A stretch of 64,000 nucleotides of DNA. Source: Verrucomicrobiota bacterium (lineage in GTDB: Bacteria; Verrucomicrobiota; Verrucomicrobiia; Limisphaerales; UBA11358). Made by a program: the position numbers and the translations under genes. A model generated the notes under the pieces. It saw only the letters and a program-made list of their open reading frames with translations. It did no database searches and was not told the DNA's origin. The stretch covers positions 2,707 through 66,706 of the forward strand of contig JBEKMU010000013.1 of assembly GCA_049523555.1 (NCBI GenBank), given 5' to 3'. Shown here piece by piece: positions 1 through 64,000 of the stretch (the first letter of the stretch is position 1; the number at the start of each line of letters is the position of its first letter).

Positions 1-11
1 GCGCCAACGAA

Positions 12-329
12 TCAACCTTTGAAAAGGTTCTGCAAGGCTAGGGCCGCAATCGTCACCACCAGCATCAGGCCGCTCGGCATGAACTTTTTCGTCTTCGCCA
101 GCCGCACGGCAAACACAACAATCAACAACGCCATGAGGATGTTCGCCAAATCCCGCGCGAACGCTGGCTGGAAAATCCCGCGCAGCGTCGTCAGCACCAG
201 CAATGCTGCAAACACCGCTGACGTGACGAGCGAGACCTTGCTCTTCGCCTTCAAAAAACCAATCAACCCGCCGACGAGCAGCAGGATGATGTAAATCCAG
301 AGAACTGTGTTGGCAAAATTGTGCATCAC
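12..329 (-). CDS. TMEM14-family small integral membrane protein
   Basis: 105-aa ORF with four hydrophobic helices. The motif VGGLIGFLKAKSKVSLVTS resembles the GGxxGYxKxGSxxSL signature of the TMEM14/UPF0136 family (from memory). Confidence 0.65.
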   Translation of the reverse strand: MMHNFANTVLWIYIILLLVGGLIGFLKAKSKVSLVTSAVFAALLVLTTLRGIFQPAFARDLANILMALLIVVFAVRLAKTKKFMPSGLMLVVTIAALALQNLFKG

Positions 330-341
330 GCGCAGGCTGCC

Positions 342-521
342 TTAATTCGCCATCGCGTCCAAGCTCAGAATTTCACCCGGCTCGCATTCCGCGATGATCT
401 CGAATGGGCGGCAGCATACCTCGCAATCCGTCGTGAACCGCTGGAACGGCACGCTCGTGTCCACCACCAGTTCGAACGCCTGCCCGCAGAATGGGCATTG
501 GATTTTCCCGGAAACTTCCAT
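342..521 (-). CDS. CPXCG-motif cysteine-rich (zinc-ribbon) protein
   Basis: The ORF 342..554 contains CPFCG ... CEVCCRPF, typical of the small CPXCG family. The likely start is the internal ATG (MEVSGKIQCPFCG) at 521. Confidence 0.7.
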   Translation of the reverse strand: MEVSGKIQCPFCGQAFELVVDTSVPFQRFTTDCEVCCRPFEIIAECEPGEILSLDAMAN

Positions 522-580
522 CGTGCAATCTAGTCCAGTGACGGCAAATCGCAACCCTTACCCTGCCATCGCCCCTGAAT

Positions 581-606
581 AAAAAAAGGCCGGCAACGTG
601 CCGGCC
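581..606 (-). terminator. Rho-independent terminator downstream of the outer-membrane protein gene
   Basis: On the minus strand, GGCCGGCA-CGT-TGCCGGCC is followed by a run of 7 T. It lies about 35 nt after the stop of ORF 641..1534. Confidence 0.75.
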
Positions 607-640
607 TTCCCGCAATCGGGAAATGTTTTCCGCACCCAGT

Positions 641-1534
641 CTAGAAACGCTTCGTGAGGGTCAGCGTGACGGCGTTGCCCTGCGCCCGGTTCTCGGCCAT
701 GAATTCGTAATTGTAGCGGAGCGAGACGAAGAACATCTGCTTCGGAAAAGCCACGTTGACTTCCGGGCCGACGGCCGCCACGCGATTGCGGCTGCTGGAC
801 GGCGAGCCGCTGTTGGCGGTCACCTGTTGCTGGTAGTAGCCCACCGCGCCCAGGTCAACGACCTTCGCCACCGTCTTGCTGACGCCCCATTCCAGCGTGT
901 AGGCATCTCCGTAAGTAACCTCTGTGTCACGCTGCTCGGTGTTGAACTCGAAGCGGTTCAACGCCGACACCGCCCAAGTCTTTTCCTCATCAATATACCA
1001 AGTGGCCCCGGCGGTTTGCATGAACGTCCAATAGCCCTGGCCGGGCTTCGTCGTAGGCCCGGGACTGGTTGGGGAGTCGCCCGTGGGCATGTCAACGCCG
1101 CTGCCGATCGCAAAGTCAAACTGCTTGAGATGCCACGACAGCGTACCTTCGGCGAACAAGTCACCGACACCGAACGTGTTGGCGCTGAACCCCGGGTTGG
1201 CACTGGCCTGCTGGTAAACGAGCGGCAAAAAACCGTCCACGCCCACGTTACCGCCGAGCAATTTCGTGTCCGTAATCCAGAGCAGACGGGGAAGGTTGAC
1301 GTAGGTAAACGCGTCGAGGTCGGCCGGGCCAATTTTATTGCCGGACGAATCGTTCAACTGGTCGGCCCAGTAGAAGTAATTGTAGTCGCGGAAATAGACG
1401 CCCGGCGGCGGCAGTGAGGCGCCTTTGATGCCTTCCACGCCGGGCGCGTAATGGGCCGAGGGTTGGGCCTGCAAAATACCCGGCAGCGCCATCAGTGACG
1501 CCGCCAGCAAGAGGAATTGGATTCGAGTTTTCAT
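641..1534 (-). CDS. Outer-membrane beta-barrel protein, MetA-pathway/phenol-degradation-like transporter family
   Basis: Signal peptide MKTRIQFLLLAASLMALPGILQA, alternating beta-strand pattern, aromatic-rich sequence and a C-terminal F. The N-terminal GxYFRDYNxFY pattern resembles Pfam Phenol_MetA_deg (from memory). Confidence 0.6.
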   Translation of the reverse strand: MKTRIQFLLLAASLMALPGILQAQPSAHYAPGVEGIKGASLPPPGVYFRDYNYFYWADQLNDSSGNKIGPADLDAFTYVNLPRLLWITDTKLLGGNVGVDGFLPLVYQQASANPGFSANTFGVGDLFAEGTLSWHLKQFDFAIGSGVDMPTGDSPTSPGPTTKPGQGYWTFMQTAGATWYIDEEKTWAVSALNRFEFNTEQRDTEVTYGDAYTLEWGVSKTVAKVVDLGAVGYYQQQVTANSGSPSSSRNRVAAVGPEVNVAFPKQMFFVSLRYNYEFMAENRAQGNAVTLTLTKRF

Positions 1535-1564
1535 GGTTGTTTTTTTGAAGGTTGGAGTTGAGGG

Positions 1565-2890
1565 TTAAACATCCTGCAATTTGCCGGTCAGGAAGGCCTC
1601 ATAGGCGCTCAAATCGAGCAGGCCGTGGCCGGAAAGGTTGAAGAGAATAACGCGTTTCTTTCCGGCGTCGCGGGCTTTCTTCGCTTCTTCGATGACCGCG
1701 GCAATCGCGTGCGCGGATTCTGGGGCGGGCACAATCCCTTCGCTGCGCGCAAAGAGTGTTCCGGCCTCGAAGACTTTCGTCTGATGATAAGCTTCCGCCT
1801 CGATAAGTCCGAGTTTGAGGGCGTGGCTGACCATCGGCGACATGCCGTGATAACGCAGTCCGCCCGCGTGGATCGGCGGCGGCATGAAATCATGTCCCAG
1901 CGTGTACATCATCAGCAGCGGCGTGGTCATGGCCGTGTCGCCGAAATCGTAGCGCAGTTCACCCTTGGTCATCGAAGGACAGGCGGAAGGTTCGACGGCG
2001 ACAATGCGATACTTCTTTTTCCCGGTGATTTTCTTGTGGATGAACGGAAACGCGATGCCGGCGAAATTGCTCCCGCCGCCGCAGCAGGCGATGATCGAGT
2101 CCGGCTCCTCGCCGGCCATTTCCATCTGTTTGATGGATTCCTGGCCGATGACGGTCTGGTGGAGGCATACGTGATTCAGCACACTGCCGAGCGAGTATTT
2201 CGTGTTCGGATGCTTGGCGGTATCTTCAATGGCTTCGCTGATGGCGATGCCGAGGCTGCCCGGACACTTCGGGTTCTGCGCCCGTACTTTGCGCCCGTAT
2301 TCGGTCTGGTCACTGGGGCTGGGATGCACCGTCGCGCCCCAAGTGTGCATGAGCATCCGGCGATAGGGCTTTTGCTCGTAGCTGACCTTGACCATGTAAA
2401 CGTTGCACTCCAGGCCAAAGAGTTTGCACCCCAGTGCCAAGGCCGAACCCCACTGGCCTGCGCCCGTTTCGGTGGCGAGCCGTTTGGTGCCGGCGACCTT
2501 GTTGTAATAAGCTTGCGCAACGGCGGTGTTGGGCTTGTGGCTGCCGGCGGGGCTGGCGCCTTCGTATTTGTAATAAATGTGCGCCGGTGTCTGGAGCGCC
2601 TTCTCGAAGCGCAACGCACGCAGCAGGGGCGTTGGCCGCCACAGCGCGTAGATGTCGCGGATCTCATCGGGAATCGGAACCCAGCGGTCGGGGCACATTT
2701 CCTGTTTGACGAGGTTCTCTGGAAAAATTGCCAGTAACGCGTCCGGCGGCACGGGCTGTTTGGTGCCCGGATGCAGCGGCGGCGGCAGCGGTTCCGGAAA
2801 GTCAGCCAGCAGATTGTACCATTGCTTGGGAATGTCAGCCTGTGTCAACGCGAAGTGGGTTTGCGTGTTCATAATGGTTGAAGTTGGCAA
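1565..2890 (-). CDS. TrpB-like PLP-dependent enzyme (tryptophan synthase beta chain 2 type)
   Basis: 441 aa. [13 protein letters not shown] at the N-terminus, the [20 protein letters not shown]-lysine motif and a GGGSNFAG glycine loop are characteristic of the TrpB2 clade. Confidence 0.9.
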
Positions 2891-3522
2891 ATAGTTTACC
2901 AGCCGTCAAACCCCTTGTCACGCAAATATTAGCGGACTGCTATAGTGCTAATAATTAAAACAACTGGAAGTTATTCAAATGGCTGGCGCCGGCCCGCCGG
3001 TTTCTGTCGTAGTGATGTCCTCAACGCTTTCGCCGGCAAGCGTTGACGTCATCTCCCGCCCGCACCCGGACGTTTATGCGAAGTGATATGAGCGCGAGGG
3101 CAAATCAGAATGGCGCATTCGAAACGAATGCTAAATCAATTCAGCCACGAAGCCTCAGAATAGGCTGCATTTGTAGTGTCAAACATTATAAAAAGAGTCG
3201 TATCCCAACTGATAGACAAATTTTGCCGGTCTGTCAAAATAAGCGGTATGAAATCGCGATGCCGCCGACATCACCGGTGGTCTTCTGGCACTTCTGACGA
3301 TCAACGTCCCGGCAACCGTGCGTTATGCGAATGTGAGCAGAAACGAGGCATTTCCGGACACAGGATTGTACTAACAACCTATCCGGCCGACGAAGCACCT
3401 CCACTTCGACATGTTTCATCAGGTGGAAACGCTTCAACCATTATCCGCCAAGCTTTTTTCCTAGATACAGATAAGGAAGGCGTACAAAGGAAGTTGTTGA
3501 GGAAAATTTTGGAGTCGAAAGC

Positions 3523-6500
3523 ATGAAACCGAAAATGCTCCTTCTGGTCATGATGGCAAGTGCCGGTACTATTCTCAGGCCACCCTTTGCGACGGCACAG
3601 CAGATTTTACATGGTCATGTGCCGGAGGCTGTGGTGCGCCTGCGGTTGCAGCCGATTGGCCGGCTTGCCGGCACGAATCATCTGTCACTGGCGATCGGAC
3701 TGCCGTTACGGAACCGGGAATCACTCACCAATTTGCTTCAGCAGCTTTATGATCCGGCCAGCACCAATTACCACCACTATCTTACACCGCAACAATTCAC
3801 CGAAGCCTTTGGTCCGACCGAACAGGATTATAAGGCGGTCATCGCTTTTGCAAAAGCGAACAACCTGACAGTGGCGACAACCCATCCCAACCGACTGTTG
3901 CTCGACGTGAGCGGAACGGTGGCGGAAATTGAGCAAGCGCTCAAGGTAACGCTGCGCGTTTACCAGCATCCGACGGAAAAGCGCACTTTTTACGCGCCGG
4001 ACACGGCGCCTTCACTCGCCTTGACCGTTCCGGTCTTGCACATCAGCGGCCTGGATAATTACGCGTTGCCGCATCCCCGGCTCAAGGCCAGCCATATTGC
4101 GAAAAACAACACCGCGTCGCCCAACACCGGTTCGGGACCTGACGGCTGCTATATGGGGAACGATTTCCGGGCCGCTTACGTTCCGGATTCGTCATTGACC
4201 GGTTCGGGACAGGTGGTCGGTTTGTTGCAGTTTGATGGATATACGGCCAGCGACATCATTTACTACGAGAATCTGGCCGGGCTGCCAAATGTTACATTGA
4301 CCAATGTGCTGTTGGACGAATTCGACGGCTACCCGACTGGTTATGGAGATATTGAGGTCTGTCTGGACATTGAAATGGCCATTTCGATGGCACCGGATTT
4401 ATCCCAGGTGATTGTTTATGAAGCGCCGAACGGCAGTCCGTTTGAGGACATCATGAACCGTATGGCCACGGACAACCTGGCCAGGCAGTTGAGTTGTTCA
4501 TGGTATATACCCGACGGTAGGCCCGATGCGACCGCCGACCAGATTTGGCAAGAGATGGCGGCGCAGGGCCAGTCATTTTTCAACGCGTCAGGTGACTACG
4601 GAGCCTATACCGGTTTGATTAGCTTTCCCGGTGACACGCCCTATATCACCCAGGTTGGCGGAACAACTTTGACGACGAGCGGTCCGGGCGGAGTCCGGCT
4701 GTCTGAAACCGTTTGGAACCGGAACAATGGCATCGCCAGCGGCGGCGGAATCAGCACGAGTTATCCAATTCCGGACTGGCAAGCAGGGCTCGACATGACA
4801 GCCTGTCAAGGCTCGGTGACGATGCGCAACACGCCGGATGTGGCGCTGACCGCTGACGATATTTACGTCCGAGCCGATGGTCAGGACTACTCTGTCGGCG
4901 GAACCAGTTGTGCCGCCCCATTGTGGGCGGGATTCATGGCCCTGGTCAACCAGCAGGTCGCCGCCTACGGCAGGCCGCCCGCCGGCTTCATCAACCCGGC
5001 CATCTATGCCCTGGCCAAAGGATCGTTTTATGGCGCCTGCTTTCATGACATCACCACCGGCAATAACACCAACAACAGCAGCCCAAATCTTTACTATGCC
5101 GTTCCCGGCTACGACCTCTGCACGGGTTGGGGCACGCCCAACGGCGCGAACCTCATCAACGCCCTGGCTCCGCCCGACTGGCTGGTTATTACTCCATCCT
5201 ACGGCTTCACTTCCAGCGGCAATCCTGGTGGGCCATTCTCCGTCAATTCACAGAGCTTGAACTTGACCAACGCAGGAACCAACCAGTTTGCCTGGTCTCT
5301 CAGCAATACTTCACCCTGGCTGAATGTCTCGACCAACGGAGGCACACTGACGCCGGGCGGAGCCTCAGCCACGGTGATGGTGAGCCTTAGCCCGGCGGCC
5401 AGCGACCTGCCCCCCGGCGTATACACCGCAACGCTCTGGTTCACCAACCTCGATGATTCAATCGGACAGGGTCGCACCTTTACTTTGATCGTGCTGGGCG
5501 CACCTATGATAGCTGTGCAGCCAAAGAATCAAGTGGCTGTAGCGGGTGGCACTGCAACTTTCACCATCAAAGTAACGGGTGCCACACCCTTGAGTTACAC
5601 CTGGCAGAGGAACGGCAGCTACATCCCTGGCGCGACCAATGCGATTTACACCAACAACAACGCGCAATTGTCCGACTCCGGCAGCCAGTTCTGTTGCATG
5701 GTCACCAACGCCTTTGGCGCCATCACCAGTTCGGTCGCGTCGTTGACAGTCTTCAGTCCTCCCTGGCACTTGTTTAGCGGATTCGATGGCGCCAATCCTG
5801 CCGGCGCTCTGGTGCTGGGCAGTGACGGCAACTTCTATGGCACGACCGAGGGCGGTGGGTTCTACGGCTGTGGAACCATATTCAGAATGACAACGAATGG
5901 GGAGTTGACCACCTTGGTCTCGTTCAACAACGCGAATGGAGTCTTTCCTGCAGCCGGTCTGGTGCAGGGCAGCGACGGCAACTTCTACGGCACCGCGGAA
6001 TACGGCGGAGCCTACAGCTATGGAACCATTTTCAGAATGACTGCCAATGGCGCGCTGACCACCCTGGTTTCGTTCAATGGCACGAATGGTTCAATACCCC
6101 AAGCCGTTCTGGTGCAGGGCAGCGACGGCAATTTTTATGGCACGACGTCTTATGGCGGAGCGGACTTTAACGGATCCGTGCAGAGCGGCAACGGCACCGT
6201 CTTTAGAATAACGCCCAACGGCCTGCTGACCACCCTGGTTCTGTTCGACATGACGAACACTGGCGCCGATCCCTGCGGTGGCCTAGTGCAGGCCGGTGAT
6301 GGGAATTTCTATGGCACAACCCTTTATGGCACAACCCTGAATGGACCAACCTACGGTACCGTATTCAGAATGACAACCAATGGCGTGTTGACAACGTTGG
6401 TTACGTTCAATGCGCCGTATGCGATGGATGGCGGCGCCCCCTATGCCGGCCTGGTGCAGGGCAATGACGGGAATCTCTATGGCACGACCGCGGCAGGCGG

Positions 6501-8574
6501 AGCCTACAACCTTGGAACCGTATTCAGAGTGACCACCAATGGCTTGCTGACCACCCTGGTTTCGTTCAATGGCACGAATGGGATGAAGCCCCAAGCCGCG
6601 CTGGTGCGGGGCAGCGACGGCAATTTCTATGGCGTCACGTCGTTCGGCGGACCCTACGGTGACGGAACTGTGTTCAGCGTGGCAAGCGATGGGACATTGC
6701 ACACGTTCCTCGTGTTCGCGGGCATCAATGGCTTCTGGCCCACAGCCGCGCTGGTGCAAGGCAGTGATGGCAATTTCTATGGCACGACTTTTTATGGCGG
6801 CGACGGCTACGACCCCCTGTTGGACTTTAGTGGCAATGGCATCGTCTTCCGCCTGGTGCCGCCTCCAAGCCCAAGCCCGCCGCTAATTGTCGTGCAACCT
6901 CTGAATCAGACCGCGGTGGTCGGCGACACCGCGTCCTTCTCCATCATCGCCATCGGCAGCGCAGCTTTGAGTTATTCCTGGATGCACCAAGGTGCCTTGG
7001 TTCCCGGTGCAACGAGCGCCACTTGCACGCTGACGAACGTTTCCGCGGCGGACGCGGGCAGTTACTACGCTGTCGTGACCAATGACTACGGCAGTGTCAC
7101 CAGCCGCGTAGCCACCTTAACCATAACCGCGTTGGTGGCGGCTGAACTCGGAGTTTACGGCCAGCAACTGGTGGTATTTTTTCCGACCACTACCAGAACC
7201 AATTATACGCTGCAAATCACCACCAATCCAGCTTCCGGCAATTGGGTGACGGTCACCAACGGCATTCCCTTGAGCGGCTTGGAAATTGACAGCGTCCCCG
7301 GCCCAGCCTTTTTCCGGTTTAGCCGCGGTAGGCCAAGCGTAACATGTCTTGCTGCCGGCTATTCCCACAGCCTGTTTGTGAAACACGACGGCAGTCTGTG
7401 GGCCATGGGCAACAACAGTTGCGGCCAGTTGGGCAACGGTACTTACAACAGCACCAACCTCCCCGAGGAAATTGTGGCCGACAACGTCATGGCAATGGCC
7501 GGCGGTTGGACACATAGTCTATTTGTGGAACGCGACGGCAGTTTGTGGGGTATGGGCTGCAACACTTTTGGCCAGTTGGGCAACGGCGCTTTCAGCACCG
7601 ACACCCCCGAGGAGATTGTGACCACCAACGTCACAGCCATTGCCGCCGGCGGTTTGCATACCCTGTTTATCAAGGGCGATGGCAGCCTGTGGGCCATGGG
7701 TTGGAACCAGTCTGGCCAGTTGGGTGACGGAACTTACATTAACACCAACCGTCCCGAACAAATTGTGACCAGTGATGTTATGGCCATCGCCGGCGGATAT
7801 TGTCACAGTCTTTTCCTGAAGAGTGACGGCAGCCTGTGGGCCATGGGCAACAACAGTTGCGGCCAGTTGGGTGACGGAATTTACATTAACACCAACCACC
7901 CCGAACAGATCGTGGCCAGCAATGTTATGGCCATTGCCTGCGGATATAGCCACAGCCTTTTCTTGAAGAGTGACGGCAGCCTGTGGGCCATGGGCGATAA
8001 TTCTTACGGCGAATTGGGCGACGGCTCTTACAACCGGACGAACCGGCCCGAGCAGATCGTTGCCAGCAATGTCACAGCCATTGCTGCCGGAAATGGTTTC
8101 AGTTTGTTTTCCGAGCGCGACGGCAGCCTGTGGGCCATGGGTTGGAACCAGTCTGGCCAGTTGGGTAACGGAACTTACATCAACACCAACCGCCCCGAAC
8201 AGATCATGGCCAGCAATGTTATGGCCATTGCCTGCGGATATAGCCACAGCCTTTTCCTGAAGAGTGACGGCAGCCTGTGGGCCATGGGCGATAATTCTTA
8301 CGGCGAATTGGGCGACGGCTCTTACGCCACCAACTTCCCCTACGGAATCAACCACCCCGAGGAGGTTGTGGGCATTAGTGTACCCGTGCTGGGTATTGGT
8401 ACCTGGAGCAATCAGCCGGTGGTTTTTTACCCGGTCGCCACCGCCACCAATGATTTGCTGCTGATTACGACCAATCTCACATCCGGCAATTGGGCGCCAT
8501 TCAGCACCGGCATTCCCTTCAGCATCCTGCAAATCCCCAACGTCCCCAGCCCCTTCTTTTTCCGGCTGTATTAA
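3523..8574 (+). CDS. Secreted multidomain protein: pro-kumamolisin/sedolisin (S53) peptidase + BACON/Ig-like domains + 7x Gloeo_Verruco repeats + Ig-like + 7x RCC1 repeats
   Basis: Signal peptide MKPKMLLLVMMASAG...ATAQQ. An S53 pro-domain and catalytic domain with the serine motif VGGTSCAAPLWAG (about nt 4890-4930). Two Ig I-set-like modules (PxIxVQPxNQxAVxGxTAxF...YxxVVTNxxGSVTS). Seven xGSDGNFYGTT...GTIFRMTxNGxLTTLVSFN units. Seven HSLFxKSDGSLWAMGxNxxGQLGDG units. Confidence 0.9.
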   Translation: MKPKMLLLVMMASAGTILRPPFATAQQILHGHVPEAVVRLRLQPIGRLAGTNHLSLAIGLPLRNRESLTNLLQQLYDPASTNYHHYLTPQQFTEAFGPTEQDYKAVIAFAKANNLTVATTHPNRLLLDVSGTVAEIEQALKVTLRVYQHPTEKRTFYAPDTAPSLALTVPVLHISGLDNYALPHPRLKASHIAKNNTASPNTGSGPDGCYMGNDFRAAYVPDSSLTGSGQVVGLLQFDGYTASDIIYYENLAGLPNVTLTNVLLDEFDGYPTGYGDIEVCLDIEMAISMAPDLSQVIVYEAPNGSPFEDIMNRMATDNLARQLSCSWYIPDGRPDATADQIWQEMAAQGQSFFNASGDYGAYTGLISFPGDTPYITQVGGTTLTTSGPGGVRLSETVWNRNNGIASGGGISTSYPIPDWQAGLDMTACQGSVTMRNTPDVALTADDIYVRADGQDYSVGGTSCAAPLWAGFMALVNQQVAAYGRPPAGFINPAIYALAKGSFYGACFHDITTGNNTNNSSPNLYYAVPGYDLCTGWGTPNGANLINALAPPDWLVITPSYGFTSSGNPGGPFSVNSQSLNLTNAGTNQFAWSLSNTSPWLNVSTNGGTLTPGGASATVMVSLSPAASDLPPGVYTATLWFTNLDDSIGQGRTFTLIVLGAPMIAVQPKNQVAVAGGTATFTIKVTGATPLSYTWQRNGSYIPGATNAIYTNNNAQLSDSGSQFCCMVTNAFGAITSSVASLTVFSPPWHLFSGFDGANPAGALVLGSDGNFYGTTEGGGFYGCGTIFRMTTNGELTTLVSFNNANGVFPAAGLVQGSDGNFYGTAEYGGAYSYGTIFRMTANGALTTLVSFNGTNGSIPQAVLVQGSDGNFYGTTSYGGADFNGSVQSGNGTVFRITPNGLLTTLVLFDMTNTGADPCGGLVQAGDGNFYGTTLYGTTLNGPTYGTVFRMTTNGVLTTLVTFNAPYAMDGGAPYAGLVQGNDGNLYGTTAAGGAYNLGTVFRVTTNGLLTTLVSFNGTNGMKPQAALVRGSDGNFYGVTSFGGPYGDGTVFSVASDGTLHTFLVFAGINGFWPTAALVQGSDGNFYGTTFYGGDGYDPLLDFSGNGIVFRLVPPPSPSPPLIVVQPLNQTAVVGDTASFSIIAIGSAALSYSWMHQGALVPGATSATCTLTNVSAADAGSYYAVVTNDYGSVTSRVATLTITALVAAELGVYGQQLVVFFPTTTRTNYTLQITTNPASGNWVTVTNGIPLSGLEIDSVPGPAFFRFSRGRPSVTCLAAGYSHSLFVKHDGSLWAMGNNSCGQLGNGTYNSTNLPEEIVADNVMAMAGGWTHSLFVERDGSLWGMGCNTFGQLGNGAFSTDTPEEIVTTNVTAIAAGGLHTLFIKGDGSLWAMGWNQSGQLGDGTYINTNRPEQIVTSDVMAIAGGYCHSLFLKSDGSLWAMGNNSCGQLGDGIYINTNHPEQIVASNVMAIACGYSHSLFLKSDGSLWAMGDNSYGELGDGSYNRTNRPEQIVASNVTAIAAGNGFSLFSERDGSLWAMGWNQSGQLGNGTYINTNRPEQIMASNVMAIACGYSHSLFLKSDGSLWAMGDNSYGELGDGSYATNFPYGINHPEEVVGISVPVLGIGTWSNQPVVFYPVATATNDLLLITTNLTSGNWAPFSTGIPFSILQIPNVPSPFFFRLY
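5773..6862 (+). repeat. Seven tandem Gloeo_Verruco (GloVer, choice-of-anchor type) repeats inside the giant CDS
   Basis: I counted seven occurrences of G(S/N/G)DGN(F/L)YG, each followed by G(T/I)(I/V)F(R/S). The period is about 50 aa. Confidence 0.8.
7345..8370 (+). repeat. Seven tandem RCC1-type propeller blades inside the giant CDS
   Basis: Seven DGSLW(A/G)MG...GQLG(D/N)G units with a period of about 49 aa. Some pairs are nearly identical at the DNA level. Confidence 0.85.
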
Positions 8575-8789
8575 AACTGTTCAGCACTTGGCGAATCATA
8601 ATGGCAGCGTCATGACGGTTGGTGGTGGTGATAAGCTTCGCTTCAATCTCAACACGATCGGATTCCTTTAAAACACGTTCACGCATTGCATTGAACGCCT
8701 CATATCAAAACCGGGTCGCCACTGGGGTTGAACAACCCCAACCGCGGCAAAAGAAAAAATCCGACTGAGGAATTGGTCAGGGTTGGGAT

Positions 8790-9479
8790 TTAGAGCGAGC
8801 CTTCGGCTTGCATCCAATGGATGGCGTGTTGCAGGAGGTCGTTGGCATCTTTGAGGTTCAACTTCTCCTTGATGCGGGCGCGGTAGGTTTCAACGGTCCG
8901 CATGTCCAGATGAAGTTCGTCCGCGATCTGGCGCGTGCCGTGACCCTGACCGATCATTTCAAAGACCAGCAATTCGCGATCGGAAAGTTTGTCCATGGGC
9001 AGGCTGGGTTTGGCCCGCGCACCGCCAACCGCGGCAGCGGCGATTTGCGCCGCCATTTTTTCACTCAGGTAAATGTCACCGTTCAACACCGTGCGAATGG
9101 CCAGCATGATTTTCCGGGTGGCCTCCTGCTTGGTGATGTAGCCGCGGGCCCCGGCGCGAATCACCCGTTCCGCATGGAGCATTTCATCGTGCATCGAAAC
9201 CACCAGCACCACCAAATCCGGATACTGACTGCGAATGTCCTTGATCAATTCCATGCCATGCGAACGTTTGAGCGTGAGGTCCACGATGGCCAGATGCGGA
9301 CGCGTGGCAGCAATCAATTCCAGGGCCCGGAAACGGTCTTCCGCTTCGCCGCAGACGGCCAGATCCGGCTCGCGTTGGATGACTTCCGCCAGACGCTCGC
9401 GAACCATCGGGTGATCGTCCACCAGCAAGATGCGCATTTTTTCCGGCGGCGCTATTCCAGACTTTTTGTCCATTGCCAT
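8790..9479 (-). CDS. Response regulator, NarL/FixJ family (REC + LuxR-type HTH)
   Basis: MRILLVDDHPMVRE receiver start, a phospho-acceptor D in AIVDLTL, and a C-terminal LSDRELLVFEMIGQGHGTRQIADELHLDMRTVETYR HTH. Confidence 0.9.
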   Translation of the reverse strand: MAMDKKSGIAPPEKMRILLVDDHPMVRERLAEVIQREPDLAVCGEAEDRFRALELIAATRPHLAIVDLTLKRSHGMELIKDIRSQYPDLVVLVVSMHDEMLHAERVIRAGARGYITKQEATRKIMLAIRTVLNGDIYLSEKMAAQIAAAAVGGARAKPSLPMDKLSDRELLVFEMIGQGHGTRQIADELHLDMRTVETYRARIKEKLNLKDANDLLQHAIHWMQAEGSL

Positions 9480-9488
9480 AAATTGAAT

Positions 9489-11024
9489 TCAAACGGATGG
9501 CCGCGGAGCGAAGCACGAAACCACTGTCCCACCCTTCGGCCCACGCTCGATATTTAACACGCCACCAATCGTCCGCGCGCGGTAAGCCATGATGTGCATT
9601 CCCATCCCGCGGGTCGCGTTCAACGGAAGGGAAATGCCGATGCCGTCGTCGCTGATTTTCAATTCAACCCGGTTTTGGCTGGCTTGCAACTGAATTAAAA
9701 TCGAACCAGCCCGGCTGTGTTTGACCGCGTTGTTCACTGCTTCCTGTGCGATACGGTAAAGGTGTGTCGCCACAGTGTTGTCGCGGACAAACACGGGTTG
9801 CGGACAGTCCACCCGGCAATTCACCTTGGTGCGGGCGCATGTGCTCGCGGCCAGTTGTTGCAACGCCAGGTTTAAGCCATCCGTTTCCAGTTGCACGGGG
9901 AAAAGCCCCCGCGACAAGGCGCGAGCTTCCGTGATCACGTCATCGAGCACCTCGCCCATTTTTTGGGCGGCGGCAGTTTCGGGCAGCGCGCGGGCGGCGA
10001 GTTGTTGCTCGAGGGAATGGTTGTCGAAACCAAGGCTGACCAACTGCTGGCAAAGCCCGTCGTGCAAGTCCTGCCCGATGCGCGCCTGTTCGCGATCGCT
10101 GATTTCCAGAATTTCGCGCTCCAGCCGGTGCCGCTCTGTAATGTCTTCTGCAATGCCGACAATGCGGATAACTTTGCCGTGGCTGTCGCGAATCGGAAAG
10201 GCGCGGTCGCGAATCCATCGCAGGGTGCCATCCGGCCTTACGATACGGTATTCCTGGTTGTATTCCCCGGTGGTTTGTTTCGTGAGCATGGCTTGGGCAA
10301 CCTGTTCACGATCCTCCGGGTGAATGGCCTCCAGCCATGCGTGCGGGGATTGGTACAGATCCTTGCAACTGCGCCCCCAGATTTTTTCGTACGCCGGGCT
10401 GACATAGACCATGTGGGTTTCTTCCGAGTCTCTCATCCAGAAAGCATCGCTGATGTTTTCAGCCAGTTGGCGCAACTGTTGCATGGTTTTACGCAATTGT
10501 TCCTCGGTTTGTTTGCGGTCGCCGATTTCACGTTCCAACGCGGTGGTCCGTTCCTTGACCCGCTGCTCGAGATGTTCGGTCAAGCTGCGGACAGCGGATA
10601 CCAGCAAAACGACGAATAATGAAATCCCGATCTGCACCGCCAAATTCCAGTAAAGAATCCCAAGCTGTGAGCTGTGATTGACCTCATCCACGAACGAAGC
10701 GAGCGAACTGACCAGCGCGATTAGTACCCCGGCCTTTCTGCCACCTTTCCATGCGGCATAGGATGCGATTAACAGATAAAACAAGGTAAAACTGACTCGT
10801 TGAACAGACCGGTAGTCAATGATTGCAGCCAGAATGGTCAGGAAAAGGCAGACGACGCTGATAGCGGCTTCCGAAGGTTGTTTCAGCCGACGGGTCGGAT
10901 TCCGCTCATTGGCATGGGGAATGGCGTAATAGTCAACGACCGCGCTCAGAATGGCCGGGAGGGAGACAATCATGCCCACCACAGCTTCGAAACGCTGCCT
11001 TAGCCAGTTGCCCGGTTTTTGCAT
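9489..11024 (-). CDS. Membrane sensor histidine kinase (PAS + HisKA_3 + HATPase_c)
   Basis: N-terminal TM helices and a PAS-like segment (VYVSPAYEKIWG...). H-box IGQDLHDGLCQQL, N-box AQEAVNNAVKHS and G-box DDGIGI. It ends 9 nt upstream of the response-regulator gene. Confidence 0.9.
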   Translation of the reverse strand: MQKPGNWLRQRFEAVVGMIVSLPAILSAVVDYYAIPHANERNPTRRLKQPSEAAISVVCLFLTILAAIIDYRSVQRVSFTLFYLLIASYAAWKGGRKAGVLIALVSSLASFVDEVNHSSQLGILYWNLAVQIGISLFVVLLVSAVRSLTEHLEQRVKERTTALEREIGDRKQTEEQLRKTMQQLRQLAENISDAFWMRDSEETHMVYVSPAYEKIWGRSCKDLYQSPHAWLEAIHPEDREQVAQAMLTKQTTGEYNQEYRIVRPDGTLRWIRDRAFPIRDSHGKVIRIVGIAEDITERHRLEREILEISDREQARIGQDLHDGLCQQLVSLGFDNHSLEQQLAARALPETAAAQKMGEVLDDVITEARALSRGLFPVQLETDGLNLALQQLAASTCARTKVNCRVDCPQPVFVRDNTVATHLYRIAQEAVNNAVKHSRAGSILIQLQASQNRVELKISDDGIGISLPLNATRGMGMHIMAYRARTIGGVLNIERGPKGGTVVSCFAPRPSV

Positions 11025-11227
11025 ATTTGCCCTCGTCGTGCAGGCGACACGGTTCTTTGGGGAAAACTTGCACTGGGGATTTTATCAGCCCAGATCGCTG
11101 ACAAATACTATCCATTTTATCGTGTGGAAACAACACCTGTATGTCCTTAAAAGGACAGTCCTCGTTTTGGGATTTGCCAGTGCCGCCAATTTCAGGGATA
11201 TTGTCTCCCGTTTTTTCATGGCCATTT

Positions 11228-12787
11228 ATGAAACCCCAGGTCGAAATCTATGACACGACCCTGCGCGACGGTTCGCAGGGTGAAGGCATCAATTTCTCGG
11301 TCGCGGACAAGCTCCGCATCGCCGAGAAGCTCGACGCGTTCGGGGTGCATTACATCGAAGGCGGCTGGCCCGGCTCGAACCCCAAGGACATGGAATTTTT
11401 TGCGCAGGCCAGCCGGCACAAGTGGAAGAACGCCCAAATCGCCGCGTTCAGCATGACCCGCCGCAAGGGCGTCACCGTCGAGAAGGACGAGTTGATGCGG
11501 CAGATTCTCGATGCGAAAACACCGGTCGTCACCGTCGTCGGCAAAACGTGGCTGTTGCACGTCACCGAGGTGTTGCGCGCCAAGCCGGATGAAAACCTCG
11601 CGATGATCGGCGACACCATCCGCTTTTTGAAGGACCACGGCAAAACGGTCATCTACGACGCCGAGCACAGCTTCGACGGTTTCAAGGACGAACCGGAATA
11701 CGCGCTGGCCACATGGCAGGCCGCGGAGAAAGCGGGCGCGGAGTGCATCGCGTTGTGCGACACGAATGGCGGCTGTCTGCCGGAGGAAATCGCGCGCATC
11801 ACGGCGTTTGCGAAAAGCAAACTCACGGCCCGCCTCGGCATCCACACACACAACGATTGCGGTGTGGGTGTGGCCAATGCCCTCGCCGGCCTCGAAGCCG
11901 GTGCCACGCAGGTGCAGGGCACCATCAACGGCTACGGCGAACGCACGGGCAATTGCAATCTGACCAGCGTCATTCCGCTGATTCATTTCAAGTTGAAAAA
12001 AATCGGCGTGCCAGTGAAGTCATTACCCAAGCTCAAGGAGCTTTCCGAATTCGTGGATGAGATGGCCAACGTTCGGCACGATCCGCGCCAGCCGTGGGTG
12101 GGACAGACGGCTTTTGCGCACAAGGGCGGGATGCACGTGCACGCGATTGACCGCGTGGCGCGCAGCTACGAACACATTGACCCGGCCGCCGTTGGGAATT
12201 TCCGCCGCGTGCTCATCAGCGACATGTCGGGCCGCACGAACATTTTGATGAAGGGCGCGGAGCTCGGGTTCAAGCTCAAGCCGGAAATGCCGGAAGTGAA
12301 AACTATCACGCAGCGCGTCAAGGAACTGGAAAACCAAGGTTACGAGTTCGAGGCCGCCGAAGGTTCGCTCGCGCTGCTGATCAGCAAGACGCTCAAACAT
12401 CGCGACCCGCTGTTTCACGTGGACGCCTATCACGTTTCCATGCGGCGTGATGCCAGGGAGTCCGTCTGTGAAGCGACGGTCAAGGTCGGCGTCGGCACCC
12501 GGCAGGCGCAGACGGTGGCCGAGGGCGACGGCCCCGTGAACGCGCTCGACGGCGCATTGCGCTCGGCGCTGGTGAAGTTTTATCCGCAGCTTAAAAAGGT
12601 GACGCTCACGGATTACAAGGTGCGCATTCTTAACAGCGACACCGGCACCGCCGCCAAGACGCGCGTGCTCATCGAATCCAGCGACGGCCGGCGCGAATGG
12701 GGCACCGTCGGCGTGAGCGAGAACATCATCGAAGCCAGCCTCCAGGCGCTCGTGGACAGCATGGAATATGCGCTGTTAAAAAAATGA
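11228..12787 (+). CDS. cimA: Citramalate synthase / LeuA-related (isoleucine pathway)
   Basis: MKPQVEIYDTTLRDGSQGEGINFSVADKLRIAEKLDAFGVHYIEGGWPGSNPKDMEFF matches the citramalate synthase subfamily pattern. The ATG at 11228 lies inside ORF 11141..12787. Confidence 0.85.
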   Translation: MKPQVEIYDTTLRDGSQGEGINFSVADKLRIAEKLDAFGVHYIEGGWPGSNPKDMEFFAQASRHKWKNAQIAAFSMTRRKGVTVEKDELMRQILDAKTPVVTVVGKTWLLHVTEVLRAKPDENLAMIGDTIRFLKDHGKTVIYDAEHSFDGFKDEPEYALATWQAAEKAGAECIALCDTNGGCLPEEIARITAFAKSKLTARLGIHTHNDCGVGVANALAGLEAGATQVQGTINGYGERTGNCNLTSVIPLIHFKLKKIGVPVKSLPKLKELSEFVDEMANVRHDPRQPWVGQTAFAHKGGMHVHAIDRVARSYEHIDPAAVGNFRRVLISDMSGRTNILMKGAELGFKLKPEMPEVKTITQRVKELENQGYEFEAAEGSLALLISKTLKHRDPLFHVDAYHVSMRRDARESVCEATVKVGVGTRQAQTVAEGDGPVNALDGALRSALVKFYPQLKKVTLTDYKVRILNSDTGTAAKTRVLIESSDGRREWGTVGVSENIIEASLQALVDSMEYALLKK

Positions 12788-12792
12788 TTTTT

Positions 12793-12861
12793 CAACGCAA
12801 AGGCGCAAAGAAGCAAAGTCGCCAGGAGAAGAAAAATCTTTGCGTCTCTGCGTCTTGGCGT
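12793..12861. repeat. Imperfect inverted-repeat (hairpin) element in the cimA-valS gap
   Basis: CAACGCAAAGGCGCAAAGAAGCAAAG ... CTTTGCGTCTCTGCGTCTTGGCGT. The arms are reverse-complementary with a few mismatches. Confidence 0.7.
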
Positions 12862-12870
12862 CAAATTCCC

Positions 12871-15800
12871 ATGAGTGAAATTCCCAAGGCCTACGAACCG
12901 CAAGCAGTCGAAGACAAGTGGTACCAGTTCTGGCTCGACCAGAAGTGCTTCGTCGCCGATGCGCAGTCGAAGAAGCCTGCTTATTCCATTGTCATCCCGC
13001 CGCCGAATGTCACCGGCATGCTCACGATGGGCCACGTCCTCAACAACACCATCCAGGACATCCTCGCCCGCAAAGCGCGCATGGACGGCAAGGAGGTCCT
13101 CTGGCTGCCCGGCACCGATCACGCCGGCATTGCCACGCAGACGGTGGTGGAACGCACGTTAAAAAAGGCCGGTGAAATCAAACATCGTGACGATTTGGGC
13201 CGCGAAAAATTCCTCGAACGCGTCTGGCAATGGAAGGAAAAGCACGGCGGTATCATCATCCAGCAATTGAAGAAGCTCGGCGCGTCGTGCGACTGGACGC
13301 GTGAACGGTTCACCATGGACCCGGAATATTCGCGCTGTGTCCAGAAGGTATTTGTGGAGCTTTACAAAAAGGGCCTTATCTATCGCGGCAAGCGCATGGT
13401 GAACTGGGACCCTGCCGCCCGCACCGCGCTCTCCGACGAGGAAGTCGAAATGATCGAGGAAAAGGGGCACCTCTGGCACATCAAATATCCGCTGCTCGAC
13501 GACCAGGGCCAACCCAAGGCTGATGAATTCGTGGTCGTCGCCACGACCCGCCCGGAAACGATGCTCGGCGACGAAGCGGTGGCAGTGAATCCGTCCGACC
13601 CGCGTTACACGAAGCTGGTCGGGCGGAAGGTGCTGTTGCCGCTCCAGAACAAGCCCATCCCGGTCATTGCTGACGCACTGGTGGACCCGAAGTTCGGTAC
13701 CGGTTGCGTGAAGGTGACGCCCGCACACGATCCGGCCGACTACGAGATAGCGCTACGGCACAACCTGCCGATCACCGTCGTCATCGGCCTCGACGGCCAC
13801 ATGACGCCGGCCGCCGGCAAGGAGTTTGAGGGCTTGAACCGTTCGAAAGTGCGCCAGGCCGCAGTCGAGAAACTGACCGAGCAGGGCTTGTTGCTGAAGA
13901 CCGAGGATTACGTCCACAATGTCGGTTACAGCCAGCGCAGCCATGTGCCCATCGAACCGTATCTGAGCGAGCAATGGTTTTTGAAATATCCAAGCGTGGA
14001 AAAATCGCGGGCGTGCGTGGAGCAAGCCGACGTCGGAGGGGCGAGTTCCACGAGCCCCACTTCAAGTCAGGGCGTCGCAGAGCTCCGCCCTCCGAAAGAT
14101 GGGAAAATGCAGTTCCATCCGCAGCGCTGGGCGAAGGTCTATGACCACTGGATGGGCAACATCCAGGACTGGTGCATCAGCCGCCAGCTTTGGTGGGGAC
14201 ACCGGATTCCGGTGTGGACTCTGGCGTGGAATGACGAATGTGCCGGCGGTGCAATTGAAGAGGAAGAATTTTTGATGGGTATCAATGCATGGGTGAAGGA
14301 AGTCGGTTTAGTTGGCAAACTTGAAATTCACATCGCCCGTGATTTGCCCTATACAGCTCGCATTTTGACATTGGACTCGGAAGCGGATGCTCGTCTGGCA
14401 GAACTGGCTGAAGTCGCAAGCAAACATGATGAACAAGCTTCGTCTGAGTATGAAGCGCGCTTTACGACAGAAGCGAAGATTCTTTACACGATTGATACAC
14501 TCACCCAAGACCCCGATGTGCTCGATACGTGGTTCAGCTCCTGGCTCTGGCCGTTTGCGACGATGGGCTGGACGGGTGACAAATCCCAGGACTCCAACAA
14601 CCCAACACTCCGGGCCTTTTATCCGACCACCGACCTGGTCACCGGGCCGGACATCATTTTCTTCTGGGTCGCGCGCATGATTATGGCGGGCTACGAATTC
14701 ATGGGGGATTTGCCGTTCCGGAACGTCTATTTCACCGGCATCATCCGCGACAAGCAGGGCCGCAAGATGTCCAAGAGCCTCGGCAATTCGCCTGACCCGC
14801 TCGACCTCATCGCCAAGTTCGGCGCCGATGCGCTCCGGTTCGGCACCATGCGCAGCGCGCCGCTTGGTCAGGACATTTTGTTCGACGAACAAAACGTCGA
14901 GTTGGGCCGCAATTTCTGCAACAAGCTCTGGAACGCCTGCCGCTTCCGCCAGATGGTCGGCAGTGCCGACTTCCCAATTCAGGGGGAGATTAATCCAAAA
15001 CTATTAACGTCAGACGACAAATGGATTTTGCTCAAGCTCGATCAGGCGATTCGTGAAATGAACACCGCATTCGCCGAATACAAATTCAGCGACGCGACGG
15101 CGACGCTCTACCGCTTTTTCTGGAGCGAGTATTGCGATTGGTACGTCGAGGCGAGCAAAGCTGTGCTGTCGCACAGCGTTGAACCGTTAAAACGCGAAAC
15201 CGTTGAATCGGCCACCGGTTCAACGATTCAACCTTTCAACGATTCAACGGCTCGCAAAGCGAATACTCTGGCCGTGATTGATTTTGTTCTCTCGCATACG
15301 CTGCGGCTGTTTCATCCGTTTCTGCCGTTCATCACGGAGGAACTCTGGCATGGGATGGGTTATGCCGAGGACATGCCACAAGATCAGGGCGGCAAAACCA
15401 TCATGTTCGCGCCCTGGCCGAAGCCGCTCGGCGACGATTTCAAATCACACTACGACCTGACCGAACAGGACGAAAAACACATCGAAGCCCGCAACGAATT
15501 TGTCACGCAAGGCCGCAATCTGCGCCGCACGGCGAACATCGCCGCGAACAAGAAGGTCAAATTCATTCTCAAACCGGCGCGCGAATTGCCGGCTCACGAC
15601 CTCGAAGTGCTAAGGCTGTTGCTGAATGCCGAGGCGGTCGAGGTGAACACGAATTTTCAGCCGGCAAAAAACACGATGACGGTGCGCACCGCGTTGGGCG
15701 ATTTGTTTCTGCCGCTGGAAGGTTTGATTGACATCGAGGCGGAAAAAGCGCGGCTGAAAAAGGAGTTGGAAAAAATCGAGGCCGAGACCGCCAAAGTCGA

Positions 15801-15933
15801 ACAGAAGCTGGCCAACCCGAACTTCACGCAAAAGGTTCCAGCGCAAGTCTTGGAGGAACACAAGCAGCGTCTCGCCGAGTGGCATGGCAAACGCGACCAC
15901 GTGAAATCCGCACTGGCCGCCCTGCAAGGTTGA
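12871..15933 (+). CDS. valS: Valine--tRNA ligase
   Basis: MSEIPKAYEPQAVEDKWYQFW start, the class I HIGH-type motif PPPNVTGMLTMGHV and KMSKS (RKMSKSLGN). A C-terminal coiled coil is present. The ATG at 12871 lies inside ORF 12697..15933. Confidence 0.95.
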   Translation: MSEIPKAYEPQAVEDKWYQFWLDQKCFVADAQSKKPAYSIVIPPPNVTGMLTMGHVLNNTIQDILARKARMDGKEVLWLPGTDHAGIATQTVVERTLKKAGEIKHRDDLGREKFLERVWQWKEKHGGIIIQQLKKLGASCDWTRERFTMDPEYSRCVQKVFVELYKKGLIYRGKRMVNWDPAARTALSDEEVEMIEEKGHLWHIKYPLLDDQGQPKADEFVVVATTRPETMLGDEAVAVNPSDPRYTKLVGRKVLLPLQNKPIPVIADALVDPKFGTGCVKVTPAHDPADYEIALRHNLPITVVIGLDGHMTPAAGKEFEGLNRSKVRQAAVEKLTEQGLLLKTEDYVHNVGYSQRSHVPIEPYLSEQWFLKYPSVEKSRACVEQADVGGASSTSPTSSQGVAELRPPKDGKMQFHPQRWAKVYDHWMGNIQDWCISRQLWWGHRIPVWTLAWNDECAGGAIEEEEFLMGINAWVKEVGLVGKLEIHIARDLPYTARILTLDSEADARLAELAEVASKHDEQASSEYEARFTTEAKILYTIDTLTQDPDVLDTWFSSWLWPFATMGWTGDKSQDSNNPTLRAFYPTTDLVTGPDIIFFWVARMIMAGYEFMGDLPFRNVYFTGIIRDKQGRKMSKSLGNSPDPLDLIAKFGADALRFGTMRSAPLGQDILFDEQNVELGRNFCNKLWNACRFRQMVGSADFPIQGEINPKLLTSDDKWILLKLDQAIREMNTAFAEYKFSDATATLYRFFWSEYCDWYVEASKAVLSHSVEPLKRETVESATGSTIQPFNDSTARKANTLAVIDFVLSHTLRLFHPFLPFITEELWHGMGYAEDMPQDQGGKTIMFAPWPKPLGDDFKSHYDLTEQDEKHIEARNEFVTQGRNLRRTANIAANKKVKFILKPARELPAHDLEVLRLLLNAEAVEVNTNFQPAKNTMTVRTALGDLFLPLEGLIDIEAEKARLKKELEKIEAETAKVEQKLANPNFTQKVPAQVLEEHKQRLAEWHGKRDHVKSALAALQG

Positions 15934-15966
15934 TTCTGAACTGAACGTTGGCCGTGGTAAACATAG

Positions 15967-16066
15967 CGGCAGAGGCCCGCCGCACTCCAAGACCTGTCGG
16001 AAATTCCGACGGTCCCCCCCCCGCATCGCGCATCAGCGTCTTGGACTGCGCCAGCCCCCTGGCGCT
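15967..16066. repeat. ~100-bp composite inverted repeat downstream of valS
   Basis: Arms GCGGCAGAGGCCCGCCGCACTCCAAGAC and GTCTTGGACTGCGCCAGCCCCCTGGCGC. An inner hairpin GTCGGAAATTCCGAC and a C9 tract are also present. Confidence 0.65.
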
Positions 16067-16162
16067 TTGGGAGGTTGTTATGGCAATTTCACCCGGATTT
16101 TGTGCGGATTTCAAAACCACTCCTCGACGGCGTTGCAGTTCTTCGCTTAAGCTCGCGCCCGC

Positions 16163-17875
16163 ATGGAGCACGGACTCGTTACCGACATTGCCATTTGCAT
16201 CATCGCCGCGTGGGTGTTGGCGGTGGTGTCACAGGTGGCGCGCCAGCCGGTGCTGCTCGCCTACCTTGTCGCGGGCTTTGTCATCGGCCCGCACGGTTTT
16301 CAATGGATCACCAACGCCCGTAACATCCAGACCATATCCGAAATCGGCCTGTCGCTGCTGCTGTTTATGATTGGGCTGGAGATTGACCTCAAAAAAATGT
16401 TGAGCGCGGGCAAGGTCATCACGGTTACCGCGCTGGTGCAAATCCTTGGCTGCGTACTGCTCGGCTGGCTGGTGTTCGATTGTATTGGCCCGGCGGCAAC
16501 GCGATTGGAAGCGCTTTACCTCGGCGTGGCGGCGGCCATGAGCAGCACGGTCATCATCGTCAAAATCCTTTACGACAAACGCGAACTCGAATCGCTCGTC
16601 GGTCGCGTCACGCTGGGCGTGCTGGTGTTGCAGGACTTGTTCGTCATCCTGTTCCTCGCCCTCCAGCCGAACCTGAAAAATCCCGCCATCAGCCCGCTGG
16701 CGCATGCTTTCGGCAATGTGATTCTGCTCCTGACGGTGGCATTTTTGGCCAGCCGGTTTGTGTTGCCGCCGGTGTTCCGGTCCGTTGCGCGCCTGCCGGA
16801 ACTGGTCCTGGTCGGCGCCCTGGCCTGGTGCCTGGCGATGGCCGGTTTTGCCGGCTGGCTCGGTTTGTCCACAGCGATGGGCGCGCTCATCGCCGGCGTG
16901 ATGGTTTCCACGTTCCCTTACACGCTCGACGTGGTTGCCAAGGTCACGAGCATCCGCGATTTTTTTGTGACGCTTTTCTTCGTCGCGCTCGGCATGACCA
17001 TTCCCGTGCCGACGTGGGGTTACCTGCTCTGGGCGGTCTTCTTCTGTCTGTTCCTCGTGGCCAGCCGTTTCGCGACGGTCTTCCCGCCGCTTTATTGCAT
17101 GCGGCAGGGCTATCGCGTCAGCCTGTTGCCCACGGTCAACCTTTGCCAGTTGAGTGAGCTTTCCCTCGTGCTGCTCGCGCTCGGCAGGACCAGCGGTGAC
17201 GTCACGGAAAATTCCATTGGCATCGCGGCGTTTTCCTTCGCGTTCCTCGCAATCGGCTCAACTTACGCGATTCTGAAAAACGATCTGCTGCTCCGCAAAG
17301 CCACCCCGTGGCTGAACCAACTGGATTTGCACGATCTTGACCAAACCGTGCCCGAACCCGGCGGCGAAACAAAACCGAAACGCATCTGCCTGCTCGGTTT
17401 TTCGTGGACGGCCAGTTCGTTGCTCGAAGAAATCAGCCGGGAACGCTCCGATCTGCTGACGGAAATCGTCGTCGTGGATTTCAACCCGAACGTTTATGAA
17501 AAACTTCGCCAGCGCGGCCTGCGCGTTGCCTACGGCGACATCACACAACGCGAAACCCTGCTCCACGCCGGCATCGCGGAATGCGAAATCATCATCTGCT
17601 CCCTGCCCAACACCGTGCTCAAGGGCGCGGACAACCTGAAAATGCTCCGGCAACTGCGCGAACTGAATCCGGACTCGAAAATTGTCGTACACGCCGAATT
17701 GTTGGAGGACATCCCAAAGCTTTACGCCGCCGGCGCGAATCACGTCACCGCGCCGCGCCTGCTGGAAGCCGTCAGTCTGCTCAGCGTCATCGAAGCCGCC
17801 GAAAACAATCTCCTCGACCAGAAACGCAAGGAACAGGAAAAACAACTGGCCGGACGCAACGAGGTTATTCCCTAG
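16163..17875 (+). CDS. Cation:proton antiporter (CPA2/Kef-type) with C-terminal TrkA-N/RCK domain
   Basis: About 11 TM helices beginning AICIIAAWVLAVVSQVARQPVLLAYLVAGFVIGPHG. The C-terminal Rossmann-like segment is ICLLGFSWTASSLLEEI...VVVDFNP. Confidence 0.85.
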   Translation: MEHGLVTDIAICIIAAWVLAVVSQVARQPVLLAYLVAGFVIGPHGFQWITNARNIQTISEIGLSLLLFMIGLEIDLKKMLSAGKVITVTALVQILGCVLLGWLVFDCIGPAATRLEALYLGVAAAMSSTVIIVKILYDKRELESLVGRVTLGVLVLQDLFVILFLALQPNLKNPAISPLAHAFGNVILLLTVAFLASRFVLPPVFRSVARLPELVLVGALAWCLAMAGFAGWLGLSTAMGALIAGVMVSTFPYTLDVVAKVTSIRDFFVTLFFVALGMTIPVPTWGYLLWAVFFCLFLVASRFATVFPPLYCMRQGYRVSLLPTVNLCQLSELSLVLLALGRTSGDVTENSIGIAAFSFAFLAIGSTYAILKNDLLLRKATPWLNQLDLHDLDQTVPEPGGETKPKRICLLGFSWTASSLLEEISRERSDLLTEIVVVDFNPNVYEKLRQRGLRVAYGDITQRETLLHAGIAECEIIICSLPNTVLKGADNLKMLRQLRELNPDSKIVVHAELLEDIPKLYAAGANHVTAPRLLEAVSLLSVIEAAENNLLDQKRKEQEKQLAGRNEVIP

Positions 17876-17887
17876 CAACCCGATTTT

Positions 17888-18736
17888 ATGAAAGCCCTAT
17901 TATTGAATAAATCACTGGCCGTGGCCGTCAAAGCCGCGCGCGCCGCGGGGAAACTCATGCGCGACAACTGGCACGCGCCCAAGCGCGTCAACGCCACCGA
18001 TGCCCACGACATCAAGCTTGAACTCGATGTGCGCAGCCAGAAACTCATCGAAAAAAACCTGTGTGCCGCGTTTCCAAAAATTCCTTTGCTCGGCGAGGAA
18101 GGTTGCACGGGCGACATGAACGCCGAATATCGCTGGGTGGTGGACCCGATTGACGGCACGGTGAATTATTTCCTTGGCATTCCGCACGCTGCCGTATCTA
18201 TCGCTTTGCAGCGGTGGGGCGAGAGTCTCTCGAGCCCCGACTCAAAAACAAAAAAATCAGGGCTCGACAGAGTCTCGCCCCACCAAAATTTTGAAACAAT
18301 CCTCGGAGTAATCTATGGTCCGTTCACGGATGAACTCTGGACGGTGATTCGCGGCGGGCCGACGCGATTGAATGGGTGCGTCGTCCGTGTCAGCCGCCGC
18401 CAAAACCTGAAGGAGGCCGTCGTGGCCATGGGCTTTTCCAAGAGCAAACAAAACCTGGCAAAAAGCCTGCCGCACCTGAACCGGCTTTCCCGGCGCACGT
18501 TGAAAATGCGCATCATGGGTTCGGCAGCGCTCGAACTTGCCTACGTCGCCTCCGGCCGCCTCGACGCCTACATCGAGCGCACCATCAATTTGTGGGACAT
18601 CGCGGCGGGCGCATTGATGGTTGAATGTTCCGGCGGCGAATTTTACACCCGGCCCGCGCCGGGCGGGAAACTCCGGATGATCGCCAGCAACGGCCTGCTC
18701 CGCCGGAAACTTCAGCTTGGAAACTTGCTGAAGTGA
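17888..18736 (+). CDS. Inositol monophosphatase family protein (SuhB-like), with a repeat-derived internal insert
   Basis: Motifs LLGEEG and WVVDPIDGTVNYFLGIPHAAVSIAL, and a C-terminal WDIAAGALMV. Confidence 0.85.
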   Translation: MKALLLNKSLAVAVKAARAAGKLMRDNWHAPKRVNATDAHDIKLELDVRSQKLIEKNLCAAFPKIPLLGEEGCTGDMNAEYRWVVDPIDGTVNYFLGIPHAAVSIALQRWGESLSSPDSKTKKSGLDRVSPHQNFETILGVIYGPFTDELWTVIRGGPTRLNGCVVRVSRRQNLKEAVVAMGFSKSKQNLAKSLPHLNRLSRRTLKMRIMGSAALELAYVASGRLDAYIERTINLWDIAAGALMVECSGGEFYTRPAPGGKLRMIASNGLLRRKLQLGNLLK

Positions 18737-18766
18737 ATTCAGGTCGGGACGCGCGGTAGCGCAGCC

Positions 18767-19579
18767 CTACCGCAATTTGTTCGCGATGAAAAATGCCTTC
18801 AATTTTTCCAACGCCCGGGCGCGATGGCTCAATTTGTTTTTCACGTCTTCGCCCAGTTCGGCAAACGTCTGCTCGAAACCAACCGGCACAAACAGCGGGT
18901 CGTAACCAAAACCGTTTTGGCCGCGTGATTCAAAATTCATGCGGCCTTTGCAAACCCCATCGAACAATTCCGTTTGCATCTCGAATTCATCCGCGTAGCA
19001 AACCGGCGACGCATTTTCGATTTTTTCAGGCAGCACCGGCGTCAACGCCAACACGCAATGAAACCGTGCGGTGCGCTTCTCCAACGGAACGTTCTTGAGC
19101 AGGCGCAACAATTTGGCGTTGTTGTCGGCGTCGGACGTGTTGCCGGACTTCGCCGAATCCAGCGCGGCAAAGCGCGCCGAATGCACGCCCGGTGCGCCGT
19201 TCAACGCGTCCACCTCCAAACCGGAATCGTCGGCGAGCACGAATAACTTTGAACCCTGAACTGTGAACCCTGAACCCTGAACATTGGAAAGCCAGCGCGC
19301 CAGTTCAACGGCTTTTTTTGTCGCGTTGCCGGCGAACGTGCCGGCGTCCTCGACGATTTTCGGCGCGCCGGGAAAATCGTTGAGCGTGAGAAACTGAAAC
19401 CGGCCGCCGAGGATGGCGCGGATTTCGCCTGCTTTGTGGGCGTTGCGCGTGGCGATGAGCAGCGTAATCACGTCCGCACAATAACAGGCGGGAAATTGGA
19501 TTGGCAGCCGCAAACTTTGGCCGGCCTGAACATTTTTTGGCAATTCTTTATCCGAAATGGTCAAAACGGGCCTGTCCAC
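18767..19579 (-). CDS. rdgB: Non-canonical purine NTP pyrophosphatase (RdgB/HAM1 family)
   Basis: LLIATRNAHKAGEIRAILG, LADDSGLEVDALNGAPGVHSARF and GFGYDPLF. The start is ambiguous: GTG at 19579 (longest ORF) or GTG at 19470 just before VITLLIATRN. Confidence 0.85.
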   Translation of the reverse strand: MDRPVLTISDKELPKNVQAGQSLRLPIQFPACYCADVITLLIATRNAHKAGEIRAILGGRFQFLTLNDFPGAPKIVEDAGTFAGNATKKAVELARWLSNVQGSGFTVQGSKLFVLADDSGLEVDALNGAPGVHSARFAALDSAKSGNTSDADNNAKLLRLLKNVPLEKRTARFHCVLALTPVLPEKIENASPVCYADEFEMQTELFDGVCKGRMNFESRGQNGFGYDPLFVPVGFEQTFAELGEDVKNKLSHRARALEKLKAFFIANKLR

Positions 19580-19713
19580 TTGTCTCCGAAGATTCTGCGC
19601 CTAGTGTCAGGAAGTGAACGCACCAGCCGGTGTTTGCCGGGTGACAACGGCCATCGTTCGCGAAACGAAACTGATCGAAAAACTGCCAAGCGCTGAATCA
19701 AACTTTTCTTGAT

Positions 19714-20661
19714 ATGAAAACACGTCGTGACTTCATCAAAGCCGGACTCGCCATCGGCGCAAGTCTGCCCCTCGCCAACCTCGGAAAATTATTCGCCGCC
19801 GATTCGCCAGCAACAACCACCAGCAATTTGCCGGTCACGCCAGCCACAGCGAAGCCCATTCTCGTGGCGGTGCGTGACGGCGAACGCGCGGCGATGCTGG
19901 ACAAGGCCATGGCCGCCCTCGGCGGCATGGAAGCGTTCGTGAAAAAGGGGCAGACCGTGCTCGTGAAGCCCAACATCGGCTGGGATTCGCCCCCGGAGCG
20001 CGGCGCGGACACGCATCCGGAAACCGTGAAGCGCGTAATCGAGATGTGTTTTGCCGCCGGCGCGAAGTCGGTGAGCATGTTCGACAATCCCTGTGACCAA
20101 TGGCAGCGCACCTACGCGAACAGCGGCATCGAAAAGGTGGCGAAGGACACCGGTGCCCGGCTCGTCAACGGCAAGGACCAAACCCTTTATCGTCAGGCCG
20201 AAATCCCAAACGGGAAAAAATTGCACGAGGCAAAAATCCATTCGCTGGTGCTCGACAGCGACGTGTTCATCAACGTCCCCGTGCTCAAACATCATGCCGG
20301 CTCGTTGATAACCGGGTGCATGAAAAATTTGATGGGCATAGTTTGGGACCGGGGATTTTATCATCGCACCGATTTGCACCAGTGCATCGCCGACTTGCTG
20401 ACGCTGAAGAAACCTTCGCTCAACATCCTCGACGCCTACGCGCCCATGGTCCGTAACGGCCCGCGCGGCAAATCGGCGGACGATCTGGTCGTCATGCGCA
20501 CGCTGTTGGTCTCGACCGACATTGTGGCCATTGATGCTGCCGGGGCGAAACTGCTCAATCACCAGCCGTCCGAGGTCCGCCATATTGCCATCGCCGCCGA
20601 CATGAAACTGGGCACGATGGACCTGGAACAAGTGGACATCCGCCGGTTCAAACTGGCATGA
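19714..20661 (+). CDS. TAT-exported DUF362 domain protein
   Basis: Twin-arginine leader MKTRRDFIKAGLAIGASLPLA. The core KPNIGWDSPPERGADTHPETVKRVIEMC resembles DUF362 (from memory). Confidence 0.7.
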   Translation: MKTRRDFIKAGLAIGASLPLANLGKLFAADSPATTTSNLPVTPATAKPILVAVRDGERAAMLDKAMAALGGMEAFVKKGQTVLVKPNIGWDSPPERGADTHPETVKRVIEMCFAAGAKSVSMFDNPCDQWQRTYANSGIEKVAKDTGARLVNGKDQTLYRQAEIPNGKKLHEAKIHSLVLDSDVFINVPVLKHHAGSLITGCMKNLMGIVWDRGFYHRTDLHQCIADLLTLKKPSLNILDAYAPMVRNGPRGKSADDLVVMRTLLVSTDIVAIDAAGAKLLNHQPSEVRHIAIAADMKLGTMDLEQVDIRRFKLA

Positions 20662-20665
20662 AGCC

Positions 20666-22255
20666 GTGCCGCCCAAATTCCTGAAATGGCTGCGGATCGT
20701 GGTGGCGCTGGCGGTGTTGGCCGCGCTTACTGCCGCGTTTGTTGATTTTCGGGGTCTGGTTCCACCACCAGTCGGGCATCGTCTGGCCGAAATTCAATTC
20801 GTGCCTTCGCTGGTCGCGTTGCTCACCGGCGCAAGCTTGTCGCTCGCCTGCGTCATCATCGCCATTGTCACGCTGGCGTTGGGAAGGATTTATTGCTCGG
20901 CCATCTGCCCGTTGGGAATTTTGCAGGACGTGGTCATTCGCCTGACACAATGGCTAAAATCCAAGCCCGCGCCTTACTCGCGTCCGCGCCTTTGGCTGAG
21001 GCAAACATTTCTGTGGGGGACAATCATCGCCGCCGTGGCAGGCTGGGGCGGTTTCGCGCTTTCGCTGCTCGACCCTTACAGCAATTTCGGGCGCATCGCC
21101 TCGGACATTTTTCGTCCGCTGGTAACGTTGGCTAACAACGCCGCAGTGGGTCCGGCGGACAAGCTGGGCTGGCACGGACTTTTCCGCGTCGTGCCGTCGT
21201 GGGCTGGAATCGGCGCACTGATGGTGCCGGGGTTCGTTCTCGTGCTGATTGTCGTGCTGGCCGCGTGGCGCGGGCGGCTTTACTGCAACACGGTTTGCCC
21301 GGTCGGCACGTTGCTGGGCTGGCTTTCGCAACGCGCGGCGTTTCGATTGCAAATTGACCAGAGTGCCTGCCGCAAATGCGCGGCGTGCCTGCGCGCCTGC
21401 AAAGCACACTGCATTGACCTGCGTGCCGGTTCGATTGATTTCTCCCGTTGCGTGGCGTGTTACGATTGCATGGATGTCTGTGACGAACACGGCATCGGCT
21501 ACCGCTTTGCCTGGGCGCGAAAGACTCCGATTTCAACGCCCGCTCCATCAGCAACACCTGACGCCGTGAGCGACCCGCAACGGCGTGCGTTCATTTCCAA
21601 AACGATTGTGGGGATTGCCGGAGTCGCGGGCATCAGTCGTGTTTTGCTCGCGGACGAAAAACCGCCCGCCAGAAATGCCGGGGAAACCAAAAAATTTTCT
21701 CCGGTGATTTGTCCGCCGGGCTCTTCGGGCGTCGAACGGTTCCTTGACCGCTGCACCGCCTGTCATTTGTGCATCAGCGAATGTCCGACCGGCGTATTGC
21801 AACCGGCCTTCCTCGAATACGGCCTCCTTGGCCTCATGAAGCCGCGCATGGATTACCGCATCGCGTTCTGCAACTTCGATTGCCGGCGTTGCGGCGAGGT
21901 TTGTCCGGACGGTGCGATTGATTTGCTGGATCTTGCCGCCAAACACCTCGCGAAAATCGGCGAAGCGCATTTTTACCGCGACAAATGCGTGGTGGTGACG
22001 AATGGCACGGACTGCGCTGCCTGTTCCGAGCATTGCCCGACGAAAGCCGTGACCACCATTCCCTACGGCAACAATCTCCGCCTGCCGTCATTGAACGACG
22101 AATTGTGCATTGGCTGCGGCGCGTGCGAACACGCCTGCCCGGTCAAACCCGACAAAGCCATCACCGTGACCGGCCTGCGCGCGCACAGCATCGCCAAAAA
22201 ATTCACCGAGCCGAAGGCGACCTTGCCAAAACCCGCCGGGGATTTTCAGTTCTGA
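20666..22255 (+). CDS. Membrane-bound polyferredoxin (NapH/MauN-like N-terminus plus several 4Fe-4S ferredoxin motifs)
   Basis: TM helices carrying the CxxxCPxG motifs CSAICPLG and CNTVCPVG. Then CRKCAACLRAC, CVACYDCMDVC, CTACHLCISECP, CRRCGEVCP, CAACSEHCP and CIGCGACEHACP. GTG start 5 nt after the DUF362 stop. Confidence 0.85.
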   Translation: MPPKFLKWLRIVVALAVLAALTAAFVDFRGLVPPPVGHRLAEIQFVPSLVALLTGASLSLACVIIAIVTLALGRIYCSAICPLGILQDVVIRLTQWLKSKPAPYSRPRLWLRQTFLWGTIIAAVAGWGGFALSLLDPYSNFGRIASDIFRPLVTLANNAAVGPADKLGWHGLFRVVPSWAGIGALMVPGFVLVLIVVLAAWRGRLYCNTVCPVGTLLGWLSQRAAFRLQIDQSACRKCAACLRACKAHCIDLRAGSIDFSRCVACYDCMDVCDEHGIGYRFAWARKTPISTPAPSATPDAVSDPQRRAFISKTIVGIAGVAGISRVLLADEKPPARNAGETKKFSPVICPPGSSGVERFLDRCTACHLCISECPTGVLQPAFLEYGLLGLMKPRMDYRIAFCNFDCRRCGEVCPDGAIDLLDLAAKHLAKIGEAHFYRDKCVVVTNGTDCAACSEHCPTKAVTTIPYGNNLRLPSLNDELCIGCGACEHACPVKPDKAITVTGLRAHSIAKKFTEPKATLPKPAGDFQF

Positions 22256-22258
22256 ATC

Positions 22259-23185
22259 TCAGGTAGGGAGCGTTCTCCGAACGCGCCGCGGCTCGTCCCA
22301 ACAAACTCCAATCAAGGCCGCGCCGATGACGCCGGCGGAATCGCCGAGCTGGTGTTTGACGATGGGCGTTTCCAGTGAATCACTGAAAACCTGGCGGGCG
22401 ACTTCCGCGACGCCTTCCGTGTAAAGCGCATCGAAATTGGAGACGCCTCCACCGAGCACGACCACGTCCGGGTCCAACACGTCAATGAGATTGGCCAGTG
22501 ACCGGCCGAAATTGCGGAAGAACGTTTTTATGAATTCCGCAGCCTTCGGTTCGCCGGTGCGGTAATCCTTCACGATTTCCTTGAACGGCCGTTTCGCGCC
22601 GAACTGTTCGGCGTAGCGCGCCTCCAATCCGCCGCCGCTGATGAACGTCTCCACGCAACCGCGCTGGCCGCAGTAGCACAGCGGGCCGTCCGGGGCGATG
22701 GACATGTGGCCCCATTCACCGGCGATGGCTTGCGGGCCGGTGATGACTTCGCCCTTGTGAACAATCCCGCCGCCGCAACCCGTGCCCATGATGACGCCGA
22801 AGACCAGTTTCTTGCCCCGGCCCGCGCCGTGCAACGCCTCAGCCAGGGCAAAACAATTCGCGTCGTTCTGGATTTCGATTTTCCGGCCAAGCATCCGTTT
22901 GAGATCCGCCTTCAACGGCCGGCCGTTCATGCAAACGGTGTTGGAATTTTTCAGCAGGCCGGTGCGCGGGGAGATGGCCCCGGGCGTGCCGATGCCGAAT
23001 GTGTGCGGCTGGCTTTGAATGTGTGCGGCGAGTTCGTCGTGCAGTCCTTTGACGCGATTCAGGATGTGGGCATAACCCTTTTCCTGCTGCGTATCCACGC
23101 GCTTGCGGAGAAGTTCCTTGCCTTGGGCATCGAGAACAATGCCTTCGATCTTGGTGCCGCCGAGGTCTATGCCGATGCGAAACAT
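22259..23185 (-). CDS. ROK-family sugar kinase (NagK/N-acetylglucosamine kinase-like)
   Basis: MFRIGIDLGGTKIEG, NDANCFALAEA, and the zinc motif GEWGHMSIAPDGPLCYCGQRGCVETFISG. It looks collinear with E. coli NagK from memory. The ATG at 23185 lies inside ORF 22259..23221. Confidence 0.85.
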   Translation of the reverse strand: MFRIGIDLGGTKIEGIVLDAQGKELLRKRVDTQQEKGYAHILNRVKGLHDELAAHIQSQPHTFGIGTPGAISPRTGLLKNSNTVCMNGRPLKADLKRMLGRKIEIQNDANCFALAEALHGAGRGKKLVFGVIMGTGCGGGIVHKGEVITGPQAIAGEWGHMSIAPDGPLCYCGQRGCVETFISGGGLEARYAEQFGAKRPFKEIVKDYRTGEPKAAEFIKTFFRNFGRSLANLIDVLDPDVVVLGGGVSNFDALYTEGVAEVARQVFSDSLETPIVKHQLGDSAGVIGAALIGVCWDEPRRVRRTLPT

Positions 23186-23348
23186 TTTGCAAATCTTCCG
23201 CGATGGCGACGAATGATTCAAGCGCGCAACGATAGTCGGTCACTTTTCCCAATCGGCTTGTCTCCCTTGTGCCAATTTTTGTGGATGCGAACCGAGAGTT
23301 TTCACAGACCACGGCTTGACCGTGACGGCAAAAACCGGTTTGCTTTTC

Positions 23349-24575
23349 ATGGACACTTTTATGAGTTCATCCAAACCTCCGCTCGACGATTTGCGGATCG
23401 AACGCAGCGCAGAGCAGAAACCTCAACCGAAAACAGGGTTGGTCGTTGCTGCGGCCGCGGTTTTGATTGTGGCGGGCGCGGCGATTTGGTGGCATTCGGG
23501 TTCGGACGCCGTTGCCGTGCGCACGGCGGTCGTGCGCGAAATTGGCGGCGCCAGCGGGGACCACACGGTGTTGAACGCCTCCGGTTACGTCACCGCCCGG
23601 CGTGAGGCGACCGTTTCCTCCAAAGTCACCGGCAAGGTTGTGGAGGTGCTCATCGAGGAGGGCATGAAAGTGAAGGAAGGCCAGATTCTGGCGCGGTTGG
23701 ACGACACAAATATCAAGGCCGGCCTGGAGGTGGCCCAGGCTCAGTTGGCGTCGGCGAAGGCGGCGCTGGCGGAAACCGAAGCGCAACTCAAGAACGCGGA
23801 CCAGGAATTCCAACGCACGACCGAGCTGGCCAAACAACACATCGCGTCGCAATCCGACCTGGACCTAACCGAGTCGAACGCAAAGTCTTTGCAAGCCCAC
23901 CTGGCACAGCAGAAACTCGACGTCGTTGTCGCGGAACGCCAGGTGACGACGTGGCAGCAGCAAATGGACGACATGGTCATCCGCGCGCCGTTCGACGGCG
24001 TGGTCACGACCAAAGACGCCCAGCCCGGCGAGATGATTTCCCCGGTCTCCGCCGGCGGCGGTTACACGCGTACGGGCATCGGCACCGTCGTGGACATGAA
24101 CTCGCTGGAAATTGAAATTGACGTCAACGAGAGCTACATCAACCGGGTCGAGCCAGGCCAGCCGGTCGAAGCGACGCTGGACGCGTATCCCGACTGGAAA
24201 ATTCCCTGCAAGGTCATTGCCATCATCCCGACCGCCGACCGACAGAAGTCCACGGTCAAAGTGCGCGTCGGTTTTGATCAGCTCGATCCGCGCATCTTGC
24301 CGGACATGTCGGTGAAGGTGGCCTTCCGCGGTGTCAAGGGAGTAACGGCAATCCGCGCGGTGATGGTCCCGAAAAGCGCTGTGCAGAACCAGGACGGGCG
24401 CGACGTGGTGTTTGTCGTCCAGGGCGGCCGCGCCCAACGCCGCGCGGTCACGGTCAGCGACACGCAAGGCGACGACTCCGTGTTGAGTGCGGGCGTGTCC
24501 GCCGGTGAAAACGTCATTGTGAACGCGCCGACCGGTTTGAACGATGGCACAAAGGTGAAAGAGGTGAAGCCGTGA
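23349..24575 (+). CDS. Efflux transporter periplasmic adaptor subunit (HlyD/MacA-like)
   Basis: N-terminal TM anchor, coiled-coil hairpin (AQAQLASAKAALAETEAQLKNADQEF...) and beta-barrel/lipoyl motifs. The start is uncertain: ATG 23349 or 23361, or the ORF's TTG at 23316. Confidence 0.8.
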   Translation: MDTFMSSSKPPLDDLRIERSAEQKPQPKTGLVVAAAAVLIVAGAAIWWHSGSDAVAVRTAVVREIGGASGDHTVLNASGYVTARREATVSSKVTGKVVEVLIEEGMKVKEGQILARLDDTNIKAGLEVAQAQLASAKAALAETEAQLKNADQEFQRTTELAKQHIASQSDLDLTESNAKSLQAHLAQQKLDVVVAERQVTTWQQQMDDMVIRAPFDGVVTTKDAQPGEMISPVSAGGGYTRTGIGTVVDMNSLEIEIDVNESYINRVEPGQPVEATLDAYPDWKIPCKVIAIIPTADRQKSTVKVRVGFDQLDPRILPDMSVKVAFRGVKGVTAIRAVMVPKSAVQNQDGRDVVFVVQGGRAQRRAVTVSDTQGDDSVLSAGVSAGENVIVNAPTGLNDGTKVKEVKP

Positions 24576-24645
24576 GTCGTGGAAATTCGTCACCGTTTTG
24601 TAATTGGCTTCGCAACCACGAATCTGAAACGCTATTTGGAGAATC

Positions 24646-25347
24646 ATGAATGCTCAAGGTAACAGTACGCTTGTGAACGTTGACGGGGTGGGAAAAGTTT
24701 TTCATCGCGGCTCGGAAGACATCCACGTTCTGGCGGACCTGCATTTGCAGGCATCCGCCGGCGAATTTCTCGCGTTGATGGGGCCGTCGGGTTCGGGCAA
24801 AACCACGCTGTTGAACCTGATTGGCGGGCTCGACCGCCCGACAAAAGGCGCGGTCACGGTCGCCGGCGAACGCCTCGATCAATTGTCCGATCGCCGGCTG
24901 GCCGCGTGGCGCGCACGGCACATCGGCTTCGTTTTCCAGCTTTACAATCTGATGCCGATGCTGACGGCGGAGCGCAACGTGGAACTGCCGTTGTTGCTGA
25001 CGCATCTTTCCCGGACGGAGCGGCAGAAACACGTGGAAACGGCGCTCGCGGTGGTGGGGCTGTCGCATCGCGCGAAGCATTATCCGCGCACGCTTTCCGG
25101 CGGCGAACAACAGCGTGCGGGCATCGCCCGCGGTATTGTCACCGACCCGACGCTGCTGCTTTGCGACGAGCCGACGGGCGATTTGGACCGCAAGGCCGGC
25201 AACGAAATCCTGGACTTGCTTCAGGCGCTGAACCGGGAGCACGGCAAGACCATCATCATGGTCACGCACGATCCGCACGCCTCGGCGCGCGCGTCGCGGA
25301 CGGTCTATCTGGACAAAGGACAATTGAGCAACGAACCGGTCAAATGA
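24646..25347 (+). CDS. ABC transporter ATP-binding protein (MacB/LolD-like)
   Basis: Walker [10 protein letters not shown], signature LSGGEQQR and Walker [13 protein letters not shown]. Confidence 0.95.
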
Positions 25348-25352
25348 AGACG

Positions 25353-25450
25353 AATGGAGTAATGGAGTGTTGGGGCGATGGAGTATTGGGTTCACGCGCA
25401 AGCATGTCAGGCCTTTCCATCACTCCATCACTTCAATACTCCACCATCCC
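25353..25450. repeat. AATGGAGT-type inverted-repeat hairpin element
   Basis: Left arm AATGGAGTAATGGAGTGTTGGGGCGATGGAGTATTGGG. Right arm CATCACTCCATCACTTCAATACTCCACCATCCC. It belongs to the same family as 37952..38030. Confidence 0.8.
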
Positions 25451-25459
25451 GTGTTTCCC

Positions 25460-26617
25460 GTGAAATTTCTTCACCTCATCTGGTGCAATCTGAAGCGGAA
25501 AAAGCTGCGCACGTCGCTGACGCTGTTGTCCATTGTCGTGGCGTTCGTCCTGTTCGGATTTCTTTCGGCCATCCAGCAGGCGCTGGTCGGGGGCGTGGCA
25601 ATGGCGGGTGCGGACCGGTTGATTGTGCGGCACAAAGTGTCCATCATCCAATTGCTGCCGGTAAGTTACGAAGCGCGAATGGACCGAATCCCCGGCGTGG
25701 ATTTCGCAACGCACCAGACCTGGTTCGGCGGCATTTACCAGGACCCGAGAAATTTCTTCATGCAAAACCCCGTCGAGCTGGAAAAATTTCTCAAGATGCA
25801 TCCCGAAATCATCCTGCCGCCGGAACAGGAGAAAGCCTGGCTGGCAATGCGGACGGGCGCGATTGTCGGACGGCGGACGGCGAACCGCTTCCATTGGAAA
25901 ATCGGCGACAAGGCTCCAATTCAATCAACCATTTGGACGAGGCCGGATGGAAGCCGCACATGGGAATTTGACATCGTGGGCATTTACGACGGGAAAGACA
26001 AGGGGACCGACACCACACCGATGTTTTTCCGCTATGATTACTTCGATGAAGCGCGGCAGGCATGGGGCAAAGGAAAAGTCGGCTGGTACACCATCCGCAT
26101 CAAAGACCCGTCGCAGGCGGCGGAAGTGGCCAAAAGGGTGGACGAGGAGTTTGAGAATTCGTCAGCGGAAACCAAGACGGAGCCGGAGGGTGCATTCATT
26201 CAGGGCTGGGCCAGGGCAATCGGCAACATCGTCTTCATCGTCGCGGCGATTCTTTCCGCGGTGTTCTTCACCATCCTGCTCGTGACCGGCAACACCATGG
26301 CGCAGGCCGTGCGCGAGCGGACCGGCGAGTTGGGTGTGCTCAAAGCCATCGGCTTCACCAATGGGCAGATTGTCGCGCTCGTGCTCGCCGAATCGTGCCT
26401 GCTGACGGTGCTTGGCGGAACGCTCGGCCTCGGATTGGCGTGGATGATGATTTCGCGCGGCGACCCGACATCCGGTCTGCTGCCCATGTTCTTTTTCCCC
26501 ACGCGCGATTTGCTGATCGGGTTCGGCCTCAGCATCGTGCTGGGTTTCGTCACTGGAATTATTCCCGCGCTCCAAGCTATGCGCCTGCGCGTGGCGGACG
26601 CTTTGAGGAGAATGTAA
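25460..26617 (+). CDS. ABC transporter permease (FtsX-like, MacB periplasmic-domain type)
   Basis: VKFLHLIWCNLKRKKLRTSLTLLSIVVAFVLFG start, a large periplasmic loop and a C-terminal FtsX 3-TM bundle. GTG at 25460; the upstream part of ORF 25367 is encoded by the repeat. Confidence 0.85.
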   Translation: MKFLHLIWCNLKRKKLRTSLTLLSIVVAFVLFGFLSAIQQALVGGVAMAGADRLIVRHKVSIIQLLPVSYEARMDRIPGVDFATHQTWFGGIYQDPRNFFMQNPVELEKFLKMHPEIILPPEQEKAWLAMRTGAIVGRRTANRFHWKIGDKAPIQSTIWTRPDGSRTWEFDIVGIYDGKDKGTDTTPMFFRYDYFDEARQAWGKGKVGWYTIRIKDPSQAAEVAKRVDEEFENSSAETKTEPEGAFIQGWARAIGNIVFIVAAILSAVFFTILLVTGNTMAQAVRERTGELGVLKAIGFTNGQIVALVLAESCLLTVLGGTLGLGLAWMMISRGDPTSGLLPMFFFPTRDLLIGFGLSIVLGFVTGIIPALQAMRLRVADALRRM

Positions 26618-26619
26618 AT

Positions 26620-27819
26620 ATGGCCGGCCCCATTAACTGGTTTTCCCAAATCGGATCCATTACCAAGTTCGGGTTGATGAGCCTCCCGCAACGGCGCGGC
26701 GCGGTCGCGGCCACGATCATCGGCATCGCCGGCGTCGTCGCCGTCCTCGTGGGCGTGCTGTCCATCGCGGCGGGCTTCCGGCAGGCCATGACCGTTTCCG
26801 GCTCGCCCGATGGCGCGATTGTTCTTCGCAGCGGCGCCGACAGCGAGATGGTCAGCGGCTTCGGGCGCGATGAGACGCGCGTCATCGCCGACGCGCCGGG
26901 CGTGGCGCGCGACGCCCAAGGCCCGCTCGCGTCTGCTGAATTGTTCGTCATCATCAACCTGCCCAAACGCTCGACCGGCACGGACGCGAACGTGCCGTTG
27001 CGCGGCGTGGAATCGGCCGCGCTGCAAGTGCGCGACAACCTGAAAATCATCCAGGGCCGGATGTTTGACTGGGGCAAGGACGAAGTCATCGTCGGCAGCG
27101 GCGCGGCCCGGGAATTCGCCGGCTTGGAAGTCGGCTCGAAAATAAAAGTGGGCCGTTACGAATGGCCGGTCGTCGGCCTCTTCACGGCCAACGGCGGTGT
27201 TGCGGAATCGGAAATCTGGACCGACGCGAAGGTGTTGCAGGACGCGTATAATCGCGGTGACTCGTTTCAGTCCGTCTCCGTCAGGCTCAATTCGCCGGGC
27301 GCGTTTCAGGAGTTCAAAGATTCGCTCACCTCGAATCCGCAATTGAGCGTGAAAGTCGTCCGGCAAGCCGAGTATTACGCCCAACAATCCGAAACCATAA
27401 CGCGGCTGATTACGACGCTCGGCTTCTTGATTGCGTTTTTAATGGCCATTGGCGCGGTGTTCGGCGCGCTGAACACGATGTACAGCGCAGTCGCAGCGCG
27501 CACGCGGGAGATCGCCACGCTGCGGGCGCTCGGTTTTGGCGGCGGCGCGGTGGTGGTGTCGTTGATGCTCGAATCGCTGCTGCTGGCATTGGTCGGTGGC
27601 GCAGTCGGTGGCAGCCTGGCCTATCTCGCCTTCAATAATTTTCACACCTCGACGATGAACTGGCAGAGTTTCAGCCAGATCACGTTCGCCTTCCGCGTCA
27701 CGCCGGAATTGCTGGTGCGCGGGGTGGTCTGGGCCGCCGTGATTGGTTTGATTGGCGGCTTGTTCCCGGCCATCCGCGCCGCGCGATTGCCCATCGCGAC
27801 GGCGTTGCGGGAACTGTGA
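26620..27819 (+). CDS. ABC transporter permease (second FtsX-like subunit)
   Basis: The ATG at 26620 gives MAGPINWFSQIGSITKFGLMSLPQRRGAVAATIIGIAGVVAV. The topology matches the preceding permease. Confidence 0.85.
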   Translation: MAGPINWFSQIGSITKFGLMSLPQRRGAVAATIIGIAGVVAVLVGVLSIAAGFRQAMTVSGSPDGAIVLRSGADSEMVSGFGRDETRVIADAPGVARDAQGPLASAELFVIINLPKRSTGTDANVPLRGVESAALQVRDNLKIIQGRMFDWGKDEVIVGSGAAREFAGLEVGSKIKVGRYEWPVVGLFTANGGVAESEIWTDAKVLQDAYNRGDSFQSVSVRLNSPGAFQEFKDSLTSNPQLSVKVVRQAEYYAQQSETITRLITTLGFLIAFLMAIGAVFGALNTMYSAVAARTREIATLRALGFGGGAVVVSLMLESLLLALVGGAVGGSLAYLAFNNFHTSTMNWQSFSQITFAFRVTPELLVRGVVWAAVIGLIGGLFPAIRAARLPIATALREL

Positions 27820-27936
27820 CTTGAGGCTGATGCGGCAGAGAAATAACGCTGCGCATTCAAATGAACTGGAGCGGTATCACGTTGGAATCTTCAGTCTTGC
27901 AGAGTGCATACGCAGGGCAATAATGTCGAGGTAGCC

Positions 27937-29052
27937 ATGAAACCGTGCGCACGATTGATTTTCGCACTCGTGCTCCTGATGCTGTGGGTATCAGGCGGCG
28001 GTGCATATTCTCAGGACGACGCGGTTTTCGTCGCGGGGGCGCGCCACCAGGGGACCTTTGACAGCCGGCCCGTTACCAACACTCCTTCGGTCGTTTGGAA
28101 GTATGAAATGCCGTACAGCGCTTCAGGCGAGGTGGTTTTGTACCAGGACAGGGTCCTGGCCGGTTGTCATGACAGGCGGGGAAACAAGGAATACGGCGTT
28201 CAGTTCGCGTTGGACAAAAACACCGGCAAGGTAATCTGGCAGCGTTCGATGCCGGAACAACTGTCCGCTCCGTCTGTGGCAGCAGGGACGGCATACTACG
28301 GTTCCAAACTGAACCGGGTGGTTGCTTTGAAAACCGATACGGGGATCCCGATCTGGGAGTGTGCCGGATTAAAAGGGCCTGTGTGCTCGCCGCCGGCCGT
28401 TCTCAACCACAGGGTTTTCTTCGGGAACCATGGGAAGGAATGGTGCGTCCTGGATGCCACAACCGGGAAATTAATTCGACAACTTTCCCTGAGCAACGGC
28501 ATATGCTGCTATCCTTCAATGGATGACGGGAAAATCTTTTTTGTGGATTGGGATGGCCAGTTGCACCGGTATGACAGCCTCTCACTTGAGGACAGCGTGA
28601 TCTACCAGGCGCAAAAACCCTCCGAGGTCGCGCCAACCATAGCAAAACACAACGGCTGCTTTTTTACGGAGGACGGAGTCCTTTATGTTGTCAACCTGAT
28701 GACTGGCAAATTACTTTGGACCTTCCGCGCCGATGGACAAGTCTGGCAAAGTCCGGCCATTGCCGGGAACGTTTGCGTCTTTGTCACCGACAAGGGCCAC
28801 ATTTACGCACTCGACACCGGAACCGGAAGCCTCCTGTGGGATATCCGAAAAACAGGAGCAGTCAATACCTCGGCGTCCATCACGGAGCAAACGGTTTATG
28901 TGGGGGGAGGCAACCATTCGCTGTATGCGTTCCAATTAACGACGGGCCGGGAATTGTGGGAATTCCAAACGGCCGATGCGGTCAGCACCCCGTGGCTGGA
29001 AAATGGAGTTGCATATTTTTCTTCCGGCAAATGGGTGTATGCCATCAAGTAG
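27937..29052 (+). CDS. Secreted PQQ-like (BamB-type) beta-propeller repeat protein
   Basis: Signal peptide MKPCARLIFALVLLMLWVSGG. Repeated G(K/S)(V/L)(I/L)W motifs (GKVIWQ, GIPIWE, GKLLWT, GSLLWD, GRELWE). Confidence 0.7.
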   Translation: MKPCARLIFALVLLMLWVSGGGAYSQDDAVFVAGARHQGTFDSRPVTNTPSVVWKYEMPYSASGEVVLYQDRVLAGCHDRRGNKEYGVQFALDKNTGKVIWQRSMPEQLSAPSVAAGTAYYGSKLNRVVALKTDTGIPIWECAGLKGPVCSPPAVLNHRVFFGNHGKEWCVLDATTGKLIRQLSLSNGICCYPSMDDGKIFFVDWDGQLHRYDSLSLEDSVIYQAQKPSEVAPTIAKHNGCFFTEDGVLYVVNLMTGKLLWTFRADGQVWQSPAIAGNVCVFVTDKGHIYALDTGTGSLLWDIRKTGAVNTSASITEQTVYVGGGNHSLYAFQLTTGRELWEFQTADAVSTPWLENGVAYFSSGKWVYAIK

Positions 29053-29088
29053 GCACATGCCGTGCGACTCATCAAACTGATCAATACC

Positions 29089-30165
29089 ATGAAAACAATA
29101 ACATCGCTCCTCGTTCTTTCGTTTCTGGTGGTGCTCGGGTTTTGCTCCCCGGCACGTGGCGCCGAATTCGACATCAAAGTGCAGCGGCTCAGTCCCCGCA
29201 CCGCTGTGTTTTACGGCGACCAATGGGACAACGCCATTGTGGCAATCGCGACGCAGAAAGGAATCGTTGTCGTGGACGCGCCGTTTTCGAAAACAATCGC
29301 CACCGGGTTTCGCGATGCGATCCAGGCTGAATTCAAGCGCAACGATTTTGCGTACCTGATCAACACGCACGAGCATCCCTGTCACATCGGCGGCAACTGC
29401 GCCTACGCCGATCTCCCGATTGTCGGCCATGAATCTCTACGCCGCGAAATGCTCAAAATGATGTCCGATCCCACAAACCAGACCGCGCTCCTGACCAGCG
29501 GGGAAAGAGAAATCGCCGACTATCGCGAAACGCTGCTCAAGTCCAATCCCGCAAAGCTCCAGAGCCGCGAATACACCAATTTCCTGAAGTGTTGGAAGCT
29601 GGTCGAGGACGATTACCACCGCGGCAATGTTCTCGTCCCGCCAACCCTGACCTTTGATCGCCAGATGACTTTATATCTCGGCGACGTCACGGTGCGGCTG
29701 ATGTACTACGGTTACGCCCATTCAGTGTCGGATACCATCATCAGCATTCCCGAGGAGAACCTCATGTTGACCGCCGGCATTTTTCATCCCAAGCAGATCC
29801 CCATCGCAGGCAAAGTAACGGAAGAAGCTACACCGCAGGTCGTGGACAACTGGTTTGTGGTCATGCACGGGCTGTTGAACGAAGCCGACGGGAACACCCG
29901 GTTCATCGCCAGTCATGGCCGCGCCATCATGAGGAAGGAACAGTGCGCGCAATTCGTCTCCTACTTGGAAAAGCTCTGGACTGAAGTGCGCCGCGCCAAA
30001 GCCGGGGGGAAAACGCTGGAACAGGCCAAGGCTGATCTGCCGTTGCAAGGGCGCTTCCCCGAGGTGGCCAAACTCGAGAACCAGTCTTTGCCCGGCACGC
30101 AATGGGAAATTCTGGACATCCACCAACAAAACATCGAGCACCTGTGGAAGGTGCTGGAGAAATGA
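29089..30165 (+). CDS. Secreted MBL-fold metallo-hydrolase-like protein with a variant metal motif
   Basis: Signal peptide MKTITSLLVLSFLVVLGFCSPARG. INTHEHPCHIGGN occupies the position of the HxHxDH motif. Confidence 0.6.
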   Translation: MKTITSLLVLSFLVVLGFCSPARGAEFDIKVQRLSPRTAVFYGDQWDNAIVAIATQKGIVVVDAPFSKTIATGFRDAIQAEFKRNDFAYLINTHEHPCHIGGNCAYADLPIVGHESLRREMLKMMSDPTNQTALLTSGEREIADYRETLLKSNPAKLQSREYTNFLKCWKLVEDDYHRGNVLVPPTLTFDRQMTLYLGDVTVRLMYYGYAHSVSDTIISIPEENLMLTAGIFHPKQIPIAGKVTEEATPQVVDNWFVVMHGLLNEADGNTRFIASHGRAIMRKEQCAQFVSYLEKLWTEVRRAKAGGKTLEQAKADLPLQGRFPEVAKLENQSLPGTQWEILDIHQQNIEHLWKVLEK

Positions 30166-30315
30166 CTCTTGCTCGACGGACGAATTGTGAGGCGCCCGGA
30201 ACGTTCTTGGGGCAACAGACCCGCGGTTTTCATAGGGCAAGGAACATGGTTTCCCCCTCAGCCCGGTTGCCCATCGCCGCGGCGTTGTGGGAGCTGTAAA
30301 ACCAGAGGATCCTGG

Positions 30316-30345
30316 AATAAAAAGGCGAACGGTCTCCCGTTCGCC
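30316..30345 (-). terminator. Rho-independent terminator downstream of ahcY
   Basis: On the minus strand, GGCGAACGG-GAGA-CCGTTCGCC is followed by TTTTTATT. It lies about 40 nt after the ahcY stop. Confidence 0.75.
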
Positions 30346-30386
30346 CCTGTTTAAATTCGCACTTCCTGTTTCGACCTTCGCACTTC

Positions 30387-31975
<1,589 letters not shown>

Positions 31976-31985
31976 GTATCAGAAC

Positions 31986-33179
<1,194 letters not shown>

Positions 33180-33220
33180 TCAATTTAGAGGCGTTGTTTT
33201 GGCTACAATTTCATATTGAC

Positions 33221-33240
33221 GTATCAAGATAAGATGATAT
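33221..33240. promoter_or_regulatory. 20-bp palindromic candidate operator in the metK / regulator divergent promoter region
   Basis: GTATCA-AGATAAGA-TGATAT has 6-nt arms with one mismatch. It sits in a 90-117 bp AT-rich divergent gap next to a TTGACG (33216..33221) -35-like hexamer. Confidence 0.5.
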
Positions 33241-33296
33241 ATGGGAAATGACGCGCGTCAAACGGTTTTTTGAAAATTTTTGATGCACAAGATACC

Positions 33297-34229
33297 ATGT
33301 CCTCAACCCTGAAATCATTGCGGGCTTTGTCCGACCCGACGCGGCTGCGCATCGTGGCGCTGCTGGAGCGGGATGAATTGTCCGTGCACGAGCTGCAGGA
33401 AATCACGCGGCTCGGCCAGTCACGCATTTCCACGCATCTCGGCCTGCTGCAGGATTCGGAACTGGTACAATCGCGGCGCGACGGCAAACGGACGTTCTAC
33501 AAGCTGAACCCGGCTGCGGATGGCGCCGCGCGCGAATTCATCCAACTGGCCATTCGCGGCGCGAAGGAACTGCCCGAGCACGCAGGCGACCAGATCAATC
33601 TCAAGCGCATCCTCGGCCGCCGGCGCGAACAAGCACAGGTCTATTTCAATCAGGTTGCCGGCCGGTTCGACCGCGTTTATGGTCCCGGCCGTTCGTGGCA
33701 GGCCTTTGGGCATCTGCTGTTGCGGATTTTGCCGCCGCTGGTCGTGGCCGACCTCGGCGCGGGCGAAGGCCTGTTGAGCGAACTGCTCGCGCGCCGCTGC
33801 AAAAAAGTCATCGCCGTGGACAACTCGGAAAAGATCGTCGCCTTCGGCGCGGCGAAGGCAAAAAAGAACGGGTTGAAAAATCTGGAGTTCCGCCTCGGCG
33901 ATTTGCAGAACCCACCCATTGAAGCCGGCAGCGTTGACCTGGTGATTTTGAGCCAAGCATTGCATCACGCCGAAGCCCCGTCCGCGGCAATTGCCGCCGC
34001 AGCCAAAATCCTTCGCCCGCACGGGCAAATCATCATCCTCGATTTGCTCAAGCACAATTTTGAGAAGGCGCACGGGCTTTACGGCGACCGTTGGCCGGGC
34101 TTTGCCGAGAGCGATTTGCAGCGCTGGCTGGAGGAGGCGGGTTTCAGGAAGATCGAAATCAGTGTCGTCGCCCGCGAGGAATCGCCGCCGCATTTTCAGA
34201 CCATTCTGGCGGGCGGGGAAAAAACGTAG
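33297..34229 (+). CDS. ArsR-family wHTH fused to a class I SAM-dependent methyltransferase-like domain (SahR-like regulator)
   Basis: LSDPTRLRIVALLERDELSVHELQEITRLGQSRISTHLGLLQDSELV (ArsR HTH). VVADLGAGEGLLSELLARRCKKVIAVDNS (SAM-binding motif I). The ATG at 33297 lies inside the TTG-started ORF 33270. Confidence 0.8.
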   Translation: MSSTLKSLRALSDPTRLRIVALLERDELSVHELQEITRLGQSRISTHLGLLQDSELVQSRRDGKRTFYKLNPAADGAAREFIQLAIRGAKELPEHAGDQINLKRILGRRREQAQVYFNQVAGRFDRVYGPGRSWQAFGHLLLRILPPLVVADLGAGEGLLSELLARRCKKVIAVDNSEKIVAFGAAKAKKNGLKNLEFRLGDLQNPPIEAGSVDLVILSQALHHAEAPSAAIAAAAKILRPHGQIIILDLLKHNFEKAHGLYGDRWPGFAESDLQRWLEEAGFRKIEISVVAREESPPHFQTILAGGEKT

Positions 34230-34292
34230 GACAGGCGTCGCGCCTGTCTCCATTTTCTCCTAACGTTGAGACAGGCTGGAAGCCTGTCCTAC
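34226..34292. repeat. 67-bp REPIN-like inverted doublet (GTAGGACAGGC...GCCTGTCCTAC)
   Basis: Arms GTAGGACAGGCGTCGCGCCTGTCTC and GAGACAGGCTGGAAGCCTGTCCTAC with a 17-nt spacer. It exactly fills the convergent gap between the regulator gene and leuS. The regulator's TAG stop lies inside the terminal GTAG. Confidence 0.85.
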
Positions 34293-34295
34293 ACT

Positions 34296-37136
34296 TTACG
34301 CCACGGCGATGTTCACCAGTTTTTTCGGCACGACGATGACTTTCCTGATCGTCTTGCCGGCCAGGAACGGCTTCACTTTTTCAGAGGCGCGAGCAGCGGC
34401 TTCGAGCGCGGCATTGTCAGCGTTGGCCGGGACTTTGATGACGTCGCGCAACTTGCCGTTCACCTGCACGGGAATTTCCAGTGTGTCCTCGACGAGCAAC
34501 GTTGCATCAAACTTTGGCCAGCAGGCGTAAGCCAGCGCGATTCGATGTTGGATGTTCGATGTTGGATGTTCGATGTTCAGCTTTTCCCACAACTCCTCCG
34601 CCAAGTGCGGCGCGAAAGGCTGGAGTAGAATCAAAAAATCGCGCAGCACCACAACCGGCTTTGTTTCCCAGGTGATGGCGTCGTTTACAAAGACCATCAG
34701 CGCCGAAATAGCCGTGTTGAAACGAAAGCCGTCCAAATCCGCCGTCACCTTTTTGATGCAGGCGTGCAACGTTTTAAGCTGCTCGCGCGCCGGTTCGACA
34801 TCTTTAATCGAGCCGCTGAGTTGGATTTTTTTGAGCAGTTCTGGGCCTTTCTGCGGCTGAATTGTTTCCGCCTGCTCGAATTCCGTTTCAGATTTTTCGT
34901 CCACGAACAGCCGCCAGACGCGGCCGAGGAAACGATAAACGCCTTCGACGCCCTTGGTGCTCCACGGCTTGACCATTTCAAGCGGGCCCATGAACATTTC
35001 GTAAAGACGCAACGCATCCGTGCCGAAATCTCTCAAAACATCATCGGGGTTCACCACGTTGCCGCGCGATTTGGACATTTTCTGGCCGTCCTCGCCGAGA
35101 ATCAGTCCTTGATTGACGAGCTTGAAGAACGGTTCGGGCGTCGAGACGTAGCCGAGGTCGAACAAGACCTTGTGCCAGAACCGTGCGTAAAGCAGATGTA
35201 ATACGGCGTGCTCGGTACCGCCGACATATAAATCCACGCCTGGAGTCGTGGACTTGGAGTCTGGGGTCTGGGATTTCGGTTCTTGGGAACCCATCCAATA
35301 TTGCTCCGCCTCCTTGCCGACGAACGATTGCGCATTCTTCGCGTCGAGGTAACGCAAATAATACCAGCAACTGCCGGCCCATTGCGGCATGGTGTTCGTC
35401 TCGCGCTGTGAGCCGTCGGGCAGATTCACCCAATCCTTCGCGCGCGCGAGCGGCGGCTGGCCATCAGGAGTGGGTTTGTAATCGTCAAGCGGCGGCGGCA
35501 AGACCGGCAGCGCGCTTTCGGGCAGGGCTTCGTGATACAAATTTCCAGCGGCATCCTTTTTCCAAATAATCGGGAAAGGCTCGCCCCAGTAACGTTGCCG
35601 GCTGAACAGCCAGTCGCGGAGTTTGTAATTGATGGTTTTCTTTCCAAGGCCTCTCGATTCGAGCCAAGCGGTGATTTTCTTTTTGGCTTCGGGCGTGGGC
35701 AGGCCGGTGATGGAAATCTCCGGCCCAGTGGAATTCACCGAAGTGCCGTCGTCCACGAATCCGCGCCAATCTGTCTTCTGGTCGGGTGGCTGAACGACTT
35801 GAATAATGGGCAGGTTGAATTTGGTGGCGAACTCGAAGTCGCGCGTGTCATGTGCCGGCACGGCCATGATGGCACCGGTCCCATAGCTGGCGAGAACGTA
35901 ATCAGCAATCCAAATGGGAATTTTTTCTCCGTTGACCGGGTTGATGACGTAAGCACCGGTGAAGACGCCAGTTTTCTCTTTGGCCAACTCGGTGCGTTCG
36001 AGGTCGGACTTCTTGGCAACGTCGGTTTTATACTTGGCAATCGCGGCGCGCAGTTCCGCAGTGGTAACTTGGTCAACGAGTTTGTGTTCCGGCGCGAGCA
36101 CCATGTAAGTTGCGCCGAAGAGCGTATCGGGTCGCGTAGTAAAAACTTCGATGAAGTTTGCAACGTCTGAAAACTGAACATTTGAAACTTGAAATCTCAC
36201 TGTGGCACCTTCGCTGCGACCAATCCAGTTCCGTTGCATTTCCTTGAGCGAATTGCTCCAGTCAATCGTGTCGAGGTCGGTGAGAAGTTTCTCGGCATAG
36301 GCGGTGATGCGGAGCATCCATTGGCGCATCGGTTTGCGGGTGACGGGAAATCCGCCGACTTCACTCTTGCCGTCCACAACTTCTTCGTTGGCCAGCACGG
36401 TGCCAAGTTGCTCGCACCACCAGACGGGTTGTTCGCTGACGTAGGCGAGGCGTTTTGAGTCGCGGTAGGCGCGGCGGCGGGCTTCGAGGTCTTGTTCGTC
36501 AGTAGGGCCGACCTGCCGGTCGGCCTGGACGCGCGGCAGCGCGTCCCTACCGGAAAGTTCCGCCGGATACTTCAGCGTCTCAATCGGCTCGGCCTTGTTC
36601 GTTTCCGGATTGAACCACGAGTTGTAAAGCTTCAGGAAAATCCACTGGGTCCACTTGAAATAATCGGGGTCGGTGGTGGCGAGTTCGCGCGACCAATCGT
36701 AACTGAAGCCAAGCGATTGAATCTGGCGCTTGAACGTGGCGATGTTGGCCTCGGTGGTCTGGCGGGGGTGCAGGCCGGTCTTGACGGCATATTGCTCGGC
36801 GGGCAGGCCGAAGGCGTCCCAGCCCATCGGATGCAGGACGTTGAAGCCGAGCGCGCGCCGGTAACGGGCGAGGATGTCCGTGGCGGTGTAACCTTCCGGA
36901 TGCCCAACGTGCAAACCCGCGCCGCTAGGATACGGAAACATGTCGAGGATGTAAAATTTGGGTGGCAACTGCGTGGCGGCCACCTTGCCGGAAAGACGAT
37001 GGCGTTTGGCGAAAGGGTGCCCGTCCGGGAGGACTTCGCCCGGATTAAACGCGCGAAAGGTCTGCTGTTCGTTCCAAAATTGCTGCCACTTAGGTTCAAT
37101 CAAATGAAACGGATATTGCCTGCGGCTGCTCGACAT
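34296..37136 (-). CDS. leuS: Leucine--tRNA ligase
   Basis: [23 protein letters not shown] (HIGH region), KMSKSRGN, and the CP1 editing domain. It is 946 aa, longer than usual because of several inserts. Confidence 0.97.
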
Positions 37137-37194
37137 AGAGGCGGGATTTTGCGGAAAGTTGAGCGAAGGGGCAATCGCGGAATGAACCCCGACG

Positions 37195-37953
37195 CTAATG
37201 TTTGACCGGTAAACTTCGCCAGACGAGTCGCAACCCTTCGAGCGTCAAGTTGGGTTCGACGGCTGAAATTTCCGGCAAACGTGCGGCAATTAATCCGGCG
37301 TAACCGCCCGTCGCCACCACCGGCAAATGTTTCACCTGCAATTCGCGCTTCAACTCGGCGATCAATTCACGAACCAGCCCGCGATAACCATGCACCGCGC
37401 CGACGAGCATCGCTTGTTCAGTGCTCCTGCCAATGCTCGTTTTGACTTCGCGGATTTTGATGCGCGGCAGCAACGCCGTTTTCTCGTGCAGATAATCCGT
37501 CATCGCCGCCAGCCCCGGCGCAATGATGCCCCCCGCGTAATTGCCCGCGCGATTGACGACATCAAACGTCACCGCCGTTCCGAAATCCACCACCACCACC
37601 GGCGCGCCAAAGCGCTTGCGCGCAGCCACGGCGTTTGCCAGGCGATCCTCCCCGATTGTGTCCGGCTTCGGATAATCAATGCCCACGCCGCAAAGTGTTT
37701 TTCGCGTGAGTTCGAATGCGTTCAAATTCCAAAGTCGGCGGACGGTTTTGCGGACGTGCGGTGTCGCGCGCGGCACCACGCTGCATAGCGCAGCGCCCTT
37801 CAAACTCGCGCGGCCAACAAATTTTTTCGCCAATTTCTCCGCCGCGCCCTTGAACCAGAACGATGTGGGCATGTTTGTGTGCTTCATCACACACCGGTCG
37901 TTGGCCAGACCGAGATGCGTGTTCGTGTTGCCGATGTCGAAAAGCAAAAGCAT
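37195..37953 (-). CDS. coaX: Type III pantothenate kinase
   Basis: [16 protein letters not shown] start, then [12 protein letters not shown] and ATGGYA. The ATG at 37953 lies inside ORF 37195..38043, whose 5' part is repeat-encoded. Confidence 0.9.
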
Positions 37954-38030
37954 GGAGTAATGGAGTAATGGAGTAATGGAGTGTTGGAAATCTTTTTCGG
38001 TGCCGCACCACTCCACCACTCCATCACTCC
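37952..38030. repeat. AATGGAGT-type inverted-repeat hairpin element (second copy)
   Basis: ATGGAGTAATGGAGTAATGGAGTAATGGAGTGTTGG ... CCACTCCACCACTCCATCACTCCG. It fills the birA-coaX gap. Confidence 0.8.
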
Positions 38031-38032
38031 GT

Positions 38033-39010
38033 TCATTTCTCAAGCGTTACATCCCCACCCGTGATGCGTTCCAAATGTCCATGTTCGGTCCGCAGCAACA
38101 GCGCGCCATCGTCATCCAGCGACTCGGCCCGACCGCTCACGCGCCGCCCGCCGATTTGAATCGTCACCGCGCGGCCAATTGTCGTGCAATGCGCTTCCCA
38201 CTCGTCAGCCACGTCTGCAAAAAAATCGCCACAGACGCGCGCGTAATCACAGTCGAGTTCGCGCAAAATGGCCGTTGCCAGCTCCGGACGGGAAATGGTT
38301 TTGCCGGCTTCAATTCTCAACGACGTCGCCGTCCTGCGCAATTCCGCCGGAAATTCATTCACGCTCAGGTTCACATCCACGCCGATGCCGAGGATGACGT
38401 GCTTGACGCAGTCCAATTCCGCGCTCATTTCCGTCAGAATGCCCGCGACTTTCCTGCCGCGAATCAAAATGTCGTTCGGCCATTTGATTTCCGGGTTCAG
38501 GCCGGTTTCGGATTGAATCGCACGCCGCAGAGCCATGGCGGAAGCAACGGTGAGTCGCGTTGTTTCCTGCGGGCGCAAATCCGGTCGCAGCAAAATGGAA
38601 AACCAAAGGCCTTTTCGCGCCGGCGACATCCACGCGCGACCGAGCCGGCCCCGGCCTTTCGTCTGCGATTCCGCAAAAACGACGGCGCCTTCCTTCACAC
38701 CGTCGCGCGCGAGCTTTTCAATCACGTCGTTGGTCGAAGTCGTCTGTTCAAACACGCGGATGTCGCGCCCGACGATTTTCGTTTTGCCGAGGCGCGCGAG
38801 CAAATCGTCCGCGTACAGCGCGTCGGGAACGCTCACGAGCCGGTAGCCGAAGTGCGGGCTGGCCTCGATGTCGTAGCCAAGCTGGCGCAACTCCTCGATG
38901 TGTCCCCAAATCGCCGCGCGCGTGACGCCCAGTTGCTCGGCGATTTCCGCACCCGACACCCCGTCGGTATTCGCGCGCAACGCGGTAAGAATTTTTGCGT
39001 CCGTCGTCAT
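38033..39010 (-). CDS. birA: Bifunctional biotin--[acetyl-CoA-carboxylase] ligase / biotin operon repressor
   Basis: N-terminal HTH (SGAEIAEQLGVTRAAIWGHIEELRQLGY) and the ligase motif ESQTKGRGRLGRAWMSP. Confidence 0.92.
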   Translation of the reverse strand: MTTDAKILTALRANTDGVSGAEIAEQLGVTRAAIWGHIEELRQLGYDIEASPHFGYRLVSVPDALYADDLLARLGKTKIVGRDIRVFEQTTSTNDVIEKLARDGVKEGAVVFAESQTKGRGRLGRAWMSPARKGLWFSILLRPDLRPQETTRLTVASAMALRRAIQSETGLNPEIKWPNDILIRGRKVAGILTEMSAELDCVKHVILGIGVDVNLSVNEFPAELRRTATSLRIEAGKTISRPELATAILRELDCDYARVCGDFFADVADEWEAHCTTIGRAVTIQIGGRRVSGRAESLDDDGALLLRTEHGHLERITGGDVTLEK

Positions 39011-39016
39011 TTTACA

Positions 39017-39084
39017 ATCGTCCTCGTCGTCGTCCTCGTTCTCGAAATCGAATCATCGAGGAGAAGGACGAGAATGAGGACGAT
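39017..39084. repeat. GTCCTCGT-type inverted-repeat hairpin element
   Basis: ATCGTCCTCGTCGTCGTCCTCGTTCTCG ... CGAGGAGAAGGACGAGAATGAGGACGAT. It fills the nadC-birA gap. Confidence 0.8.
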
Positions 39085-39088
39085 AAAA

Positions 39089-40024
39089 TCATGTTTCAAA
39101 ATCCAAACCGATGTCCACCGCGCGCGCGGAATGTGTGAGCGCGCCGACGGAAATGAAATCCACGCCGGTCCCGGCAATCGCGCGGACATTCGCCAGATTC
39201 ACGCCGCCGCTGGCCTCGGTCTTCATGCGGCCTTTGACTTTCTGCACCGCCAGCCGCAGTTGAATCGGGTTCATGTTGTCGAGCAAAATGATGTCCGCCC
39301 ACGCATCGGCGGCCTGCTCGACCTGCTCCAGCTTGTCGGCTTCGACCTCAATTTTCAGTTTCGGAAACTTTTCGCGCGCGCGCTGGACGGCGGCGGCGAT
39401 GGCATTCGGTTTTTCACCGCGCAGCGCCGCGAGGTGATTGTCCTTGATGAGCACCATGTCGAACAGGCCGGTGCGATGGTTGTGCCCGCCACCGCACGCG
39501 ACGGCGTATTTCTCGAAACGCCGCCAGCCGGGCGTGGTTTTGCGCGTGTCCAGAATCTGCGCGTGAGTTCCTTTGATGGCTTCGACAAATTGCGCAGTAA
39601 GCGTGGCGATGCCGGAAAGCCGCTGGACGAAATTCAACGCGACACGCTCGGCGCTCAAAAGGGCGCGGGCCGGGCCGGAAATTTTCAGCAAGGTTTCATT
39701 CTCACCGACATGTTGGCCGTCATTCGCCAGCCGCTCAATTTTGATTTCCCCTTCGGAGGGCGGAGTTCCACGACGCCCTGATTCATTTTGAGATTTTGGG
39801 GGCTCGCAGCGCTCGCCCCTCCGATTGATGAATTGTAAGACTTCGCAGAACGCAGCTTCGGCGAAGGCGAGTCCGGCCACGACGAGCGGTTCGCGCGCAC
39901 GCATGAGCGCTTTGGCCGTCGCGGTTGCGGGCACGATGGATAAAGTCGTGGCGTCACCGCTGCCGATGTCCTCGGCAAGGGCCAGCTTGACGGCCTGACG
40001 GATTTCTGCGGCGGACAATTCCAC
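39089..40024 (-). CDS. nadC: Nicotinate-nucleotide diphosphorylase (carboxylating)
   Basis: AEIRQAVKLALAEDIGSGDATT, LDTRKTTPGWR and IEVEADKLEQVEQAADAWADIILLDNM. The likely GTG start at 40024 gives M-ELSAAEI. The longest ORF reaches 40144 but would overlap the divergent gene. Confidence 0.85.
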   Translation of the reverse strand: MELSAAEIRQAVKLALAEDIGSGDATTLSIVPATATAKALMRAREPLVVAGLAFAEAAFCEVLQFINRRGERCEPPKSQNESGRRGTPPSEGEIKIERLANDGQHVGENETLLKISGPARALLSAERVALNFVQRLSGIATLTAQFVEAIKGTHAQILDTRKTTPGWRRFEKYAVACGGGHNHRTGLFDMVLIKDNHLAALRGEKPNAIAAAVQRAREKFPKLKIEVEADKLEQVEQAADAWADIILLDNMNPIQLRLAVQKVKGRMKTEASGGVNLANVRAIAGTGVDFISVGALTHSARAVDIGLDFET

Positions 40025-40132
40025 GCCGTTAAAATGAAGGCGAATGGCAGAAGGGAAAAGGAAAAATGCGCGGTGGAGAAAGCGGTTGAAATTGTAATGG
40101 CACGGCCTGCGGCTTTGGTTTAGAACAACCGT

Positions 40133-40825
40133 GTGCAAACCCAAATCCCATTGGCGATACCGTTTCTAATTGTGGTGGTGATTGTCGTTGCGGTGATCAG
40201 CGCCATTTACAGCATGATTCAGGCGCGCAAACGACGGGAGGGACTGTTTGAGCTGGCGCAACAGTTGGGTCTGGATTTCAGCGCGGCGGAAGATTACGCC
40301 CTCGCCGACCAGTACGGCTTTCTCAAACAACTGGCACAGGGCGAAAACCGCTACGCCCGCAATGTCCTCTCCGGAACCTATCAACAAAACCAGGTGCTGG
40401 CGTTCGATTATCATTACGAGACGCACTCGACTGATTCCAAGGGCAACCGCCAGACGCAGCACCACTGGTTTTCCTTTTTCATTTTGACGCTACCGGCGGT
40501 TTTCCCCGACCTGACCATCCGGCGCGAAAATTTCTTCACAAAAGTTGCCGAAGCATTTGGCTACCAGGACATCAAGTTCGAGTCCGCCGAATTTTCCAAG
40601 GCTTTCTGCGTGCGGTCGCCGGACAAAAAATACGCCTACGACGTCTGCAACGCAAAGATGATGGAATACCTGCTGGCCAATCGCGACTTGAGCGTCGAAA
40701 TCGAAAATCAGGTGCTGGCGCTGGCATTCGACACCTGCCTGTCGGTCGGACAAGTCGAATCCAATTTGCAGCGGCTGGTGGAAATCCGGTCGCGCCTGCC
40801 CGACTATTTGTTTGTCAAAACCTGA
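40133..40825 (+). CDS. Membrane-anchored hypothetical protein (paralog 1; possibly DUF3137-like)
   Basis: N-terminal TM IPFLIVVVIVVAVISAIYSMI. Conserved blocks LAQGENRYARNVLSG and VLAFDYHYE are present. About half of the residues are shared with the next ORF by eye. Confidence 0.6.
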   Translation: MQTQIPLAIPFLIVVVIVVAVISAIYSMIQARKRREGLFELAQQLGLDFSAAEDYALADQYGFLKQLAQGENRYARNVLSGTYQQNQVLAFDYHYETHSTDSKGNRQTQHHWFSFFILTLPAVFPDLTIRRENFFTKVAEAFGYQDIKFESAEFSKAFCVRSPDKKYAYDVCNAKMMEYLLANRDLSVEIENQVLALAFDTCLSVGQVESNLQRLVEIRSRLPDYLFVKT

Positions 40826-40838
40826 CAGCCTGAAAAAT

Positions 40839-41435
40839 ATGGACTACGCGGAAACGAAGGAATTGGCGACCCGCCTTGGGCTTCGTTTCGATCCCGCACA
40901 GAATTACGTCCTCGCCGACGACTACGGGTTCCTGCATCACCTGGCGCAAGGCGAGAACCGTTACGCTTTCAACGTCCTGTCCGGCCGTCACCGGCAGAAT
41001 GAAGTGCTGGCTTTCGATTATCATTATGAAATACCGGCGAAGGGCTCGAACCGCGAAGCCTCCAGCTCCCATTGCTACCTGACGACAGCCATCGTGTTGA
41101 TGCCGGCATATTTTCCGGAGCTGCGCATTGCGCCGGAAGGGTTGTTGTCGAAAATCGCCGAAGCATTTGGCGAGGAGGATATTCATTTCGAATCGGCCGA
41201 ATTCACCCGCGCCTTTCGTGTATGGTCAAAGGACAAACGGTTTGCCTACGATATCTGCAATCCACAGGTGATTGATTACCTGCTGGAAAATCGCGACTTG
41301 AACATCCAAATCCAGAATTGCACGCTGGCGCTGGTGTCGGATACACAGTGGCCGGCAAAACAAGTCGAAAACAACCTGGAACGGTTGAGCGAGATCCGCT
41401 CGCGTCTGCCGGAATATCTGTTCACGAAAACATGA
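40839..41435 (+). CDS. Hypothetical protein (paralog 2, no TM anchor)
   Basis: Collinear with the previous ORF (LAQGENRYAFNVLSG, VLAFDYHYE, FESAEFTRAF, IRSRLPEYLF). The ATG at 40839 lies inside ORF 40812. Its stop overlaps the lemA start (ATGA). Confidence 0.6.
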   Translation: MDYAETKELATRLGLRFDPAQNYVLADDYGFLHHLAQGENRYAFNVLSGRHRQNEVLAFDYHYEIPAKGSNREASSSHCYLTTAIVLMPAYFPELRIAPEGLLSKIAEAFGEEDIHFESAEFTRAFRVWSKDKRFAYDICNPQVIDYLLENRDLNIQIQNCTLALVSDTQWPAKQVENNLERLSEIRSRLPEYLFTKT

Positions 41436-42001
41436 ACCCGATCCCGCTCATCATTGTCGCCGTCATCGTTTTGTTGCCGTTCATTTATGTGCTGGTGCAA
41501 TACAACGCGCTCGTCGCCCTGCGCAATTACATCCGCGAATCGTGGAGCGACGTGGACGTGGAATTGAAGCGCCGCTACGACCTCATCCCGAATCTCGTGG
41601 CCGTGGTCAAGGGCTACGCCACGCACGAACGCGAGGTGTTCGAGCGCGTGACGGAACTGCGCAACCGCTGCGCCGCCAACAACGGCCCGGTGGCCGACCA
41701 GTCCCGCGACGAAGTCCAGCTCGTGGATGCGCTGAAACAACTGCTCGTGGTGGTGGAAAATTATCCGCAGCTCAAGGCCGACCAGAATTTTCTCAAGCTG
41801 CAAACGGAACTTGTGAATACGGAAGACCGGATTCAGGCCGCGCGCCGGTTTTACAACGGCAACGTGCGCGACTACCGCAACAAATGCGAAACCTTCCCGA
41901 GCAACCTTGTGGCGCGGACGTTCGGCTTCAAATCGGAAGGCGACTTTTTCAGCGTGCCGCCATCGGTCCGGGACGTGCCGAATGTAGATTTTGCAAATTG
42001 A
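41432..42001 (+). CDS. lemA: LemA family protein
   Basis: MNPIPLIIVAVIVLLPFIYVLVQYNALV TM anchor, then ESWSDVDVELKRRYDLIPNLV and ENYPQLKADQNFLKLQTEL...RRFYN. Confidence 0.9.
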   Translation: MNPIPLIIVAVIVLLPFIYVLVQYNALVALRNYIRESWSDVDVELKRRYDLIPNLVAVVKGYATHEREVFERVTELRNRCAANNGPVADQSRDEVQLVDALKQLLVVVENYPQLKADQNFLKLQTELVNTEDRIQAARRFYNGNVRDYRNKCETFPSNLVARTFGFKSEGDFFSVPPSVRDVPNVDFAN

Positions 42002-42086
42002 GAGTTTTCCCCCATCATTTAAACCAATGTGGCTTCAAAATTTATCAATTGACGCCTCTTTTGGGGGCTCTGCTATTCTGTTCCGC

Positions 42087-42965
42087 ATGAAACTCAAAAA
42101 TTTATCATTCCCAAAAATAATCGTTGCGGCGGCTTCGGTCGCACTTGTGGCCGGTTGCGCAATGTTCGGTGTAAGCCACCATCGCGCCACCAGCGTGATG
42201 CAATACCTCTACCCGAACCAATCCGAACACGTGGACACGCCAACGGTTCCGGTGTTGTCGCTGCCTTTGAAGGTGGGCATTGCCTTTGTGCCGGAGGAGC
42301 AATCACAGACACGTGGCAACGTTTTTATTCCCATGGAGGATGCACAATTCAGCGAGAAGCAGAAAATGGCCTTGATGAAGGCGGTCAGCGATAATTTCAA
42401 AAAACTTCCTTTTGTACAGTCCATCGAATTAATTCCTTCGGCCTACGTCACCCCTCGTGGCAGCTTCGCCAATCTCGACCAGCTCCGCTCCATGTTCGGG
42501 GTTGACGTGATCGTTTTGCTCTCCTACGACCAGGTGCAATTCACGGACGAAGGGATGCTGTCAATGACGTACTGGACCGTGGTGGGCGCTTATGTCATCC
42601 AAGGCGAAAAGAACGACACCAAAACCATGATGGATGCAGTGGTGTATGACATTGCCAGCCGCAAGCTGCTCTTTCGCGCACCGGGCATCAGCCAGATCAA
42701 GGCCTCAGCCACGCCGGTGAACTTGAGCGAACAATTACGGATCGACAGCGAGCGTGGTTTTAATCAGGCCACCACCAATTTGGTTTCCAATCTCCAGGAT
42801 CAACTCACCCTCTTCAAGGAACGGGTGAAAAGTTCGCCCGAGGAATTCAAAGTGGTTGCGAAGCCCGGTTACAAAGGCGCCGCAAGCCTGGGCGGTTTGG
42901 ATTTGATTCTGGTCGCCGGCATGGGAGTGTTTTTCTTGTGGTCGCGCAGAACCAAGTCCGTTTGA
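42087..42965 (+). CDS. Rhombotail-type lipoprotein (lipobox N-terminus + GlyGly-CTERM-like tail)
   Basis: Lipobox VALVAGC. The C-terminus GAASLGGLDLILVAGMGVFFLWSRRTKSV has a Gly-Gly, a TM helix and a basic cluster. Its stop overlaps the rhombosortase ATG by 1 nt. Confidence 0.7.
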   Translation: MKLKNLSFPKIIVAAASVALVAGCAMFGVSHHRATSVMQYLYPNQSEHVDTPTVPVLSLPLKVGIAFVPEEQSQTRGNVFIPMEDAQFSEKQKMALMKAVSDNFKKLPFVQSIELIPSAYVTPRGSFANLDQLRSMFGVDVIVLLSYDQVQFTDEGMLSMTYWTVVGAYVIQGEKNDTKTMMDAVVYDIASRKLLFRAPGISQIKASATPVNLSEQLRIDSERGFNQATTNLVSNLQDQLTLFKERVKSSPEEFKVVAKPGYKGAASLGGLDLILVAGMGVFFLWSRRTKSV

Positions 42966-43546
42966 TGCGGCGGATTCCCGTCGTTACGCTGACCATTGTC
43001 GGGGCGGCGGTGGTGGTGTGCTTTCTCCCCCGCATCCATCCCGCATTGGTTTATGACCGACCGGCCATTCTTGGCGGGGAGCTTTGGCGGCTGATCACCG
43101 GACAGTGGGTGCACTTTTCGGCAGGCCATTTTCTTTACGACACGCTGGCACTCGGCATTGCCGGCTGGATGATCGAAAGCCGCGGTTACCCGAACTTTGG
43201 ATGGCTGTGCGCGCTTTCGCCGCTGGTAATCGGAATCACCCTGCTCGCGTTGGAACCGCAGCTTAAAATTTGCGGCGGATTGTCTGGTGTGGCGACCGCC
43301 GCTGTCGTCTTTCTCACACTCCACGGGTTGGCGGAAAATGGCGCGTGGCGTTGGATTTGCCTTGCCGTTTTGACGGCGACCGTTGGCAAGATCGTGTACG
43401 AGACGATGACGGGCCGGTTCATTTTTGTGAATTTCCCGGATCCTTCGCTTGCCCTCGTCCCGGCCAGTCACATCGCCGGCGGCTTAACGGCGCTCGCGGT
43501 CTATTTGTGGGGCAAAATTCGCCATCGTTCGCATATTTCTCCGTAA
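42965..43546 (+). CDS. rrtA: Rhombosortase (rhomboid-family intramembrane serine protease)
   Basis: About 194 aa and 6 TM helices. WRLITGQWVHFSAGHFLYDTL, the catalytic-type GGLSGV and a later His (ASHIAGG). Adjacent to a GlyGly-CTERM-like substrate gene. Confidence 0.75.
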   Translation: MRRIPVVTLTIVGAAVVVCFLPRIHPALVYDRPAILGGELWRLITGQWVHFSAGHFLYDTLALGIAGWMIESRGYPNFGWLCALSPLVIGITLLALEPQLKICGGLSGVATAAVVFLTLHGLAENGAWRWICLAVLTATVGKIVYETMTGRFIFVNFPDPSLALVPASHIAGGLTALAVYLWGKIRHRSHISP

Positions 43547-43550
43547 ATTG

Positions 43551-44678
43551 TCAGCTGGATTTCCTTGCTTGTTCGCCTGTCGCCAGGGCGCCATTCAAAA
43601 CCTTCAGGCACCGCTCGTTTTCCTGCGGCGTGCCGATGGAAATGCGGATCCATTCCGGCAATTGATAACCGCCCATCGGACGCACAATTACGCCCTGCCT
43701 TTGTAGCGCCTCGAAAACTTTCCGGCCGTTACCGACGCGGACCAGAATGAAATTGGCCGCCGAGGGAATGAATTCGAGCTTCAGGTCGCGAAACGCCCGC
43801 TCGAAAAATTCCAATCCGGCAAAATTGTTCTGCCGCGTCTTGCGGACGTGTTCAACGTCGTCCAACGCGGCGAGCGCGGCGGTTTGCGCCAGCAGATTGA
43901 GGTTGAACGGCTGCCGGATTTTTTCCAGCGCGGCCACGAATGCGGGATTTCCGATGCCGTAACCGATGCGCAGGCCGGCCAGTCCATATATTTTTGAGAA
44001 CGTCCGCATCAAAATCAGGTTGGGCCGGACGTTTTGGCGGACGAGCGGTGTCAAATCCACTGGGTCGTTCAAAAAATCAATGTAAGCCTCGTCCATCACC
44101 AGCAGCACGTCGGCGGGCACTTCGTTGATGAACCGGATGACTTCCTCGCGCGGCGCGCGCGTGCCGGTGGGATTGTTCGGGTTCGCCACGAACACGATGC
44201 GCGTGCGCGGCGTGATGGCTTTGAGCATCGCGGGCAGATCGTGGCCGTAATTTTTCGCCGGAACGGTGATGAGATTCGCGCCGAACAATTTCGTTACGAT
44301 GGGATAAACCGCGAAACAGTATTGCGAAACGACCACGTCTGGGATGGCAGTGGCGCCACCGCCACCGAGCAGCGCGTGTCCGGCAAACTCGATGATTTCG
44401 TTCGAGCCGTTGCCGAGAATCAGGTTCGCCGGTTCGACGCCGAGTTTGGCCGCGAGTTTTTGTTTGAGATAAAACGCATTGCCGTCGGGATACAAATTCA
44501 CGCCAGCCAGCGCCTTTTGCATGGCCGCCAGCGCGAGCGGTGACGGCCCGAACGGATTTTCGTTCGACGCGAGCTTGATGATGCCGGCGGCGGGCAGGCC
44601 GAGTTCGCGCGCGACCTCCTCAATCGGACGGCCTGGTTGATAAACCGGCAAATCGTTCAGTGCGGGATTTATTTTCAA
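43551..44678 (-). CDS. hisC: Histidinol-phosphate aminotransferase
   Basis: LASNENPFGPSP, and the PLP lysine in FSKIYGLAGLRIGYG. The likely TTG start at 44678 gives LKINPALNDLPVYQPG. The longest ORF to 44771 would overlap pta. Confidence 0.88.
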   Translation of the reverse strand: MKINPALNDLPVYQPGRPIEEVARELGLPAAGIIKLASNENPFGPSPLALAAMQKALAGVNLYPDGNAFYLKQKLAAKLGVEPANLILGNGSNEIIEFAGHALLGGGGATAIPDVVVSQYCFAVYPIVTKLFGANLITVPAKNYGHDLPAMLKAITPRTRIVFVANPNNPTGTRAPREEVIRFINEVPADVLLVMDEAYIDFLNDPVDLTPLVRQNVRPNLILMRTFSKIYGLAGLRIGYGIGNPAFVAALEKIRQPFNLNLLAQTAALAALDDVEHVRKTRQNNFAGLEFFERAFRDLKLEFIPSAANFILVRVGNGRKVFEALQRQGVIVRPMGGYQLPEWIRISIGTPQENERCLKVLNGALATGEQARKSS

Positions 44679-44682
44679 ATTG

Positions 44683-45741
44683 TTATGGCTCCTCGCCGGG
44701 CAGGCGCGTGTCGGCACCCGGATAAAGTTTGTGGTAATCGGTCGCCTGCACGCCGATGATGGCGGCGACACCGAGGATGTCGTGCGCGTTCGAGCCGCGC
44801 GTAACGTCGGCGGCGGGGCGGTTCAGGCCGATCAGAATGTGCCCGTAGGCGTTGGCGTGGCCGACGAGCCGGACGAGTTTGCTGGCAATGTTGCCGGAAT
44901 TGAGTTCGGGGAAAATCAGCACATTAGCGCGCCCGGCGATTTTGCTGTCGAGCGATTTGCGTTCAGCGATTTCCGGCACCAGCGCGGCGTCCACCTGCAA
45001 TTCGCCGTCGAAATCGGCCTCCAGCAGCATTTGCTCGGCCTTGAGTTTGGCCATGGCCGTGGCCGCCTGCACCTTGCCAACGGACGGGTGCGATGCGCTG
45101 CCCTTGGTGGAAAACGACAGCAACGCCACGCGCGGGCGCACGTTGAGCAGATGCCGCGCGAGCTGCGCGGTGGCAATGGCGATGTCGGCCAGTTCATCCA
45201 CGCTCGGATCGGGCACAACACCGCAATCGGCCATGAACAGCACGCCGTTTTCGCCAAGGCGCGTGTCTGCAACCTCCATGACCATGCAACTCGACACTGT
45301 GGCCATGCCGGGCGCGGCCTTGATGATTTGGAACAACGGCCGCAGGACGGCGCCGGTGACGTGCGCCGCGCCGGAAACCATACCGTCCGCCTGGCGCATC
45401 GCCACCATCATCGCGCCAAAAAAATTCGGCTGGAGCAGCGCCTCGCGCGCCTCGGTGGGGCGAATGCCCTTGTCGCGGTAAAGCATGTGAAAGCGCCGGG
45501 CGAAATTTTCCATCTCCTCGCTCGTGGCAGGATCAATCACGCGGATGCCTTCGAGCGGGATGTTCAGACTCTCGGCGGTTTCCTTCACCTTTGCCTGGTT
45601 GCCGAGCACGATGGGCGCGCCGAGCCGCAAGGCATGAAACTGCCGGGCTGCCTGCAGGATGCGCGGTTCCTCGCCTTCGGGAAAAACCACCCGTTTCGGA
45701 TGCCGCTGCAATTTTTCGATGACATTGCCAATAAAACGCAT
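44683..45741 (-). CDS. pta: Phosphate acetyltransferase (PTA_PTB family)
   Basis: RVVFPEGEEPRILQAA, GMVSGAAHVTGAVLRP and ANVLIFPELNSGNIASKL. Confidence 0.85.
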   Translation of the reverse strand: MRFIGNVIEKLQRHPKRVVFPEGEEPRILQAARQFHALRLGAPIVLGNQAKVKETAESLNIPLEGIRVIDPATSEEMENFARRFHMLYRDKGIRPTEAREALLQPNFFGAMMVAMRQADGMVSGAAHVTGAVLRPLFQIIKAAPGMATVSSCMVMEVADTRLGENGVLFMADCGVVPDPSVDELADIAIATAQLARHLLNVRPRVALLSFSTKGSASHPSVGKVQAATAMAKLKAEQMLLEADFDGELQVDAALVPEIAERKSLDSKIAGRANVLIFPELNSGNIASKLVRLVGHANAYGHILIGLNRPAADVTRGSNAHDILGVAAIIGVQATDYHKLYPGADTRLPGEEP

Positions 45742-45830
45742 GACGACAGGTTACCGGCGGGCGGCAGAATCGCCAAATCATTTTGCCAGAGGAAAAGTTT
45801 CGCGCGAGGGAGGGCGCGTAACTGTGAAAG

Positions 45831-46676
45831 TTAATAAAACCAAAATGCCTGCCCGCCGCCCGTCACGTATTGCCACTGTGTCCATGCTCGGGGGTGAGTT
45901 TCCACGTGACCGTCTAAATAGCCGAGGTTGCATGACGAATAAGTGCCGCGAAAAAAATGGCCGGTATTCGGGGAGATTTTATCGACATTCGTGGATGCAA
46001 CGGAAGTCGGTGAAAAGAGCAGGCCATTACCACATTTGTCCGTGATCAAAAGCTGTCCGTTTACGGTACCATCAGAGTTTGTGTTCGGCCCACTGTTGTT
46101 GAGTGCGGTAGATACACTGCCTTGCCAGGTGCAATGGTTGGTGTCCATGCCCGGATACTGCGACGTGGCCGACGATTGGCGAGGCACCCAATAGGCATGA
46201 TTAAGGACAACGCCGCCTTTACATTGATGGTATCGCAACAAGAATTGCTGTAAGGTATCCAGACTGGTAATCGGCCCGAGATTGTTCTTAATACTTTTTT
46301 TGTTGTCCGCCTCAAATTCCTTGGATCGCACGGGACAATAATACATAGGCACCGTCATGCCGTAAGGTAGCATTGCGGTAATAAAGTCAGTGCTGACGTC
46401 CCAGGGATTGCCATCAGAACCAATAGCGCCGAAGGCCGGCAGCGAGCCCTTCTTATTATCAGAGGCATACACGTTCGCCATGGTGACCCATTGTTTAAAA
46501 TTGAAGACGCATTGGGTTACAGGAGCGCGTCCGGACCCAGCAAGTCTTGGTAGAATCAATGCCGCGACAATTACTACCATAGTGATAACGACGAACAACT
46601 CGATTAAGGTGAATGCTCGCCACATACTCAACCGCCGGGCACGGCGCAACACAGATCCATCAAAACGGATTTTCAT
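45831..46676 (-). CDS. Prepilin-type N-terminal cleavage/methylation domain protein, DUF1559 (H-X9-DG) family
   Basis: RAFTLIELFVVITMVVIVAALILP pilin-like N-terminus, and a C-terminal LGYLDGHVETH. Confidence 0.8.
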   Translation of the reverse strand: MKIRFDGSVLRRARRLSMWRAFTLIELFVVITMVVIVAALILPRLAGSGRAPVTQCVFNFKQWVTMANVYASDNKKGSLPAFGAIGSDGNPWDVSTDFITAMLPYGMTVPMYYCPVRSKEFEADNKKSIKNNLGPITSLDTLQQFLLRYHQCKGGVVLNHAYWVPRQSSATSQYPGMDTNHCTWQGSVSTALNNSGPNTNSDGTVNGQLLITDKCGNGLLFSPTSVASTNVDKISPNTGHFFRGTYSSCNLGYLDGHVETHPRAWTQWQYVTGGGQAFWFY

Positions 46677-46733
46677 AGATTTGGTAATGCTCGGTTAGTT
46701 TGGAGCTAACAATTTGACTGTAAGCTAAGGTTT

Positions 46734-47426
46734 TTAATTTCCGTATCGCAACATTCTTAATTGAGAATTAAGGTCTGCAAGTTCGTTGGCTATCCGCGCT
46801 GATTCAAGATTTGAAGCGCCTTGGTTAAGGCTTTGGTTGTAGGCTTGGCTTTCTTGGGCTGCTGCCATTCGTTCGGAAGCCAAAGCCGTCCGCTCTTGGG
46901 CTTCAAGCGTCCTGATTCTTATTTCCAAATCCAATATCTCTTTGCGTCTTTGGGCTTCCTTGACCGCTTGCTCGGCCTCTTCTTTAGCTTGTTGGGCTTT
47001 TAACGCTTTAAGGTTTTGCTCATCCACAATCCATTGACGGCTCTGGTTTACCTGTGCGTTGAATTTTTGTTTCCTGAATTCTTCGGCTTTTTGAGGGCTG
47101 TAACCATAGTGGTCGCGCCAATCATCTGGCAATTCTTCAAAAGAAATTTTAGTGATTGCCATGCCGCCCTCTTTTGGAGTGTAGCTCACAACAACTCCAT
47201 CAGGTTCTACTTTGGAAACCTGAATTTTCTCATAAACTTTTCCGCTGACGGTTGTCACGCAGTTGCTATCAAACGGCGGGTTTGGTCTGAAATCAATCGC
47301 GGCAGCGGCTTTCGCCTGAGTCTTGGGTTGGAGCGCATTGGTGGTGGGTAAGGTTTGATTGGTTTGCGCCTGTGTCTGCCCGAAAAACGCAACGCAAATG
47401 CTGAAAATTGCGAGGGCTGTTTTCAT
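46734..47426 (-). CDS. Secreted coiled-coil hypothetical protein
   Basis: Signal peptide MKTALAIFSICVAFFGQTQA, a small beta-rich N-domain and a long Q/E/A-rich helical C-terminal half. It lies in a visibly AT-richer patch. Confidence 0.6.
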   Translation of the reverse strand: MKTALAIFSICVAFFGQTQAQTNQTLPTTNALQPKTQAKAAAAIDFRPNPPFDSNCVTTVSGKVYEKIQVSKVEPDGVVVSYTPKEGGMAITKISFEELPDDWRDHYGYSPQKAEEFRKQKFNAQVNQSRQWIVDEQNLKALKAQQAKEEAEQAVKEAQRRKEILDLEIRIRTLEAQERTALASERMAAAQESQAYNQSLNQGASNLESARIANELADLNSQLRMLRYGN

Positions 47427-47847
47427 GACATGCTATCTAATCATTGTGCCAGGTTTCAGTCAATTCCGATTTGACAACCGAAAGGTTTTAATGCAAGTTT
47501 GGCCTGTAAGACACCCCGCTTCGGCGGTGGTGTCTTTTTTTATGCTGTATAATCCGAATCAAAGTTTCGCCTATCCTCAAACGGATAGCGGTGCTGGGGG
47601 CATGAACAACATTCTGTCTTTGCTGCAATCTCTGATGCAGATGAAAAACGCCCTTGGCGTTCAAAACCAGCCGATAAGTGCGGGGCGACCTGCGGGAGCA
47701 ATGAACAAACCAACATCAAATCAAGTTCCCGCCAGCTTTACTGACGATATGTTTGTTGGCGCATTAGGACAGCCAGCCTCGATAATGTCACCTGACGCGG
47801 TTGCTGCTTTAGGTGAGTACTTTGATTTCTGCTTCACGATTTGGATG

Positions 47848-47897
47848 GTAGGGCCGCGCTGCTGCGCGGCCTCGGACGACCAGCAGGTCGTCCCTAC
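47848..47897. repeat. 50-bp GTAG...CTAC double-hairpin REP-like element
   Basis: GTAG-GGCCGCGCTGCTGCGCGGCC-TC-GGACGACCAGCAGGTCGTCC-CTAC. Its architecture matches the element inside leuS at 36502..36550. Confidence 0.85.
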
Positions 47898-47971
47898 CAA
47901 CCAAAACAGCTTACTACCACCCATTCGCCTGAATTGACTTGGGGTGTTCCGGCGGCTAGTCTCCGTGTTTA

Positions 47972-48700
47972 ATGCTGGAGACGATTGAGAAGCTGCTGGT
48001 TCTACAAGACCGTGACCAAAAAATTCGTCGCGTGCAGGGGGAACTCGCCCACCTCGGTCCCGAACGCGAAGGTCTGCGCGCCAAGGCCGCCGCCACCCAG
48101 AACCAGCTCGAAACCCTCAAGTCGCGCGCCAAACAGATCGAGTCCGACCGCAAACGGCTCGAACTCGACGTCGAGACGAAGAAGCAGCAGATCGAACGAT
48201 ATGCCAACCAGCAGTTGCAGACGCGCAAGAACGAGGAATACCGCGCGCTGGCCCATGAGATTGATGCGTGCAAGGCCGACATCACAAAAATTGAGGACCA
48301 GGAAATCGAACTGATGGAGCAGGCGGAACAGGTGCAGAAGGAAAACACCCGCATTTCCCGCGAGGCCGCGGAAGCAAAAAAGTTGATGGAGGACCAGGTC
48401 GCGCAATTGGACGAGCGCGAGGCGAATTTGAAGAAGGAGCTGGCCGAGCAGCAGCAGGGCCGGGCGGAACTGGCGGCGGCGGTGGAGGAATCCGCGCGCG
48501 TGCGCTACGACCGGCTGGTCCGAAGCAAGGGCGAGAACGTCGTCGTGGGCGTGAACCACGGCGTGTGCGGCGGCTGCCACACGAAATTGCCGCCGCAAAT
48601 CCTAGTCTTTTGCATGGGCGACCAAGAAATCATCACCTGCACGAATTGCGGACGGATTCTTTACTACACGCGCGACATGGTGCTGGCGGCACCGGAGTAA
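47972..48700 (+). CDS. Coiled-coil protein with C-terminal C4 zinc ribbon (COG1579 / zf-RING_7 type)
   Basis: LLVLQDRDQKIRRVQGEL start, a long heptad-rich middle, and CGGCHTKLPPQ...CTNCGRILY. Confidence 0.8.
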   Translation: MLETIEKLLVLQDRDQKIRRVQGELAHLGPEREGLRAKAAATQNQLETLKSRAKQIESDRKRLELDVETKKQQIERYANQQLQTRKNEEYRALAHEIDACKADITKIEDQEIELMEQAEQVQKENTRISREAAEAKKLMEDQVAQLDEREANLKKELAEQQQGRAELAAAVEESARVRYDRLVRSKGENVVVGVNHGVCGGCHTKLPPQILVFCMGDQEIITCTNCGRILYYTRDMVLAAPE

Positions 48701-48734
48701 TTCCATTTCTCAACGACAACCGGAACAAACATCG

Positions 48735-48807
48735 GTAGGGCGGGCAGTCCTCTGCCCGCCGCTCATCCTCACAACGATTGCGGCGCGCACGGAGTGACGC
48801 GCCCCAC
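48735..48807. repeat. Inverted doublet of REP-like hairpins between convergent genes
   Basis: GTAGGGCGGGCAGTCCTCTGCCCGCC is on the plus strand. GTGGGGCGCGTCACTCCGTGCGCGCC is on the minus strand. Confidence 0.75.
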
Positions 48808-48896
48808 CAATGCACTGATTTCCACCGGGAATTGCTATGTTTGGCCGGCGGGAATTGCCGGGGACCAGACACAGGGCGGGATTTTCCGAAAGTGAA

Positions 48897-49130
48897 CTAG
48901 GGGCCGTTGTCGCCGATGGCTTCCACCGGGCAGCCTTCCTTGGCTTCCTTGCAGCGCGCCTCTTCTTCGGGCGAGGCCGGCTGTTTATAGACCATCGAAT
49001 AGCCGCCGTCGTCGTTGCGTTTGAAATTGGCCGGCGCCGTCTCACGGCACAGGTCGCAGTCAATGCACTGGTTGTCCACGTAATATTTTCCGGGGACGTT
49101 TTCGGGATATTTGTTTGCAACGTCAGCCAT
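48897..49130 (-). CDS. Small ferredoxin (single Fe-S cluster type)
   Basis: MADVANKYPENVPGKYYVDNQCIDCDLCRETAP...CPVEAI. The ATG at 49130 lies inside ORF 48897..49205. Confidence 0.85.
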   Translation of the reverse strand: MADVANKYPENVPGKYYVDNQCIDCDLCRETAPANFKRNDDGGYSMVYKQPASPEEEARCKEAKEGCPVEAIGDNGP

Positions 49131-49247
49131 AAATTGTGCCGGCAATATGGACGCCGTTGACGGGAATGGCAAGTGGGATTTGTTCGTTTTGTCCCCGCGC
49201 GCCAATTAAAAGCTTTTAATTGACGACAGTAGGAATATTTTTCACCC

Positions 49248-50666
49248 ATGCAACCGGGGACTGTCCGGAAAACCAAAATCATCGCCACGCTGGGGCCGGC
49301 CACCGATACAGCAGAGATGATTGCGCGGCTCATGGAGGCAGGCGTCAACCTGTTCCGCCTCAACATGTCGCACGCGCCGCATGATTGGGTGCGCCGTGTT
49401 TACAGAGACATTCGCGCCGCCGCCGCCGCCCGGCGGCAATTCATCGGCATCATGCTGGACACGCAAGGCCCGGCCATCCGCACCGGCGACATCAGCTCGC
49501 CGCTTGATTTGCAGCCCGGCCAGAAATTCACCCTCACCGTCCGCGGCGAACGCGACCTGGAGGAACATTCCGTGGACGTGAATTACGCGAATTTCGTCAA
49601 CGACATCAGCCTCGGCGACGTGGTGCTCATTGACAACGGCGCGATTCAAATGAAGGTGCTCGCCAAGGACGGCAACCGGGTCGAGTGCGAAGTCCTCACC
49701 GAAGGCACGCTCGGCAGCCGCCGCCACATCAACCTGCCCGGCGTCAAGGTCAGCCTGCCTGCGCTCACGGCCAAGGATATCCAGGACGTGAAGCTCGGCC
49801 TCGAACTCGGCGTGGATTTCATCGCGCTGTCGTTCGTCCGCGAAGTCCGCGACCTGCTCCAATTGAAGGAGCTTTTCAGCAAGGACAAACCGCCACCGCT
49901 TGTCATCGCCAAAATCGAAGACCGGCAGGCAGTTCAAAATCTGGAATCCATCGTCCGCGAAACCGACGGCATCATGGTCGCCCGCGGCGATTTGGGCATT
50001 GAAATTCCGTACGAGGAACTGCCCATTGTCCAGCGCCGCATCGTCAAATCGTGTTTGCGTCAGGGCAAACCCGTCATCGTCGCCACGCACATGCTCGAAA
50101 GCATGATTGAGTCGCCCATGCCCACGCGCGCCGAGGTCACCGATGTGGCCAATGCCGTTTATGAAGAGGCCGACGCCATCATGCTCAGCGGCGAGACGAC
50201 CGTCGGCAAATATCCGCTCAAGTGCATCGAGGTGTTTGACCGCATCGCCGCGCGCATCGAGCGCAGCGGCAGCGCGCAATTCTCCGACACGGCGGAGTTG
50301 AGCAGCCCGCGGCAGAAACTTGTCAAAAGCGCCGTCGTCATGGCCAATGAATTGAAGGCGGCGGCGATCCTGGTGATTACGCGCAGCGGCAACATGGCGC
50401 GCTATGCCGCCTGGATGCGCCCGCATTATTCGCCCATCTACGCGCTTTGTCCCGGCAACAACGTGGCCGGCGGTCTGACGTTGAGCTGGGGCGTCACGCC
50501 GTTCGTCGTGCCGTTTGACCTCATCAATCCGGAAAACACCATCGAAACCTCGCTGAAAAGCCTGGTCGAACAAGGCCGGCTGCGCAAAGGCACCACCGTC
50601 GTCATCATCGGCTCCATCCTCGTCGGCGAACAAATCGTGGACGCGGTGCAGATGCGGGTGGTGTGA
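49248..50666 (+). CDS. pyk: Pyruvate kinase
   Basis: RKTKIIATLGPA, FRLNMSHA, MVARGDLGIEIP and ATHMLESM. Confidence 0.97.
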   Translation: MQPGTVRKTKIIATLGPATDTAEMIARLMEAGVNLFRLNMSHAPHDWVRRVYRDIRAAAAARRQFIGIMLDTQGPAIRTGDISSPLDLQPGQKFTLTVRGERDLEEHSVDVNYANFVNDISLGDVVLIDNGAIQMKVLAKDGNRVECEVLTEGTLGSRRHINLPGVKVSLPALTAKDIQDVKLGLELGVDFIALSFVREVRDLLQLKELFSKDKPPPLVIAKIEDRQAVQNLESIVRETDGIMVARGDLGIEIPYEELPIVQRRIVKSCLRQGKPVIVATHMLESMIESPMPTRAEVTDVANAVYEEADAIMLSGETTVGKYPLKCIEVFDRIAARIERSGSAQFSDTAELSSPRQKLVKSAVVMANELKAAAILVITRSGNMARYAAWMRPHYSPIYALCPGNNVAGGLTLSWGVTPFVVPFDLINPENTIETSLKSLVEQGRLRKGTTVVIIGSILVGEQIVDAVQMRVV

Positions 50667-50691
50667 GGCCGGCAGAACAGACGATTGAAAA

Positions 50692-52272
50692 TTACCGCGC
50701 TCGCTTGCGTGTGAAGACCAGCAAGTTGGCATCCGCCACTTCGTTCGTTGCCAGCGGCTCCGACCAATGGCCTCCCTGTTTGTCAGTCACATAGCCGCCG
50801 ACGAGAACGTAATCCTGCTGCAAAAATTGATCCAAGAATTCATAAAATCCTGGCGGAGTTCCCACTTGCCATAACCAACTGTTTGCTGTCGGCGTGAAAA
50901 CAATCAGTTTCGGCGGGTATTCCTGCAAGTCGTCAATGGCTTCGCGCTGATATTTTCGCGCCACAGCGGTCGGTATCATCAGCGGATAAACGGTTATGAA
51001 TCGTGTATGGCTGAAGCGCTGGGCGTAATAAAGAATTTGCGGCTCGGAACCGGCGACGAAAACAAAATCGTTGGGCGAGCTTAATTCAGCCATGCGCTTG
51101 GCAACCACTGGCGAGCTGAAGAATGGGAACCCGTCCATTTTCACTTCCGCAAACCGTTCGCGCGTGCATATCAGCCAGGGCACATCGGAACGGATCACCA
51201 GAAGCACGACCGCAGCCGTGAGCAAACACCCGGTCCATCGGGCCGGTCGCGCCGACCATTCAGTGATGCGCGAAGCGAGGGCGCAGATGCCAACGGCGCT
51301 CAACAACGCCCAGAACGGCATTATCACAATATAATATTGCGGGTATCCACTCGCACCGGTCGCAAAAATTGCGCTGACGAACATGCCCAGCCAGAACCAG
51401 ACGCGCGGTCCTGGTTGCAACCAGGCGGCCCACGGGACAAAAAACAAAATCCACCAGTTGGTCCAAAAAGTTCCAAACCTGGACCAGAGGTAGGTCATGC
51501 CAAAATTATTTGATGTCACATAGTAGCGGTTGAACAGCACCGTGCATTCCCATAACCGCGCACCGCCGTCGTGGGCCAAAAAAAATCCCAATTCCAAAAT
51601 AGACGCCAGCAACGCGCCCAGAACCACCGCCAGCCAGCTTTGGCGTAACAATCTCGCGTTATGCGTCTGCCGCCACTGCTCGACCGACCAAACCGCAAAA
51701 ACGAACACAAGCACTGGTAGCGAGGTGTATTTGTAACACAACGCCGTCACACCCAAAAACCCCGCCGCCAGCCAGTATTTTGGTCTGTGGCCGCGATGCC
51801 GGCTGCGGATGTAAACGGTGATGGTTGCCAGCAGCGGCAGCAACATGAACATTTCCGTGTTGGCGGTGAATTCATCAATGCCGGGCAGTAGGATCATCGG
51901 CGTCGCCAGCCACATTGCCGGCAGGGCAAAGCCTTTTCCGAACTCCAGCCGCGCGATGTATCCCAGGAAAACCGTCGCCAGCGCCACGAACACATACGCC
52001 AGCAAACGCGGTGCCCAGAAAACATCCGGCAAAAGCAGGTTGGCAAGCGCGTAACTGTAGATGATCATTGGCGGCTTTTGGATGAAAGCGTGTTGGTATG
52101 GCGCAATACCGTGAATCAGAAGCTGGGCGGAATAGGCGTATTCCCCCTCGTCGCGAATCAACGGCGCATTGCAACTGTTCCAGCGTAGCGCAATGAACAG
52201 GAAACCGATTCCCAGAATTCCCAGCCATCTGCCCGGATGTCCGCCGCCGGGAAATGAGGTTTCTGTTTTCAT
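50692..52272 (-). CDS. Polytopic membrane glycosyltransferase, GT39/ArnT-like
   Basis: 12 or more TM helices. The first-loop acidic motif is RDEGEYAYSAQLL. A soluble domain follows at the C-terminus. Assigned from topology and motif only. Confidence 0.6.
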   Translation of the reverse strand: MKTETSFPGGGHPGRWLGILGIGFLFIALRWNSCNAPLIRDEGEYAYSAQLLIHGIAPYQHAFIQKPPMIIYSYALANLLLPDVFWAPRLLAYVFVALATVFLGYIARLEFGKGFALPAMWLATPMILLPGIDEFTANTEMFMLLPLLATITVYIRSRHRGHRPKYWLAAGFLGVTALCYKYTSLPVLVFVFAVWSVEQWRQTHNARLLRQSWLAVVLGALLASILELGFFLAHDGGARLWECTVLFNRYYVTSNNFGMTYLWSRFGTFWTNWWILFFVPWAAWLQPGPRVWFWLGMFVSAIFATGASGYPQYYIVIMPFWALLSAVGICALASRITEWSARPARWTGCLLTAAVVLLVIRSDVPWLICTRERFAEVKMDGFPFFSSPVVAKRMAELSSPNDFVFVAGSEPQILYYAQRFSHTRFITVYPLMIPTAVARKYQREAIDDLQEYPPKLIVFTPTANSWLWQVGTPPGFYEFLDQFLQQDYVLVGGYVTDKQGGHWSEPLATNEVADANLLVFTRKRAR

Positions 52273-52347
52273 TGCTTCGCAATTGAAAAAAATACAGCGG
52301 CCCTCTTCCGAAAGTCAATGAACTCAAAACCGTCCGTGGAAAAAGAA

Positions 52348-53799
52348 TTAATGCAGCGACTTCGTGGCTTCGGCGACAAAGTTCAAAACCGTGTTCGGGA
52401 AAACGCCAATCCAAAACATGCCCGCAATGCAGACCCAGATGGAAACTTTGGCCGGAGCCGAAAGCGCAATCGGCGACAAATCCGGCGCGTCCTTGCTCCA
52501 GTAAATCGCGCGGATAACGCCAAAATAGTAGTAAAGCGAAATCACCACACCCGCCAGCGCCGTGAACGCGAGGCAATAATAACCTGGATTTGTCGAGCCT
52601 TGTGCGATGACAGCTTTGAGCAGCAAAAACTTCCCGAAAAATCCGGCCAGCGGCGGGATGCCCGCCAGCGACACCATCGCCAGCGACATCGTCGCGGCCA
52701 GCAGCGGCGAACGCTGGTTCAAGCCCGCCAGCGCGGAAATGTCTTCGGCGTCCACCTGCCGCATCACGAGACAAATTACTGTAAACGCCCCCAGCACCGT
52801 GAACAGATAGCCGGCCAAATAATACAGAACCGCCACCTGGCCGCTTGTGCTCAACGCCGCCACGCCGAGCAGCAGGTAACCCGCGTGCGCGATGCTCGAA
52901 TAACCGAGCAATCGCTTGAGGTTTTGCTGCGGAATCGCGCACAGATTGCCGTAAAGAATCGTGATGCCCGAAATCACGATGAGTAGATTCGCCCAATGCG
53001 CCGTGATGCTTGGAACCGCGGTGAACAAAACGCGCAGCAACAAAACAAATCCGGCGGCCTTGGAACCAACGGCGAGAAAGGCAGTCGTCGGCGTCGGCGC
53101 ACCCTGATAAACGTCCGGCGCCCAGATTTGGAACGGAAACGCGGCGATTTTGAATCCGAGACCGACGAGTATCAGCAATACACCCAGCAAAAAGACCTTG
53201 TTGTCGGCAAACTGGGAGGCAATCATTGCCAGCTCGTTGAAATTCAATTTACCCGTTGTGCCCCACACCAGCGCGACGCCAAAAACCAGGAACGCCGACG
53301 ACAATGCACCAAGAATAAGATATTTCACACCCGCTTCGAGTGACACCAGCCGCCCGCGCTGGAAACTCGTGAGCACGTAAAACGTGATGGTGATCAGTTC
53401 GATGGAGACAAACAACATCGCGAAGTCGTTGGCCGACGCTGCGAACAACATCCCCGAAAGCGCAAAAATGGTGAGCGCGTAATATTCCGAGATGCCCGTG
53501 GCGATGCGGTCGGAAAATTCCACCGACATGAACAGCACAAGAATGGCGGCCACGATGAAAAAGCGTTTGAAAAACACGGCCAATCCATCCTCGACAAATG
53601 CGCCGTGGAACGCCGTGCCCGTCAGACTGCAACTGCCGTAGCCGCTCAGGCTGGTCAGGAGCAACAGTCCCAACGCCGCGCTGGCCGCGTAACCGAGAAA
53701 ACGCCGGCGTTCGGGGGGCATGAACAAATCCGCCAACAACAGCACGACGCCGAGGGCGATCACCGAGACTTCCAAACTTATCAAGGCAGAGTTCATCAA
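52348..53799 (-). CDS. nuoN: NADH-quinone oxidoreductase subunit N
   Basis: 483-aa antiporter-like subunit, last gene of the nuo cluster. Its ATGA start overlaps the nuoM stop. Confidence 0.92.
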   Translation of the reverse strand: MMNSALISLEVSVIALGVVLLLADLFMPPERRRFLGYAASAALGLLLLTSLSGYGSCSLTGTAFHGAFVEDGLAVFFKRFFIVAAILVLFMSVEFSDRIATGISEYYALTIFALSGMLFAASANDFAMLFVSIELITITFYVLTSFQRGRLVSLEAGVKYLILGALSSAFLVFGVALVWGTTGKLNFNELAMIASQFADNKVFLLGVLLILVGLGFKIAAFPFQIWAPDVYQGAPTPTTAFLAVGSKAAGFVLLLRVLFTAVPSITAHWANLLIVISGITILYGNLCAIPQQNLKRLLGYSSIAHAGYLLLGVAALSTSGQVAVLYYLAGYLFTVLGAFTVICLVMRQVDAEDISALAGLNQRSPLLAATMSLAMVSLAGIPPLAGFFGKFLLLKAVIAQGSTNPGYYCLAFTALAGVVISLYYYFGVIRAIYWSKDAPDLSPIALSAPAKVSIWVCIAGMFWIGVFPNTVLNFVAEATKSLH

Positions 53800-55319
53800 T
53801 TTCGGAGTTCGGAAATGGCTGCGACCTTGGGTTTATCCAAAATGGGATTTGCCATGCTCACGATTTTCTCGGCGTCCGGCGTGATTTTGTCCGTGAGCAG
53901 ACGCGGGAAACAGCCGAAGACAAACAGGCTCGCGAGCAGTAGCGCGTAGGGCAGCTTGCGCCAGACATGCGACGCGTCGGGAATGGTCGTCCATTTATCC
54001 GGCACCGGACCGTGCAAAACCTCCCGCATCGCCCGCAGCATGTAGAGCGCGCCGATCAGTAACGCGCCCCAAACGGCCAGAGCGGTCACCAGCGGGAAAA
54101 CTGTCCACGCGCCGAAGAACACCGTGACTTCGCCAACGAAATTAGCAAAGCCCGGCAAGCCGCAGGCTGCCAGTGCCGCCATCAACAGCGCCGTACCGAT
54201 AAACGGCAATTGGCGGCAAAGCCCGCCCAGCTTGCTCATTTCCAGCGTGCCGGTTTTTTGATAAATGTAGCCGCTCAAGGCAAACGTCAGCGCCGCGAGA
54301 AAGCCATGCGCGATCATGATGACCACCGCGCCGGTCACGCCGATGAGGTTCAGGCTGGCAATGCCGAGGAAGATGAAGCCCATGTGCGCCACGCTGGAAT
54401 TGCCGATGAGCAGGTTCAGGTCTTTCTGTCGCATCGCCACCCAGCCGACGTAAAGAATGTTACCCAGACAGAGCCACGCGAGAAAGTTCATCCAGTCATG
54501 GGCGGCCTGCGGCATCAACGGCAGCGCGATGCGAATCAAACCGTAAAGGCCGAACTTTTTCAGCACACCGGCATGCAGCATTGCGGTCGGCGACGGCGCG
54601 GCACCGTAACCCAGCGGCGCCCAGGAATGAAACGGCCAGAGTGAAACCAGAATGCCGAAGCCGAACAACAGCAGCGGGAAGATGAAATTTTGCGCCTTGG
54701 CCGCCAGCGGATAGGCCTTGGCGTGTTCAATCAATTTCGGAATATCGAACGTGTTCGCGCCGGATTGCAGGTAGAGCGCGATGAGTCCGATGAGCGCGAT
54801 GAGCGCGCCAATGCTCAGGTAAAGCGTGATCTGGAACGTCGCGTAATTCTTCCGTTCGCCGCGTCCCCAGACGCCGATCATGATAAACGTCGGCACCAGC
54901 GCAAGTTCATGCAGGAAATAAAAGAAGAACAAATCGAGCGACGCGAACGCGCCAAGGATACCGCCGCTCATCACCAGCAGCAGGATGTAAAATTCCTTCT
55001 CGCGCTCCTTGATTTCCCACGCGCAGCACGCCGCCGCAAACGCAACGATGGCGCCCATTAAAATCAGCCCGACGTTCAAGCCGTCCACGCCGACGTGATA
55101 GCTGATGCCGAGCGATTCGACCCACGGAATCTGCTGTTCAAACTGATAGCCGATCATGTTGGGCACGAACTGGCAGAACATTTTTATCGCCAGCACCCTC
55201 GGGACGAACGTGGCGTGAAGGGCGACAGCGCGGATGATGACGCGGTAATTGCGCGGCACGAGCACCAGCACCAGTGCTGCCAGCAGCGGCCAGCCGAAAA
55301 TGTAAGTCAGTATGGACAT
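53796..55319 (-). CDS. nuoM: NADH-quinone oxidoreductase subunit M
   Basis: 507 aa, antiporter-like, with FHSWAPLGYGAAPSPTAMLHAGVLKK-type motifs. Confidence 0.92.
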   Translation of the reverse strand: MSILTYIFGWPLLAALVLVLVPRNYRVIIRAVALHATFVPRVLAIKMFCQFVPNMIGYQFEQQIPWVESLGISYHVGVDGLNVGLILMGAIVAFAAACCAWEIKEREKEFYILLLVMSGGILGAFASLDLFFFYFLHELALVPTFIMIGVWGRGERKNYATFQITLYLSIGALIALIGLIALYLQSGANTFDIPKLIEHAKAYPLAAKAQNFIFPLLLFGFGILVSLWPFHSWAPLGYGAAPSPTAMLHAGVLKKFGLYGLIRIALPLMPQAAHDWMNFLAWLCLGNILYVGWVAMRQKDLNLLIGNSSVAHMGFIFLGIASLNLIGVTGAVVIMIAHGFLAALTFALSGYIYQKTGTLEMSKLGGLCRQLPFIGTALLMAALAACGLPGFANFVGEVTVFFGAWTVFPLVTALAVWGALLIGALYMLRAMREVLHGPVPDKWTTIPDASHVWRKLPYALLLASLFVFGCFPRLLTDKITPDAEKIVSMANPILDKPKVAAISELRN

Positions 55320-55320
55320 T

Positions 55321-57189
55321 TTATTTCACCAAAACCAGATACAGCACCACCGCCACACCCAGCACGAACAGGAAAGCGTAGGTCTGGAGATTGCCGGTTT
55401 GCACAAGGCGCAACGCACGGCCCGTGAAATCCGTGCCGCCACGAACCAAACCGATGCAAAAACCCTCCACAAACCAGCGGTCAATCACATCCATCACCGC
55501 CGCGATGAAATCGTGCGCGCGGATGAATGTGGCCTCATAAATCTCATCAAAATAAAAGCGGTTCTTCATTGCGGTCGCCAAACTACCGAGCTTCATAGGC
55601 AGCGGGTCGCTCGCGGCATTCCGATACAACGCCCGCGCGGCAAAAAAGCCGACCGCGACAAACGCAATGCCAATCAGCGCGCCCATCGGTGAATGCGCAA
55701 ACGGTTCGACGATTCTTTGCGCGAGCGAGGCGCCGGATTCGCCAGGTGAAAATTGTTCGAGGTAAATGTCACTGATGGGCAGAACTCCGCCGATAAACGC
55801 GAATACGGCGAGGACAATCAAAGGCCAGGTCATGACCGCGGGCGATTCGTGCGCGTGCCTGGCGGTTTCCGTTCGCGGCTTGCCGACGAAGGCCACGTAG
55901 AAAAGCCGGAACATGTAAAACGTCGTCAAACCCGCGACCACCACGCCAAGCGCGAAGAGCGGATAATTTTTTTGTTCCAATGCCTGCCCGATGATGCTGT
56001 CCTTCGAGTAAAATCCGCTGAAGGGCGGCACGCCGCTCAAGGCCAATGTGCCGATCAAAAACGTCCAGAAGGTGATGCCCATCTTGTCGCGCAGGCCGCC
56101 CATTTTCCAGATGTCCTGTTCCTCGTGTAACGCATGGATGACCGAGCCGGCGGCGAGGAACAACAGCGCCTTGAAAAAGGCGTGCGTGGTCAGGTGAAAC
56201 ATCGCCGGCGTCGGGCCGGCCAGACCGACGGCCATGACCATGTAACCGAGTTGCGACAGCGTCGAGTAGGCGAGGATGCGCTTGATGTCATTTTGCTGGA
56301 TGGCAATCAGCGCAGAGAGCAACGCCGTAAAACCGCCAATCCACGCGATGACGTGCAGCGCATCGGTGTTGAGCAAAAACAAAACGCGGCAAAGCATGTA
56401 CACACCGGCCGCGACCATCGTCGCCGCATGGATCAACGCGCTGACCGGCGTGGGGCCTTCCATCGCATCCGGCAACCACACATGCAGCGGGAATTGCGCA
56501 GACTTGCCCATCGCGCCGCAGAAAATCAGCAGGCCGGCAATGCTCGCAATGGTTCCGAGCGCAGCGGGATTGGCGGTGAGTTTTTCCTGAAGCTCACTGA
56601 AATTCAGCGAACCGAGCGTTGCCCACACCACCAGAATGCCGAGCATAAATCCGAAGTCGCCGAGGCGGTTGGTGAAGAACGCTTTCTTTGCCGCGTCTGC
56701 CGCGCTGGGTCTTTCGAACCAGAACCCGATGAGCAGATAGCTGGACACACCGACGAGTTCCCAGAAGATGAACAGCTCGATGAAATTGTTCGCCAGCACA
56801 ACCCCGAGCATCGAGAACGTGAACAGGCTCAGGCAGGCGAAATAACGGCTCATGCCGCGGTCGGCGTGCATGTAGCCGAAGGAATAAATGTGGATCGCGC
56901 TGCCGACGCCGGTGACGATAAGCATCATCATCAGGCTCAAGCGATCGAGCTTCAGCCCGAAATCCACATTCAGGTTGCCGATGGAAAGCCAGTTGGTCGT
57001 CAGCTCGGCTGGTGTCGGAACCCAGCCGTTGTTGACGATGAAGACAATCGTGAGGATGAAACCGACGACGATGGCGCCGATGGACAACCCGGCGCTCACG
57101 TTGCGATTTTTCAACGTGAACAGCGTGATTCCCGCCGCGGCGAGCAGCGGCAGGAACAGGATGAGCCAAGGTAGCGCTTCGAGTTTCAT
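55321..57189 (-). CDS. nuoL: NADH-quinone oxidoreductase subunit L
   Basis: 622 aa with WELVGVSSYLLIGFW and HVWLPDAMEGPTPVSALIHAATMV, plus a C-terminal lateral-helix extension. Confidence 0.95.
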   Translation of the reverse strand: MKLEALPWLILFLPLLAAAGITLFTLKNRNVSAGLSIGAIVVGFILTIVFIVNNGWVPTPAELTTNWLSIGNLNVDFGLKLDRLSLMMMLIVTGVGSAIHIYSFGYMHADRGMSRYFACLSLFTFSMLGVVLANNFIELFIFWELVGVSSYLLIGFWFERPSAADAAKKAFFTNRLGDFGFMLGILVVWATLGSLNFSELQEKLTANPAALGTIASIAGLLIFCGAMGKSAQFPLHVWLPDAMEGPTPVSALIHAATMVAAGVYMLCRVLFLLNTDALHVIAWIGGFTALLSALIAIQQNDIKRILAYSTLSQLGYMVMAVGLAGPTPAMFHLTTHAFFKALLFLAAGSVIHALHEEQDIWKMGGLRDKMGITFWTFLIGTLALSGVPPFSGFYSKDSIIGQALEQKNYPLFALGVVVAGLTTFYMFRLFYVAFVGKPRTETARHAHESPAVMTWPLIVLAVFAFIGGVLPISDIYLEQFSPGESGASLAQRIVEPFAHSPMGALIGIAFVAVGFFAARALYRNAASDPLPMKLGSLATAMKNRFYFDEIYEATFIRAHDFIAAVMDVIDRWFVEGFCIGLVRGGTDFTGRALRLVQTGNLQTYAFLFVLGVAVVLYLVLVK

Positions 57190-57200
57190 TACTGTTTAAC

Positions 57201-57328
57201 CACGGATGAACACGGATGGACACGGATAAAATTCGTAGCAGCCGAGGTAACGAGGCTCTGACTTGCATCACGCATCACGCAACACGCATCACGGCGCAGA
57301 AAAGTTAGAGCCTCCTCACGTCGGCTGC
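57201..57328. repeat. Composite repeat block in the nuoL-nuoK spacer
   Basis: Three 10-mers CACGGATGAA/CACGGATGGA/CACGGATAAA. The inverted pair GTAGCAGCCGAGGTAACGAGGCTCT ... AGAGCCTCCTCACGTCGGCTGC. A CACGCATCA-type tandem lies between the arms. Confidence 0.8.
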
Positions 57329-57359
57329 CGCGGGTTAAATGGTTTGTTTCGCTCATGCG

Positions 57360-57665
57360 CTACAGTTTCATCGTGGTCAGATCCTCGACATGCGCGGACT
57401 GGCGTTTGCGGTAAAGCGCAACGATGAGCGCCAGGCCGACCGCGACTTCCGCCGCCGCGACGGTGATGATGAAAAAGACCAGGACCTGGCCGTCCAATTT
57501 GTTGTTGAACCGTGAAAAGGAAACCAGCGCGAGATTCGCCGCATTGAGCATCAGTTCCAGCGACATGTAAATCACCAGCAGATTGCGCCGCATGACGATG
57601 CCCAAAAGTCCGAGCGCGAACAGCAAAAAGCTCACGACTAAGTATTGTTCCAAACCTACGTTCAT
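57360..57665 (-). CDS. nuoK: NADH-quinone oxidoreductase subunit K
   Basis: 101 aa, 3 TM helices, with LELMLNAANL and AAAEVAVGLA. Confidence 0.95.
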   Translation of the reverse strand: MNVGLEQYLVVSFLLFALGLLGIVMRRNLLVIYMSLELMLNAANLALVSFSRFNNKLDGQVLVFFIITVAAAEVAVGLALIVALYRKRQSAHVEDLTTMKL

Positions 57666-57669
57666 ATCT

Positions 57670-57768
57670 TGATTGAATCGTTGAATCGTTGAACGGTTGA
57701 ACGGTTGAATCGGCGAAATTCGATGTCGCCGCGCCGGTTCAACGATTCGACGCTTTTAACGATTAAAC
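57670..57768. repeat. GTTGAATCG/GTTGAACGG-type inverted-repeat element in the nuoK-nuoJ spacer
   Basis: TTGAATCGTTGAATCGTTGAACGGTTGAACGGTTGAATCGGCG ... CGCCGGTTCAACGATTCGACGCTTTTAACGATTAAACG. Confidence 0.8.
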
Positions 57769-57774
57769 GAACCT

Positions 57775-58284
57775 TCATTTCAAATCCTTTTTGCTCAACA
57801 AAATCACGCCCACCATCGCCACGAGCAGCAGCACCGAAACGATTTCAAACGGCAGCACATATTGGGTGAACAGCAGTTGGCCGAGCGCGTCGGTTCCGCC
57901 TTCAAGCTGCGGCGCGGGCAAATCCGCGCCCGGATTTGCCGATTTCAACGCCTTCAAAGAAATCGCCACGATGGCACCGACGGAAATCAATCCGCCCACA
58001 AAGCCGAACATTTTGATTTTGCGGCGCTGTTCCTCCTTCAAATCGAGCAGCATGATGACGAACAGGAACAGGACGATGACCGCGCCGGCGTAAACGATTA
58101 TTTGGACGGCGGCGAGGAAGAACGCGTGCAGCAATACAAACAAGCCGGCCATCGAAACGATGGTCAGCACCAGAAACATCGCGCTCGTGACCGGGCTGCG
58201 GCTGAACGGATTGGCCACGACGAGGACGCCGCACAACAGCGTCAATGCCGCAAACACGTAAAATAAAATGTCAGGCAGTCCCAT
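57775..58284 (-). CDS. nuoJ: NADH-quinone oxidoreductase subunit J
   Basis: 169 aa and 5 TM helices. AVQIIVYAGAVIVLFLFVIML is typical of NuoJ. Confidence 0.92.
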   Translation of the reverse strand: MGLPDILFYVFAALTLLCGVLVVANPFSRSPVTSAMFLVLTIVSMAGLFVLLHAFFLAAVQIIVYAGAVIVLFLFVIMLLDLKEEQRRKIKMFGFVGGLISVGAIVAISLKALKSANPGADLPAPQLEGGTDALGQLLFTQYVLPFEIVSVLLLVAMVGVILLSKKDLK

Positions 58285-58295
58285 GTTTTCCCGCG

Positions 58296-58853
58296 TCAGA
58301 CCTTCACTGGAAAATTCTCCTGCTCCTTCGCCTCATCCAGTTTGTGTTTCCACTTCTGGATGCCGCCGTGCTCACCACCGAGCCCGAGGAGCTTCTTTTT
58401 GTCATAAATCATCTCGTCACGGGACAAGCCGGTGAGCGAGTAATCTTTCAACAGGAAAATCGCCTCTTCCGGGCAGACTTCCTGGCAGTAGCCGCAGAAG
58501 ATGCAACGCAACATGTTGATTTCAAATTCAAGCGGCATTTTTTCCGCATTCGGACGGTCAGCCATTGGACCGGCCGGTCCCGGCGGAATGATTTTGATGG
58601 CCTTCGGCGGACAGACGAATTCACAAAGCTGGCAGCTTACGCACTTGGTGTTGCCGTCCTGATCGCGGACGAGATATGGCGCGCCGCGATAATCCGGCGG
58701 CACGGCCCATTTCTGCTCGGGATATTCCATCGTGACGGTCTTGCCGCCGAACAATGAGCGGATGGCGTGCCGGAACGTGACCTTGAATCCGCCGACAATC
58801 GCCGGCAGATAAAGTTGTTCCCAAAACGTCAACGGTTTGCGATTAACAATCAT
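58296..58853 (-). CDS. nuoI: NADH-quinone oxidoreductase subunit I
   Basis: Two ferredoxin motifs, CVSCQLCEFVCP and CIFCGYCQEVCP. The ATG at 58853 overlaps the nuoH stop (ATGA). Confidence 0.93.
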   Translation of the reverse strand: MIVNRKPLTFWEQLYLPAIVGGFKVTFRHAIRSLFGGKTVTMEYPEQKWAVPPDYRGAPYLVRDQDGNTKCVSCQLCEFVCPPKAIKIIPPGPAGPMADRPNAEKMPLEFEINMLRCIFCGYCQEVCPEEAIFLLKDYSLTGLSRDEMIYDKKKLLGLGGEHGGIQKWKHKLDEAKEQENFPVKV

Positions 58854-59914
58854 TTGACCCTCATCCACAGCACAACGGCCGTCACCAGAATGTTCGCGAG
58901 CGCCAGCGGCACGAACCGCCGCCAGCCCAGATCCATCAACTGGTCGTACCGGAAACGCGGCCACATCCAGCGCACCCAGATGAACAGCACCATGAACAAC
59001 AGCATCTTCACCAGGAAAATCAGGATGTGCGCGAGGCCCGCACCGAGCGTCGCCGCCGGACGGTCCAGCCCCCAGAATGGCAGCGTCCAGCCGCCGAAAA
59101 ACAGCGTCACCATCATCCCCGCCGACGCAATCATGTTGGAATATTCACCGAGGAAAAACAGCGCGAATTTCATCGAGCTGTATTCGGTGTGATAGCCGCC
59201 GACCAGTTCCTGCTCGGCTTCGGGAAAATCGAACGGCAGACGGTTTGTTTCCGCAAACGACGCAACCAAGAAAATGAGAAACGAGACCGGCGAGTAAAAC
59301 ACCAGCCAGCCGTGTTGCGCCTGCCAGCCGATGATCTGGCTCAGATTCAAATTGCCCACGATCAGCAGCACCGGAACCACCGACATGCCCATCGAAATTT
59401 CATAGGAAATCATCTGCGCGCTCGACCGGATGCCGCCGAGGAACGGATATTTCGAGTTCGCCGCGTAACCCGCCAGCACGATGCCATACACGCCCAGCGA
59501 CACGATGCCGAACGTGTAAAGGATGCCGATGTTCAAATCCGAGATGACCATTTGTTGATGGCCGAGTTGCGAACCAAACGGAATCACCGCAACGACCAAC
59601 ATCGAAGGAATCACCGCTATGGCCGGCGCGAGCCAGAAATAAATCTTTCGCACGCCCGCCGGCGTGAAATCCTCCTTGAGCATGAATTTCAAACCGTCCG
59701 CCAGCGGCTGGAAAAAACCGATGCGGGTCAGAAACGGCCCAACGACCGGAATATATTGGGCAAACGGCGGCGCCGTGCGGTTCGGCCCGACGCGGTCCTG
59801 AATCCACGCCGAAATTTTGCGCTCGGCCAGCACCGCATAGGCCACCATGCCCTGCACCACGCCGATGACCACGGCGATTTTGACTAGACTAAAGATGATG
59901 AAGTTCCAGTCCAT
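58850..59914 (-). CDS. nuoH: NADH-quinone oxidoreductase subunit H
   Basis: ERKISAWIQDRVGPNR and PFDFPEAEQELVGGYHTEYS. Confidence 0.95.
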   Translation of the reverse strand: MDWNFIIFSLVKIAVVIGVVQGMVAYAVLAERKISAWIQDRVGPNRTAPPFAQYIPVVGPFLTRIGFFQPLADGLKFMLKEDFTPAGVRKIYFWLAPAIAVIPSMLVVAVIPFGSQLGHQQMVISDLNIGILYTFGIVSLGVYGIVLAGYAANSKYPFLGGIRSSAQMISYEISMGMSVVPVLLIVGNLNLSQIIGWQAQHGWLVFYSPVSFLIFLVASFAETNRLPFDFPEAEQELVGGYHTEYSSMKFALFFLGEYSNMIASAGMMVTLFFGGWTLPFWGLDRPAATLGAGLAHILIFLVKMLLFMVLFIWVRWMWPRFRYDQLMDLGWRRFVPLALANILVTAVVLWMRVK

Positions 59915-59915
59915 T

Positions 59916-61664
59916 TTAGATTTTCACCGTCGCGCCCGTGTCACCGAGGCCCGCCCACGTCAAACCGTCGAACGCGGGCACGTCCTTCGCCATTTCGTTG
60001 AACAAACCCTCGATCGTCAGGAAACCGTCCTGGCCGGTGACGTTGTAAACCAAATCGTGCAAAAACTCCCACTCGGGCCGCGCGTCGCCGGGCGCCTCGA
60101 CCGCCTTCATGAATTTCTGAACGCGGCCTTTCGTGTTTGTGAACGTGCCGCGTTTCTCGACGTGCGCGCAGCCGGGCAAAAGGTAATGCGCCAGCTTCGT
60201 CGTTTCGTTCGGCAAAATGTCGCTAACGATGAGCGTGTCCAGTTTGCCGAGCAATTCGACGTCAATGCCGTTCTTGGTCACGTCCTCGCCGAAAACAATG
60301 AGTGTTTTGATTTTGCCGGCCCGGATGAATTCGGCGATCGGCCGCATTTTGATGCCCACGCTCGCCTGGCAAATGCCGATGAGCCGGGCACCGGTCTTGT
60401 TCGGATTGCGGTCGGCGTTCAGCAACAGCTTGTCGCCTTCGCCGAAACGTCCGACGGAATCGGTCATTGCCCCGAACTTGTCAGCCAGTTTTTTAAGCAG
60501 CCACAATTCCTCGTTCGTCTGCCGGGCCGAACCGATGATGGCGACCGAACCGTGCGCGGCCCGCTTAAGCTTCTCCGCGATTTCCGACAGTGCGGCAGTC
60601 CACGTTGTCTTTTGTAGGACAGGCATCTTGCCTGTCTCTGACTTTTCTTTAGATGGAGACAGGCTGGAAGCTTGTCCTACATTACGAATCAAGACGTCCT
60701 TCAAGCGATCTTCCCGACCGATCCACTTGTAGTTCAAGCGACCGTAATCACACATCCATGGACCGTTGACGGCGTCGTTCTCCCGGGGCGTGTAGCGGTA
60801 AACTTTTTCTTCGCGCGAGCCGATGATGATGTTGCAGCCGGTCGCGCAACTCGTGCAGATGCTCTTGGTTTCCTTGAGGAACCACACGCGCATTTGGAAA
60901 CGGAAATCCTTCGACGTGAGCGCGCCGACGGGACAAATATCCACAGTGTTCAGTGTGTAGTTGTTGTCGAATACCTTGCCCGGATAGGCGGTGAGCGTGC
61001 TGTAGCTGCCGCGATTGACGATGCCGAGCGCGTCGTCGCCCGCAATGTCCTTGGTGAACCGGATGCAGCGTGTGCAAAGGATGCAACGTTCGTCGTCGAG
61101 CACGATGCGCGGCCCGAGGTCAACCGTCTTGGGCTTGTGCACCTTCGGTTCCACAAAGCGGCTCGCGCTCTGGCCGTAATCCACCGAATATTCCTGCAGT
61201 TTGCATTCGCCCGCCTGGTCGCAAATCGGGCAATCGAGCGGATGGTTGATGAGCAGGAATTCCAGCACGCCCTCGCGCATTTGTTTCACGCCGGGTGTGT
61301 TCGTGTAAATTTCCATGCCGGGCGAAATCGGCGTGGCGCAGGCGATGGCTGGACGCGGCGATTTCATGATTTTCGGCGTGCCGTCGGGATTCAAAATCGG
61401 TTTGCGGTCCGGACCGAGCGCCGGTGTGCCGTACTCCACGAGGCACATGCGGCAATTGCCCGCTACGGGCAACTTCGAATGATAGCAATAATGCGGCACA
61501 TCCACCCTAGCCAGCTCGCACGCCTGAATCATCGTGGTGGGCGTCAACTTGCCGGACCAGTCCGCCGTGAGGCGCGGCACCTCGATTTCGCGCCCGTCCA
61601 CCTTCACCTTGATCTTTCCGACTGGTGGCGCGGGCTTCGTTTGCGTTGTGGCTGCGGTTGACAT
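59916..61664 (-). CDS. nuoG: NADH-quinone oxidoreductase subunit G (short form) carrying a repeat-derived in-frame insert
   Basis: The N-terminal 2Fe-2S/4Fe-4S motifs are CYHSKLPVAGNCRMCLV, HPLDCPICDQAGECKLQ and CILCTRCIRF. A molybdopterin-like domain follows. Confidence 0.93.
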   Translation of the reverse strand: MSTAATTQTKPAPPVGKIKVKVDGREIEVPRLTADWSGKLTPTTMIQACELARVDVPHYCYHSKLPVAGNCRMCLVEYGTPALGPDRKPILNPDGTPKIMKSPRPAIACATPISPGMEIYTNTPGVKQMREGVLEFLLINHPLDCPICDQAGECKLQEYSVDYGQSASRFVEPKVHKPKTVDLGPRIVLDDERCILCTRCIRFTKDIAGDDALGIVNRGSYSTLTAYPGKVFDNNYTLNTVDICPVGALTSKDFRFQMRVWFLKETKSICTSCATGCNIIIGSREEKVYRYTPRENDAVNGPWMCDYGRLNYKWIGREDRLKDVLIRNVGQASSLSPSKEKSETGKMPVLQKTTWTAALSEIAEKLKRAAHGSVAIIGSARQTNEELWLLKKLADKFGAMTDSVGRFGEGDKLLLNADRNPNKTGARLIGICQASVGIKMRPIAEFIRAGKIKTLIVFGEDVTKNGIDVELLGKLDTLIVSDILPNETTKLAHYLLPGCAHVEKRGTFTNTKGRVQKFMKAVEAPGDARPEWEFLHDLVYNVTGQDGFLTIEGLFNEMAKDVPAFDGLTWAGLGDTGATVKI

Positions 61665-61669
61665 GGCTA

Positions 61670-63103
61670 TCAGTGGTGCGCGGCGGCCAACTGTTTTTGT
61701 TCCGCCGGCTCGGCATTCTCCTTTGCGCGGCGCGCTTCATCGGCCGCGCCTTTGGCGACGAATTCATCCTTGAACTTCGCCACGAAACTTTGCACCGGCC
61801 ATGAGCAGGCCTCGCCGAATGCGCAAATCGTCCGACCGCCGGGAATGTTGTCGGCGATTTTCACCAGGTAATCGGCATCACTCGCGCGGCCTTCGCCATG
61901 CGTGAGACGATGGAGCGCCTTGCTCATCCAAAGCGAACCTTCGCGGCAGGGCGTGCATTGGCCGCAGCTTTCGTGCGCAAAGAACTCGCTGAGGTTGGCC
62001 AGCGCCTCCACGATGTCGGTTGAGTCATCAAGCACGATGATTGCTGCCGAACCGGACATGCTGCCCGCGGCGACGAGGCTGTCGAAATCGTAGGGCAAAT
62101 CCAGCACGTCCATATCCTGTACCGTTTCCCTGCCGTCCGGACTGCGCTTCCCAAGCTTCACTTTTTCGCCCGCCTTGAAAACCTTTGCCGATGCGCCGCC
62201 GGGGATGACGGCTTTCAACTGACGCCCGTCTCGCAACCCGCCGCCGAAGGCCGGATCGAAAATCAAATCGCGGAGCGTGACCTTGCCGGTCTCGATTTCG
62301 TAATAGCCGGGGCGCTTGACGTGGCCGCTAAGGCTGACGATGCGCGTGCCGGTGTTGTTGGGCGTACCGAGTTTGGCGAATTCCCCGCCGCCCATCGCGA
62401 CGATGTGTTTCACCGTGCAGAGCGTCTCGACATTGTTGACGATGGTCGGGCACATCCACAGGCCGAGCACCGCCGGAAAATACGGCGGCTTGATGCGCGG
62501 ATACGGCCGTTTGCCTTCGAGCGATTCGATGAGGCCGGTTTCCTCGCCGCAAATATAAGCGCCCGCGCCGCGGTGAATATAAATCTCCAGGTCGTAACCG
62601 GTGCCCAAAATGTTTTTGCCGAGGAAATGCTTCGCGCGAGCCTCGGCCAGCGTCTGGTTCAACCGCTTCGCGCCGTCGGGCATTTCGCCGCGGATGTAGA
62701 TGTAAGCCAAGTGCACATCGTTGGCGAAGCACGCGATGATGGTGCCTTCCAGCAATTGGTGCGGGTCTTTGTAAATGATCTGCCGATCCTTGAAGGTGCC
62801 TGGCTCAGACTCGTCGGCGTTGCAAATCAGGTAAATCGGCTTGCCGCTCTTGCGGTCAACGAAGCTCCACTTCAGTCCGCACGAGAAACCTGCACCACCA
62901 CGTCCGCGCAGGCCGGACGTCATCACGTCCTGACGGATTTGTTCCTGCGGCGACTGGGTTTTGCCATCGGGCAAGGTTTTCGGCTGAAGCGCGAGAGCCT
63001 TTTTCAGAACCTCATAGCCGCCGTGCCGCAAATAGCATTCGATGTCGGGCGTGTAACCCGGCTGGTCGGCGTATTTCAAAATCAATTTGTATTCCTGCGG
63101 CAT
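61670..63103 (-). CDS. nuoF: NADH-quinone oxidoreductase subunit F
   Basis: GLRGRGGAGFSCGLKW, the FMN/NADH motifs CNADESEPGTFKDR, and ESCGQCTPCREG. Confidence 0.96.
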   Translation of the reverse strand: MPQEYKLILKYADQPGYTPDIECYLRHGGYEVLKKALALQPKTLPDGKTQSPQEQIRQDVMTSGLRGRGGAGFSCGLKWSFVDRKSGKPIYLICNADESEPGTFKDRQIIYKDPHQLLEGTIIACFANDVHLAYIYIRGEMPDGAKRLNQTLAEARAKHFLGKNILGTGYDLEIYIHRGAGAYICGEETGLIESLEGKRPYPRIKPPYFPAVLGLWMCPTIVNNVETLCTVKHIVAMGGGEFAKLGTPNNTGTRIVSLSGHVKRPGYYEIETGKVTLRDLIFDPAFGGGLRDGRQLKAVIPGGASAKVFKAGEKVKLGKRSPDGRETVQDMDVLDLPYDFDSLVAAGSMSGSAAIIVLDDSTDIVEALANLSEFFAHESCGQCTPCREGSLWMSKALHRLTHGEGRASDADYLVKIADNIPGGRTICAFGEACSWPVQSFVAKFKDEFVAKGAADEARRAKENAEPAEQKQLAAAHH

Positions 63104-63110
63104 GGCTAAT

Positions 63111-63251
63111 CGCGTGATGCGTAATGCGTGATGCGTGAAAAAGTCGGGCAGGCGTCTCGCCTGCTCGCGCCGAGCGAAGCAAGGCAGGGAGATAGAAATG
63201 CCAAATGCTCGCGCTGATGCGCTCGCCGGGCAGGCGAGACGCCTGCCCTAC
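63111..63251. repeat. GTGATGCGT tandem plus 109-bp REPIN-like inverted doublet in the nuoF-nuoE spacer
   Basis: CGCGTGATGCGTAATGCGTGATGCGTGA. Then GTCGGGCAGGCGTCTCGCCTGC (63143..63164) and GGGCAGGCGAGACGCCTGCCCTAC (63228..63251). The arms are near-perfect reverse complements. Confidence 0.85.
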
Positions 63252-63304
63252 GTTGCCGGCTTGACTGGCCGATGAAACCCTTTAGCCTAGCCAACGCTCC
63301 GGCT

Positions 63305-63378
63305 TGCCCGATGGTGTAACGGTAGCACAGCAGACTCTGGATCTGTTTGTCATGGTTCAAATCCATGTCGGGCAGCCA
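63305..63378 (+). tRNA. tRNA-Gln (anticodon CTG), CCA-encoded
   Basis: I folded the cloverleaf by hand. Acceptor TGCCCGA/TCGGGCA has 7 perfect pairs. D arm is GTG-TAACGGTAG-CAC. Anticodon stem is GCAGA/TCTGT with loop CTCTGGA. Variable loop is 4 nt. T arm is CATGG-TTCAAAT-CCATG. Discriminator G is followed by CCA. U1-A72 and G73 fit Gln identity. Confidence 0.9.
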
Positions 63379-63387
63379 ACTTGCCAA

Positions 63388-63416
63388 GGCTGAAGGCTGA
63401 AGGCTGAAGGCTGAAT
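63388..63416. repeat. Heptamer tandem repeat (GGCTGAA x4)
   Basis: GGCTGAAGGCTGAAGGCTGAAGGCTGAA lies immediately downstream of the tRNA and upstream of the nuoE stop. Confidence 0.85.
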
Positions 63417-63425
63417 TGAACGTCT

Positions 63426-63959
63426 TCATTGGCATTTCCCCACAATCTCATCGGCCTTCGCGTGGCTGACGGCTTCGTAAAAGGCGTCGTTGCACAACAT
63501 CACCGGCGCGGTGCCGCAACTGGCGAGGCATTCGACAAATTCGACCGTGAACTTTCCATCCTTCGTCGTTTGCGGGCCGTGCTTGTGCGCGTCCAGACCC
63601 AGCCGCTCGCAAAAATGTTTGTGCAGTTCACACGCGCCGCCCAGCGCGCAGCTCAATGTCCGGCAAACTTTGATTTGATATTTGCCCATCGGCTCCTGCC
63701 GGAGCATCGGATAAAACGTCACCAATTCGTAAACGTTGATGGGCTGCAATTCGAGCTTCCGCGCCGTCCACTCGACCGCCTCCTGCGAAATCCAGCCGAA
63801 ATGCTCCTGAATGGCATGCAACACCATCAGCGACGCCGCGCGCTTCACCGGATAGTGCGTGATAAGCTCGTCAACCTCGGCTTCCAGCGTGGTCGGCACG
63901 GCAAAATCGCCCTGTTGCCGGAGTGGATTCGGAATGGGTTCGGTGTACGCGGCGTTCAT
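63426..63959 (-). CDS. nuoE: NADH-quinone oxidoreductase subunit E
   Basis: The 2Fe-2S motifs are CRTLSCALGG and ECLASCGTAPVM. The ATG at 63959 overlaps the nuoD stop (ATGA). The alternative ATG is at 63968. Confidence 0.93.
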   Translation of the reverse strand: MNAAYTEPIPNPLRQQGDFAVPTTLEAEVDELITHYPVKRAASLMVLHAIQEHFGWISQEAVEWTARKLELQPINVYELVTFYPMLRQEPMGKYQIKVCRTLSCALGGACELHKHFCERLGLDAHKHGPQTTKDGKFTVEFVECLASCGTAPVMLCNDAFYEAVSHAKADEIVGKCQ

Positions 63960-64000
63960 CGGTCGCATTCTCCCATGACAAAATCGAGCGATCCCAGGAT
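63956..64000 (-). CDS. nuoD: NADH-quinone oxidoreductase subunit D, 3' end only (runs off the window)
   Basis: The minus-strand translation ILGSLDFVMGECDR-stop matches the conserved NuoD C-terminus (IxGSxDxVxGExDR). Confidence 0.8.
   Translation of the reverse strand: MLGSLDFVMGECDR

Follow-up and report, generated by a model that had tools for sequence, protein, structure and literature searches.

Locus and domain architecture

The window, a stretch of 64,000 nucleotides of DNA from a Limisphaerales-like Verrucomicrobiota bacterium, carries at 3523..8574 on the forward strand an ATG-initiated open reading frame of 1683 aa in a single uninterrupted frame, with a GGAG located 8 nt upstream of the start codon. 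The same gene call was made by JGI on an independent contig, and the identical protein is already present in NCBI (on a MAG contig) as well as in JGI, named solely by its GloVer repeats. The gene is thus confirmed as a real gene of an uncultured Verrucomicrobiota, encoding a secreted protease. Every domain named in the preliminary description was recovered, and in the order given there: a Sec signal peptide, the S53 pro- and catalytic domains, a BACON-like part, an Ig-like module, seven GloVer repeats, a second Ig-like module, a small module of about 65 aa, an RCC1 propeller and the small module again (Table 1). No paralogues were detected within the window, the other large open reading frames scanned being housekeeping genes, and a promoter and terminator scan of 2850..8850 gave counts no better than those of shuffled sequence.

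Table 1. Features of the protease gene and of the two-component pair beside it.
Feature	Residues	Coordinates	Strand	Basis
Sec-type signal peptide	1-25	3523..3597	+	read by eye; proposed cleavage between ATA and QQ
S53 pro-domain (pro-kumamolisin activation)	45-179	3655..4059	+	PF09286 and alignment to 1t1e pro-segment
S53 (sedolisin/kumamolisin-type) catalytic domain	210-550	4150..5172	+	phmmer; E278, D282, D358, S462
BACON-like beta-sandwich	~556-657	5188..5493	+	sub-cut-off BACON_2; all-beta model
Ig-like module 1	661-743	5503..5751	+	Pfam Ig_2, Ig_3, I-set; Foldseek Ig chains
Seven GloVer (TIGR03803) repeats	~756-1116	5788..6870	+	NCBIfam TIGR03803
Ig-like module 2	1119-1196	6877..7110	+	Pfam Ig_3 E 1.9e-16; I-set E 8.6e-14
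Small ~65-aa module, internal copy A, end ...FFRF	1205-1269	7135..7329	+	local hmmsearch, profile A1 E 6.4e-23
Seven-bladed RCC1-like beta-propeller	~1276-1612	7348..8358	+	Pfam, AlphaFold, Foldseek
Small ~65-aa module, terminal copy B, end ...FFFRLY then stop	1621-1683	8383..8571	+	profile A1 E 3.5e-19
Response_reg+GerE regulator		8790..9479	-	Pfam
PAS+HisKA_3+HATPase kinase		9489..11024	-	Pfam

The S53 protease part

The signal peptide, MKPKMLLLVMMASAGTILRPPFATA followed by QQ, carries two basic residues (K2, K4) along with a hydrophobic core and an AxA site. Pro-kuma_activ (PF09286) matches residues 45-179 with 96.9 bits (cut-off 23.5, E 1.7e-27), and pro-kumamolisin (1t1e) is homologous over residues 46-550 (E 1.8e-53). 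For the catalytic domain, phmmer retrieved kumamolisin-As (1sio, E 8.2e-41), TPP1 (E 7e-22) and sedolisin (E 1e-18), with the kumamolisin matches of the S53 part ranging from E 1.8e-53 to 1e-39. The catalytic residues all align, namely E278 and D282 in IEVCLDIE, the oxyanion D358 in SGDYG and S462 in GGTSCAAP, and so do the aspartates of the kumamolisin calcium site (HDIT and PGYD). Counterparts of E278, D282, D358 and S462 are at least 90% conserved among 53 homologues. The preliminary description had let its reading stand or fall with the presence of Ser, Glu and Asp, and the alignment to kumamolisin recovers all three.

The likeness to characterised kumamolisin and sedolisin (MEROPS S53; PDB 1t1e) hence spans the pro- and catalytic domains, homologous over about 500 residues, and extends to the triad of Ser, Glu and Asp, to the oxyanion Asp and to the aspartates of the calcium site. 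The characterised enzymes are however single-module proteins of about 550 aa, whereas here approximately 1130 residues follow the S53 part, comprising the BACON-like region, two Ig-like modules, two propellers (that of GloVer being a probable one) and two small modules.

BACON-like region and repeat arrays

The region directly after the protease matches BACON_2 weakly, with 18.9 bits against the Pfam cut-off of 25 (residues 575-640); the homologous region of three relatives (P0002, P0013 and P0063) reaches 27.6-37.4 bits, over the cut-off, and the predicted model of the part is all-beta with pLDDT above 88.

The GloVer array is recognized by TIGR03803 with 358.8 bits (cut-off 44, E 6.6e-110), in seven stretches of tandem repeats of about 50 aa with a median pairwise identity of 57%. 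This NCBIfam entry, 'choice-of-anchor tandem repeat GloVer-containing protein', is the label that NCBI attaches to exactly this protein; the seven repeats lie far over its cut-off, but the name denotes a repeat and not a function. A literature search retrieved no mention of TIGR03803 or GloVer, the 'choice-of-anchor' papers treating other domains. The predicted model comprises seven units of four strands each, with pLDDT above 90 (about 91), and the array is probably a seven-bladed propeller, judging from this model. Foldseek with the model of residues 555-1205, which includes the flanking modules, returned Ig chains only, a PDB sequence search yielded no solved structure related to the array, and a search with the blade profile gave only sub-threshold matches to BamB and a pectate lyase. 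A distant kinship of the GloVer and RCC1 blades was also considered and rejected: hhalign of the two blade profiles gave a probability of 1%, and the arrays are unrelated at the sequence level.

For the RCC1 part, Pfam reports WD40_RLD (E 2.8e-90) and seven matches each to RCC1 and RCC1_2 (PF00415 and PF13540), with PF25390 scoring 303.7 bits. AlphaFold models the part with a pLDDT of about 98, and Foldseek aligns the model with UVR8 (E 2.9e-38, target-normalised TM 0.89, rmsd 2.0 Å over about 370 columns) and with BLIP-II (E 3.9e-17); seven RCC1 repeats are thereby found by Pfam, model and Foldseek to fold as a closed propeller. The blades share a median identity of 65%, and the underlying DNA contains tandem repeats with periods of 147 and 441. 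BLIP-II (PDB 1jtd) is a protein binder secreted by bacteria (PMC9218822). Like the RCC1 part here, it is a seven-bladed RCC1-like propeller of a secreted bacterial protein, with blades that closely resemble one another. BLIP-II is however a free-standing inhibitor, whereas the RCC1 propeller here is joined to a protease.

The small terminal module

The two copies of the approximately 65-aa module, A and B, are 47% identical to each other, and no Pfam or NCBIfam model matches the module, with weak fn3 and DUF7298 matches emerging in proteins that hold multiple copies of it. Thousands of secreted Verrucomicrobiota proteins of diverse kinds carry it at their very C-terminus and end 1-4 residues past a conserved [FY][FY]R[LIV] strand; so does the present protein, which has no hydrophobic tail. 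The passengers include non-proteases, with LRR and PKD domains, with YDG or with RCC1 alone. AlphaFold models both copies poorly (pLDDT 40-70), and the only match of a PDB profile search, with a cohesin-containing protein, was marginal (E 0.0033) and fell in part on the expression tag of that protein. We regard this module as the most interesting by-product of the analysis.

Gingipains and other cargo peptidases of the type 9 secretion system (T9SS) combine a prodomain and a protease with Ig-like or adhesin modules and end in a C-terminal sorting domain. The layout here is alike, running from signal peptide through prodomain, protease, Ig-like spacer and binding modules to a small, putatively beta-rich domain at the very C-terminus (for multi-domain T9SS cargo peptidases, cf. 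PMC11982257). Those peptidases are however of the C25 or S8 families and from another phylum, whereas the present protein is of S53. Moreover, searches with the Pfam and NCBIfam models of the T9SS CTD and of PEP-CTERM and its variants gave no match at E up to 0.1, neither in the protein nor in proteins known by the module only, nor does the protein end in the transmembrane helix and basic tail of PEP-CTERM. Copies of the module here are also found at internal positions and in tandem arrays. It is possible, though we hold the idea with little confidence, that the module serves for recognition or anchoring in a still undescribed sorting or surface-attachment pathway of Verrucomicrobiota, with the S53 family as a major cargo class and the internal copy A as a fossil of gene fusion.

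A large family and a probable origin by fusion

This architecture is no rarity: the same protein had already been deposited, and other proteins with S53, seven GloVer repeats and RCC1 exist (P0013, P0030 and P0088). S53 with RCC1 and without GloVer is present in P0034, P0063 and a split gene in locus L012. The protein belongs to a large family that is catalogued already and in which no member is characterised. The suggestion of the preliminary description that no characterised protein joins a sedolisin with GloVer and RCC1 was sustained by a literature search, which found none, nor any report that treats sedolisins of Verrucomicrobia or the pairing of S53 with RCC1.

Among the best 120 relatives, all but one contain the S53 domain (detected as Pro-kuma_activ), while the C-terminal parts vary between CBM_4_9, He_PIG, Big_9, Laminin_G_3, RCC1 and a second GloVer array; many relatives also have PF28321 in their precomputed annotation. 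A typical member possesses two GloVer arrays, the second of which is here replaced by RCC1. Judged by these comparisons, the constant piece of the family appears to be S53-BACON, around which propellers, Ig modules and other heads would be shuffled. The close relatives stem from MAGs of Limisphaerales and Verrucomicrobiia, with isolate names that include 'SPRUCE'; SPRUCE is an acidic peatland site, an origin that would suit an acid-active enzyme class.

Stand-alone secreted proteins of about 450 aa, composed of RCC1 and the terminal module, are abundant and 55-65% identical to the corresponding cassette, and the module type of copy B also ends stand-alone RCC1 proteins such as P0192, P0209 and P0214. 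The gene therefore looks like a fusion. The mature N-terminus of the stand-alone proteins (AQxVTxIAAG..HSLF) aligns with RPSVTCLAAGYSHSLF, directly after module A, and the best matches of modules A and B are both C-terminal modules of other proteins. From the alignments, it looks like a stand-alone gene of the type signal peptide, RCC1 and module was joined behind a stem that ended in module A, giving rise to the RCC1 head and module B.

Proposed function

We consider it rather likely, albeit with considerable reservation, that the protein is a secreted multi-domain zymogen of the S53 (kumamolisin) type, in which propellers together with Ig modules would direct the enzyme to a target or anchor it, and that its RCC1 head was acquired by fusion. 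The notion of a protease tethered to two ligand-binding platforms, as proposed in the preliminary description, is a reasonable one to draw from this architecture. Following export through the Sec pathway, as the signal peptide suggests, the N-terminal pro-domain would fold and inhibit the catalytic domain, and would then, by analogy with the distantly related kumamolisin, be removed autocatalytically, probably at mildly acidic pH. The mature enzyme would stay attached to the BACON-like and Ig spacers and to the GloVer and RCC1 propellers, which as non-catalytic binding modules may hold the protease on a polymer, a protein target or the envelope of the producing cell. More speculatively, the terminal module of about 65 aa may keep the protein at the cell surface or sort it there.

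Subtilisin-like autotransporters such as NalP and SphB1 process other surface proteins. Analogously, the present protein may primarily be a surface adhesin or structural protein, with the S53 part serving maturation only, cutting either itself or surface proteins that carry the same module. Ig, propeller and beta-sandwich modules, all non-catalytic, indeed make up about two thirds of the protein, the many non-protease passengers described above carry the terminal module as well, and the Foldseek matches of the middle part are solely adhesion-type Ig chains. We nevertheless find this unlikely: across the family only S53 is constant and the 'adhesive' parts vary, as would be expected were the protease what the protein exists for. 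The conserved catalytic residues are compatible with both the adhesin and the targeted-protease readings.

The targeted protease could also be an antagonistic one, with propellers that recognise a protein of a competitor or prey, in the manner of BLIP-II and beta-lactamases, and with swappable heads as the mark of an arms race. Congruent with this, the heads of the family are highly variable, the RCC1 propeller is structurally similar to BLIP-II, transposases are located close to two homologues, and the repetitive blades, with the median identities given above for RCC1 and GloVer, suggest recent amplification, in keeping with the pattern treated in PMC9218822. However, no immunity-like small gene is conserved beside the gene, Pfam and NCBIfam show no toxin or delivery domain in the protein, and the same heads exist as abundant stand-alone secreted proteins, leaving the antagonistic role improbable.

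A NarL-type two-component pair was confirmed directly downstream on the opposite strand, as described previously, and could form one unit with the protease by sensing a signal and controlling its expression. The genes adjoin, separated by a gap of 215 bp; they are however convergent and hence not co-transcribed. Furthermore, tblastn with the regulator and the kinase gave matches in none of 11 related loci, save the identical contig L010, and the neighbourhoods of P0013, P0030, P0034, P0063 and P0213 are all different. Gene neighbourhoods are in general not conserved among the related loci and provide no functional hint. The functional link that had been hinted at is consequently abandoned, a joint unit being very improbable.

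Finally, that faulty assembly or gene calling joined separate genes into this architecture is scarcely credible, for although the sequence is repeat-rich and the related gene in L012 is broken into two overlapping calls, the frame is unbroken, the identical protein was recovered on both the NCBI and the JGI contig, and P0013, P0030, P0034 and P0063, which come from other samples, repeat the same order with their two module motifs 416-420 aa apart.

Biological significance

In principle the arrangement is unsurprising, as modular secreted proteases are common and all catalytic and repeat domains present here are of known types. Sedolisins have, on the other hand, so far been studied as small single-module acid proteases, and the present gene comes from a very large group of sedolisins in Verrucomicrobiota MAGs (Limisphaerales, Verrucomicrobiia) with exchangeable propellers, Ig modules and heads of the carbohydrate-binding type. 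The shared terminal module may point to an undescribed route of secretion or anchoring in Verrucomicrobiota. Should the heads steer the enzyme towards certain substrates, the family would represent a natural set of targeted proteases. This S53 family could also be a way in which protein is turned over in acidic soils and peat.

Organisation of the S53 protease

The protease gene starts with an ATG, with GGAG sited 8 nt 5' of it, and the N-terminus of its product, MKPKMLLLVMMASAGTILRPPFATA followed by QQ, resembles a Sec signal peptide as read from the sequence. The domain content proposed in the preliminary description was recovered by Pfam and NCBIfam, with the pro-domain, the Ig modules and both sets of seven repeats all matched and BACON_2 falling below threshold. 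In a sequence search of solved structures, aa 46-550 aligned to pro-kumamolisin (E 1.8e-53), followed by kumamolisin-As, TPP1 and sedolisin. The catalytic residues E278 and D282 (motif IEVCLDIE) and S462 (GGTSCAAP), together with oxyanion D358 (SGDYG), line up with their kumamolisin counterparts and show at least 90% conservation in 53 homologues; thus, none of the catalytic residues is missing. By every criterion that sequence can address, the protein is a member of the S53 family.

Features of the protease and of its surroundings in the window
Feature	Protein position (aa)	Window position	Strand	Basis or remark
Phenol_MetA_deg-type outer-membrane channel		641-1534	-	upstream of protease gene
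PLP-dependent (PALP) enzyme		1565-2890	-	upstream of protease gene
Protease gene		3523..8574	+	1683 codons
Pro-kumamolisin activation domain	45-179			Pfam
BACON_2	575-640			Pfam, sub-threshold
Ig modules	661-743 and 1119-1196			Pfam
GloVer repeats, 7 copies	about 756-1116			NCBIfam TIGR03803, E 6.6e-110
Small module, two copies	1205-1269 and 1621-1683	7135-7329 and 8383-8571	+	47% mutual identity
RCC1 repeats, 7 copies	1367-1612 (RCC1-like domain match)			Pfam
Response_reg+GerE regulator (NarL-type)		8790..9479	-	downstream of protease gene
PAS+HisKA_3+HATPase kinase		9489..11024	-	downstream of protease gene
ORF, 601 aa		37976-39781	+	
ORF, 496 aa		49242-50732	-	

Two repeat arrays

In an AlphaFold model of aa 1196-1683, made from 76 sequences, the RCC1 part has a pLDDT of about 98. 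Foldseek matched this part to UVR8 (E 2.9e-38, target-normalised TM 0.89, rmsd 2.0 A), to HERC2, RPGR and RCC1 itself, and to BLIP-II (E 3.9e-17), a binding protein secreted by bacteria. The RCC1-like propeller is bona fide. Its blades share a median identity of 65% and form DNA tandem repeats with periods of 147 and 441 (three blades) at window 7365-8289. Since DNA identity reaches 82% in some blade pairs, a recent amplification in three-blade units is suggested. Highly repetitive propeller blades have been linked to ongoing blade amplification (Pereira and Lupas, PMC9218822).

The TIGR03803 array is likewise bona fide and, like the RCC1 array, highly repetitive, with a median blade identity of 57%. 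A second model, made from 54 sequences and covering aa 555-1205 (mean pLDDT 91.2), displays a beta-sandwich, an Ig domain, seven four-strand units and a second Ig domain. However, every Foldseek match of this model was an Ig chain, a search for sequence relatives of the array among solved structures found none, and a search with the blade profile returned BamB-like matches only, all sub-threshold; the modelled array is therefore considered a likely seven-bladed propeller. Comparison of the GloVer and RCC1 blade profiles with hhalign (probability 1%) found no relationship between them.

A recurrent variant of a large family

Searching 5.8 billion proteins recovered the identical protein both in a Verrucomicrobiota MAG at NCBI and at JGI, under the name 'choice-of-anchor tandem repeat GloVer-containing protein', among 5538 matches at E up to 1e-10. 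The S53 pro-domain is present in 119 of the best 120 matches, most also having Ig and BACON_2 modules, while the C-terminal parts vary within these 120 (CBM_4_9, He_PIG, Big_9, Laminin_G_3, RCC1, PF28321). PF28321 is given in the precomputed annotations of the related protein P0002 and of many other family members. Close relatives belong to MAGs of Limisphaerales and Verrucomicrobiia, and 'SPRUCE' forms part of some of the isolate names.

The consensus of 53 relatives runs S53, BACON, Ig, Ig, seven GloVer, Ig, Ig, seven GloVer, Ig, and continues up to a terminal module; here, the RCC1 propeller replaces the second GloVer array. S53, seven GloVer repeats and RCC1 also occur together in the relatives P0013, P0030 and P0088, and P0034 and P0063 combine S53 with RCC1 without GloVer. 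At 6106-9521 of the related locus L012, a 632-aa S53-BACON gene and a 506-aa module-RCC1-module gene (P0213) overlap by 4 nt, probably representing one frameshifted or split gene, a short S53-BACON-module-RCC1-module variant without GloVer or Ig. An additional S53-BACON gene is found on the same contig, together with a transposase and a ParDE pair. From these repeated finds, the architecture is a recurrent variant within a large, catalogued, uncharacterised family. The earlier remark that no characterised protein unites the three elements stands insofar as a literature search found no paper on the S53/GloVer/RCC1 combination, but the architecture itself is neither unique nor new to the databases, the protein being deposited under a domain name only.

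The RCC1 head (aa 1196-1683) has thousands of relatives in sequence searches, most of about 450 aa and 55-65% identity, in which a signal peptide precedes seven RCC1 blades and a terminal module of the same type. The mature N-terminus of these stand-alone proteins (AQxVTxIAAG..HSLF) aligns with the residues immediately past the internal small module (RPSVTCLAAGYSHSLF), and the best matches of both module copies are C-terminal modules of other proteins. The simplest reading would be a fusion of a stem ending in the internal module to a stand-alone RCC1-module gene devoid of its signal peptide. The two module motifs are separated by 416-420 aa in P0013, P0030, P0034 and the window protein and by 435 aa in P0063; given this similar spacing, the fusion is either common to this subfamily or recurrent.

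Function and genomic context

We consider the protein to be probably a secreted sedolisin zymogen, the reading best supported by the data. The analysis demonstrates S53 homology, intact and conserved catalytic residues, an export signal, the propeller fold of the RCC1 repeats and the modularity of the family; enzymatic activity, acid activation, binding of ligands and a role for the terminal module are inferences. With kumamolisin as model, the pro-domain would be removed by autocatalysis, presumably upon acid activation, to yield an active protease, and the BACON-like module, the Ig modules and both propellers would then serve to target or anchor it without taking part in catalysis, perhaps by binding ligands. 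An adhesin in which the protease serves solely to mature surface proteins is a lesser possibility, and a targeted antagonistic protease is rather unlikely.

The preliminary description also pointed to the adjacent NarL-type pair, and control of the protease by it would make the locus a regulated unit. However, the regulator and kinase genes are convergent with the protease gene, hence not co-transcribed with it, and tblastn with both found no match in 11 related loci, so that co-occurrence with the protease is not supported and such a unit is very improbable. The gene neighbourhoods of P0063, P0013, P0030, P0034 and P0213 all differ. That the architecture is an artefact is scarcely credible, as the gene is a single unbroken ORF and is called identically on an independent JGI contig.

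The upstream channel and PALP genes are transcribed away from the protease gene, and no evidence ties either to it. At E up to 1e-4, Pfam matches neither the 601-aa nor the 496-aa ORF; they may not be genes, as each overlaps opposite-strand ORFs. The remaining scanned ORFs of the window are of housekeeping type (LeuA-like synthase, ValRS, LeuRS, complex I subunits and others).

The terminal module

The small module of about 65 aa is beta-rich, ends in [FY][FY]R[LIV], and aligns with the C-terminal residues of nearly all family members, being found at the C-termini of P0002-P0120 and P0241-P0386. It has no counterpart among the Pfam and NCBIfam models, a PDB profile search gave one marginal match only, and its fold is unreliable in the AlphaFold model of aa 1196-1683. 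A search of 1.84 billion cluster representatives with a profile of 26 copies detected it in 18,309 at E up to 0.001 (1078 at E up to 1e-10), with up to ten tandem copies in some proteins. Carriers are diverse secreted proteins, including proprotein-convertase and subtilisin-like proteases, LRR+PKD, YDG and RCC1 proteins, and those named by organism are from Verrucomicrobiota MAGs. A copy lies at most 12 residues from the C-terminus in 108 of 109 module-bearing family matches, all 54 RCC1 matches and 137 of 146 representatives, and a [FYW][FYW]R[LIVFAM] strand precedes the stop by 1-4 residues in 258 of 290 proteins.

Multi-domain secreted proteases with a sorting domain at their end, for instance gingipain-type T9SS cargo, have a layout similar to that of the window protein; the terminal module of the latter, however, matches none of the known C-terminal sorting-signal families, and the protein is outside all of them. 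The more novel lead than the S53 architecture is this module, which might, tentatively, constitute a lineage-wide sorting or anchoring domain.

Follow-up and report, generated by a model that had tools for sequence, protein, structure and literature searches.

Two classes of short hairpin-forming repeats, one of the REP/REPIN type, in the genome of an uncultured Verrucomicrobiota lineage

The repeats and their gene context

The window, i.e., the whole stretch of 64,000 nucleotides that was analysed, carries cimA, valS and kefB, suhB facing a convergent rdgB/ham1, a ROK kinase gene, genes for an ABC ATPase and an FtsX permease, leuS, nadC, birA and coaX, a CT398-like gene, nuo genes and a tRNA-Gln gene. 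Short palindromic elements lie between and within these genes; the families F1 to F6 are numbered as in an earlier sequence-only reading of this DNA.

12795–12861: class II hairpin whose arms are tandem (GCAAAG/GCGCAAAG) units, filling the cimA–valS gap
14031–14105: F3 REP doublet, units 14033–14058 (+) and 14070–14095 (−); ValRS site A, in frame in valS, encoding VGGASSTSPTSSQGVAELRPPK
14956–14970: 15-nt perfect palindrome GTCGGCAGTGCCGAC; ValRS site C, in valS; absent from the sequence-only reading
15168–15250: F5 hairpin with (GTTGAAYC) arms; ValRS site B, in frame in valS, encoding about SVEPLKRETVESATGSTIQPFNDST
15965–16074: composite hairpin (previously F6c) in the valS–kefB gap
18213–18284: F3-like doublet GGTGGGGCGAG...CTCGCCCCACC, in frame in suhB; previously overlooked
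18743–18770: single REP hairpin GTCGGGACGCGC-GGTA-GCGCAGCCCTAC between the convergent suhB and rdgB/ham1
22263–22302: class I unit with a GTAGGG tag that runs into the 3′ end of the ROK kinase gene and encodes its last 14 residues; also in contig L001
25353–25450: F4 hairpin with (ATGGAGTR) arms between the ABC ATPase and FtsX permease genes
34226–34292: F1 REPIN (GTAGGACAGGC-N5-GCCTGTC, spacer, inverted copy), filling the convergent ArsR-methyltransferase / leuS gap
36502–36550: F2 double hairpin (GTAGGG...CCCTAC), in frame in leuS, encoding 17 residues; also in L001
37952–38033: F4 hairpin filling the birA–coaX gap
39017–39084: class II hairpin with (GTCCTC/GTCGTC) arms, filling the nadC–birA gap
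39753–39824: F3 REP doublet, in frame in nadC, encoding RRGERCEPPKSQNESGRRGTPPSE
47848–47897: F2 double hairpin upstream of the CT398-like gene
48735–48807: heterodimer REP doublet GTAGGGCGGGC...GCGCCCCAC; lies between the convergent CT398-like and small ferredoxin-like genes
57200–57336: composite element between nuoK and nuoL, (CACGGATG)n array 57200–57227 and GTAG-tagged hairpin 57230–57336
57670–57768: F5 hairpin filling the nuoJ–nuoK gap
60614–60680: F1 REPIN, in frame in nuoG, encoding VGQASSLSPSKEKSETGKMPVLQ
63113–63251: (CGTGATG)n array 63113–63138, then REPIN 63143–63251 (GTCGGGCAGGCGTCTCGCCTGC, 59-nt spacer, inverted copy ending CCCTAC), between nuoE and nuoF
63279–63415: class II-like arms around tRNA-Gln(CTG) 63305–63378 (+), one being CCTTTAGCCTAGCC and the opposite one a (GGCTGAAG)n array at 63386–63415

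A strong hairpin or inverted doublet is present at every coordinate that the sequence-only reading had named, and the repeats are genuine and far beyond chance: a gapless inverted-repeat scan gave 19 long hairpins for the window and 1–3 for each of five Markov shuffles, and a scan tolerating G-T pairs gave 11 non-overlapping hairpins against 2. The earlier list was incomplete, having overlooked the arrays at 57200–57227, 57266–57293, 63113–63138 and 63386–63415 and the GTAG-tagged hairpin at 57230–57336, which has 35-bp arms and carries the (TCACGCA)n array 57266–57293 in its loop.

The elements had also been taken as intergenic and as filling most gaps. Seven of them, however, lie in frame in genes (three in valS, one each in suhB, leuS, nadC and nuoG), and, from 12.8 kb on, about 11 of 22 gaps measuring 25 nt or more have an element, counted with a corrected coaX start; divergent promoter gaps are mostly without one. 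About a third of the window's elements are in frame within essential genes. The Pfam Inositol_P match of suhB is split at the 18213–18284 insert, the alignment of NadC to solved structures breaks exactly at the insert 39753–39824, and alignments of NuoG to solved NuoG/75-kDa subunits end at residue 328, where the insert starts. The type of peptide encoded by this nuoG F1 insert also occupies ValRS site C in other genomes, and the in-frame inserts are presumably translated. At the F1 REPIN 34226–34292, the TAG of the GTAG tag doubles as the stop codon of the + strand gene.

Class I: REP units and REPINs

Class I comprises families 1–3 and the suhB element, i.e., REP units that occur mostly as inverted doublets (REPINs). 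In their grammar, a 5–7-bp stem-loop comes after a 5′ GT(A/C)G(G) tag; single F3 units have stems of only 5 bp and a GTCG/TTCG tag instead of GTAG. The two copies of family 1 (34226–34292 and 60614–60680) are 79% identical over 68 nt, and the F1 unit pattern has six matches in the window at up to three mismatches, with none expected. Four F3 units are present where 0.05 are expected, and the valS copy of this family (F3a) stands, its left boundary moving from 14043 to the true start at 14033. F2a and F2b, as read from their sequences, share one architecture, stand as reverse complements and differ by compensated swaps of stem pairs. The valS palindrome at 14956–14970 is likely to be either a lone REP-like unit or what is left of one, and the F2 copy at 47848–47897 may lie within an unannotated small ORF.

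These elements are not unique to the window, since a scan of a public collection matched the F1 pattern in at least 118 stretches and the F3 pattern in at least 120. Among the matches listed, 110 of 147 F3 units had an inverted partner no more than 130 nt away, and 49 of the 147 (about a third) were inside long high-GC3 reading frames. The F1 unit is nearly unchanged across genomes assigned to at least 10 phyla.

Class II: tandem k-mer hairpins

Families 4–6 make up class II, in which the arms consist of tandem 6–9-mers; they are dispersed low-copy families in the same types of site as class I. Repeat comparison within the window confirmed the pairings proposed for families 4 and 5, and the GTAG...CTAC termini seen in the earlier reading are found in none of families 4–6. 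The (GCAAAG)n family stands after cimA in the window and after valS in L246, the (CACGGATG)n family at 57200 in the window and after cimA in L121, and the (GTCCTC/GTCGTC) family of 39017–39084 also at seven related metagenome loci. No class II arms were found next to a Y1 transposase in profile searches with two RAYT clades over 1.6 Mb of related DNA that had been sampled for class I patterns.

Class II alone can be likened to the cyanobacterial STRR (short tandemly repeated repetitive) heptamers, which are tandem repeats on a 7-nt scale dispersed in the genome, and of which Vioque is said to have found arrays within a functional gene, that for RNase P RNA, in 1997. The STRR side of this comparison is given from general background; class II differs in that the array is always paired with a complementary array into a hairpin, in its k-mers and in its non-cyanobacterial phyla.

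RAYT genes flanked by matching units

A search confirmed that the window holds no transposase gene. In relatives, RAYT genes are flanked by units that match those of the window. The exact left F3a unit, TCGGAGGGGCGAGTTCCACGAGCCCC, flanks a 163-aa ORF in L158 that scores 84.9 bits on NCBIfam NF047646, 'REP-associated tyrosine transposase' (curated cut-off 80 bits); the layout is REP–RAYT–REPIN, with the F3a unit upstream. The RAYT of L247 belongs to the same clade, stands in the same hemN / RAYT / hemY-hemH context and has flanking F3 units that differ from the window's by one or two bases; conservation of the hemN / RAYT / hemY context is what one would expect if a single-copy gene is inherited vertically. 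In the cyanobacterium L009 (94.5 bits) and the Verrucomicrobia MAG L044, RAYTs are flanked by the F1 unit. Both RAYT clades are large, their members are often called RayT by their sources and several come from Verrucomicrobiota MAGs; the nearest named RAYT, MGA2280141.1, is from another MAG than that of MGA3283473.1. The source genome would presumably carry a RAYT as well.

If class I works as characterised REP/RAYT systems do, its elements would be non-autonomous and rely on one RAYT, a Y1 HUH transposase whose single-copy gene would lie in another part of the genome. Binding to the hairpin in its folded single-stranded form and recognising the tag, this enzyme would cleave and religate the strand and thereby spread copies. 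These would persist where harm is low, i.e., straight after stop codons and between cistrons, or, if in frame and stop-free, in tolerant protein loops, where they would be read through as 16–25 extra residues. In E. coli, BIMEs are cleaved and recombined by TnpAREP in vitro, and the GTAG motif and the hairpin are the recognition determinants (PMC3333891, PMC8266576); catalysis by a RAYT on class I units is, by comparison, putative, and any benefit of the repeats to the host would be conjectural.

Empty sites and turnover in sister genomes

In sister genomes there are sites that are empty or hold a different element at the same position, with precise in-frame presence/absence relative to L120, L122, L041 and L246. 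A segment of 72–75 nt at ValRS site A is missing in L120 and L122, and the 66-nt F5 segment at site B is missing in L122 and common to L120 and L121. Site C has no insert in L120, a complete F1 REPIN in L121 and a different REP-like hairpin in L122. Across 31 orthologs, 74–86% identical, the three ValRS sites have about 7–12 insert types each, in addition to empty alleles. At the suhB site, L246 has no element, and L121, L122, L244 and L245 have a class II hairpin of the (GTGACA)n type. Replacement is also seen between genes: L122 has a (CGCGGAGA)n hairpin in place of the window's REP hairpin between suhB and rdgB/ham1, sister genomes have different k-mer hairpins at the same spot of the cimA–valS gap, and the composite 15965–16074 is largely missing in L122, which has an (ACGAAMY)n hairpin instead. 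The elements at 47848–47897 and 48735–48807 are both missing in the syntenic L041.

Alternative origins

Hairpins at gene ends might have arisen in place as terminators or mRNA-stabilising 3′ structures, their similarity being due to convergent structure and not to mobility. Like intrinsic (Rho-independent) terminators, which are GC-rich hairpins right after stop codons, most intergenic copies begin a few bases past a stop codon, and a sense-strand T-run follows three of them (F1a for leuS, F2d and F4b); the near-emptiness of divergent promoter gaps and the retention of a hairpin at the same gene ends in sister genomes, despite differing sequence, point the same way. Such an origin is nevertheless very unlikely, given the seven copies in reading frames, others between cistrons of the nuo operon, and the repeated families with near-identical units at unrelated loci and in many genomes. 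The T-run is missing from most copies, whereas canonical hairpin-plus-T terminators are found elsewhere in the window, at about 30311–30345 and 47515–47545; of 14 oriented elements, 9 have an antisense strand with the better fold, and no sense-strand folding advantage pointing to an RNA role was found among these 14. Some copies may still serve secondarily as 3′ structures. That the repeats are artefacts of metagenome assembly or binning has a practically negligible probability. The source is a MAG, and many public contigs with RAYT and REPs are short, which suggests assemblies breaking at repeats; however, the independent JGI contig L001 matches the window at 99.96% identity over 18,375 nt (18.4 kb), seven of its elements included, several independent assemblies have orthologous inserts in common, and the inserts leave the host reading frames intact.

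Class II hairpins could have been made and remodelled in place, with replication slippage expanding the motifs and fold-back template switching copying arm onto arm. Tandem 6–9-mer arms that vary in copy number and pair in alternative registers would fit this origin, as would different k-mers at one site in sister genomes at 84% identity and the lack of a transposase association in the 1.6 Mb searched. It is still unlikely in our view, since single k-mer families occur at unrelated loci (F4 and F5 twice each within the window, as well as the (GCAAAG)n and (CACGGATG)n families), several come back in related metagenome contigs, the two F5 copies have a central non-periodic part in common and F5a is a clean 66-nt presence/absence. 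A somewhat better, if doubtful, case can be made for movement of class II by an enzyme other than a REP-specific RAYT, e.g., a TIR-associated Y1 transposase (TIRYT) or an unrelated system, the insertion niches merely being common with those of REPINs. Class II has no GTAG tag, hairpins with tandem 7–8-mer arms also occur at loci from Acidobacteriota, Planctomycetota, Chloroflexota and others, and Y1 transposases flanked by non-GTAG inverted repeats, in moderately abundant families, were described by Di Nocera et al. (PMC3733652); yet the two RAYT clade profiles detected no Y1 gene with flanking k-mer arms in the 1.6 Mb, a sample picked for class I patterns.

The earlier proposal of a REP/REPIN–RAYT system for all families is narrowed: it is supported for families 1–3, with their tag, hairpin, inverted doublets and flanked RAYT genes in relatives, and not for families 4–6, which have neither tag nor Y1 neighbour in 1.6 Mb. 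The reading we favour, with a probability of roughly 0.7, is that short hairpin-forming repeats exist in this uncultured Verrucomicrobiota genome as two populations, class I REP/REPIN elements and class II tandem-k-mer hairpins, and that a RAYT accounts for class I.

Relation to known systems

Class I resembles the REP/BIME and REPIN systems with RAYT (TnpAREP) of E. coli, Pseudomonas fluorescens and Stenotrophomonas maltophilia in the 5′ GTAG-type tag beside a short GC-rich hairpin, the inverted doublets with a short spacer, the several families per genome with sub-families separated by compensated stem pairs, the RAYT genes flanked by cognate units and the conserved chromosomal context of the RAYT (in L158 and L247). 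It differs in its host lineage, in the F3 tag, in the putative nature of the RAYT action and in the near-constancy of the F1 unit across phyla; classical REPs are extragenic by definition, whereas about a third of the copies here are within genes.

An analogous system in a different phylum had been suggested, but the system is not new to the phylum, because GTAG REPs, many of them intragenic, were already known in the verrucomicrobium Opitutus terrae (Di Nocera, De Gregorio and Rocco 2013; PMC3733652). This species has the most intragenic GTAG repeats among the genomes surveyed there, mostly dimers encoding 20–30 aa and sometimes two per gene, as well as REPtrons. Its families GTAG-17 to GTAG-20, and those of other PVC bacteria, are likened to ours by description, not by sequence: the phylum is the same, several families coexist, GTAG-tagged palindromes have degenerate tags (GTMG, GTGG), and dimers are head-to-head and tail-to-tail (PMC3733652). 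The window's host is a different, uncultured lineage.

The Rickettsia palindromic elements (RPE) have no sequence relationship to the window elements, and their host is an obligate intracellular alphaproteobacterium. They were reportedly described by Ogata et al. in 2000 as in-frame palindromic inserts in essential genes that are read through as peptide segments. Palindromic repeats in frame in essential genes and read as extra peptide are the likeness to the present elements; RPE-1 is longer than these, RPE-4 and RPE-6 have a CGTC tag, and no transposase is associated with the class of CGTC repeats (PMC3733652).

That different families settle repeatedly at the same codon-level sites has not been described for RAYT systems, and could reflect selection on tolerated positions, targeting of existing hairpins or something else. 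Different REPs at about one site were reported for only one gene pair, Xanthomonas recB (PMC3733652), as against three ValRS sites and one SuhB site, in many genomes, here.

Hairpin elements of two classes

The short palindromic repeats of the window are real but were partly misdescribed in the sequence-only reading, and elements of this general kind have been reported before, in Opitutus terrae. When the DNA was folded, a strong hairpin or inverted doublet was found at every position where that reading had placed one, and a gapless inverted-repeat scan of the window returned 19 long hairpins, compared with 1–3 in Markov shuffles. The pairings into families, made by eye, were upheld by a comparison of direct and inverted repeats (D8, D11, D12, I1–I10 and I17). 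The unit of family 1 (F1), GTAGGACAGGC-N5-GCCTGTC, has six matches in the window at up to three mismatches, where none are expected, and the unit of family 3 (F3) has four, where 0.05 are expected; an Rfam scan of the window recovered no known RNA family apart from one tRNA. On the strength of the folding, the hairpin excess, the unit matches and the Rfam result, the elements are real, repeated and outside the known RNA families. Inverted-repeat scans were chosen for their detection instead of a sliding 80-nt minimum-free-energy scan, in which the real and shuffled distributions were alike and the elements inseparable from GC-rich coding sequence.

The GTAG-type termini that had been proposed are present in families 1–3 and absent from families 4–6. 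Class I (families 1–3 and an element in suhB) is built of units of 23–26 nt, each with a GT(A/C)GG tag, a 5–7-bp stem, a 4–11-nt loop and the complementary stem. Units of F1 and F2, including the further F2-related copy F2d, start with GTAGG or GTCGG, and those of F3 with GTCGG, TTCGG or ATCGG; the same 5′ tag grammar is seen in the related contigs L158 and L247. The units are usually paired as inverted doublets (REPINs), as are all F1 and F3 copies in the window, and entire doublets have predicted folding energies of −35 to −74 kcal/mol. The 64 kb hold two F1 doublets, two or three F3-type doublets and about six F2-type units. Stem pairs differ in compensated fashion between two F2 copies (36502-36550 and 47848-47897) and between the a and b subtypes of F3, for example GGGGC/GCCCC versus GGGCG/CGCCC, with inner stems ACC/GGT and CGC/GCG swapped; such sub-families have already been described for REPs (PMC3733652).

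Class II comprises families 4, 5, 6a and 6b and several arrays absent from the earlier list. Its arms are tandem 6–9-mers (ATGGAGTR, GTTGAAYC, GTCSTC, GCAAAG, CACGGATG, TCACGCA and GGCTGAAG), every array has a complementary partner with which it pairs, and the GTAG tag is absent. Tandem heptanucleotide arrays (STRR1–3) are dispersed in heterocystous cyanobacteria; class II may resemble them, with different k-mers and in a host that is not a cyanobacterium. Between nuoE and nuoF, and on the other strand, a tRNA-Gln(CTG) gene at 63305-63378 (+) has complementary (GGCTGAAG)n-type arms on either side, as though a class II hairpin enclosed it in its loop.

Position relative to genes

Pfam scans revealed a dense housekeeping gene set across the window (57% G+C): cimA, valS, a kefB-like gene, suhB, rdgB, an ABC/FtsX exporter, ahcY, metK, leuS, coaX, birA, nadC, pta, pyk and the nuoE-N operon. 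The valyl-tRNA synthetase (ValRS) is identical to protein MGA3283473.1, and an independent JGI metagenome contig matches the window at 99.96% over 18,375 nt. The sequence-only reading had described the elements as filling intergenic gaps; seven of them sit within genes.

Elements within genes of the window
12697-15933: open frame of valS, with two previously listed elements within it, in frame
14956-14970: 15-nt palindrome in valS, previously missed
18213-18284: F3-like doublet in suhB, previously missed; the Pfam match is split there
36502-36550: element in frame within leuS
39753-39824: element in frame in nadC; the alignment to solved NadC is interrupted precisely where the insert lies
60614-60680: element in frame in nuoG; the alignment to solved NuoG homologues ends at the first insert residue

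Five of the in-frame elements are class I, in the valS, suhB, leuS, nadC and nuoG genes, and the 15-nt palindrome in valS, also in frame, is a probable REP-like remnant. The essential genes are intact and their inserts in frame and free of stop codons, from which we infer that only such insertions would survive and that the inserts would be translated. An AlphaFold2 model of ValRS built on a 31-sequence alignment had a mean pLDDT of 53, too poor for placing the inserts, and the prediction of coil there carries little weight. Length excesses in NuoH and Ham1 were considered as further hairpin elements and rejected, as comparison with Pfam and PDB entries showed ordinary small lineage-specific loops. 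Extragenic location, a criterion for REPs, does not describe all elements of the window, which does not exclude them from the REPs because intragenic GTAG REPs are documented (PMC3733652).

The claim that most gaps are filled was too generous: from 12.8 kb onward, an element occupies about 11 of the 22 gaps between genes that measure 25 nt or more. The filled gaps are co-directional or convergent and divergent promoter gaps are mostly empty, in agreement with the REP distribution reported in PMC3733652. At 34226-34229, the stop codon of an ArsR-methyltransferase gene is the TAG of the GTAG tag in an F1 REPIN, and at 22259-22302 a REP unit encodes the final 14 residues and the stop of a ROK kinase; the elements thus remodel C-termini.

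Copies in other genomes

Both tagged units searched for occur far beyond the window. The F1 unit, with 18 specified bases, was scanned against a collection of one genome per species (596 Gb) and found in at least 118 stretches, with about 17 chance matches estimated across the entire collection. The matches listed are spread over Verrucomicrobiota, Acidobacteriota, Planctomycetota, Cyanobacteria, Chloroflexota, Nitrospirota, Desulfobacterota, Atribacterota and further groups; plus/minus pairs separated by 8–110 nt are frequent, and several genomes, such as Caldilinea DYPX01, CAVRWB01 and CAINDV01, have more than one locus. A literature search on the literal F1 sequence returned unrelated primers only. 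The F3 unit was found in at least 120 stretches of JGI and ENA metagenome contigs. Among the metagenome matches listed, 110 of 147 F3 units have an inverted partner within 130 nt, and about a third (49 of 147) fall within long reading frames of high GC3 with at least 40 codons on either side; 675 kb of this F3-bearing DNA contain 211 long hairpins, compared with nine in shuffles. Two of the F1-bearing contigs, L042 and L091, belong to MAGs labelled Bifidobacteriaceae; their REPINs are of the Verrucomicrobia subtype and have its conserved spacer ends, TCTGAC...AGATGGAGA, and the contigs are probably mis-binned.

Turnover at fixed sites

Comparison with sister genomes revealed empty and filled versions of the same sites. 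L122, syntenic with the window over 641-22255 at 84% identity, lacks both the F3 insert (72–75 nt) and the F5 insert (66 nt) of valS, each as a clean in-frame gap. L041 is without the F2 copies at 47848-47897 and 48735-48807 and carries a REPIN at the nuoM/nuoN junction that is missing in the window. Occupied sites in the sisters often carry a different element.

Occupants of three sites in the window and in sister genomes
Gap after cimA: (GCAAAG)n in the window; (AACATCS)n, (AACATTC)n, (CGCAGAG)n or (CACGGATG)n in sisters
SuhB site: F3-like doublet in the window; empty in L246; (GTGACA)n in four genomes
ValRS site C (14956-14970): 15-nt palindrome in the window; empty, a full F1 REPIN or another REP in sisters

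Among 31 ValRS orthologs (74–86% identical), three sites show roughly 10, 7 and 12 insert types, with four, eight and two empty alleles, respectively, and the combinations of inserts are mosaic. The F1-encoded peptide VGQASSLSP...ETG..PVL lies in nuoG in the window and at ValRS site C elsewhere, and class II families also change site between genomes. A further segment of ValRS, from HRIPVW to QDPD (14200-14500, residues ~450-545), is hypervariable among close orthologs (0 to ~200 residues) and filled by unrelated modules, in some orthologs with a Pfam PF18798 domain; the module of the window (~95 residues) is common to the proteins P0005, P0017 and P0033.

Association with RAYT transposases

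The sequence-only reading had reported that the window holds no transposase, and profile searches with two clades of REP-associated tyrosine transposases (RAYTs) found no RAYT there. Such genes flanked by the units of the window were found in relatives; the NCBIfam model NF047646 (‘REP-associated tyrosine transposase’, cut-off 80 bits) served for scoring.

RAYT genes on contigs carrying F1 or F3 units
L009 (Cylindrospermum): 177-aa ORF flanked by inverted F1 units; Pfam Y1_Tnp 31 bits (cut-off 23), NF047646 94.5 bits
L158: 163-aa ORF with HUH and Tyr motifs; NF047646 84.9 bits
L247: RAYT 87% identical to that of L158; hemN / RAYT / hemY-hemH context, as in L158
L044 (Verrucomicrobia bacterium Bin_73_16, VFJO01000280.1): RAYT with HUH and Tyr motifs; 64.7 bits

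Upstream of the L158 ORF lies a unit identical to the left unit of the F3 copy at 14033-14105, and downstream an F3 doublet; the RAYT of L247 is flanked by F3 units differing at one or two bases. The shared context of these two is as would be expected of a vertically inherited single-copy RAYT. The two RAYT clades have at least 7,905 and at least 965 matches, members of both are often named RayT by their sources, and some come from Verrucomicrobiota MAGs; the closest named match is from a MAG other than the source of the window. The proposed link to RAYTs finds support for families 1–3, in the tag, the doublets and the unit-flanked RAYTs of relatives, and none for families 4–6.

The F1 unit is unchanged at its 18 specified bases across at least ten assigned phyla (L002-L119, matches listed), and the F1-associated RAYTs of L009 and L044 are only 37% identical. 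This is unexpected under simple co-divergence of REP and RAYT within lineages, so that horizontal spread or strong constraint on the unit would have to be invoked.

In L044 (1460-2270) a full RAYT ORF with flanking F1 units lies in frame inside valS, bounded by HRIPVWYKK and ESPGEGWTQDSD; there is no stop codon, so that the predicted ValRS product would contain a transposase domain in its interior. The same layout is found at this site in P0182, which belongs to a different assembly and whose RAYT shares only 51% identity with that of L044; this points to an old configuration that has been inherited. For many RAYT homologues the gene call is an in-frame fusion with the RAYT at the C-terminal end of a housekeeping protein, among them SpeD (P0154, P0173, P0184), Dtd (P0181, P0212) and XseA (P0216), and the linkers have a REP-encoded look (EASRLRS, VGQASSLS). 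The fusion to SAM decarboxylase is seen repeatedly, in several clusters and also on contigs of 1–4.9 Mb; such calls may represent genuine fusion proteins or the loss of stop codons to REPs.

Possible mechanisms

The evidence on class I fits the published REP/REPIN–RAYT model. TnpAREP of E. coli cleaves and recombines BIMEs, which are inverted REP doublets, in vitro (PMC3333891), and recognition is determined by the GTAG motif and the hairpin, both of which co-evolve with the enzyme (PMC8266576). By analogy, binding, cleavage and rejoining of single-stranded class I units by a RAYT would fit what is seen in the window. A role at the RNA level was considered by comparing sense and antisense folding and G–U counts; no evidence for such a role emerged, as the sense strand had no advantage and, of 14 oriented elements, 9 folded better as the antisense strand. 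Four orthologous (GTGACA)n copies showed two covarying pairs, too few to support structural selection. As a set the elements do not fit intrinsic terminators: a sense-strand T-run follows only the F1 copy at 34226-34292 (for leuS), F2d and the family 4 copy at 37952-38030, other copies have none, and seven elements lie inside genes. Canonical hairpin and T-run terminators occur at 30311-30345 (downstream of ahcY) and 47515-47545 (in the gap upstream of a CT398-like gene), so the organism uses ordinary intrinsic terminators alongside the repeats.

For the repeated occupation of the same sites by different families, two obvious options are strong filtering for tolerated positions and targeting of existing hairpins. 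The empty and filled junctions compared, whose flanks are too diverged, revealed neither a shared target motif nor a duplication of the target site. A bolder proposal, which we regard as unlikely, is that class II represents an unrecognised class of elements distinct from REPs and present in several phyla, which together with REPINs would compete for, and replace each other at, fixed sites, among them gene 3′ ends and a few codon positions in ValRS, SuhB and other essential proteins; the sites would be actively targeted, for instance via an existing hairpin, and not just places where inserts are tolerated. If true, hypervariable protein loops and gene ends would be driven by a hairpin-homing mechanism without prior description.

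Relation to known systems

GTAG-tagged REPs were described by Di Nocera, De Gregorio and Rocco in 2013 in Proteobacteria, Cyanobacteria, Chloroflexi and the PVC superphylum (PMC3733652), the only paper mentioning Verrucomicrobia in the RAYT/REPIN literature found on our search. According to that study, the verrucomicrobial O. terrae is highly enriched in such REPs, with several families and degenerate tags, and its intragenic repeats are mostly dimers encoding 20–30 residues, at times two per gene. It also describes REPtrons, in which a RAYT is flanked by its REPs, and Y1 transposases flanked by non-GTAG inverted repeats. The Rickettsia palindromic elements (RPEs) have in common with the elements of the window their in-frame insertion into genes that stay intact; they differ in tag (CGTC in RPE-4/6, per PMC3733652) and length (100–150 nt in RPE-1), whereas the elements of the window have GTAG or GTCG tags or none and are 28–110 nt long.

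With regard to annotation, many length differences among housekeeping orthologs in this lineage of Verrucomicrobiota are REP-type insertions and not domain evolution (ValRS orthologs range from 921 to 1188 aa at 74–86% identity), and gene callers can fuse or mis-start genes at the elements. For mobile-element biology, a lineage with a very high intragenic fraction is added; the clean empty and filled sites and the RAYT in a conserved hemN-hemY context make it a good natural system for studying REPIN target choice and protein tolerance.

Other features of the window

The large direct-repeat families D1–D6 of the window are due to a single gene.

3523-8574 (+): 1683-aa protein with a pro-kumamolisin activation domain, Ig domains, ~50-residue tandem repeats of the LVQGSDGNFYGTT type and RCC1 repeats
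50692-52272 (−): PMT-type glycosyltransferase, missing from the syntenic L041

In sister genomes, a PIN-domain pair or a PDDEXK_3 gene is inserted between cimA and valS (L120:2131-2990; L121:2734-2967; L244:6546-6959). These differences in gene content, in the cimA-valS interval and around 50692-52272, coincide with element-bearing gaps.

Follow-up and report, generated by a model that had tools for sequence, protein, structure and literature searches.

Copies of a probable RAYT-linked REPIN family inside valS and nadC of a Verrucomicrobiota bacterium

How did one palindromic DNA element come to lie within two housekeeping genes, where it is read as two unrelated peptides? The window, the whole 64,000-nucleotide stretch of DNA analysed here, carries a 63-nt inverted doublet in valS and a related doublet in nadC. 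They are very probably two copies of a single REPIN family (inverted REP doublets) linked to a REP-associated tyrosine transposase (RAYT), inserted long ago and inherited since.

The features are listed in Table 1. The letters that the initial annotation quoted for the valS element are present, but 10 nt upstream of the positions given there (14043-14105). For nadC, its coordinates, both peptides and the use of two different reading frames were confirmed by checks of the sequence and ORFs. The arm order is also the same in both genes in the coding direction, the GGGGC/GCCCC type first and the GGGCG/CGCCC type second.

Table 1. Positions of the doublets, their arms and their host genes in the window
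Feature	Position	Strand	Basis or remark
valS (valine-tRNA ligase) CDS, element host	12871..15933	+	1020 aa; 100% identity to public MAG protein P0001
Inverted REP doublet (probable REPIN) within valS	14033..14095	+	arm-motif scan, ORF, fold, empty-site relatives
valS left REP arm, type A, TCGGAGGGGCGAGTTCCACGAGCCCC	14033-14058	+	motif scan, covariation, fold
valS element spacer, ACTTCAAGTCA	14059-14069	none	invariant among the valS orthologs compared
valS right REP arm, type B, GGGCGTCGCAGAGCTCCGCCCTCCGA	14070-14095	-	motif scan, covariation, fold
nadC (quinolinate phosphoribosyltransferase) CDS	39089..40024	-	311 aa; 100% identity to P0121
Inverted REP doublet (probable REPIN) within nadC	39753..39824	- (coding strand)	relative of the valS element, 72 nt
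nadC type A arm, TCGGAGGGGCGAGCGCTGCGAGCCCC on the minus strand	39799..39824	-	first in coding direction
nadC type B arm, TCGGAGGGCGGAGTTCCACGACGCCC on the plus strand	39753..39778	+	second in coding direction; 90% match to the valS B arm

Structure of the arms

The arms are REP-type hairpins of 26 nt. Each consists of a TCGGA tag, a covarying 5-bp stem, a tandem G.A/A.G, one G-C pair and a loop of 5 nt. In the type A arm of valS, the stem is GGGGC/GCCCC and the loop TTCCA, and the predicted fold is .....(((((..((...))..))))). The type B arm reads TCGGAGGGCGGAGCTCTGCGACGCCC on the minus strand and has the stem GGGCG/CGCCC. The unpaired tag was TCGGA in all arms, and the GTAG tag was absent. 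Phase 1 reading of the valS element gives (V)GGASSTSPTSSQGVAELRPP; its translation within the valS ORF is VGGASSTSPTSSQGVAELRPP (codons 14032-14094). The nadC element is read in phase 2 on the minus strand as RRGERCEPPKSQNESGRRGTPPSE, in a codon phase different from that of valS.

The arm motif was found four times in the window against an expectation of 0.46, a number reached in none of 100 shuffles. Both variable stem pairs were Watson-Crick in 138 of 142 arms with the exact pattern (65 CG/CG, 56 GC/GC and 17 CC/GG). Among unique arm sequences, 30 of 34 had both pairs Watson-Crick, compared with a shuffle mean of 11.2 and a maximum of 22. One stem position showed four pair types (CG, GC, AT and TA), while the tandem G.A/A.G was invariant in the exact-pattern arms and nearly so in a relaxed set. 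Stem mismatches, counted to infer which strand folds, were G.T in 26 cases and A.C in 17. Isolated arms were predicted to fold as the tag plus the 5-bp stem. As single-stranded DNA the valS doublet gave -17.2/-17.9 kcal/mol (z = -3.9/-4.1), and the nadC doublet folded more weakly (z = -1.3/-1.8). A scan of the window with Rfam at gathering thresholds gave no match for the element, only a tRNA at 63305-63375.

Empty sites, nucleotide conservation and the ValRS loop

The same insert is present in 24 of 120 ValRS orthologs. The palindrome was found in all four peptide-bearing orthologs whose DNA was read. Distant orthologs lack the segment and are 25 aa shorter, and we found no case of the peptide conserved in them without the palindrome. 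In NadC the insert is present in most of the 120 listed homologs, with a same-site element common to L009, L066, L093, L106 and L110; empty-site orthologs have 283 aa compared with 311 aa (28 aa shorter). The actual insertions, of 75 nt (valS) and 84 nt (nadC), exceed the arm-to-arm element by 12 nt each. NadC variants of 299, 305, 307, 308, 312 and 332 aa all have the downstream domain in frame, which shows that the reading frame is kept while the insert decays. The Pfam QRPTase_N match in NadC starts only downstream of the insert. In the AlphaFold2 model of NadC, insert residues 65-91 are coil with pLDDT <50, as are other segments; because this model is poor (mean pLDDT 60), it points only weakly to a disordered loop.

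The initial annotation had further suggested that only frame preservation is selected in the host genes. This suggestion did not hold, as the nucleotides of the element are far more conserved than flanking synonymous sites in both genes. Among valS orthologs, 2 of 189 compared element positions differed, compared with 30.7% of flanking third codon positions. Among nadC orthologs, differences amounted to 3.1% in stems, 3.3% in the spacer and 15.3% in loops, compared with 23.5% at flanking third positions. At third codon positions inside the element, 0 of 63 differed in valS and 6.9% in nadC, compared with 23-31% in the flanks; flank comparisons misaligned by indels were left out. Variation in the element is thus far below that of flanking third positions, and therefore the nucleotide sequence itself is held constant. 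This constancy is due to selection or to some homogenising process, and selection on the hairpin is our best guess. A simple model of a tolerated passenger does not predict the strong conservation of the spacer.

Across close relatives, no fewer than 12 different palindromic families occupy this ValRS loop. The family of the insert is weakly tied to the ValRS backbone: the distance was 0.136 for the same family and 0.152 for different families, the nearest ValRS neighbour shared the insert family in 27 of 120 cases, and the same-/different-family ratio was 0.75-0.90 even in windows adjoining the site. Vertical descent was considered as an explanation of this multi-family site, and the association of family and backbone was found to be weak.

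These observations might mean that short cassettes were exchanged between lineages at valS, by homologous recombination or RAYT-mediated replacement, in place of one old vertical insertion. In addition to the weak tie to the backbone, the TCGGA family is found at this ValRS site in L139, L163, L167 and L168, where its phase and its spacers are different. The P0004 and P0011 genes are mosaic, with 1.6 kb identical and 1.3 kb about 10% diverged, as exchange might leave them. However, this mosaic could be a chimera of metagenome assembly. We rejected the pair as a recent replacement event, since no replacement can be dated from a gene that is mosaic or perhaps chimeric. The look expected of a hitch-hiking recombined segment is absent, because conservation ends exactly at the element boundary, and codons just upstream vary freely. 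At the nadC site, in turn, this family alone is seen, either intact, decayed or missing altogether, which fits a single old insertion. On balance, we regard cassette exchange at valS as possible but somewhat unlikely.

A more speculative reading, which we consider rather doubtful, is that intragenic REPINs are more than tolerated passengers: they would be under purifying selection at the nucleotide level inside essential genes, and a few permissive loops would serve as landing pads where a dozen RAYT-mobilised families displace one another or are passed between lineages as cassettes. Such loops may be the ValRS loop at about 14013-14110, one in the anticodon-binding domain at about 15150-15260, and the hypervariable stretch after WWGHRIPVW. 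If true, REPIN turnover and the diversification of protein loops would have a mode not described before. If the ValRS hot spot and the nucleotide conservation are real biology, two long-standing questions could be tested in one system: whether the host retains REPINs for a function, and how REPINs choose targets.

Dispersal and the associated transposase

The arm family was found at no fewer than 114 loci across many MAGs. Among the matches listed, nearly all were in Verrucomicrobiota/Limisphaerales MAGs (76 of 80 in Verrucomicrobiota). Single MAGs, such as CAWDPX01 and CAYMCQ01, have more than 10 loci, and the window has two doublets in 64 kb. A scan of viral contigs for the arm gave no match and thus no sign of a phage vector. 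The 250 arms included 92 doublets, which measured 59-123 nt from the end of one arm to the end of the other. Sixty-six arms were unpaired by the criterion used; these include arms at the ends of contigs or beside a RAYT gene.

Counting copies inside and outside coding sequences, as the initial annotation had proposed, placed about 43 of the 92 sampled doublets inside ORFs, with others outside genes. All three codon phases are used by the intragenic doublets (21/10/12), resulting in peptides such as SEGRVPRAP, GGASSTSP and RRGELCEP in many unrelated proteins. Pfam domains were found in 28 of 30 host ORFs tested, and the domain spans or brackets the insert in at least 17. Besides ValRS and NadC, the hosts include BioF, HemL, PrmC, KsgA, MetH, a HisC-like protein and PheT. 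Many extragenic copies lie no more than a few tens of nucleotides from the 3' end of a gene, like classic REPs; by the orientation of the flanking genes, 18 are convergent, 21 unidirectional and 2 divergent. The arm-to-arm length modulo 3, which had also been put forward as a check, was 38/35/19 for residues 0/1/2 in all doublets, with no enrichment. The intragenic ones (21/12/10) did show a modest excess of multiples of three, which does not discriminate between readings; the measure is uninformative because the real insertions carry extra flanking nucleotides, as in the 75 nt of valS and 84 nt of nadC.

If the inserts were instead lineage-specific functional protein loops under amino-acid selection, the palindrome and the similarity of valS and nadC would be by-products. 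The peptide is indeed well conserved in the 24 ValRS orthologs and in most of the listed NadC homologs, and first and second codon positions of the nadC insert vary less than the flanking ones. Yet conservation in the element does not fall off at third codon positions, and it is higher in stems than in loops. The ValRS site is empty or filled with quite different inserts in close relatives. The same DNA gives unrelated peptides from three phases in dozens of unrelated proteins, and arms of identical sequence are also present between genes and on either side of a transposase gene. Selection of the peptides is therefore a very improbable explanation, and the three phases, the unrelated peptides, the copies outside genes and the arms around the RAYT gene bear out the earlier proposal that the DNA is the unit.

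The transposase gene was found in related genomes. All eight RAYT loci examined there (L048, L027, L112 and L197-L201) had these arms, or close variants of them, on their flanks. In L048, for example, inverted arms at 4040-4065 and 4614-4639 enclose the RAYT gene (4076-4603). The product of this gene scored 83.3 bits (E 1.5e-23) against NCBIfam NF047646, 'REP-associated tyrosine transposase', for which the cut-off is 80 bits. It also matched PDB 4ER8, TnpA-REP (E 3e-7), with the H-x-H and Y..NP motifs aligned. The Pfam Y1 transposase model gave no match to it, while NCBIfam and PDB did. The arm-bracketed RAYTs are of the Y1/HUH type and have 160-190 aa, and their genomic neighbourhood was different in each genome examined. 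Since the 64-kb window has no RAYT gene, the REP-RAYT pairing is one seen in related genomes. The inserts probably break metagenome assemblies, given that RAYT contigs are in many cases no longer than about 1 kb. Because the TCGGA arms or near relatives of them accompany all eight RAYT genes examined, we assigned the element to the REPINs.

That the element is a MITE, an IS deletion derivative with terminal inverted repeats, target-site duplications and a DDE transposase, is the least probable reading, hardly credible despite the superficially similar inverted arms that bound a unit of 60-90 nt, because each arm is itself an internally covarying hairpin, single arms are common (the 66 mentioned above), target-site duplication is not evident at the valS and nadC junctions or the listed flanks, and the sole gene type bracketed by arms is a Y1/HUH RAYT (8 of 8 loci) and not DDE.

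For the REPIN reading, the following course of events can be proposed. REPINs would be non-autonomous mobile DNA, copies of which a RAYT of the HUH/Y1 type moves in trans. By analogy with TnpA-REP of E. coli and with IS200/IS605, the enzyme might recognise the hairpin with its unpaired TCGGA tag on single-stranded DNA. Limisphaerales-type ancestors would have acquired one copy in the ValRS loop and, in the N-terminal domain of NadC, another that separates a helix from a strand. The insertions might have been tolerated because the arms are free of stop codons in all six frames, the encoded residues are small or flexible and the inserted length keeps the frame. Both would then have passed through speciation as translated sequence; judging from the continuity of the ORFs, the inserts are probably translated. 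No transposition event or excision footprint was identified in the sequences compared. Neither the junctions in valS and nadC nor the flanks of the listed loci showed a convincing target-site duplication or fixed target motif. The base before the element is often T, and the base after it often A.

Relation to known repeat systems

Transposases of IS200/IS605 are Y1 HUH enzymes that recognise sub-terminal hairpins on single-stranded DNA and make no target-site duplication; the transposase gene lies between asymmetric left and right ends, and insertion occurs next to a fixed target of 4-5 nt. The present family is similar in its Y1 HUH transposase, its hairpins and the lack of target-site duplication. 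It differs in its symmetric doublets, for which a fixed target was not found.

REPINs have been described in Pseudomonas and Enterobacteria as extragenic REP doublets moved by RAYTs (PMC3116915, PMC3337134), and 4ER8 is the structure of E. coli TnpA-REP (PMC3479197). The family shares with them imperfect-palindrome arms that form inverted doublets with a spacer, dispersal, extragenic copies downstream of genes, and a small HUH/Y1 gene that is bracketed by the same arms, scores above the cut-off of the RAYT equivalog in NCBIfam and also matches 4ER8. In contrast to classical REPIN-RAYT systems, the tag is TCGGA and not GTAG, the stem has only 5 bp with an invariant tandem G.A/A.G, and the RAYT neighbourhood varies among the genomes examined. 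Moreover, roughly half of the sampled doublets are intragenic, so that the trait of being essentially extragenic does not apply.

Intragenic REP dimers are already known. Those with GTAG/CGTC tags are most numerous in Opitutus terrae, of the Verrucomicrobia (Di Nocera et al. 2013, PMC3733652). They lie in-frame in known proteins, encode 20-30 aa and have aminoacyl-tRNA synthetases among their hosts in other species, and two Xanthomonas species have different REPs at about the same recB site (PMC3733652). The super-families are defined by an unpaired GTAG or CGTC end motif (or listed degenerate forms), and the CGTC types have a stem of 8-9 bp starting with A-T pairs and a CCA tail (PMC3733652). 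Our family resembles these dimers in being in-frame and in the same phylum, but differs in the TCGGA tag, the 5-bp G/C stem with tandem G.A, the lack of the CCA tail, and its Limisphaerales-type order. That study reports neither nucleotide-level conservation of intragenic copies nor the alternation of many families at one codon position (PMC3733652).

Rickettsia palindromic elements (RPEs) lie in-frame in housekeeping genes, in different frames and presumably in permissive loops, and are kept across species; for the CGTC-type RPE-4 and RPE-6, a dedicated transposase was not found (PMC3733652). As with RPEs, the palindromic repeat of valS and nadC is in-frame and relatives have empty sites. Unlike them, it has an identified cognate RAYT and a free-living host that is not an obligate intracellular alphaproteobacterium, and RPE-1 is longer. 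No resemblance to RPEs was noticed, and the matches listed included no Rickettsiales label. We regard the TCGGA element as working like an RPE but do not file it as one.

The TCGGA family adds to the known cases of Opitutus terrae and Rickettsia a RAYT-linked family that has no GTAG tag and is about as frequent inside core enzymes as outside genes. It extends their picture to abundant Verrucomicrobia of peat and soil and supplies the missing link to a transposase. Because of such inserts, domain matches are inflated and broken up, and unrelated proteins come to look spuriously similar. Elsewhere in the window there are GTAG- and GTGG-tagged families, which are different elements.

Inverted doublets in valS and nadC and a probable transposase

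The 63-nt inverted doublet that the initial annotation described in valS is present, at 14033-14095, 10 nt upstream of where it had been placed. Two inverted 26-nt arms, with TCGGAGGGGCGAGTTCCACGAGCCCC on the left, enclose an 11-nt spacer, and the whole encodes VGGASSTSPTSSQGVAELRPP in the valS reading frame. The valS product is 100% identical to a valine-tRNA ligase from a public metagenome-assembled genome (MAG). A second copy in nadC was confirmed at 39753-39824, as were its different reading phase (minus-strand nadC gives RRGERCEPPKSQNESGRRGTPPSE) and the common arm order, with the GGGGC/GCCCC-type arm first in the coding direction of both genes. Four occurrences of the arm motif were counted in the window where 0.46 would be expected, and none of 100 shuffles reached that count. 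On folding with ViennaRNA, the valS doublet gave about -17 kcal/mol (z about -4) and the nadC doublet a weaker signal (z -1.3 to -1.8).

Each arm is a hairpin of its own, because the variable stem pairs covary. Among 142 arms matching a pattern with four stem positions left free (G or C), both variable pairs were complementary in 138 (65 CG/CG, 56 GC/GC and 17 CC/GG). Counted as unique arm sequences, 30 of 34 were complementary, compared with 11.2 on average and at most 22 in shuffles. In a relaxed arm set, one stem position appeared as CG, GC, AT and TA. The tag of the arm, TCGGA, is unpaired. The stem has 5 bp and leads to a tandem G.A/A.G, which never varies among exact-pattern arms; a G-C pair then closes a loop of 5 nt, most often TTCCA, followed by CTCCG and then CTCTG. 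The ViennaRNA folds of single arms agree with this tag and stem-loop structure.

In L048, a locus from a related genome, inverted arms at 4040-4065 and 4614-4639 bracket a 175-amino-acid ORF. This ORF had no match in Pfam but matched the NCBIfam equivalog 'REP-associated tyrosine transposase' (RAYT; 83.3 bits, cut-off 80, E 1.5e-23) and the E. coli TnpA-REP structure 4ER8, with the H-x-H and Y..NP motifs aligned. RAYT homologues with the same flanks were found in two further loci, L027 and L112. A protein search gave about 1,300 relatives, several of them called RayT by their source. Five relatives (64-79% identity) were taken from long contigs of independent metagenomes; all five were bracketed by the same arms or by close variants, and no two shared a genomic neighbourhood. 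In total, TCGGA-type arms or close variants flanked all eight RAYT loci examined; therefore, the element is a REPIN (an inverted pair of REP hairpins) with a cognate RAYT, a pairing seen in the genomes of relatives only. The 64-kb window itself contains no RAYT gene. Among these eight, the more distant RAYT homologues of loci L199 and L201 are flanked by variant REP arms with the tag TCGGGA or CGGGA. The L199 arms have a 6-nt loop, as does the arm upstream of the gene in L201; the L199 tags face the gene instead of pointing away from it.

Intragenic REPs, mostly dimers encoding 20-30 amino acids, were described by Di Nocera et al. (PMC3733652), who related them to the RPEs of Rickettsia. They found the largest number in the verrucomicrobium Opitutus terrae (about 70 mentions in the supplementary table). 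In other species their listed hosts include aminoacyl-tRNA synthetases, and in two Xanthomonas species recB carries differing REPs at roughly matching positions (PMC3733652). The valS and nadC doublets represent the same kind of event, although the earlier REPs were tagged GTAG or CGTC and the TCGGA family has neither tag. What is new here is the explicit transposase link, the kind of event itself having already been described.

Distribution inside and outside genes

A scan of species-representative genomes gave at least 114 loci with TCGGA arms. Among the matches listed, 76 of 80 came from MAGs assigned to Verrucomicrobiota, Verrucomicrobiia or Limisphaerales, their habitats being peat, soil and the like. 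The arm was not found in a scan of viral contigs, and no Rfam family matched the element. The arm is also present on contigs whose bins are labelled Dongiaceae, Chthoniobacterales and Candidatus Acidoferrum (L052, L064, L072 and L073), and these contigs are probably mis-binned; the 'Acidoferrum' MAG additionally has a Limisphaerales-like ValRS (P0047).

The 250 arms of the sampled loci included 92 inverted doublets of 59-123 nt. With genes called by a simple codon-usage caller trained on the sampled loci themselves (82% coding), 43 doublets lay well within ORFs, 43 were intergenic and 6 lay over ORF ends. Pfam domains were present in 28 of 30 host ORFs tested, and in at least 17 the domain alignment spanned or bracketed the insert. 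The hosts include BioF, HemL, U32 peptidase, PrmC, protoporphyrinogen oxidase, KsgA, MetH, an FtsJ-type methyltransferase, a HisC-like aminotransferase, ABC-F proteins, DpnI and PheT. Intragenic doublets used all three codon phases (21/10/12), with SEGRVPRAP, GGASSTSP and RRGELCEP as the three peptide types that recur, and none of the six reading frames of the arms has a stop codon. Arm-to-arm length modulo 3, initially proposed as a check on frame preservation, was uninformative because real insertions include a few additional bases. The extragenic copies resemble ordinary REPs, many being located no more than a few tens of nucleotides from a gene 3' end; their flanking genes are convergent in 18 cases, unidirectional in 21 and divergent in 2.

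Host sites and conservation of the inserts

The ValRS segment is not conserved in distant relatives lacking the palindrome; their site is empty. In these and in seven close relatives it reads ..AVEEGRI.FHP.. or ..SRAVVADGKMKFHP.., and the protein is 25 amino acids shorter than that of the window. In a sequence alignment with Thermus thermophilus ValRS (1GAX), residues 363 and 373 flank the insert, which immediately precedes the conserved ..FVPERW strand. NadC orthologs have two main forms, empty (283 amino acids, ..FTELSTAIKIERL..) and filled (311 amino acids). Filled variants include a shortened spacer, a right arm only, a decayed element and a nested second insertion, all with the downstream domain in frame. 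At the DNA level, the nadC insert is common to the genomes of five other species. In a poor AlphaFold model of NadC (mean pLDDT 60), it is coil, modelled with low confidence, that joins a helix to a strand.

The inserts do not evolve like neutral linkers. In three orthologous valS loci, 2 of 189 element positions differed, compared with 30.7% of flanking third codon positions; conservation stops at the exact element boundary, and codons directly upstream are free to vary. Across six genomes, the whole nadC element differed at 5.4% of positions and its third codon positions at 6.9%, compared with 23.5% of flanking third positions. Other orthologous intragenic pairs were less extreme (about 10% in the element, roughly 12-38% at those flanking third positions that aligned well). 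Within the nadC element, stems (3.1%) were more conserved than loops (15.3%), which points to constraint on the hairpin rather than the peptide; tags differed at 6.7%. The conserved spacer (3.3%) is explained neither by hairpin constraint nor by gene conversion, the other copies having different spacers.

Insertion hot spots in ValRS and other repeats of the window

In close relatives, the same ValRS loop holds at least 12 different families of palindromic doublets, including GTAG-tagged, GTGG-tagged, CGGAGCGC-type and GGGAGCGC-type; the site is empty in just 7 of 120 orthologs. The nadC site has the TCGGA family as a single family among the NadC homologs listed. Landing-pad behaviour, cassette recombination and metagenome-assembly artefacts are three possible explanations of the multi-family site. 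The insert family is weakly associated with the remaining ValRS protein: the distance was 0.136 within and 0.152 between families (1 of 1,000 permutations), and the nearest neighbour had the same family in 27 of 120 cases. The same/different-family distance ratio was 0.75-0.90 in every segment of the protein compared, including those next to the site. In four related loci (L139, L163, L167 and L168), the TCGGA family sits at the ValRS site in a different phase and with different spacers, which argues for its repeated insertion. An apparent recent insert swap between orthologs P0004 and P0011 was rejected, as the gene pair is a mosaic. Their valS genes (L195, 68-2971; L196, 1501-4389), from two samples whose ENA accessions are consecutive, show 100% identity across 1.6 kb at the 3' end and about 10% divergence across 1.3 kb at the 5' end, with the breakpoint within the stretch encoding WCISRQLWWGHRIPVW. 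Either natural recombination or chimeric assembly could account for this.

A loop of the anticodon-binding domain (15150-15260) carries an inverted array of 8-nt units (CGTTGAAC... / ...TTCAACG) encoding SVEPLKRETVESATGSTIQPFNDSTARK. Orthologs have 0 to 54 extra residues there, of many different repeat types, which makes this a second insertion hot spot that behaves like the first. Related arrays are also intergenic, at 57671-57755. A third hypervariable region (~14170-14520), after WWGHRIPVW, spans about 100 amino acids in the window (TLAWNDECAGG...); relatives have unrelated segments, of which some consist of tandemly repeated 8-nt units (KSEVRSPKSEI, encoded by TCCGAAAT repeats) and some include a Pfam PF18798 domain.

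Further repeats of the window
Feature	Position	Host or context
GTGG-tagged palindromic doublet (GGTGGGGCGAGAGTCTCTCGAGCCCC...), in-frame	18213-18284	inositol-monophosphatase-family gene 17888-18733 (+)
GTAG-tagged REP doublet, in-frame	60613-60681	nuoG-like gene 59919-61664 (-)
8-nt-unit arrays, tandem and inverted (GGAGTAAT and others)	25342-25443, 37932-38033, 39017-39084	first two abut or overlap gene ends; third between birA and nadC
Palindromic doublets of other families, some GTAG-tagged	63140-63254, 47840-47905, 15962-16069, 57238-57328	one adjoins tRNA gene 63305-63375; one just downstream of valS
Diverged tandem repeats of 147-150 nt, 60-82% identity	5772-8565	1683-aa ORF 3523-8571 (+)

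Two more in-frame doublets lie within the 64 kb, together with several intergenic ones; thus intragenic palindromic repeats are a general trait of this genome, not peculiar to valS and nadC. The GTGG-tagged doublet encodes RWGESLSSPDSKTKKSGLDRVSPHQ and splits the Pfam Inositol_P match in two; some relatives have a member of its family in the ValRS hot spot (VGRASSRA...SPHQ). The in-frame GTAG-tagged doublet encodes VGQASSLSPSKEKSETGKMPVLQ and has an intergenic sister, 79% identical, at 34221-34297. The repeated motif of the long tandem repeats is ..LVQGSDGNFYGTT..

Follow-up and report, generated by a model that had tools for sequence, protein, structure and literature searches.

Cyanobacteria carry short tandemly repeated repetitive (STRR) heptamers, and the two arms of an imperfect inverted repeat can be made to evolve in concert by quasi-palindrome template-switch mutagenesis (Ripley; Lovett and colleagues), which is a mutational process rather than an element family. 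Rickettsia palindromic elements (RPE) were reportedly described by Ogata et al. in 2000 and are referred to in PMC3733652. In-frame palindromic repeats are known in housekeeping genes, including those for aminoacyl-tRNA synthetases, with the verrucomicrobium Opitutus terrae among the carriers (PMC3733652). In genes for DNA repair and for aminoacyl-tRNA synthetases, in-frame copies of the GTAG- and CGTC-tagged intragenic REPs of Di Nocera et al. 2013 (PMC3733652) encode 20 to 30 residues; O. terrae has the most intragenic GTAG repeats. REPINs were described by Bertels & Rainey 2011 (PMC3116915). Here, we describe a hairpin whose arms are tandem octamer arrays and which lies in frame in the valS gene of a 64-kb stretch of DNA (the window).

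The host of this valS is a soil Verrucomicrobiota bacterium, and valS is an essential gene. Its product matches the ValRS 1gax with an E value of 8.5e-193, carries the Pfam domains tRNA-synt_1, Anticodon_1, and Val_tRNA-synt_C, and is 100% identical to P0001, a protein from an NCBI MAG of Verrucomicrobiota. The gene and the element within it are laid out as follows.

12871..15933, plus strand: valS (valine-tRNA ligase, 1020 aa), the host gene, from its ORF
15177..15250, plus strand: in-frame hairpin element of the GTTGAA-octamer family, from sequence, fold, and insertion relative to 1gax and to empty sites
15178..15209, plus strand: 5′ arm of the element, four octamer units GTTGAACC, GTTAAAAC, GCGAAACC, and GTTGAATC, read directly
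15219..15248, plus strand: 3′ arm of the element, four regular TTCAAC units with a period of 8, encoding STIQPFNDST, from the sequence

The element is an imperfect hairpin of 8-nt GTTGAAYS/SRTTCAAC units and begins at codon 770. The original prediction had quoted 73 nt at 15178-15250 as an inverted repeat; the quotation is correct letter for letter, its translation is VEPLKRETVESATGSTIQPFNDST (from codon 770), and the repeat has 35-nt arms (15177-15211 and 15215-15249) that are 77% complementary across a gap of 3 nt. The predicted location in the anticodon-binding region also agrees with our annotation, in which the site falls within Pfam Anticodon_1 (residues 716-898) with the conserved LRLFHPFLPFITEELW block some 15 residues downstream. 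On the sense strand, the element starts with CGTTGAAC (first bases CGTTGAA), runs from a degenerate GTTGAA arm through a loop into a regular TTCAAC arm, and ends with GTTCAACG. TTCAAC occurs at 15219, 15227, 15235, and 15243, and this 3′ arm has no stop in any frame; the STIQPFNDST-type peptide signature that it encodes recurs in other host proteins. Unit 3 of the 5′ arm reads GCGAAA where GTTGAA is expected and therefore lacks the in-frame TGA that a regular unit would give. Folding energies are −27.5 kcal/mol (z = −4.2) for the sense RNA and −41.7 kcal/mol (z = −6.95) for the antisense strand. Searching Rfam 15 at gathering and permissive thresholds yielded only generic hairpin matches, far below the gathering scores.

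A related copy and two hairpins of other kinds were identified elsewhere in the window.

57666..57774, plus strand: intergenic member of the octamer family, taking up the spacer between nuoJ and nuoK in the minus-strand nuo operon, from sequence and fold
14033..14095, plus strand: the other ("first") hairpin-repeat insert in valS, GC-rich, encoding part of ...GGASSTSPTSSQGVAELRPP..., from the inverted repeat
57235..57331, plus strand: GTAG-tagged long hairpin (GTAGCAGCCGAGGTAACGAGGCTC ... GAGCCTCCTCACGTCGGCTGC) in the nuoK-nuoL spacer, from sequence and fold

In the nuoJ-nuoK copy, a loop separates a regular arm of five GTTGAAYS units (57672-57712), which ends 8 nt from the nuoK start codon, from a degenerate TTCAAC/TTCGAC/TTTAAC arm (57732-57770). 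With at most one mismatch, GTTGAAYSGTTGAA has nine matches in the window against 0.18 expected, a count reached in 0 of 100 shuffles, which bears out the earlier claim of words shared with a spacer element at 57670-57768. All nine matches lie within 15178-15248 or 57672-57751, a three-unit pattern search returned the same two loci, and these are the only two copies of the family in the window. The proposed link between the valS element and the nuoK-nuoJ spacer stands insofar as both belong to one dispersed family; the valS element is not, however, a recent copy of the spacer. The GC-rich insert (fold of −40.6 kcal/mol; z = −3.5) belongs to a family unrelated to the octamer element. It is an insertion relative to 1gax at query residues 374-407, its family has a further copy at 39753-39825, and the same insert is present in the valS of a close relative (L087). 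The GTAG-tagged hairpin holds a GCATCAC heptamer array within its loop. Tandem 6- to 10-mer hairpins with other units (ACGCAAAG, ATGGAGTA, GTTGCAA, CTTTCAAC, and others) are common in the window and in related loci.

Beyond the window, members of the octamer family occur in other GTDB genomes (L011, L029, and L003) and in at least 120 metagenomic stretches, where most are a regular array followed by a loop and a degenerate inverse array and the number of units ranges from 3 to 15. The DNA similarity to other genomic copies on which the predicted relationship turned is thus significant within the window, in two of these genomes (L011 and L029), and across the metagenomic stretches. In-frame copies in unrelated proteins (Oxidored_FMN, Methyltransf_28, a TPR protein, PSD1/DUF1553, XseA, UbiD, and MutS) share the signature VESLNR..., loop, ...STIQRFNDST. 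The ORFs that span octamer arrays all lie on the TTCAAC strand (26 of 26 open frames in a simple ORF scan), and the same rule holds in 16 of 16 greedy gene calls. Genic copies keep TTCAAC on the sense strand because GTTGAA at a period of 8 gives TGA in all three frames.

The polarity of the family is fixed, with the regular GTTGAA arm at the 5′ end and a wobble-tolerant degenerate arm at the 3′ end. The GTTGAA-regular strand is the more stable one in 26 of 32 copies; we downgraded this as proof of strand selection, since base composition and ascertainment predict much of it. By crude ORF calls, the left neighbor of intergenic copies is opposite in strand 34 times and concordant 29 times, which is not decisive, and hairpin-type copies between co-directional genes are split 10 to 3 in orientation. 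The copies are short, imperfect, multicopy palindromes with G-T pairs in their stems and lie mainly in spacers between genes that are co-directional, as far as this crude survey of orientation shows. A query of 5.8 billion proteins with the signature peptide of the element matched only 37 short hypothetical ORFs, translated from intergenic copies, so that host proteins were not enumerated by the peptide search. A full-text literature search for the octamer sequences found no paper containing them, and searches of the STRR and SDR literature gave tangential matches only.

Compared with empty sites, the valS insert adds 66 nt (22 codons) and leaves the ORF intact. The empty site is 30 nt long, encodes VLQGSDxARK, and is found across Verrucomicrobiota, most of which have no insert; the close relative L087 is also empty here. 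Relative to Thermus thermophilus ValRS (1gax), query residues 767-793 fall between chain residues 657 and 659. The segment had been predicted to be a repeat-derived insert, and its absence from 1gax and from most Verrucomicrobiota, together with the preserved frame, agrees with this. In eight fetched loci, the site is exactly 96 nt in the same register, and unit 3 carries a non-TGA variant in all eight. Scanning metagenomes added two valS copies with the element, one of 96 nt (L170) and one of 120 nt (L195). An assembly artifact is unlikely and was rejected, given the presence of the element at this site in the eight fetched loci and both metagenome contigs. As the same 66 additional nucleotides occur in the same register in eight relatives, we infer a single origin followed by inheritance. 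Judged from these sequences, the insert is not private to this genome and is an old orthologous +66-nt insertion common to at least eight lineages.

The site is hypervariable among 120 close ValRS homologs. The peptide is not generally conserved in ValRS orthologs, as the insert reading had implied. Equally close relatives have unrelated hairpin repeats or nothing at this position, and at least five different inserts occupy this one loop across relatives. In many of them, the site has, in place of the octamer element, the GTAG-tagged hairpin family that is also present at 57235..57331 (inserts beginning with GTAG in L004, L034, L055, and others). With unrelated hairpins or nothing there in sister lineages, the site is an insertion hot spot. 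A neighbor-joining (NJ) tree of the 120 ValRS sequences is nearly star-like, too unresolved for carrier monophyly or for mapping gains and losses of inserts. Between filled and empty sites, whose flanks have diverged, no target-site duplication is recognizable; the whole element is itself an inverted repeat. The 20-kb loci of the other carriers held no additional copies of the octamer family.

The valS segment could also have arisen in place, through slippage of units followed by fold-back or template-switch copying, with its likeness to the nuoJ-nuoK copy due to convergence. Such an origin would suit the many hairpins of differing tandem 6- to 10-nt units in the window and related loci and the range of unit numbers in metagenome copies, and the hairpin bases at the valS site do take in the flanking ancestral Ser codon. 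We nevertheless consider local genesis improbable: the octamer unit, its polarity, and its translated signature recur across unrelated loci, proteins, and genomes, which is hard to obtain by convergence, and a valS copy that is fixed in length and register in eight lineages is not an actively slipping array.

We compared constraints on the nucleic acid and on the peptide in the eight valS orthologs that carry the insert. In the flanks, identity at codon positions 1, 2, and 3 is 0.90, 0.94, and 0.67, respectively, and 0.60 at four-fold sites, whereas the corresponding values in the insert are 0.80, 0.77, and 0.78. Within the insert, identity is 0.84 in paired columns and 0.54 in unpaired columns, 90.9% of pair cells are paired, five pairs have changes in both partners, and covariation scores 0.160 versus 0.093 in shuffles (equalled in 0 of 500), with the reservation that the structure was predicted from the same alignment and that the eight sequences are related, both of which inflate conservation and covariation. 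Because the codon positions are equal and the unpaired bases are neutral, the constraint is on the nucleic acid and not on the peptide. An AlphaFold model, built from a shallow alignment (mean pLDDT of 60 overall) and used solely for the local helix-coil-helix call, renders the insert as a low-confidence coil (residues 768-789; pLDDT of <50) between confident helices at 739-767 and 790-817, and 1gax has a one-residue turn between the aligned blocks at this position. The 22 extra residues are probably a tolerated, disordered surface loop. Nothing points to a function for the inserted peptide, which we infer to be neutral.

These data also bear on the idea that the extra 22 to 27 residues form a lineage-specific loop with adaptive value in ValRS, such as one binding tRNA or a partner, to which the DNA repeats are incidental. 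The insert does lie within the anticodon-binding domain and is kept at an unchanged length in at least eight lineages. The idea is nonetheless very hard to credit, as the insert has no codon-position signature of the kind seen in the flanks, the site varies widely, with nothing inserted in close relatives or most of the phylum, the same peptide occurs in unrelated proteins and its DNA also in noncoding form, and the segment is modeled as low-confidence coil.

Selection for a functional nucleic acid deserves more weight and would be compatible with an insertion origin: the hairpin may be kept as an mRNA structure (in ribosome pausing or decay), as an antisense or template structure, or as a protein-binding DNA site. 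The conservation of stems above that of four-fold sites and unpaired insert bases, the five covarying pairs, the fixed family polarity, and the better folding of the antisense strand in seven of eight valS orthologs, with the large difference between strands in the window copy, are all in line with such a role. Against it, equally close relatives have unrelated hairpins or none, which removes any need for a valS-specific function; base composition, ascertainment, and stop removal in the sense 5′ arm partly explain the strand asymmetry; quasi-palindrome template switching can hold arms complementary without selection; and no Rfam family matches. On balance, we regard selected function as a minority possibility.

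The explanation that we favor, and hold to be probable as a whole, is that a selfish-type hairpin repeat inserted into valS of an ancestor, with the hairpin maintained and the peptide tolerated thereafter. In this view, the valS segment is a small nonautonomous hairpin-forming repeat element, both of its arms being short tandem runs of an 8-nt unit, with the canonical orientation 5′-(GTTGAAYS)n, loop, (SRTTYAAC)n-3′. Its copies are dispersed in Limisphaerales/Pedosphaera-like Verrucomicrobiota genomes, mostly in short intergenic spacers. Spread by transposition is likely; mobility is deduced from distribution alone, as neither a transposase nor a target-site duplication nor a clean footprint of excision came to light. 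A single copy would have entered valS in the common ancestor of several lineages, directly after Gly-Ser codons, where two helices of the anticodon-binding domain are joined by a turn. The copy would have survived because the added 66 nt are a multiple of three, because no orientation other than the one it took, in which the stop-free TTCAAC arm is sense, was viable, and because the sole in-frame TGA of the other arm was lost through mutation of unit 3. What is maintained is the nucleic acid hairpin, whose stems stay paired and covary as the unpaired bases and all three codon positions drift. Either selection on a DNA or RNA structure or template switching that self-corrects the quasi-palindrome arms may account for this maintenance.

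A bolder and, in our estimate, doubtful reading is that this clade harbors undescribed "coding-compatible" hairpin elements with expandable octamer arms and fixed polarity, which together with unrelated REP-like hairpins repeatedly target one valS nucleotide position, immediately 3′ of the ancestral GGC-AGC codons, as well as permissive loops of many essential proteins. If true, it would imply a hairpin- or single-stranded-DNA-directed insertion machinery with a site preference, active upkeep of the hairpin on the antisense strand of the host gene, and a conserved functional nucleic acid layer within coding sequence in place of junk.

Palindromic repeats colonize essential proteins well beyond Rickettsia and Proteobacteria, and this valS alone holds two different repeat families in frame. 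Its inserts amount to a natural experiment on insertion-tolerant protein positions, and the octamer element bears on how stop codons limit element orientation and on the upkeep of nucleic acid structure within coding sequence. In practice, such inserts inflate protein-length variation and break local alignments (BLAST coverage falls to 44% for close homologs), and intergenic octamer copies yield spurious small ORFs in metagenome annotations.

The closest described systems are RPEs and intragenic REPs. The element resembles RPEs in being a dispersed palindromic repeat that has both intergenic and intragenic copies and resides in frame in housekeeping genes, adding a short peptide at a tolerated position. 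It differs in phylum (Verrucomicrobiota here, Alphaproteobacteria for RPEs), in its shorter length, and in its arms, which are tandem arrays of 8-nt units with variable copy number; judged by phylum and octamer architecture, no likeness to any RPE is apparent and membership in the RPE family proper is unlikely. With REPs and REPINs, it has in common a short, imperfectly palindromic form, frequent inverted pairing into long hairpins, a mostly intergenic location within operons, and G-T pairs in stems, and in relatives this same valS position carries a GTAG-tagged hairpin; the octamer element, however, has no GTAG or CGTC end and is built from tandem octamers instead of a single stem-loop. With STRRs, it shares mainly noncoding tandem arrays of 7- to 8-nt units in variable number, but neither an inverted partner array nor in-frame residence in proteins is a defining feature of STRRs, and the unit, period, and phylum differ. 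Template switching could be the source of paired double changes such as GTTGAATC/GATTCAAC in the window versus GTTGAAGC/GCTTCAAC in a related locus (L083). The octamer element in valS is a real, undescribed variant of the known phenomenon of palindromes inside proteins.

The hairpin of 8-nt GTTGAAYS/SRTTCAAC units lies in frame in valS, whose product aligns with the Thermus thermophilus ValRS structure 1gax (E = 8.5e-193), has the Pfam domains tRNA-synt_1, Anticodon_1 (residues 716 to 898) and Val_tRNA-synt_C, and is 100% identical to a protein of an NCBI Verrucomicrobiota MAG. By homology, the host gene is a bona fide valine-tRNA ligase. The features concerned are as follows.

12871-15933, plus strand: valS (valine-tRNA ligase), ORF of 1020 codons
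14033-14095, in frame in valS (query residues ~388-408): GC-rich hairpin repeat, TCGGAGGGGCGAG...CTCCGCCCTCCGA, unrelated to the octamer element
15177-15211, plus strand: 5′ arm of the octamer element, units GTTGAACC, GTTAAAAC, GCGAAACC and GTTGAATC
15215-15249, plus strand: 3′ arm of the octamer element, four TTCAAC cores at 15219, 15227, 15235 and 15243
Gap between nuoK (57360-57665) and nuoJ (57775-58284), minus-strand nuo operon: spacer element, filling the gap

The segment quoted in the original prediction matches 15178-15250 exactly and starts at valS codon 770. It is an imperfect inverted repeat, as proposed, with arms that are 77% complementary and that both consist of 8-nt units. The predicted fold is −27.5 kcal/mol (z = −4.2) for the sense RNA and −41.7 kcal/mol (z = −6.95) for the antisense strand, where the sense-strand mismatches turn into G-U pairs and thereby strengthen the fold; seven of eight insert orthologs have their more stable fold on the antisense strand. 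The proposed kinship with the nuoK-nuoJ spacer element is confirmed and is not due to chance: GTTGAAYSGTTGAA (≤1 mismatch) has nine matches in the window versus 0.18 expected, all of them at the valS site or within 57672-57751.

Query residues 767 to 793 fall between chain residues 657 and 659 when the protein is aligned with 1gax. The AlphaFold model is poor as a whole (mean pLDDT, 60) and locally places a low-confidence coil (768-789) between two confident helices (739-767 and 790-817), which suggests that the extra residues form a loop joining two helices of the anticodon-binding domain. Among 80 valS loci fetched from GTDB species representatives, the site is exactly 30 nt long (VLQGSDxARK or near variants) in most Verrucomicrobiota, and longer sites are almost confined to Limisphaerales/Pedosphaera-like relatives of the window. 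The 120 closest ValRS homologs have 0 to ~54 extra residues here. The reading of the segment as a repeat-derived insert is thus supported overall, the position being unoccupied in 1gax and most Verrucomicrobiota and the peptide not conserved across ValRS orthologs.

Eight loci carry the octamer insert: the window, L059 and six fetched encoding contigs (L081 to L086). In all eight, the site measures exactly 96 nt (+66 nt) in identical register; L087, as close a relative as the carriers, has an empty 30-nt site. Two further copies of this type were found independently in a metagenome scan (contigs L170 and L195). A regular third unit of the 5′ arm would give ...CGT TGA..., a stop in the valS frame, and all eight carriers have GCGAAA, GTGAAA, GTGGGA or GTGGAA instead. 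The same register and the common stop-removing change argue for a single insertion followed by vertical descent.

Unrelated loci in other GTDB genomes (L011, L029 and L003) contain the same octamer arrays, and an exact-pattern scan of metagenome contigs returned at least 120 array stretches. Among the matches listed, the usual architecture is a regular run of 3 to 15 GTTGAAYS units that a variable loop separates from a degenerate inverse array downstream (TTCAAC, TTTAAC or TGTAAC); this inverse array is hardly ever on the upstream side, and the element therefore has polarity. Many of the listed intergenic copies stop 7 to 30 nt short of an opposite-strand start codon, as at nuoK, and a general orientation rule relative to genes was not established from the crude gene calls. 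About one in seven listed copies lies inside a long ORF. The spanning ORF is on the TTCAAC strand in 26 of 26 open frames (simple ORF scan) and 16 of 16 greedy gene calls among these matches, because GTTGAA at period 8 brings a TGA into every reading frame over the span of three units, while TTCAACSR is stop-free in any frame. The in-frame hosts (an Oxidored_FMN enzyme, Methyltransf_28, a TPR protein, PSD1/DUF1553 proteins, XseA, UbiD, MutS and ValRS) each bear the signature ...VESLNRSTVKS..., loop, ...STIQRFNDST.... The residual stop of the degenerate arm is resolved as TCA (Ser) in several hosts and as GAA (Glu) in valS; the insertions in the different hosts are therefore independent.

Across the eight orthologs, pairwise identity at codon positions 1, 2 and 3 is 0.90, 0.94 and 0.67 in the valS flanks and 0.80, 0.77 and 0.78 in the insert, which has no codon periodicity at all. 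Columns predicted to be paired are 0.84 identical and unpaired ones 0.54, the neutral level (four-fold degenerate flank sites, 0.60), with the structure taken from the same alignment. RNAalifold predicts 33 pairs, with standard pairs in 90.9% of the pair cells and both sides changed in five pairs; a clear double change is GTTGAATC/GATTCAAC in the window versus GTTGAAGC/GCTTCAAC in L083. The covariation score is 0.160 versus 0.093 for column shuffles (reached in 0/500), and slid controls drop to 20 to 45% paired; these figures come from a small sample of eight related sequences that also supplied the structure. The constraint thus appears to act on the nucleic acid and not on the peptide. Quasi-palindrome template switching could produce the same concerted arm changes without selection.

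Inserts in different lineages share one position, directly 3′ of the ancestral Gly-Ser codons, and are of several kinds.

L002, L004, L016, L029, L034, L046, L055, L071, L073 and L079: GTAG-tagged long hairpin, GTAGCAGCCGAGGTAACGAGGCTC ... GAGCCTCCTCACGTCGGCTGCTAC, in some cases with nested tandem 7-8-mers in the loop
L075: perfect, GC-rich 26-bp hairpin
L044: another hairpin
L001: CGCTCCAA x4 array
L050: GTTAAAT-type variant

Both the GTAG hairpin and the L075 arm represent dispersed families as well. Five site states, including the empty one, which often folds into a small GCTGC-AAG-GCAGC hairpin, occur among ValRS homologs equally distant from the window (protein distance, 0.09 to 0.10), and the order of events cannot be read from so star-like a tree. 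The site thus looks like a hot spot for several kinds of hairpin. The shared position may mean merely that this loop is one of few insertion-tolerant places in ValRS, or it may reflect a genuine target preference.

A GTAG hairpin (57235-57331) also lies in the nuoK-nuoL spacer (57190-57359), preceded by a CACGGATGAA 10-mer array (57201-57227) and with a GCATCAC heptamer array in its loop (57265-57293); both nuoK-flanking spacers are therefore repeat-occupied. The GC-rich hairpin at 14033-14095 is likewise an insertion relative to 1gax, is identical in L087 (11172-11234) and has a second copy at 39753-39825, at or just past an ORF's 3′ end. Elsewhere in ValRS, a whole extra domain (LPD3, PF18798) matches at another hypervariable site (~ window residues 451-543) in P0010, P0036, P0040, P0059, P0088 and P0106 (close homologs of 1100 to 1188 aa) and the L195 ORF. 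A further hypervariable site (residues ~693-703) precedes EVQGEIDP, where L035 has a GTTGAAA/CTTTCAAC heptamer hairpin (3931-4011).

Verrucomicrobiota loci commonly contain hairpins made of tandem 6-10-mers, whose units are of many kinds; as a general structural class these hairpins were not found in the literature searched. A ACGCAAAG/TCTTTGCG octamer hairpin (12795-12862) fills the leuA-like-to-valS spacer and stops 8 nt short of the valS ATG; a hairpin of these units directly precedes valS in L050 (9920-9992; ~61% protein identity), and tandem repeats of different units lie upstream of valS in L046 and L043. Hairpins of tandem ATGGAGTA/CACTCCAY octamers occur in the window (25353-25443 and 37952-38030), L004 (16012-16096) and L041 (1301-1330 and 17912-17931). 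Period-7 arrays lie at 19245-19282 (TGAACCC/TGAACTG) and 34541-34578 (TTCGATG/TTGGATG), a TTCGATG-like one closely follows valS in L059 (13084-13110), and two flank a tRNA gene.

63107-63138: GCGTGAT array, upstream
63305-63375: tRNA gene (Rfam, 62.7 bits)
63386-63415: AAGGCTG x4.3 array, downstream

Tandem repeats of 144 to 150 nt (also 441 nt) in coding sequence (5796-6143 and 7365-8289) are apparently protein repeat modules with no relation to the valS hairpin.

The most likely account is that an element of the dispersed octamer-hairpin family was inserted in frame into a permissive ValRS loop long ago, its orientation limited by stop codons and one in-frame stop removed by mutation. The peptide would be neutral, and the hairpin would be upheld at the nucleic acid level, via selection or self-templating. 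We infer the family's mobility, a mobilising enzyme and any hairpin function.

Rickettsia RPEs are established in-frame palindromic repeats of housekeeping genes. No paper on the octamer sequence was found in the literature searched, no Rfam family matches it, and we could find no description there of arms of expandable tandem octamers, polarity or a multifamily hot spot. Likewise established are the intragenic GTAG/CGTC REPs, in-frame palindromic repeats in housekeeping genes; in the survey by Di Nocera et al., REPs encode stretches of 20 to 30 residues, both in repair genes and in those for aminoacyl-tRNA synthetases, and the intragenic GTAG repeats are most numerous in the verrucomicrobium Opitutus terrae (PMC3733652). 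The octamer element behaves like both but lacks GTAG and CGTC, the tags that define REPs, and has no apparent likeness to RPEs. It extends an established phenomenon, that of palindromic repeats in frame in housekeeping genes.
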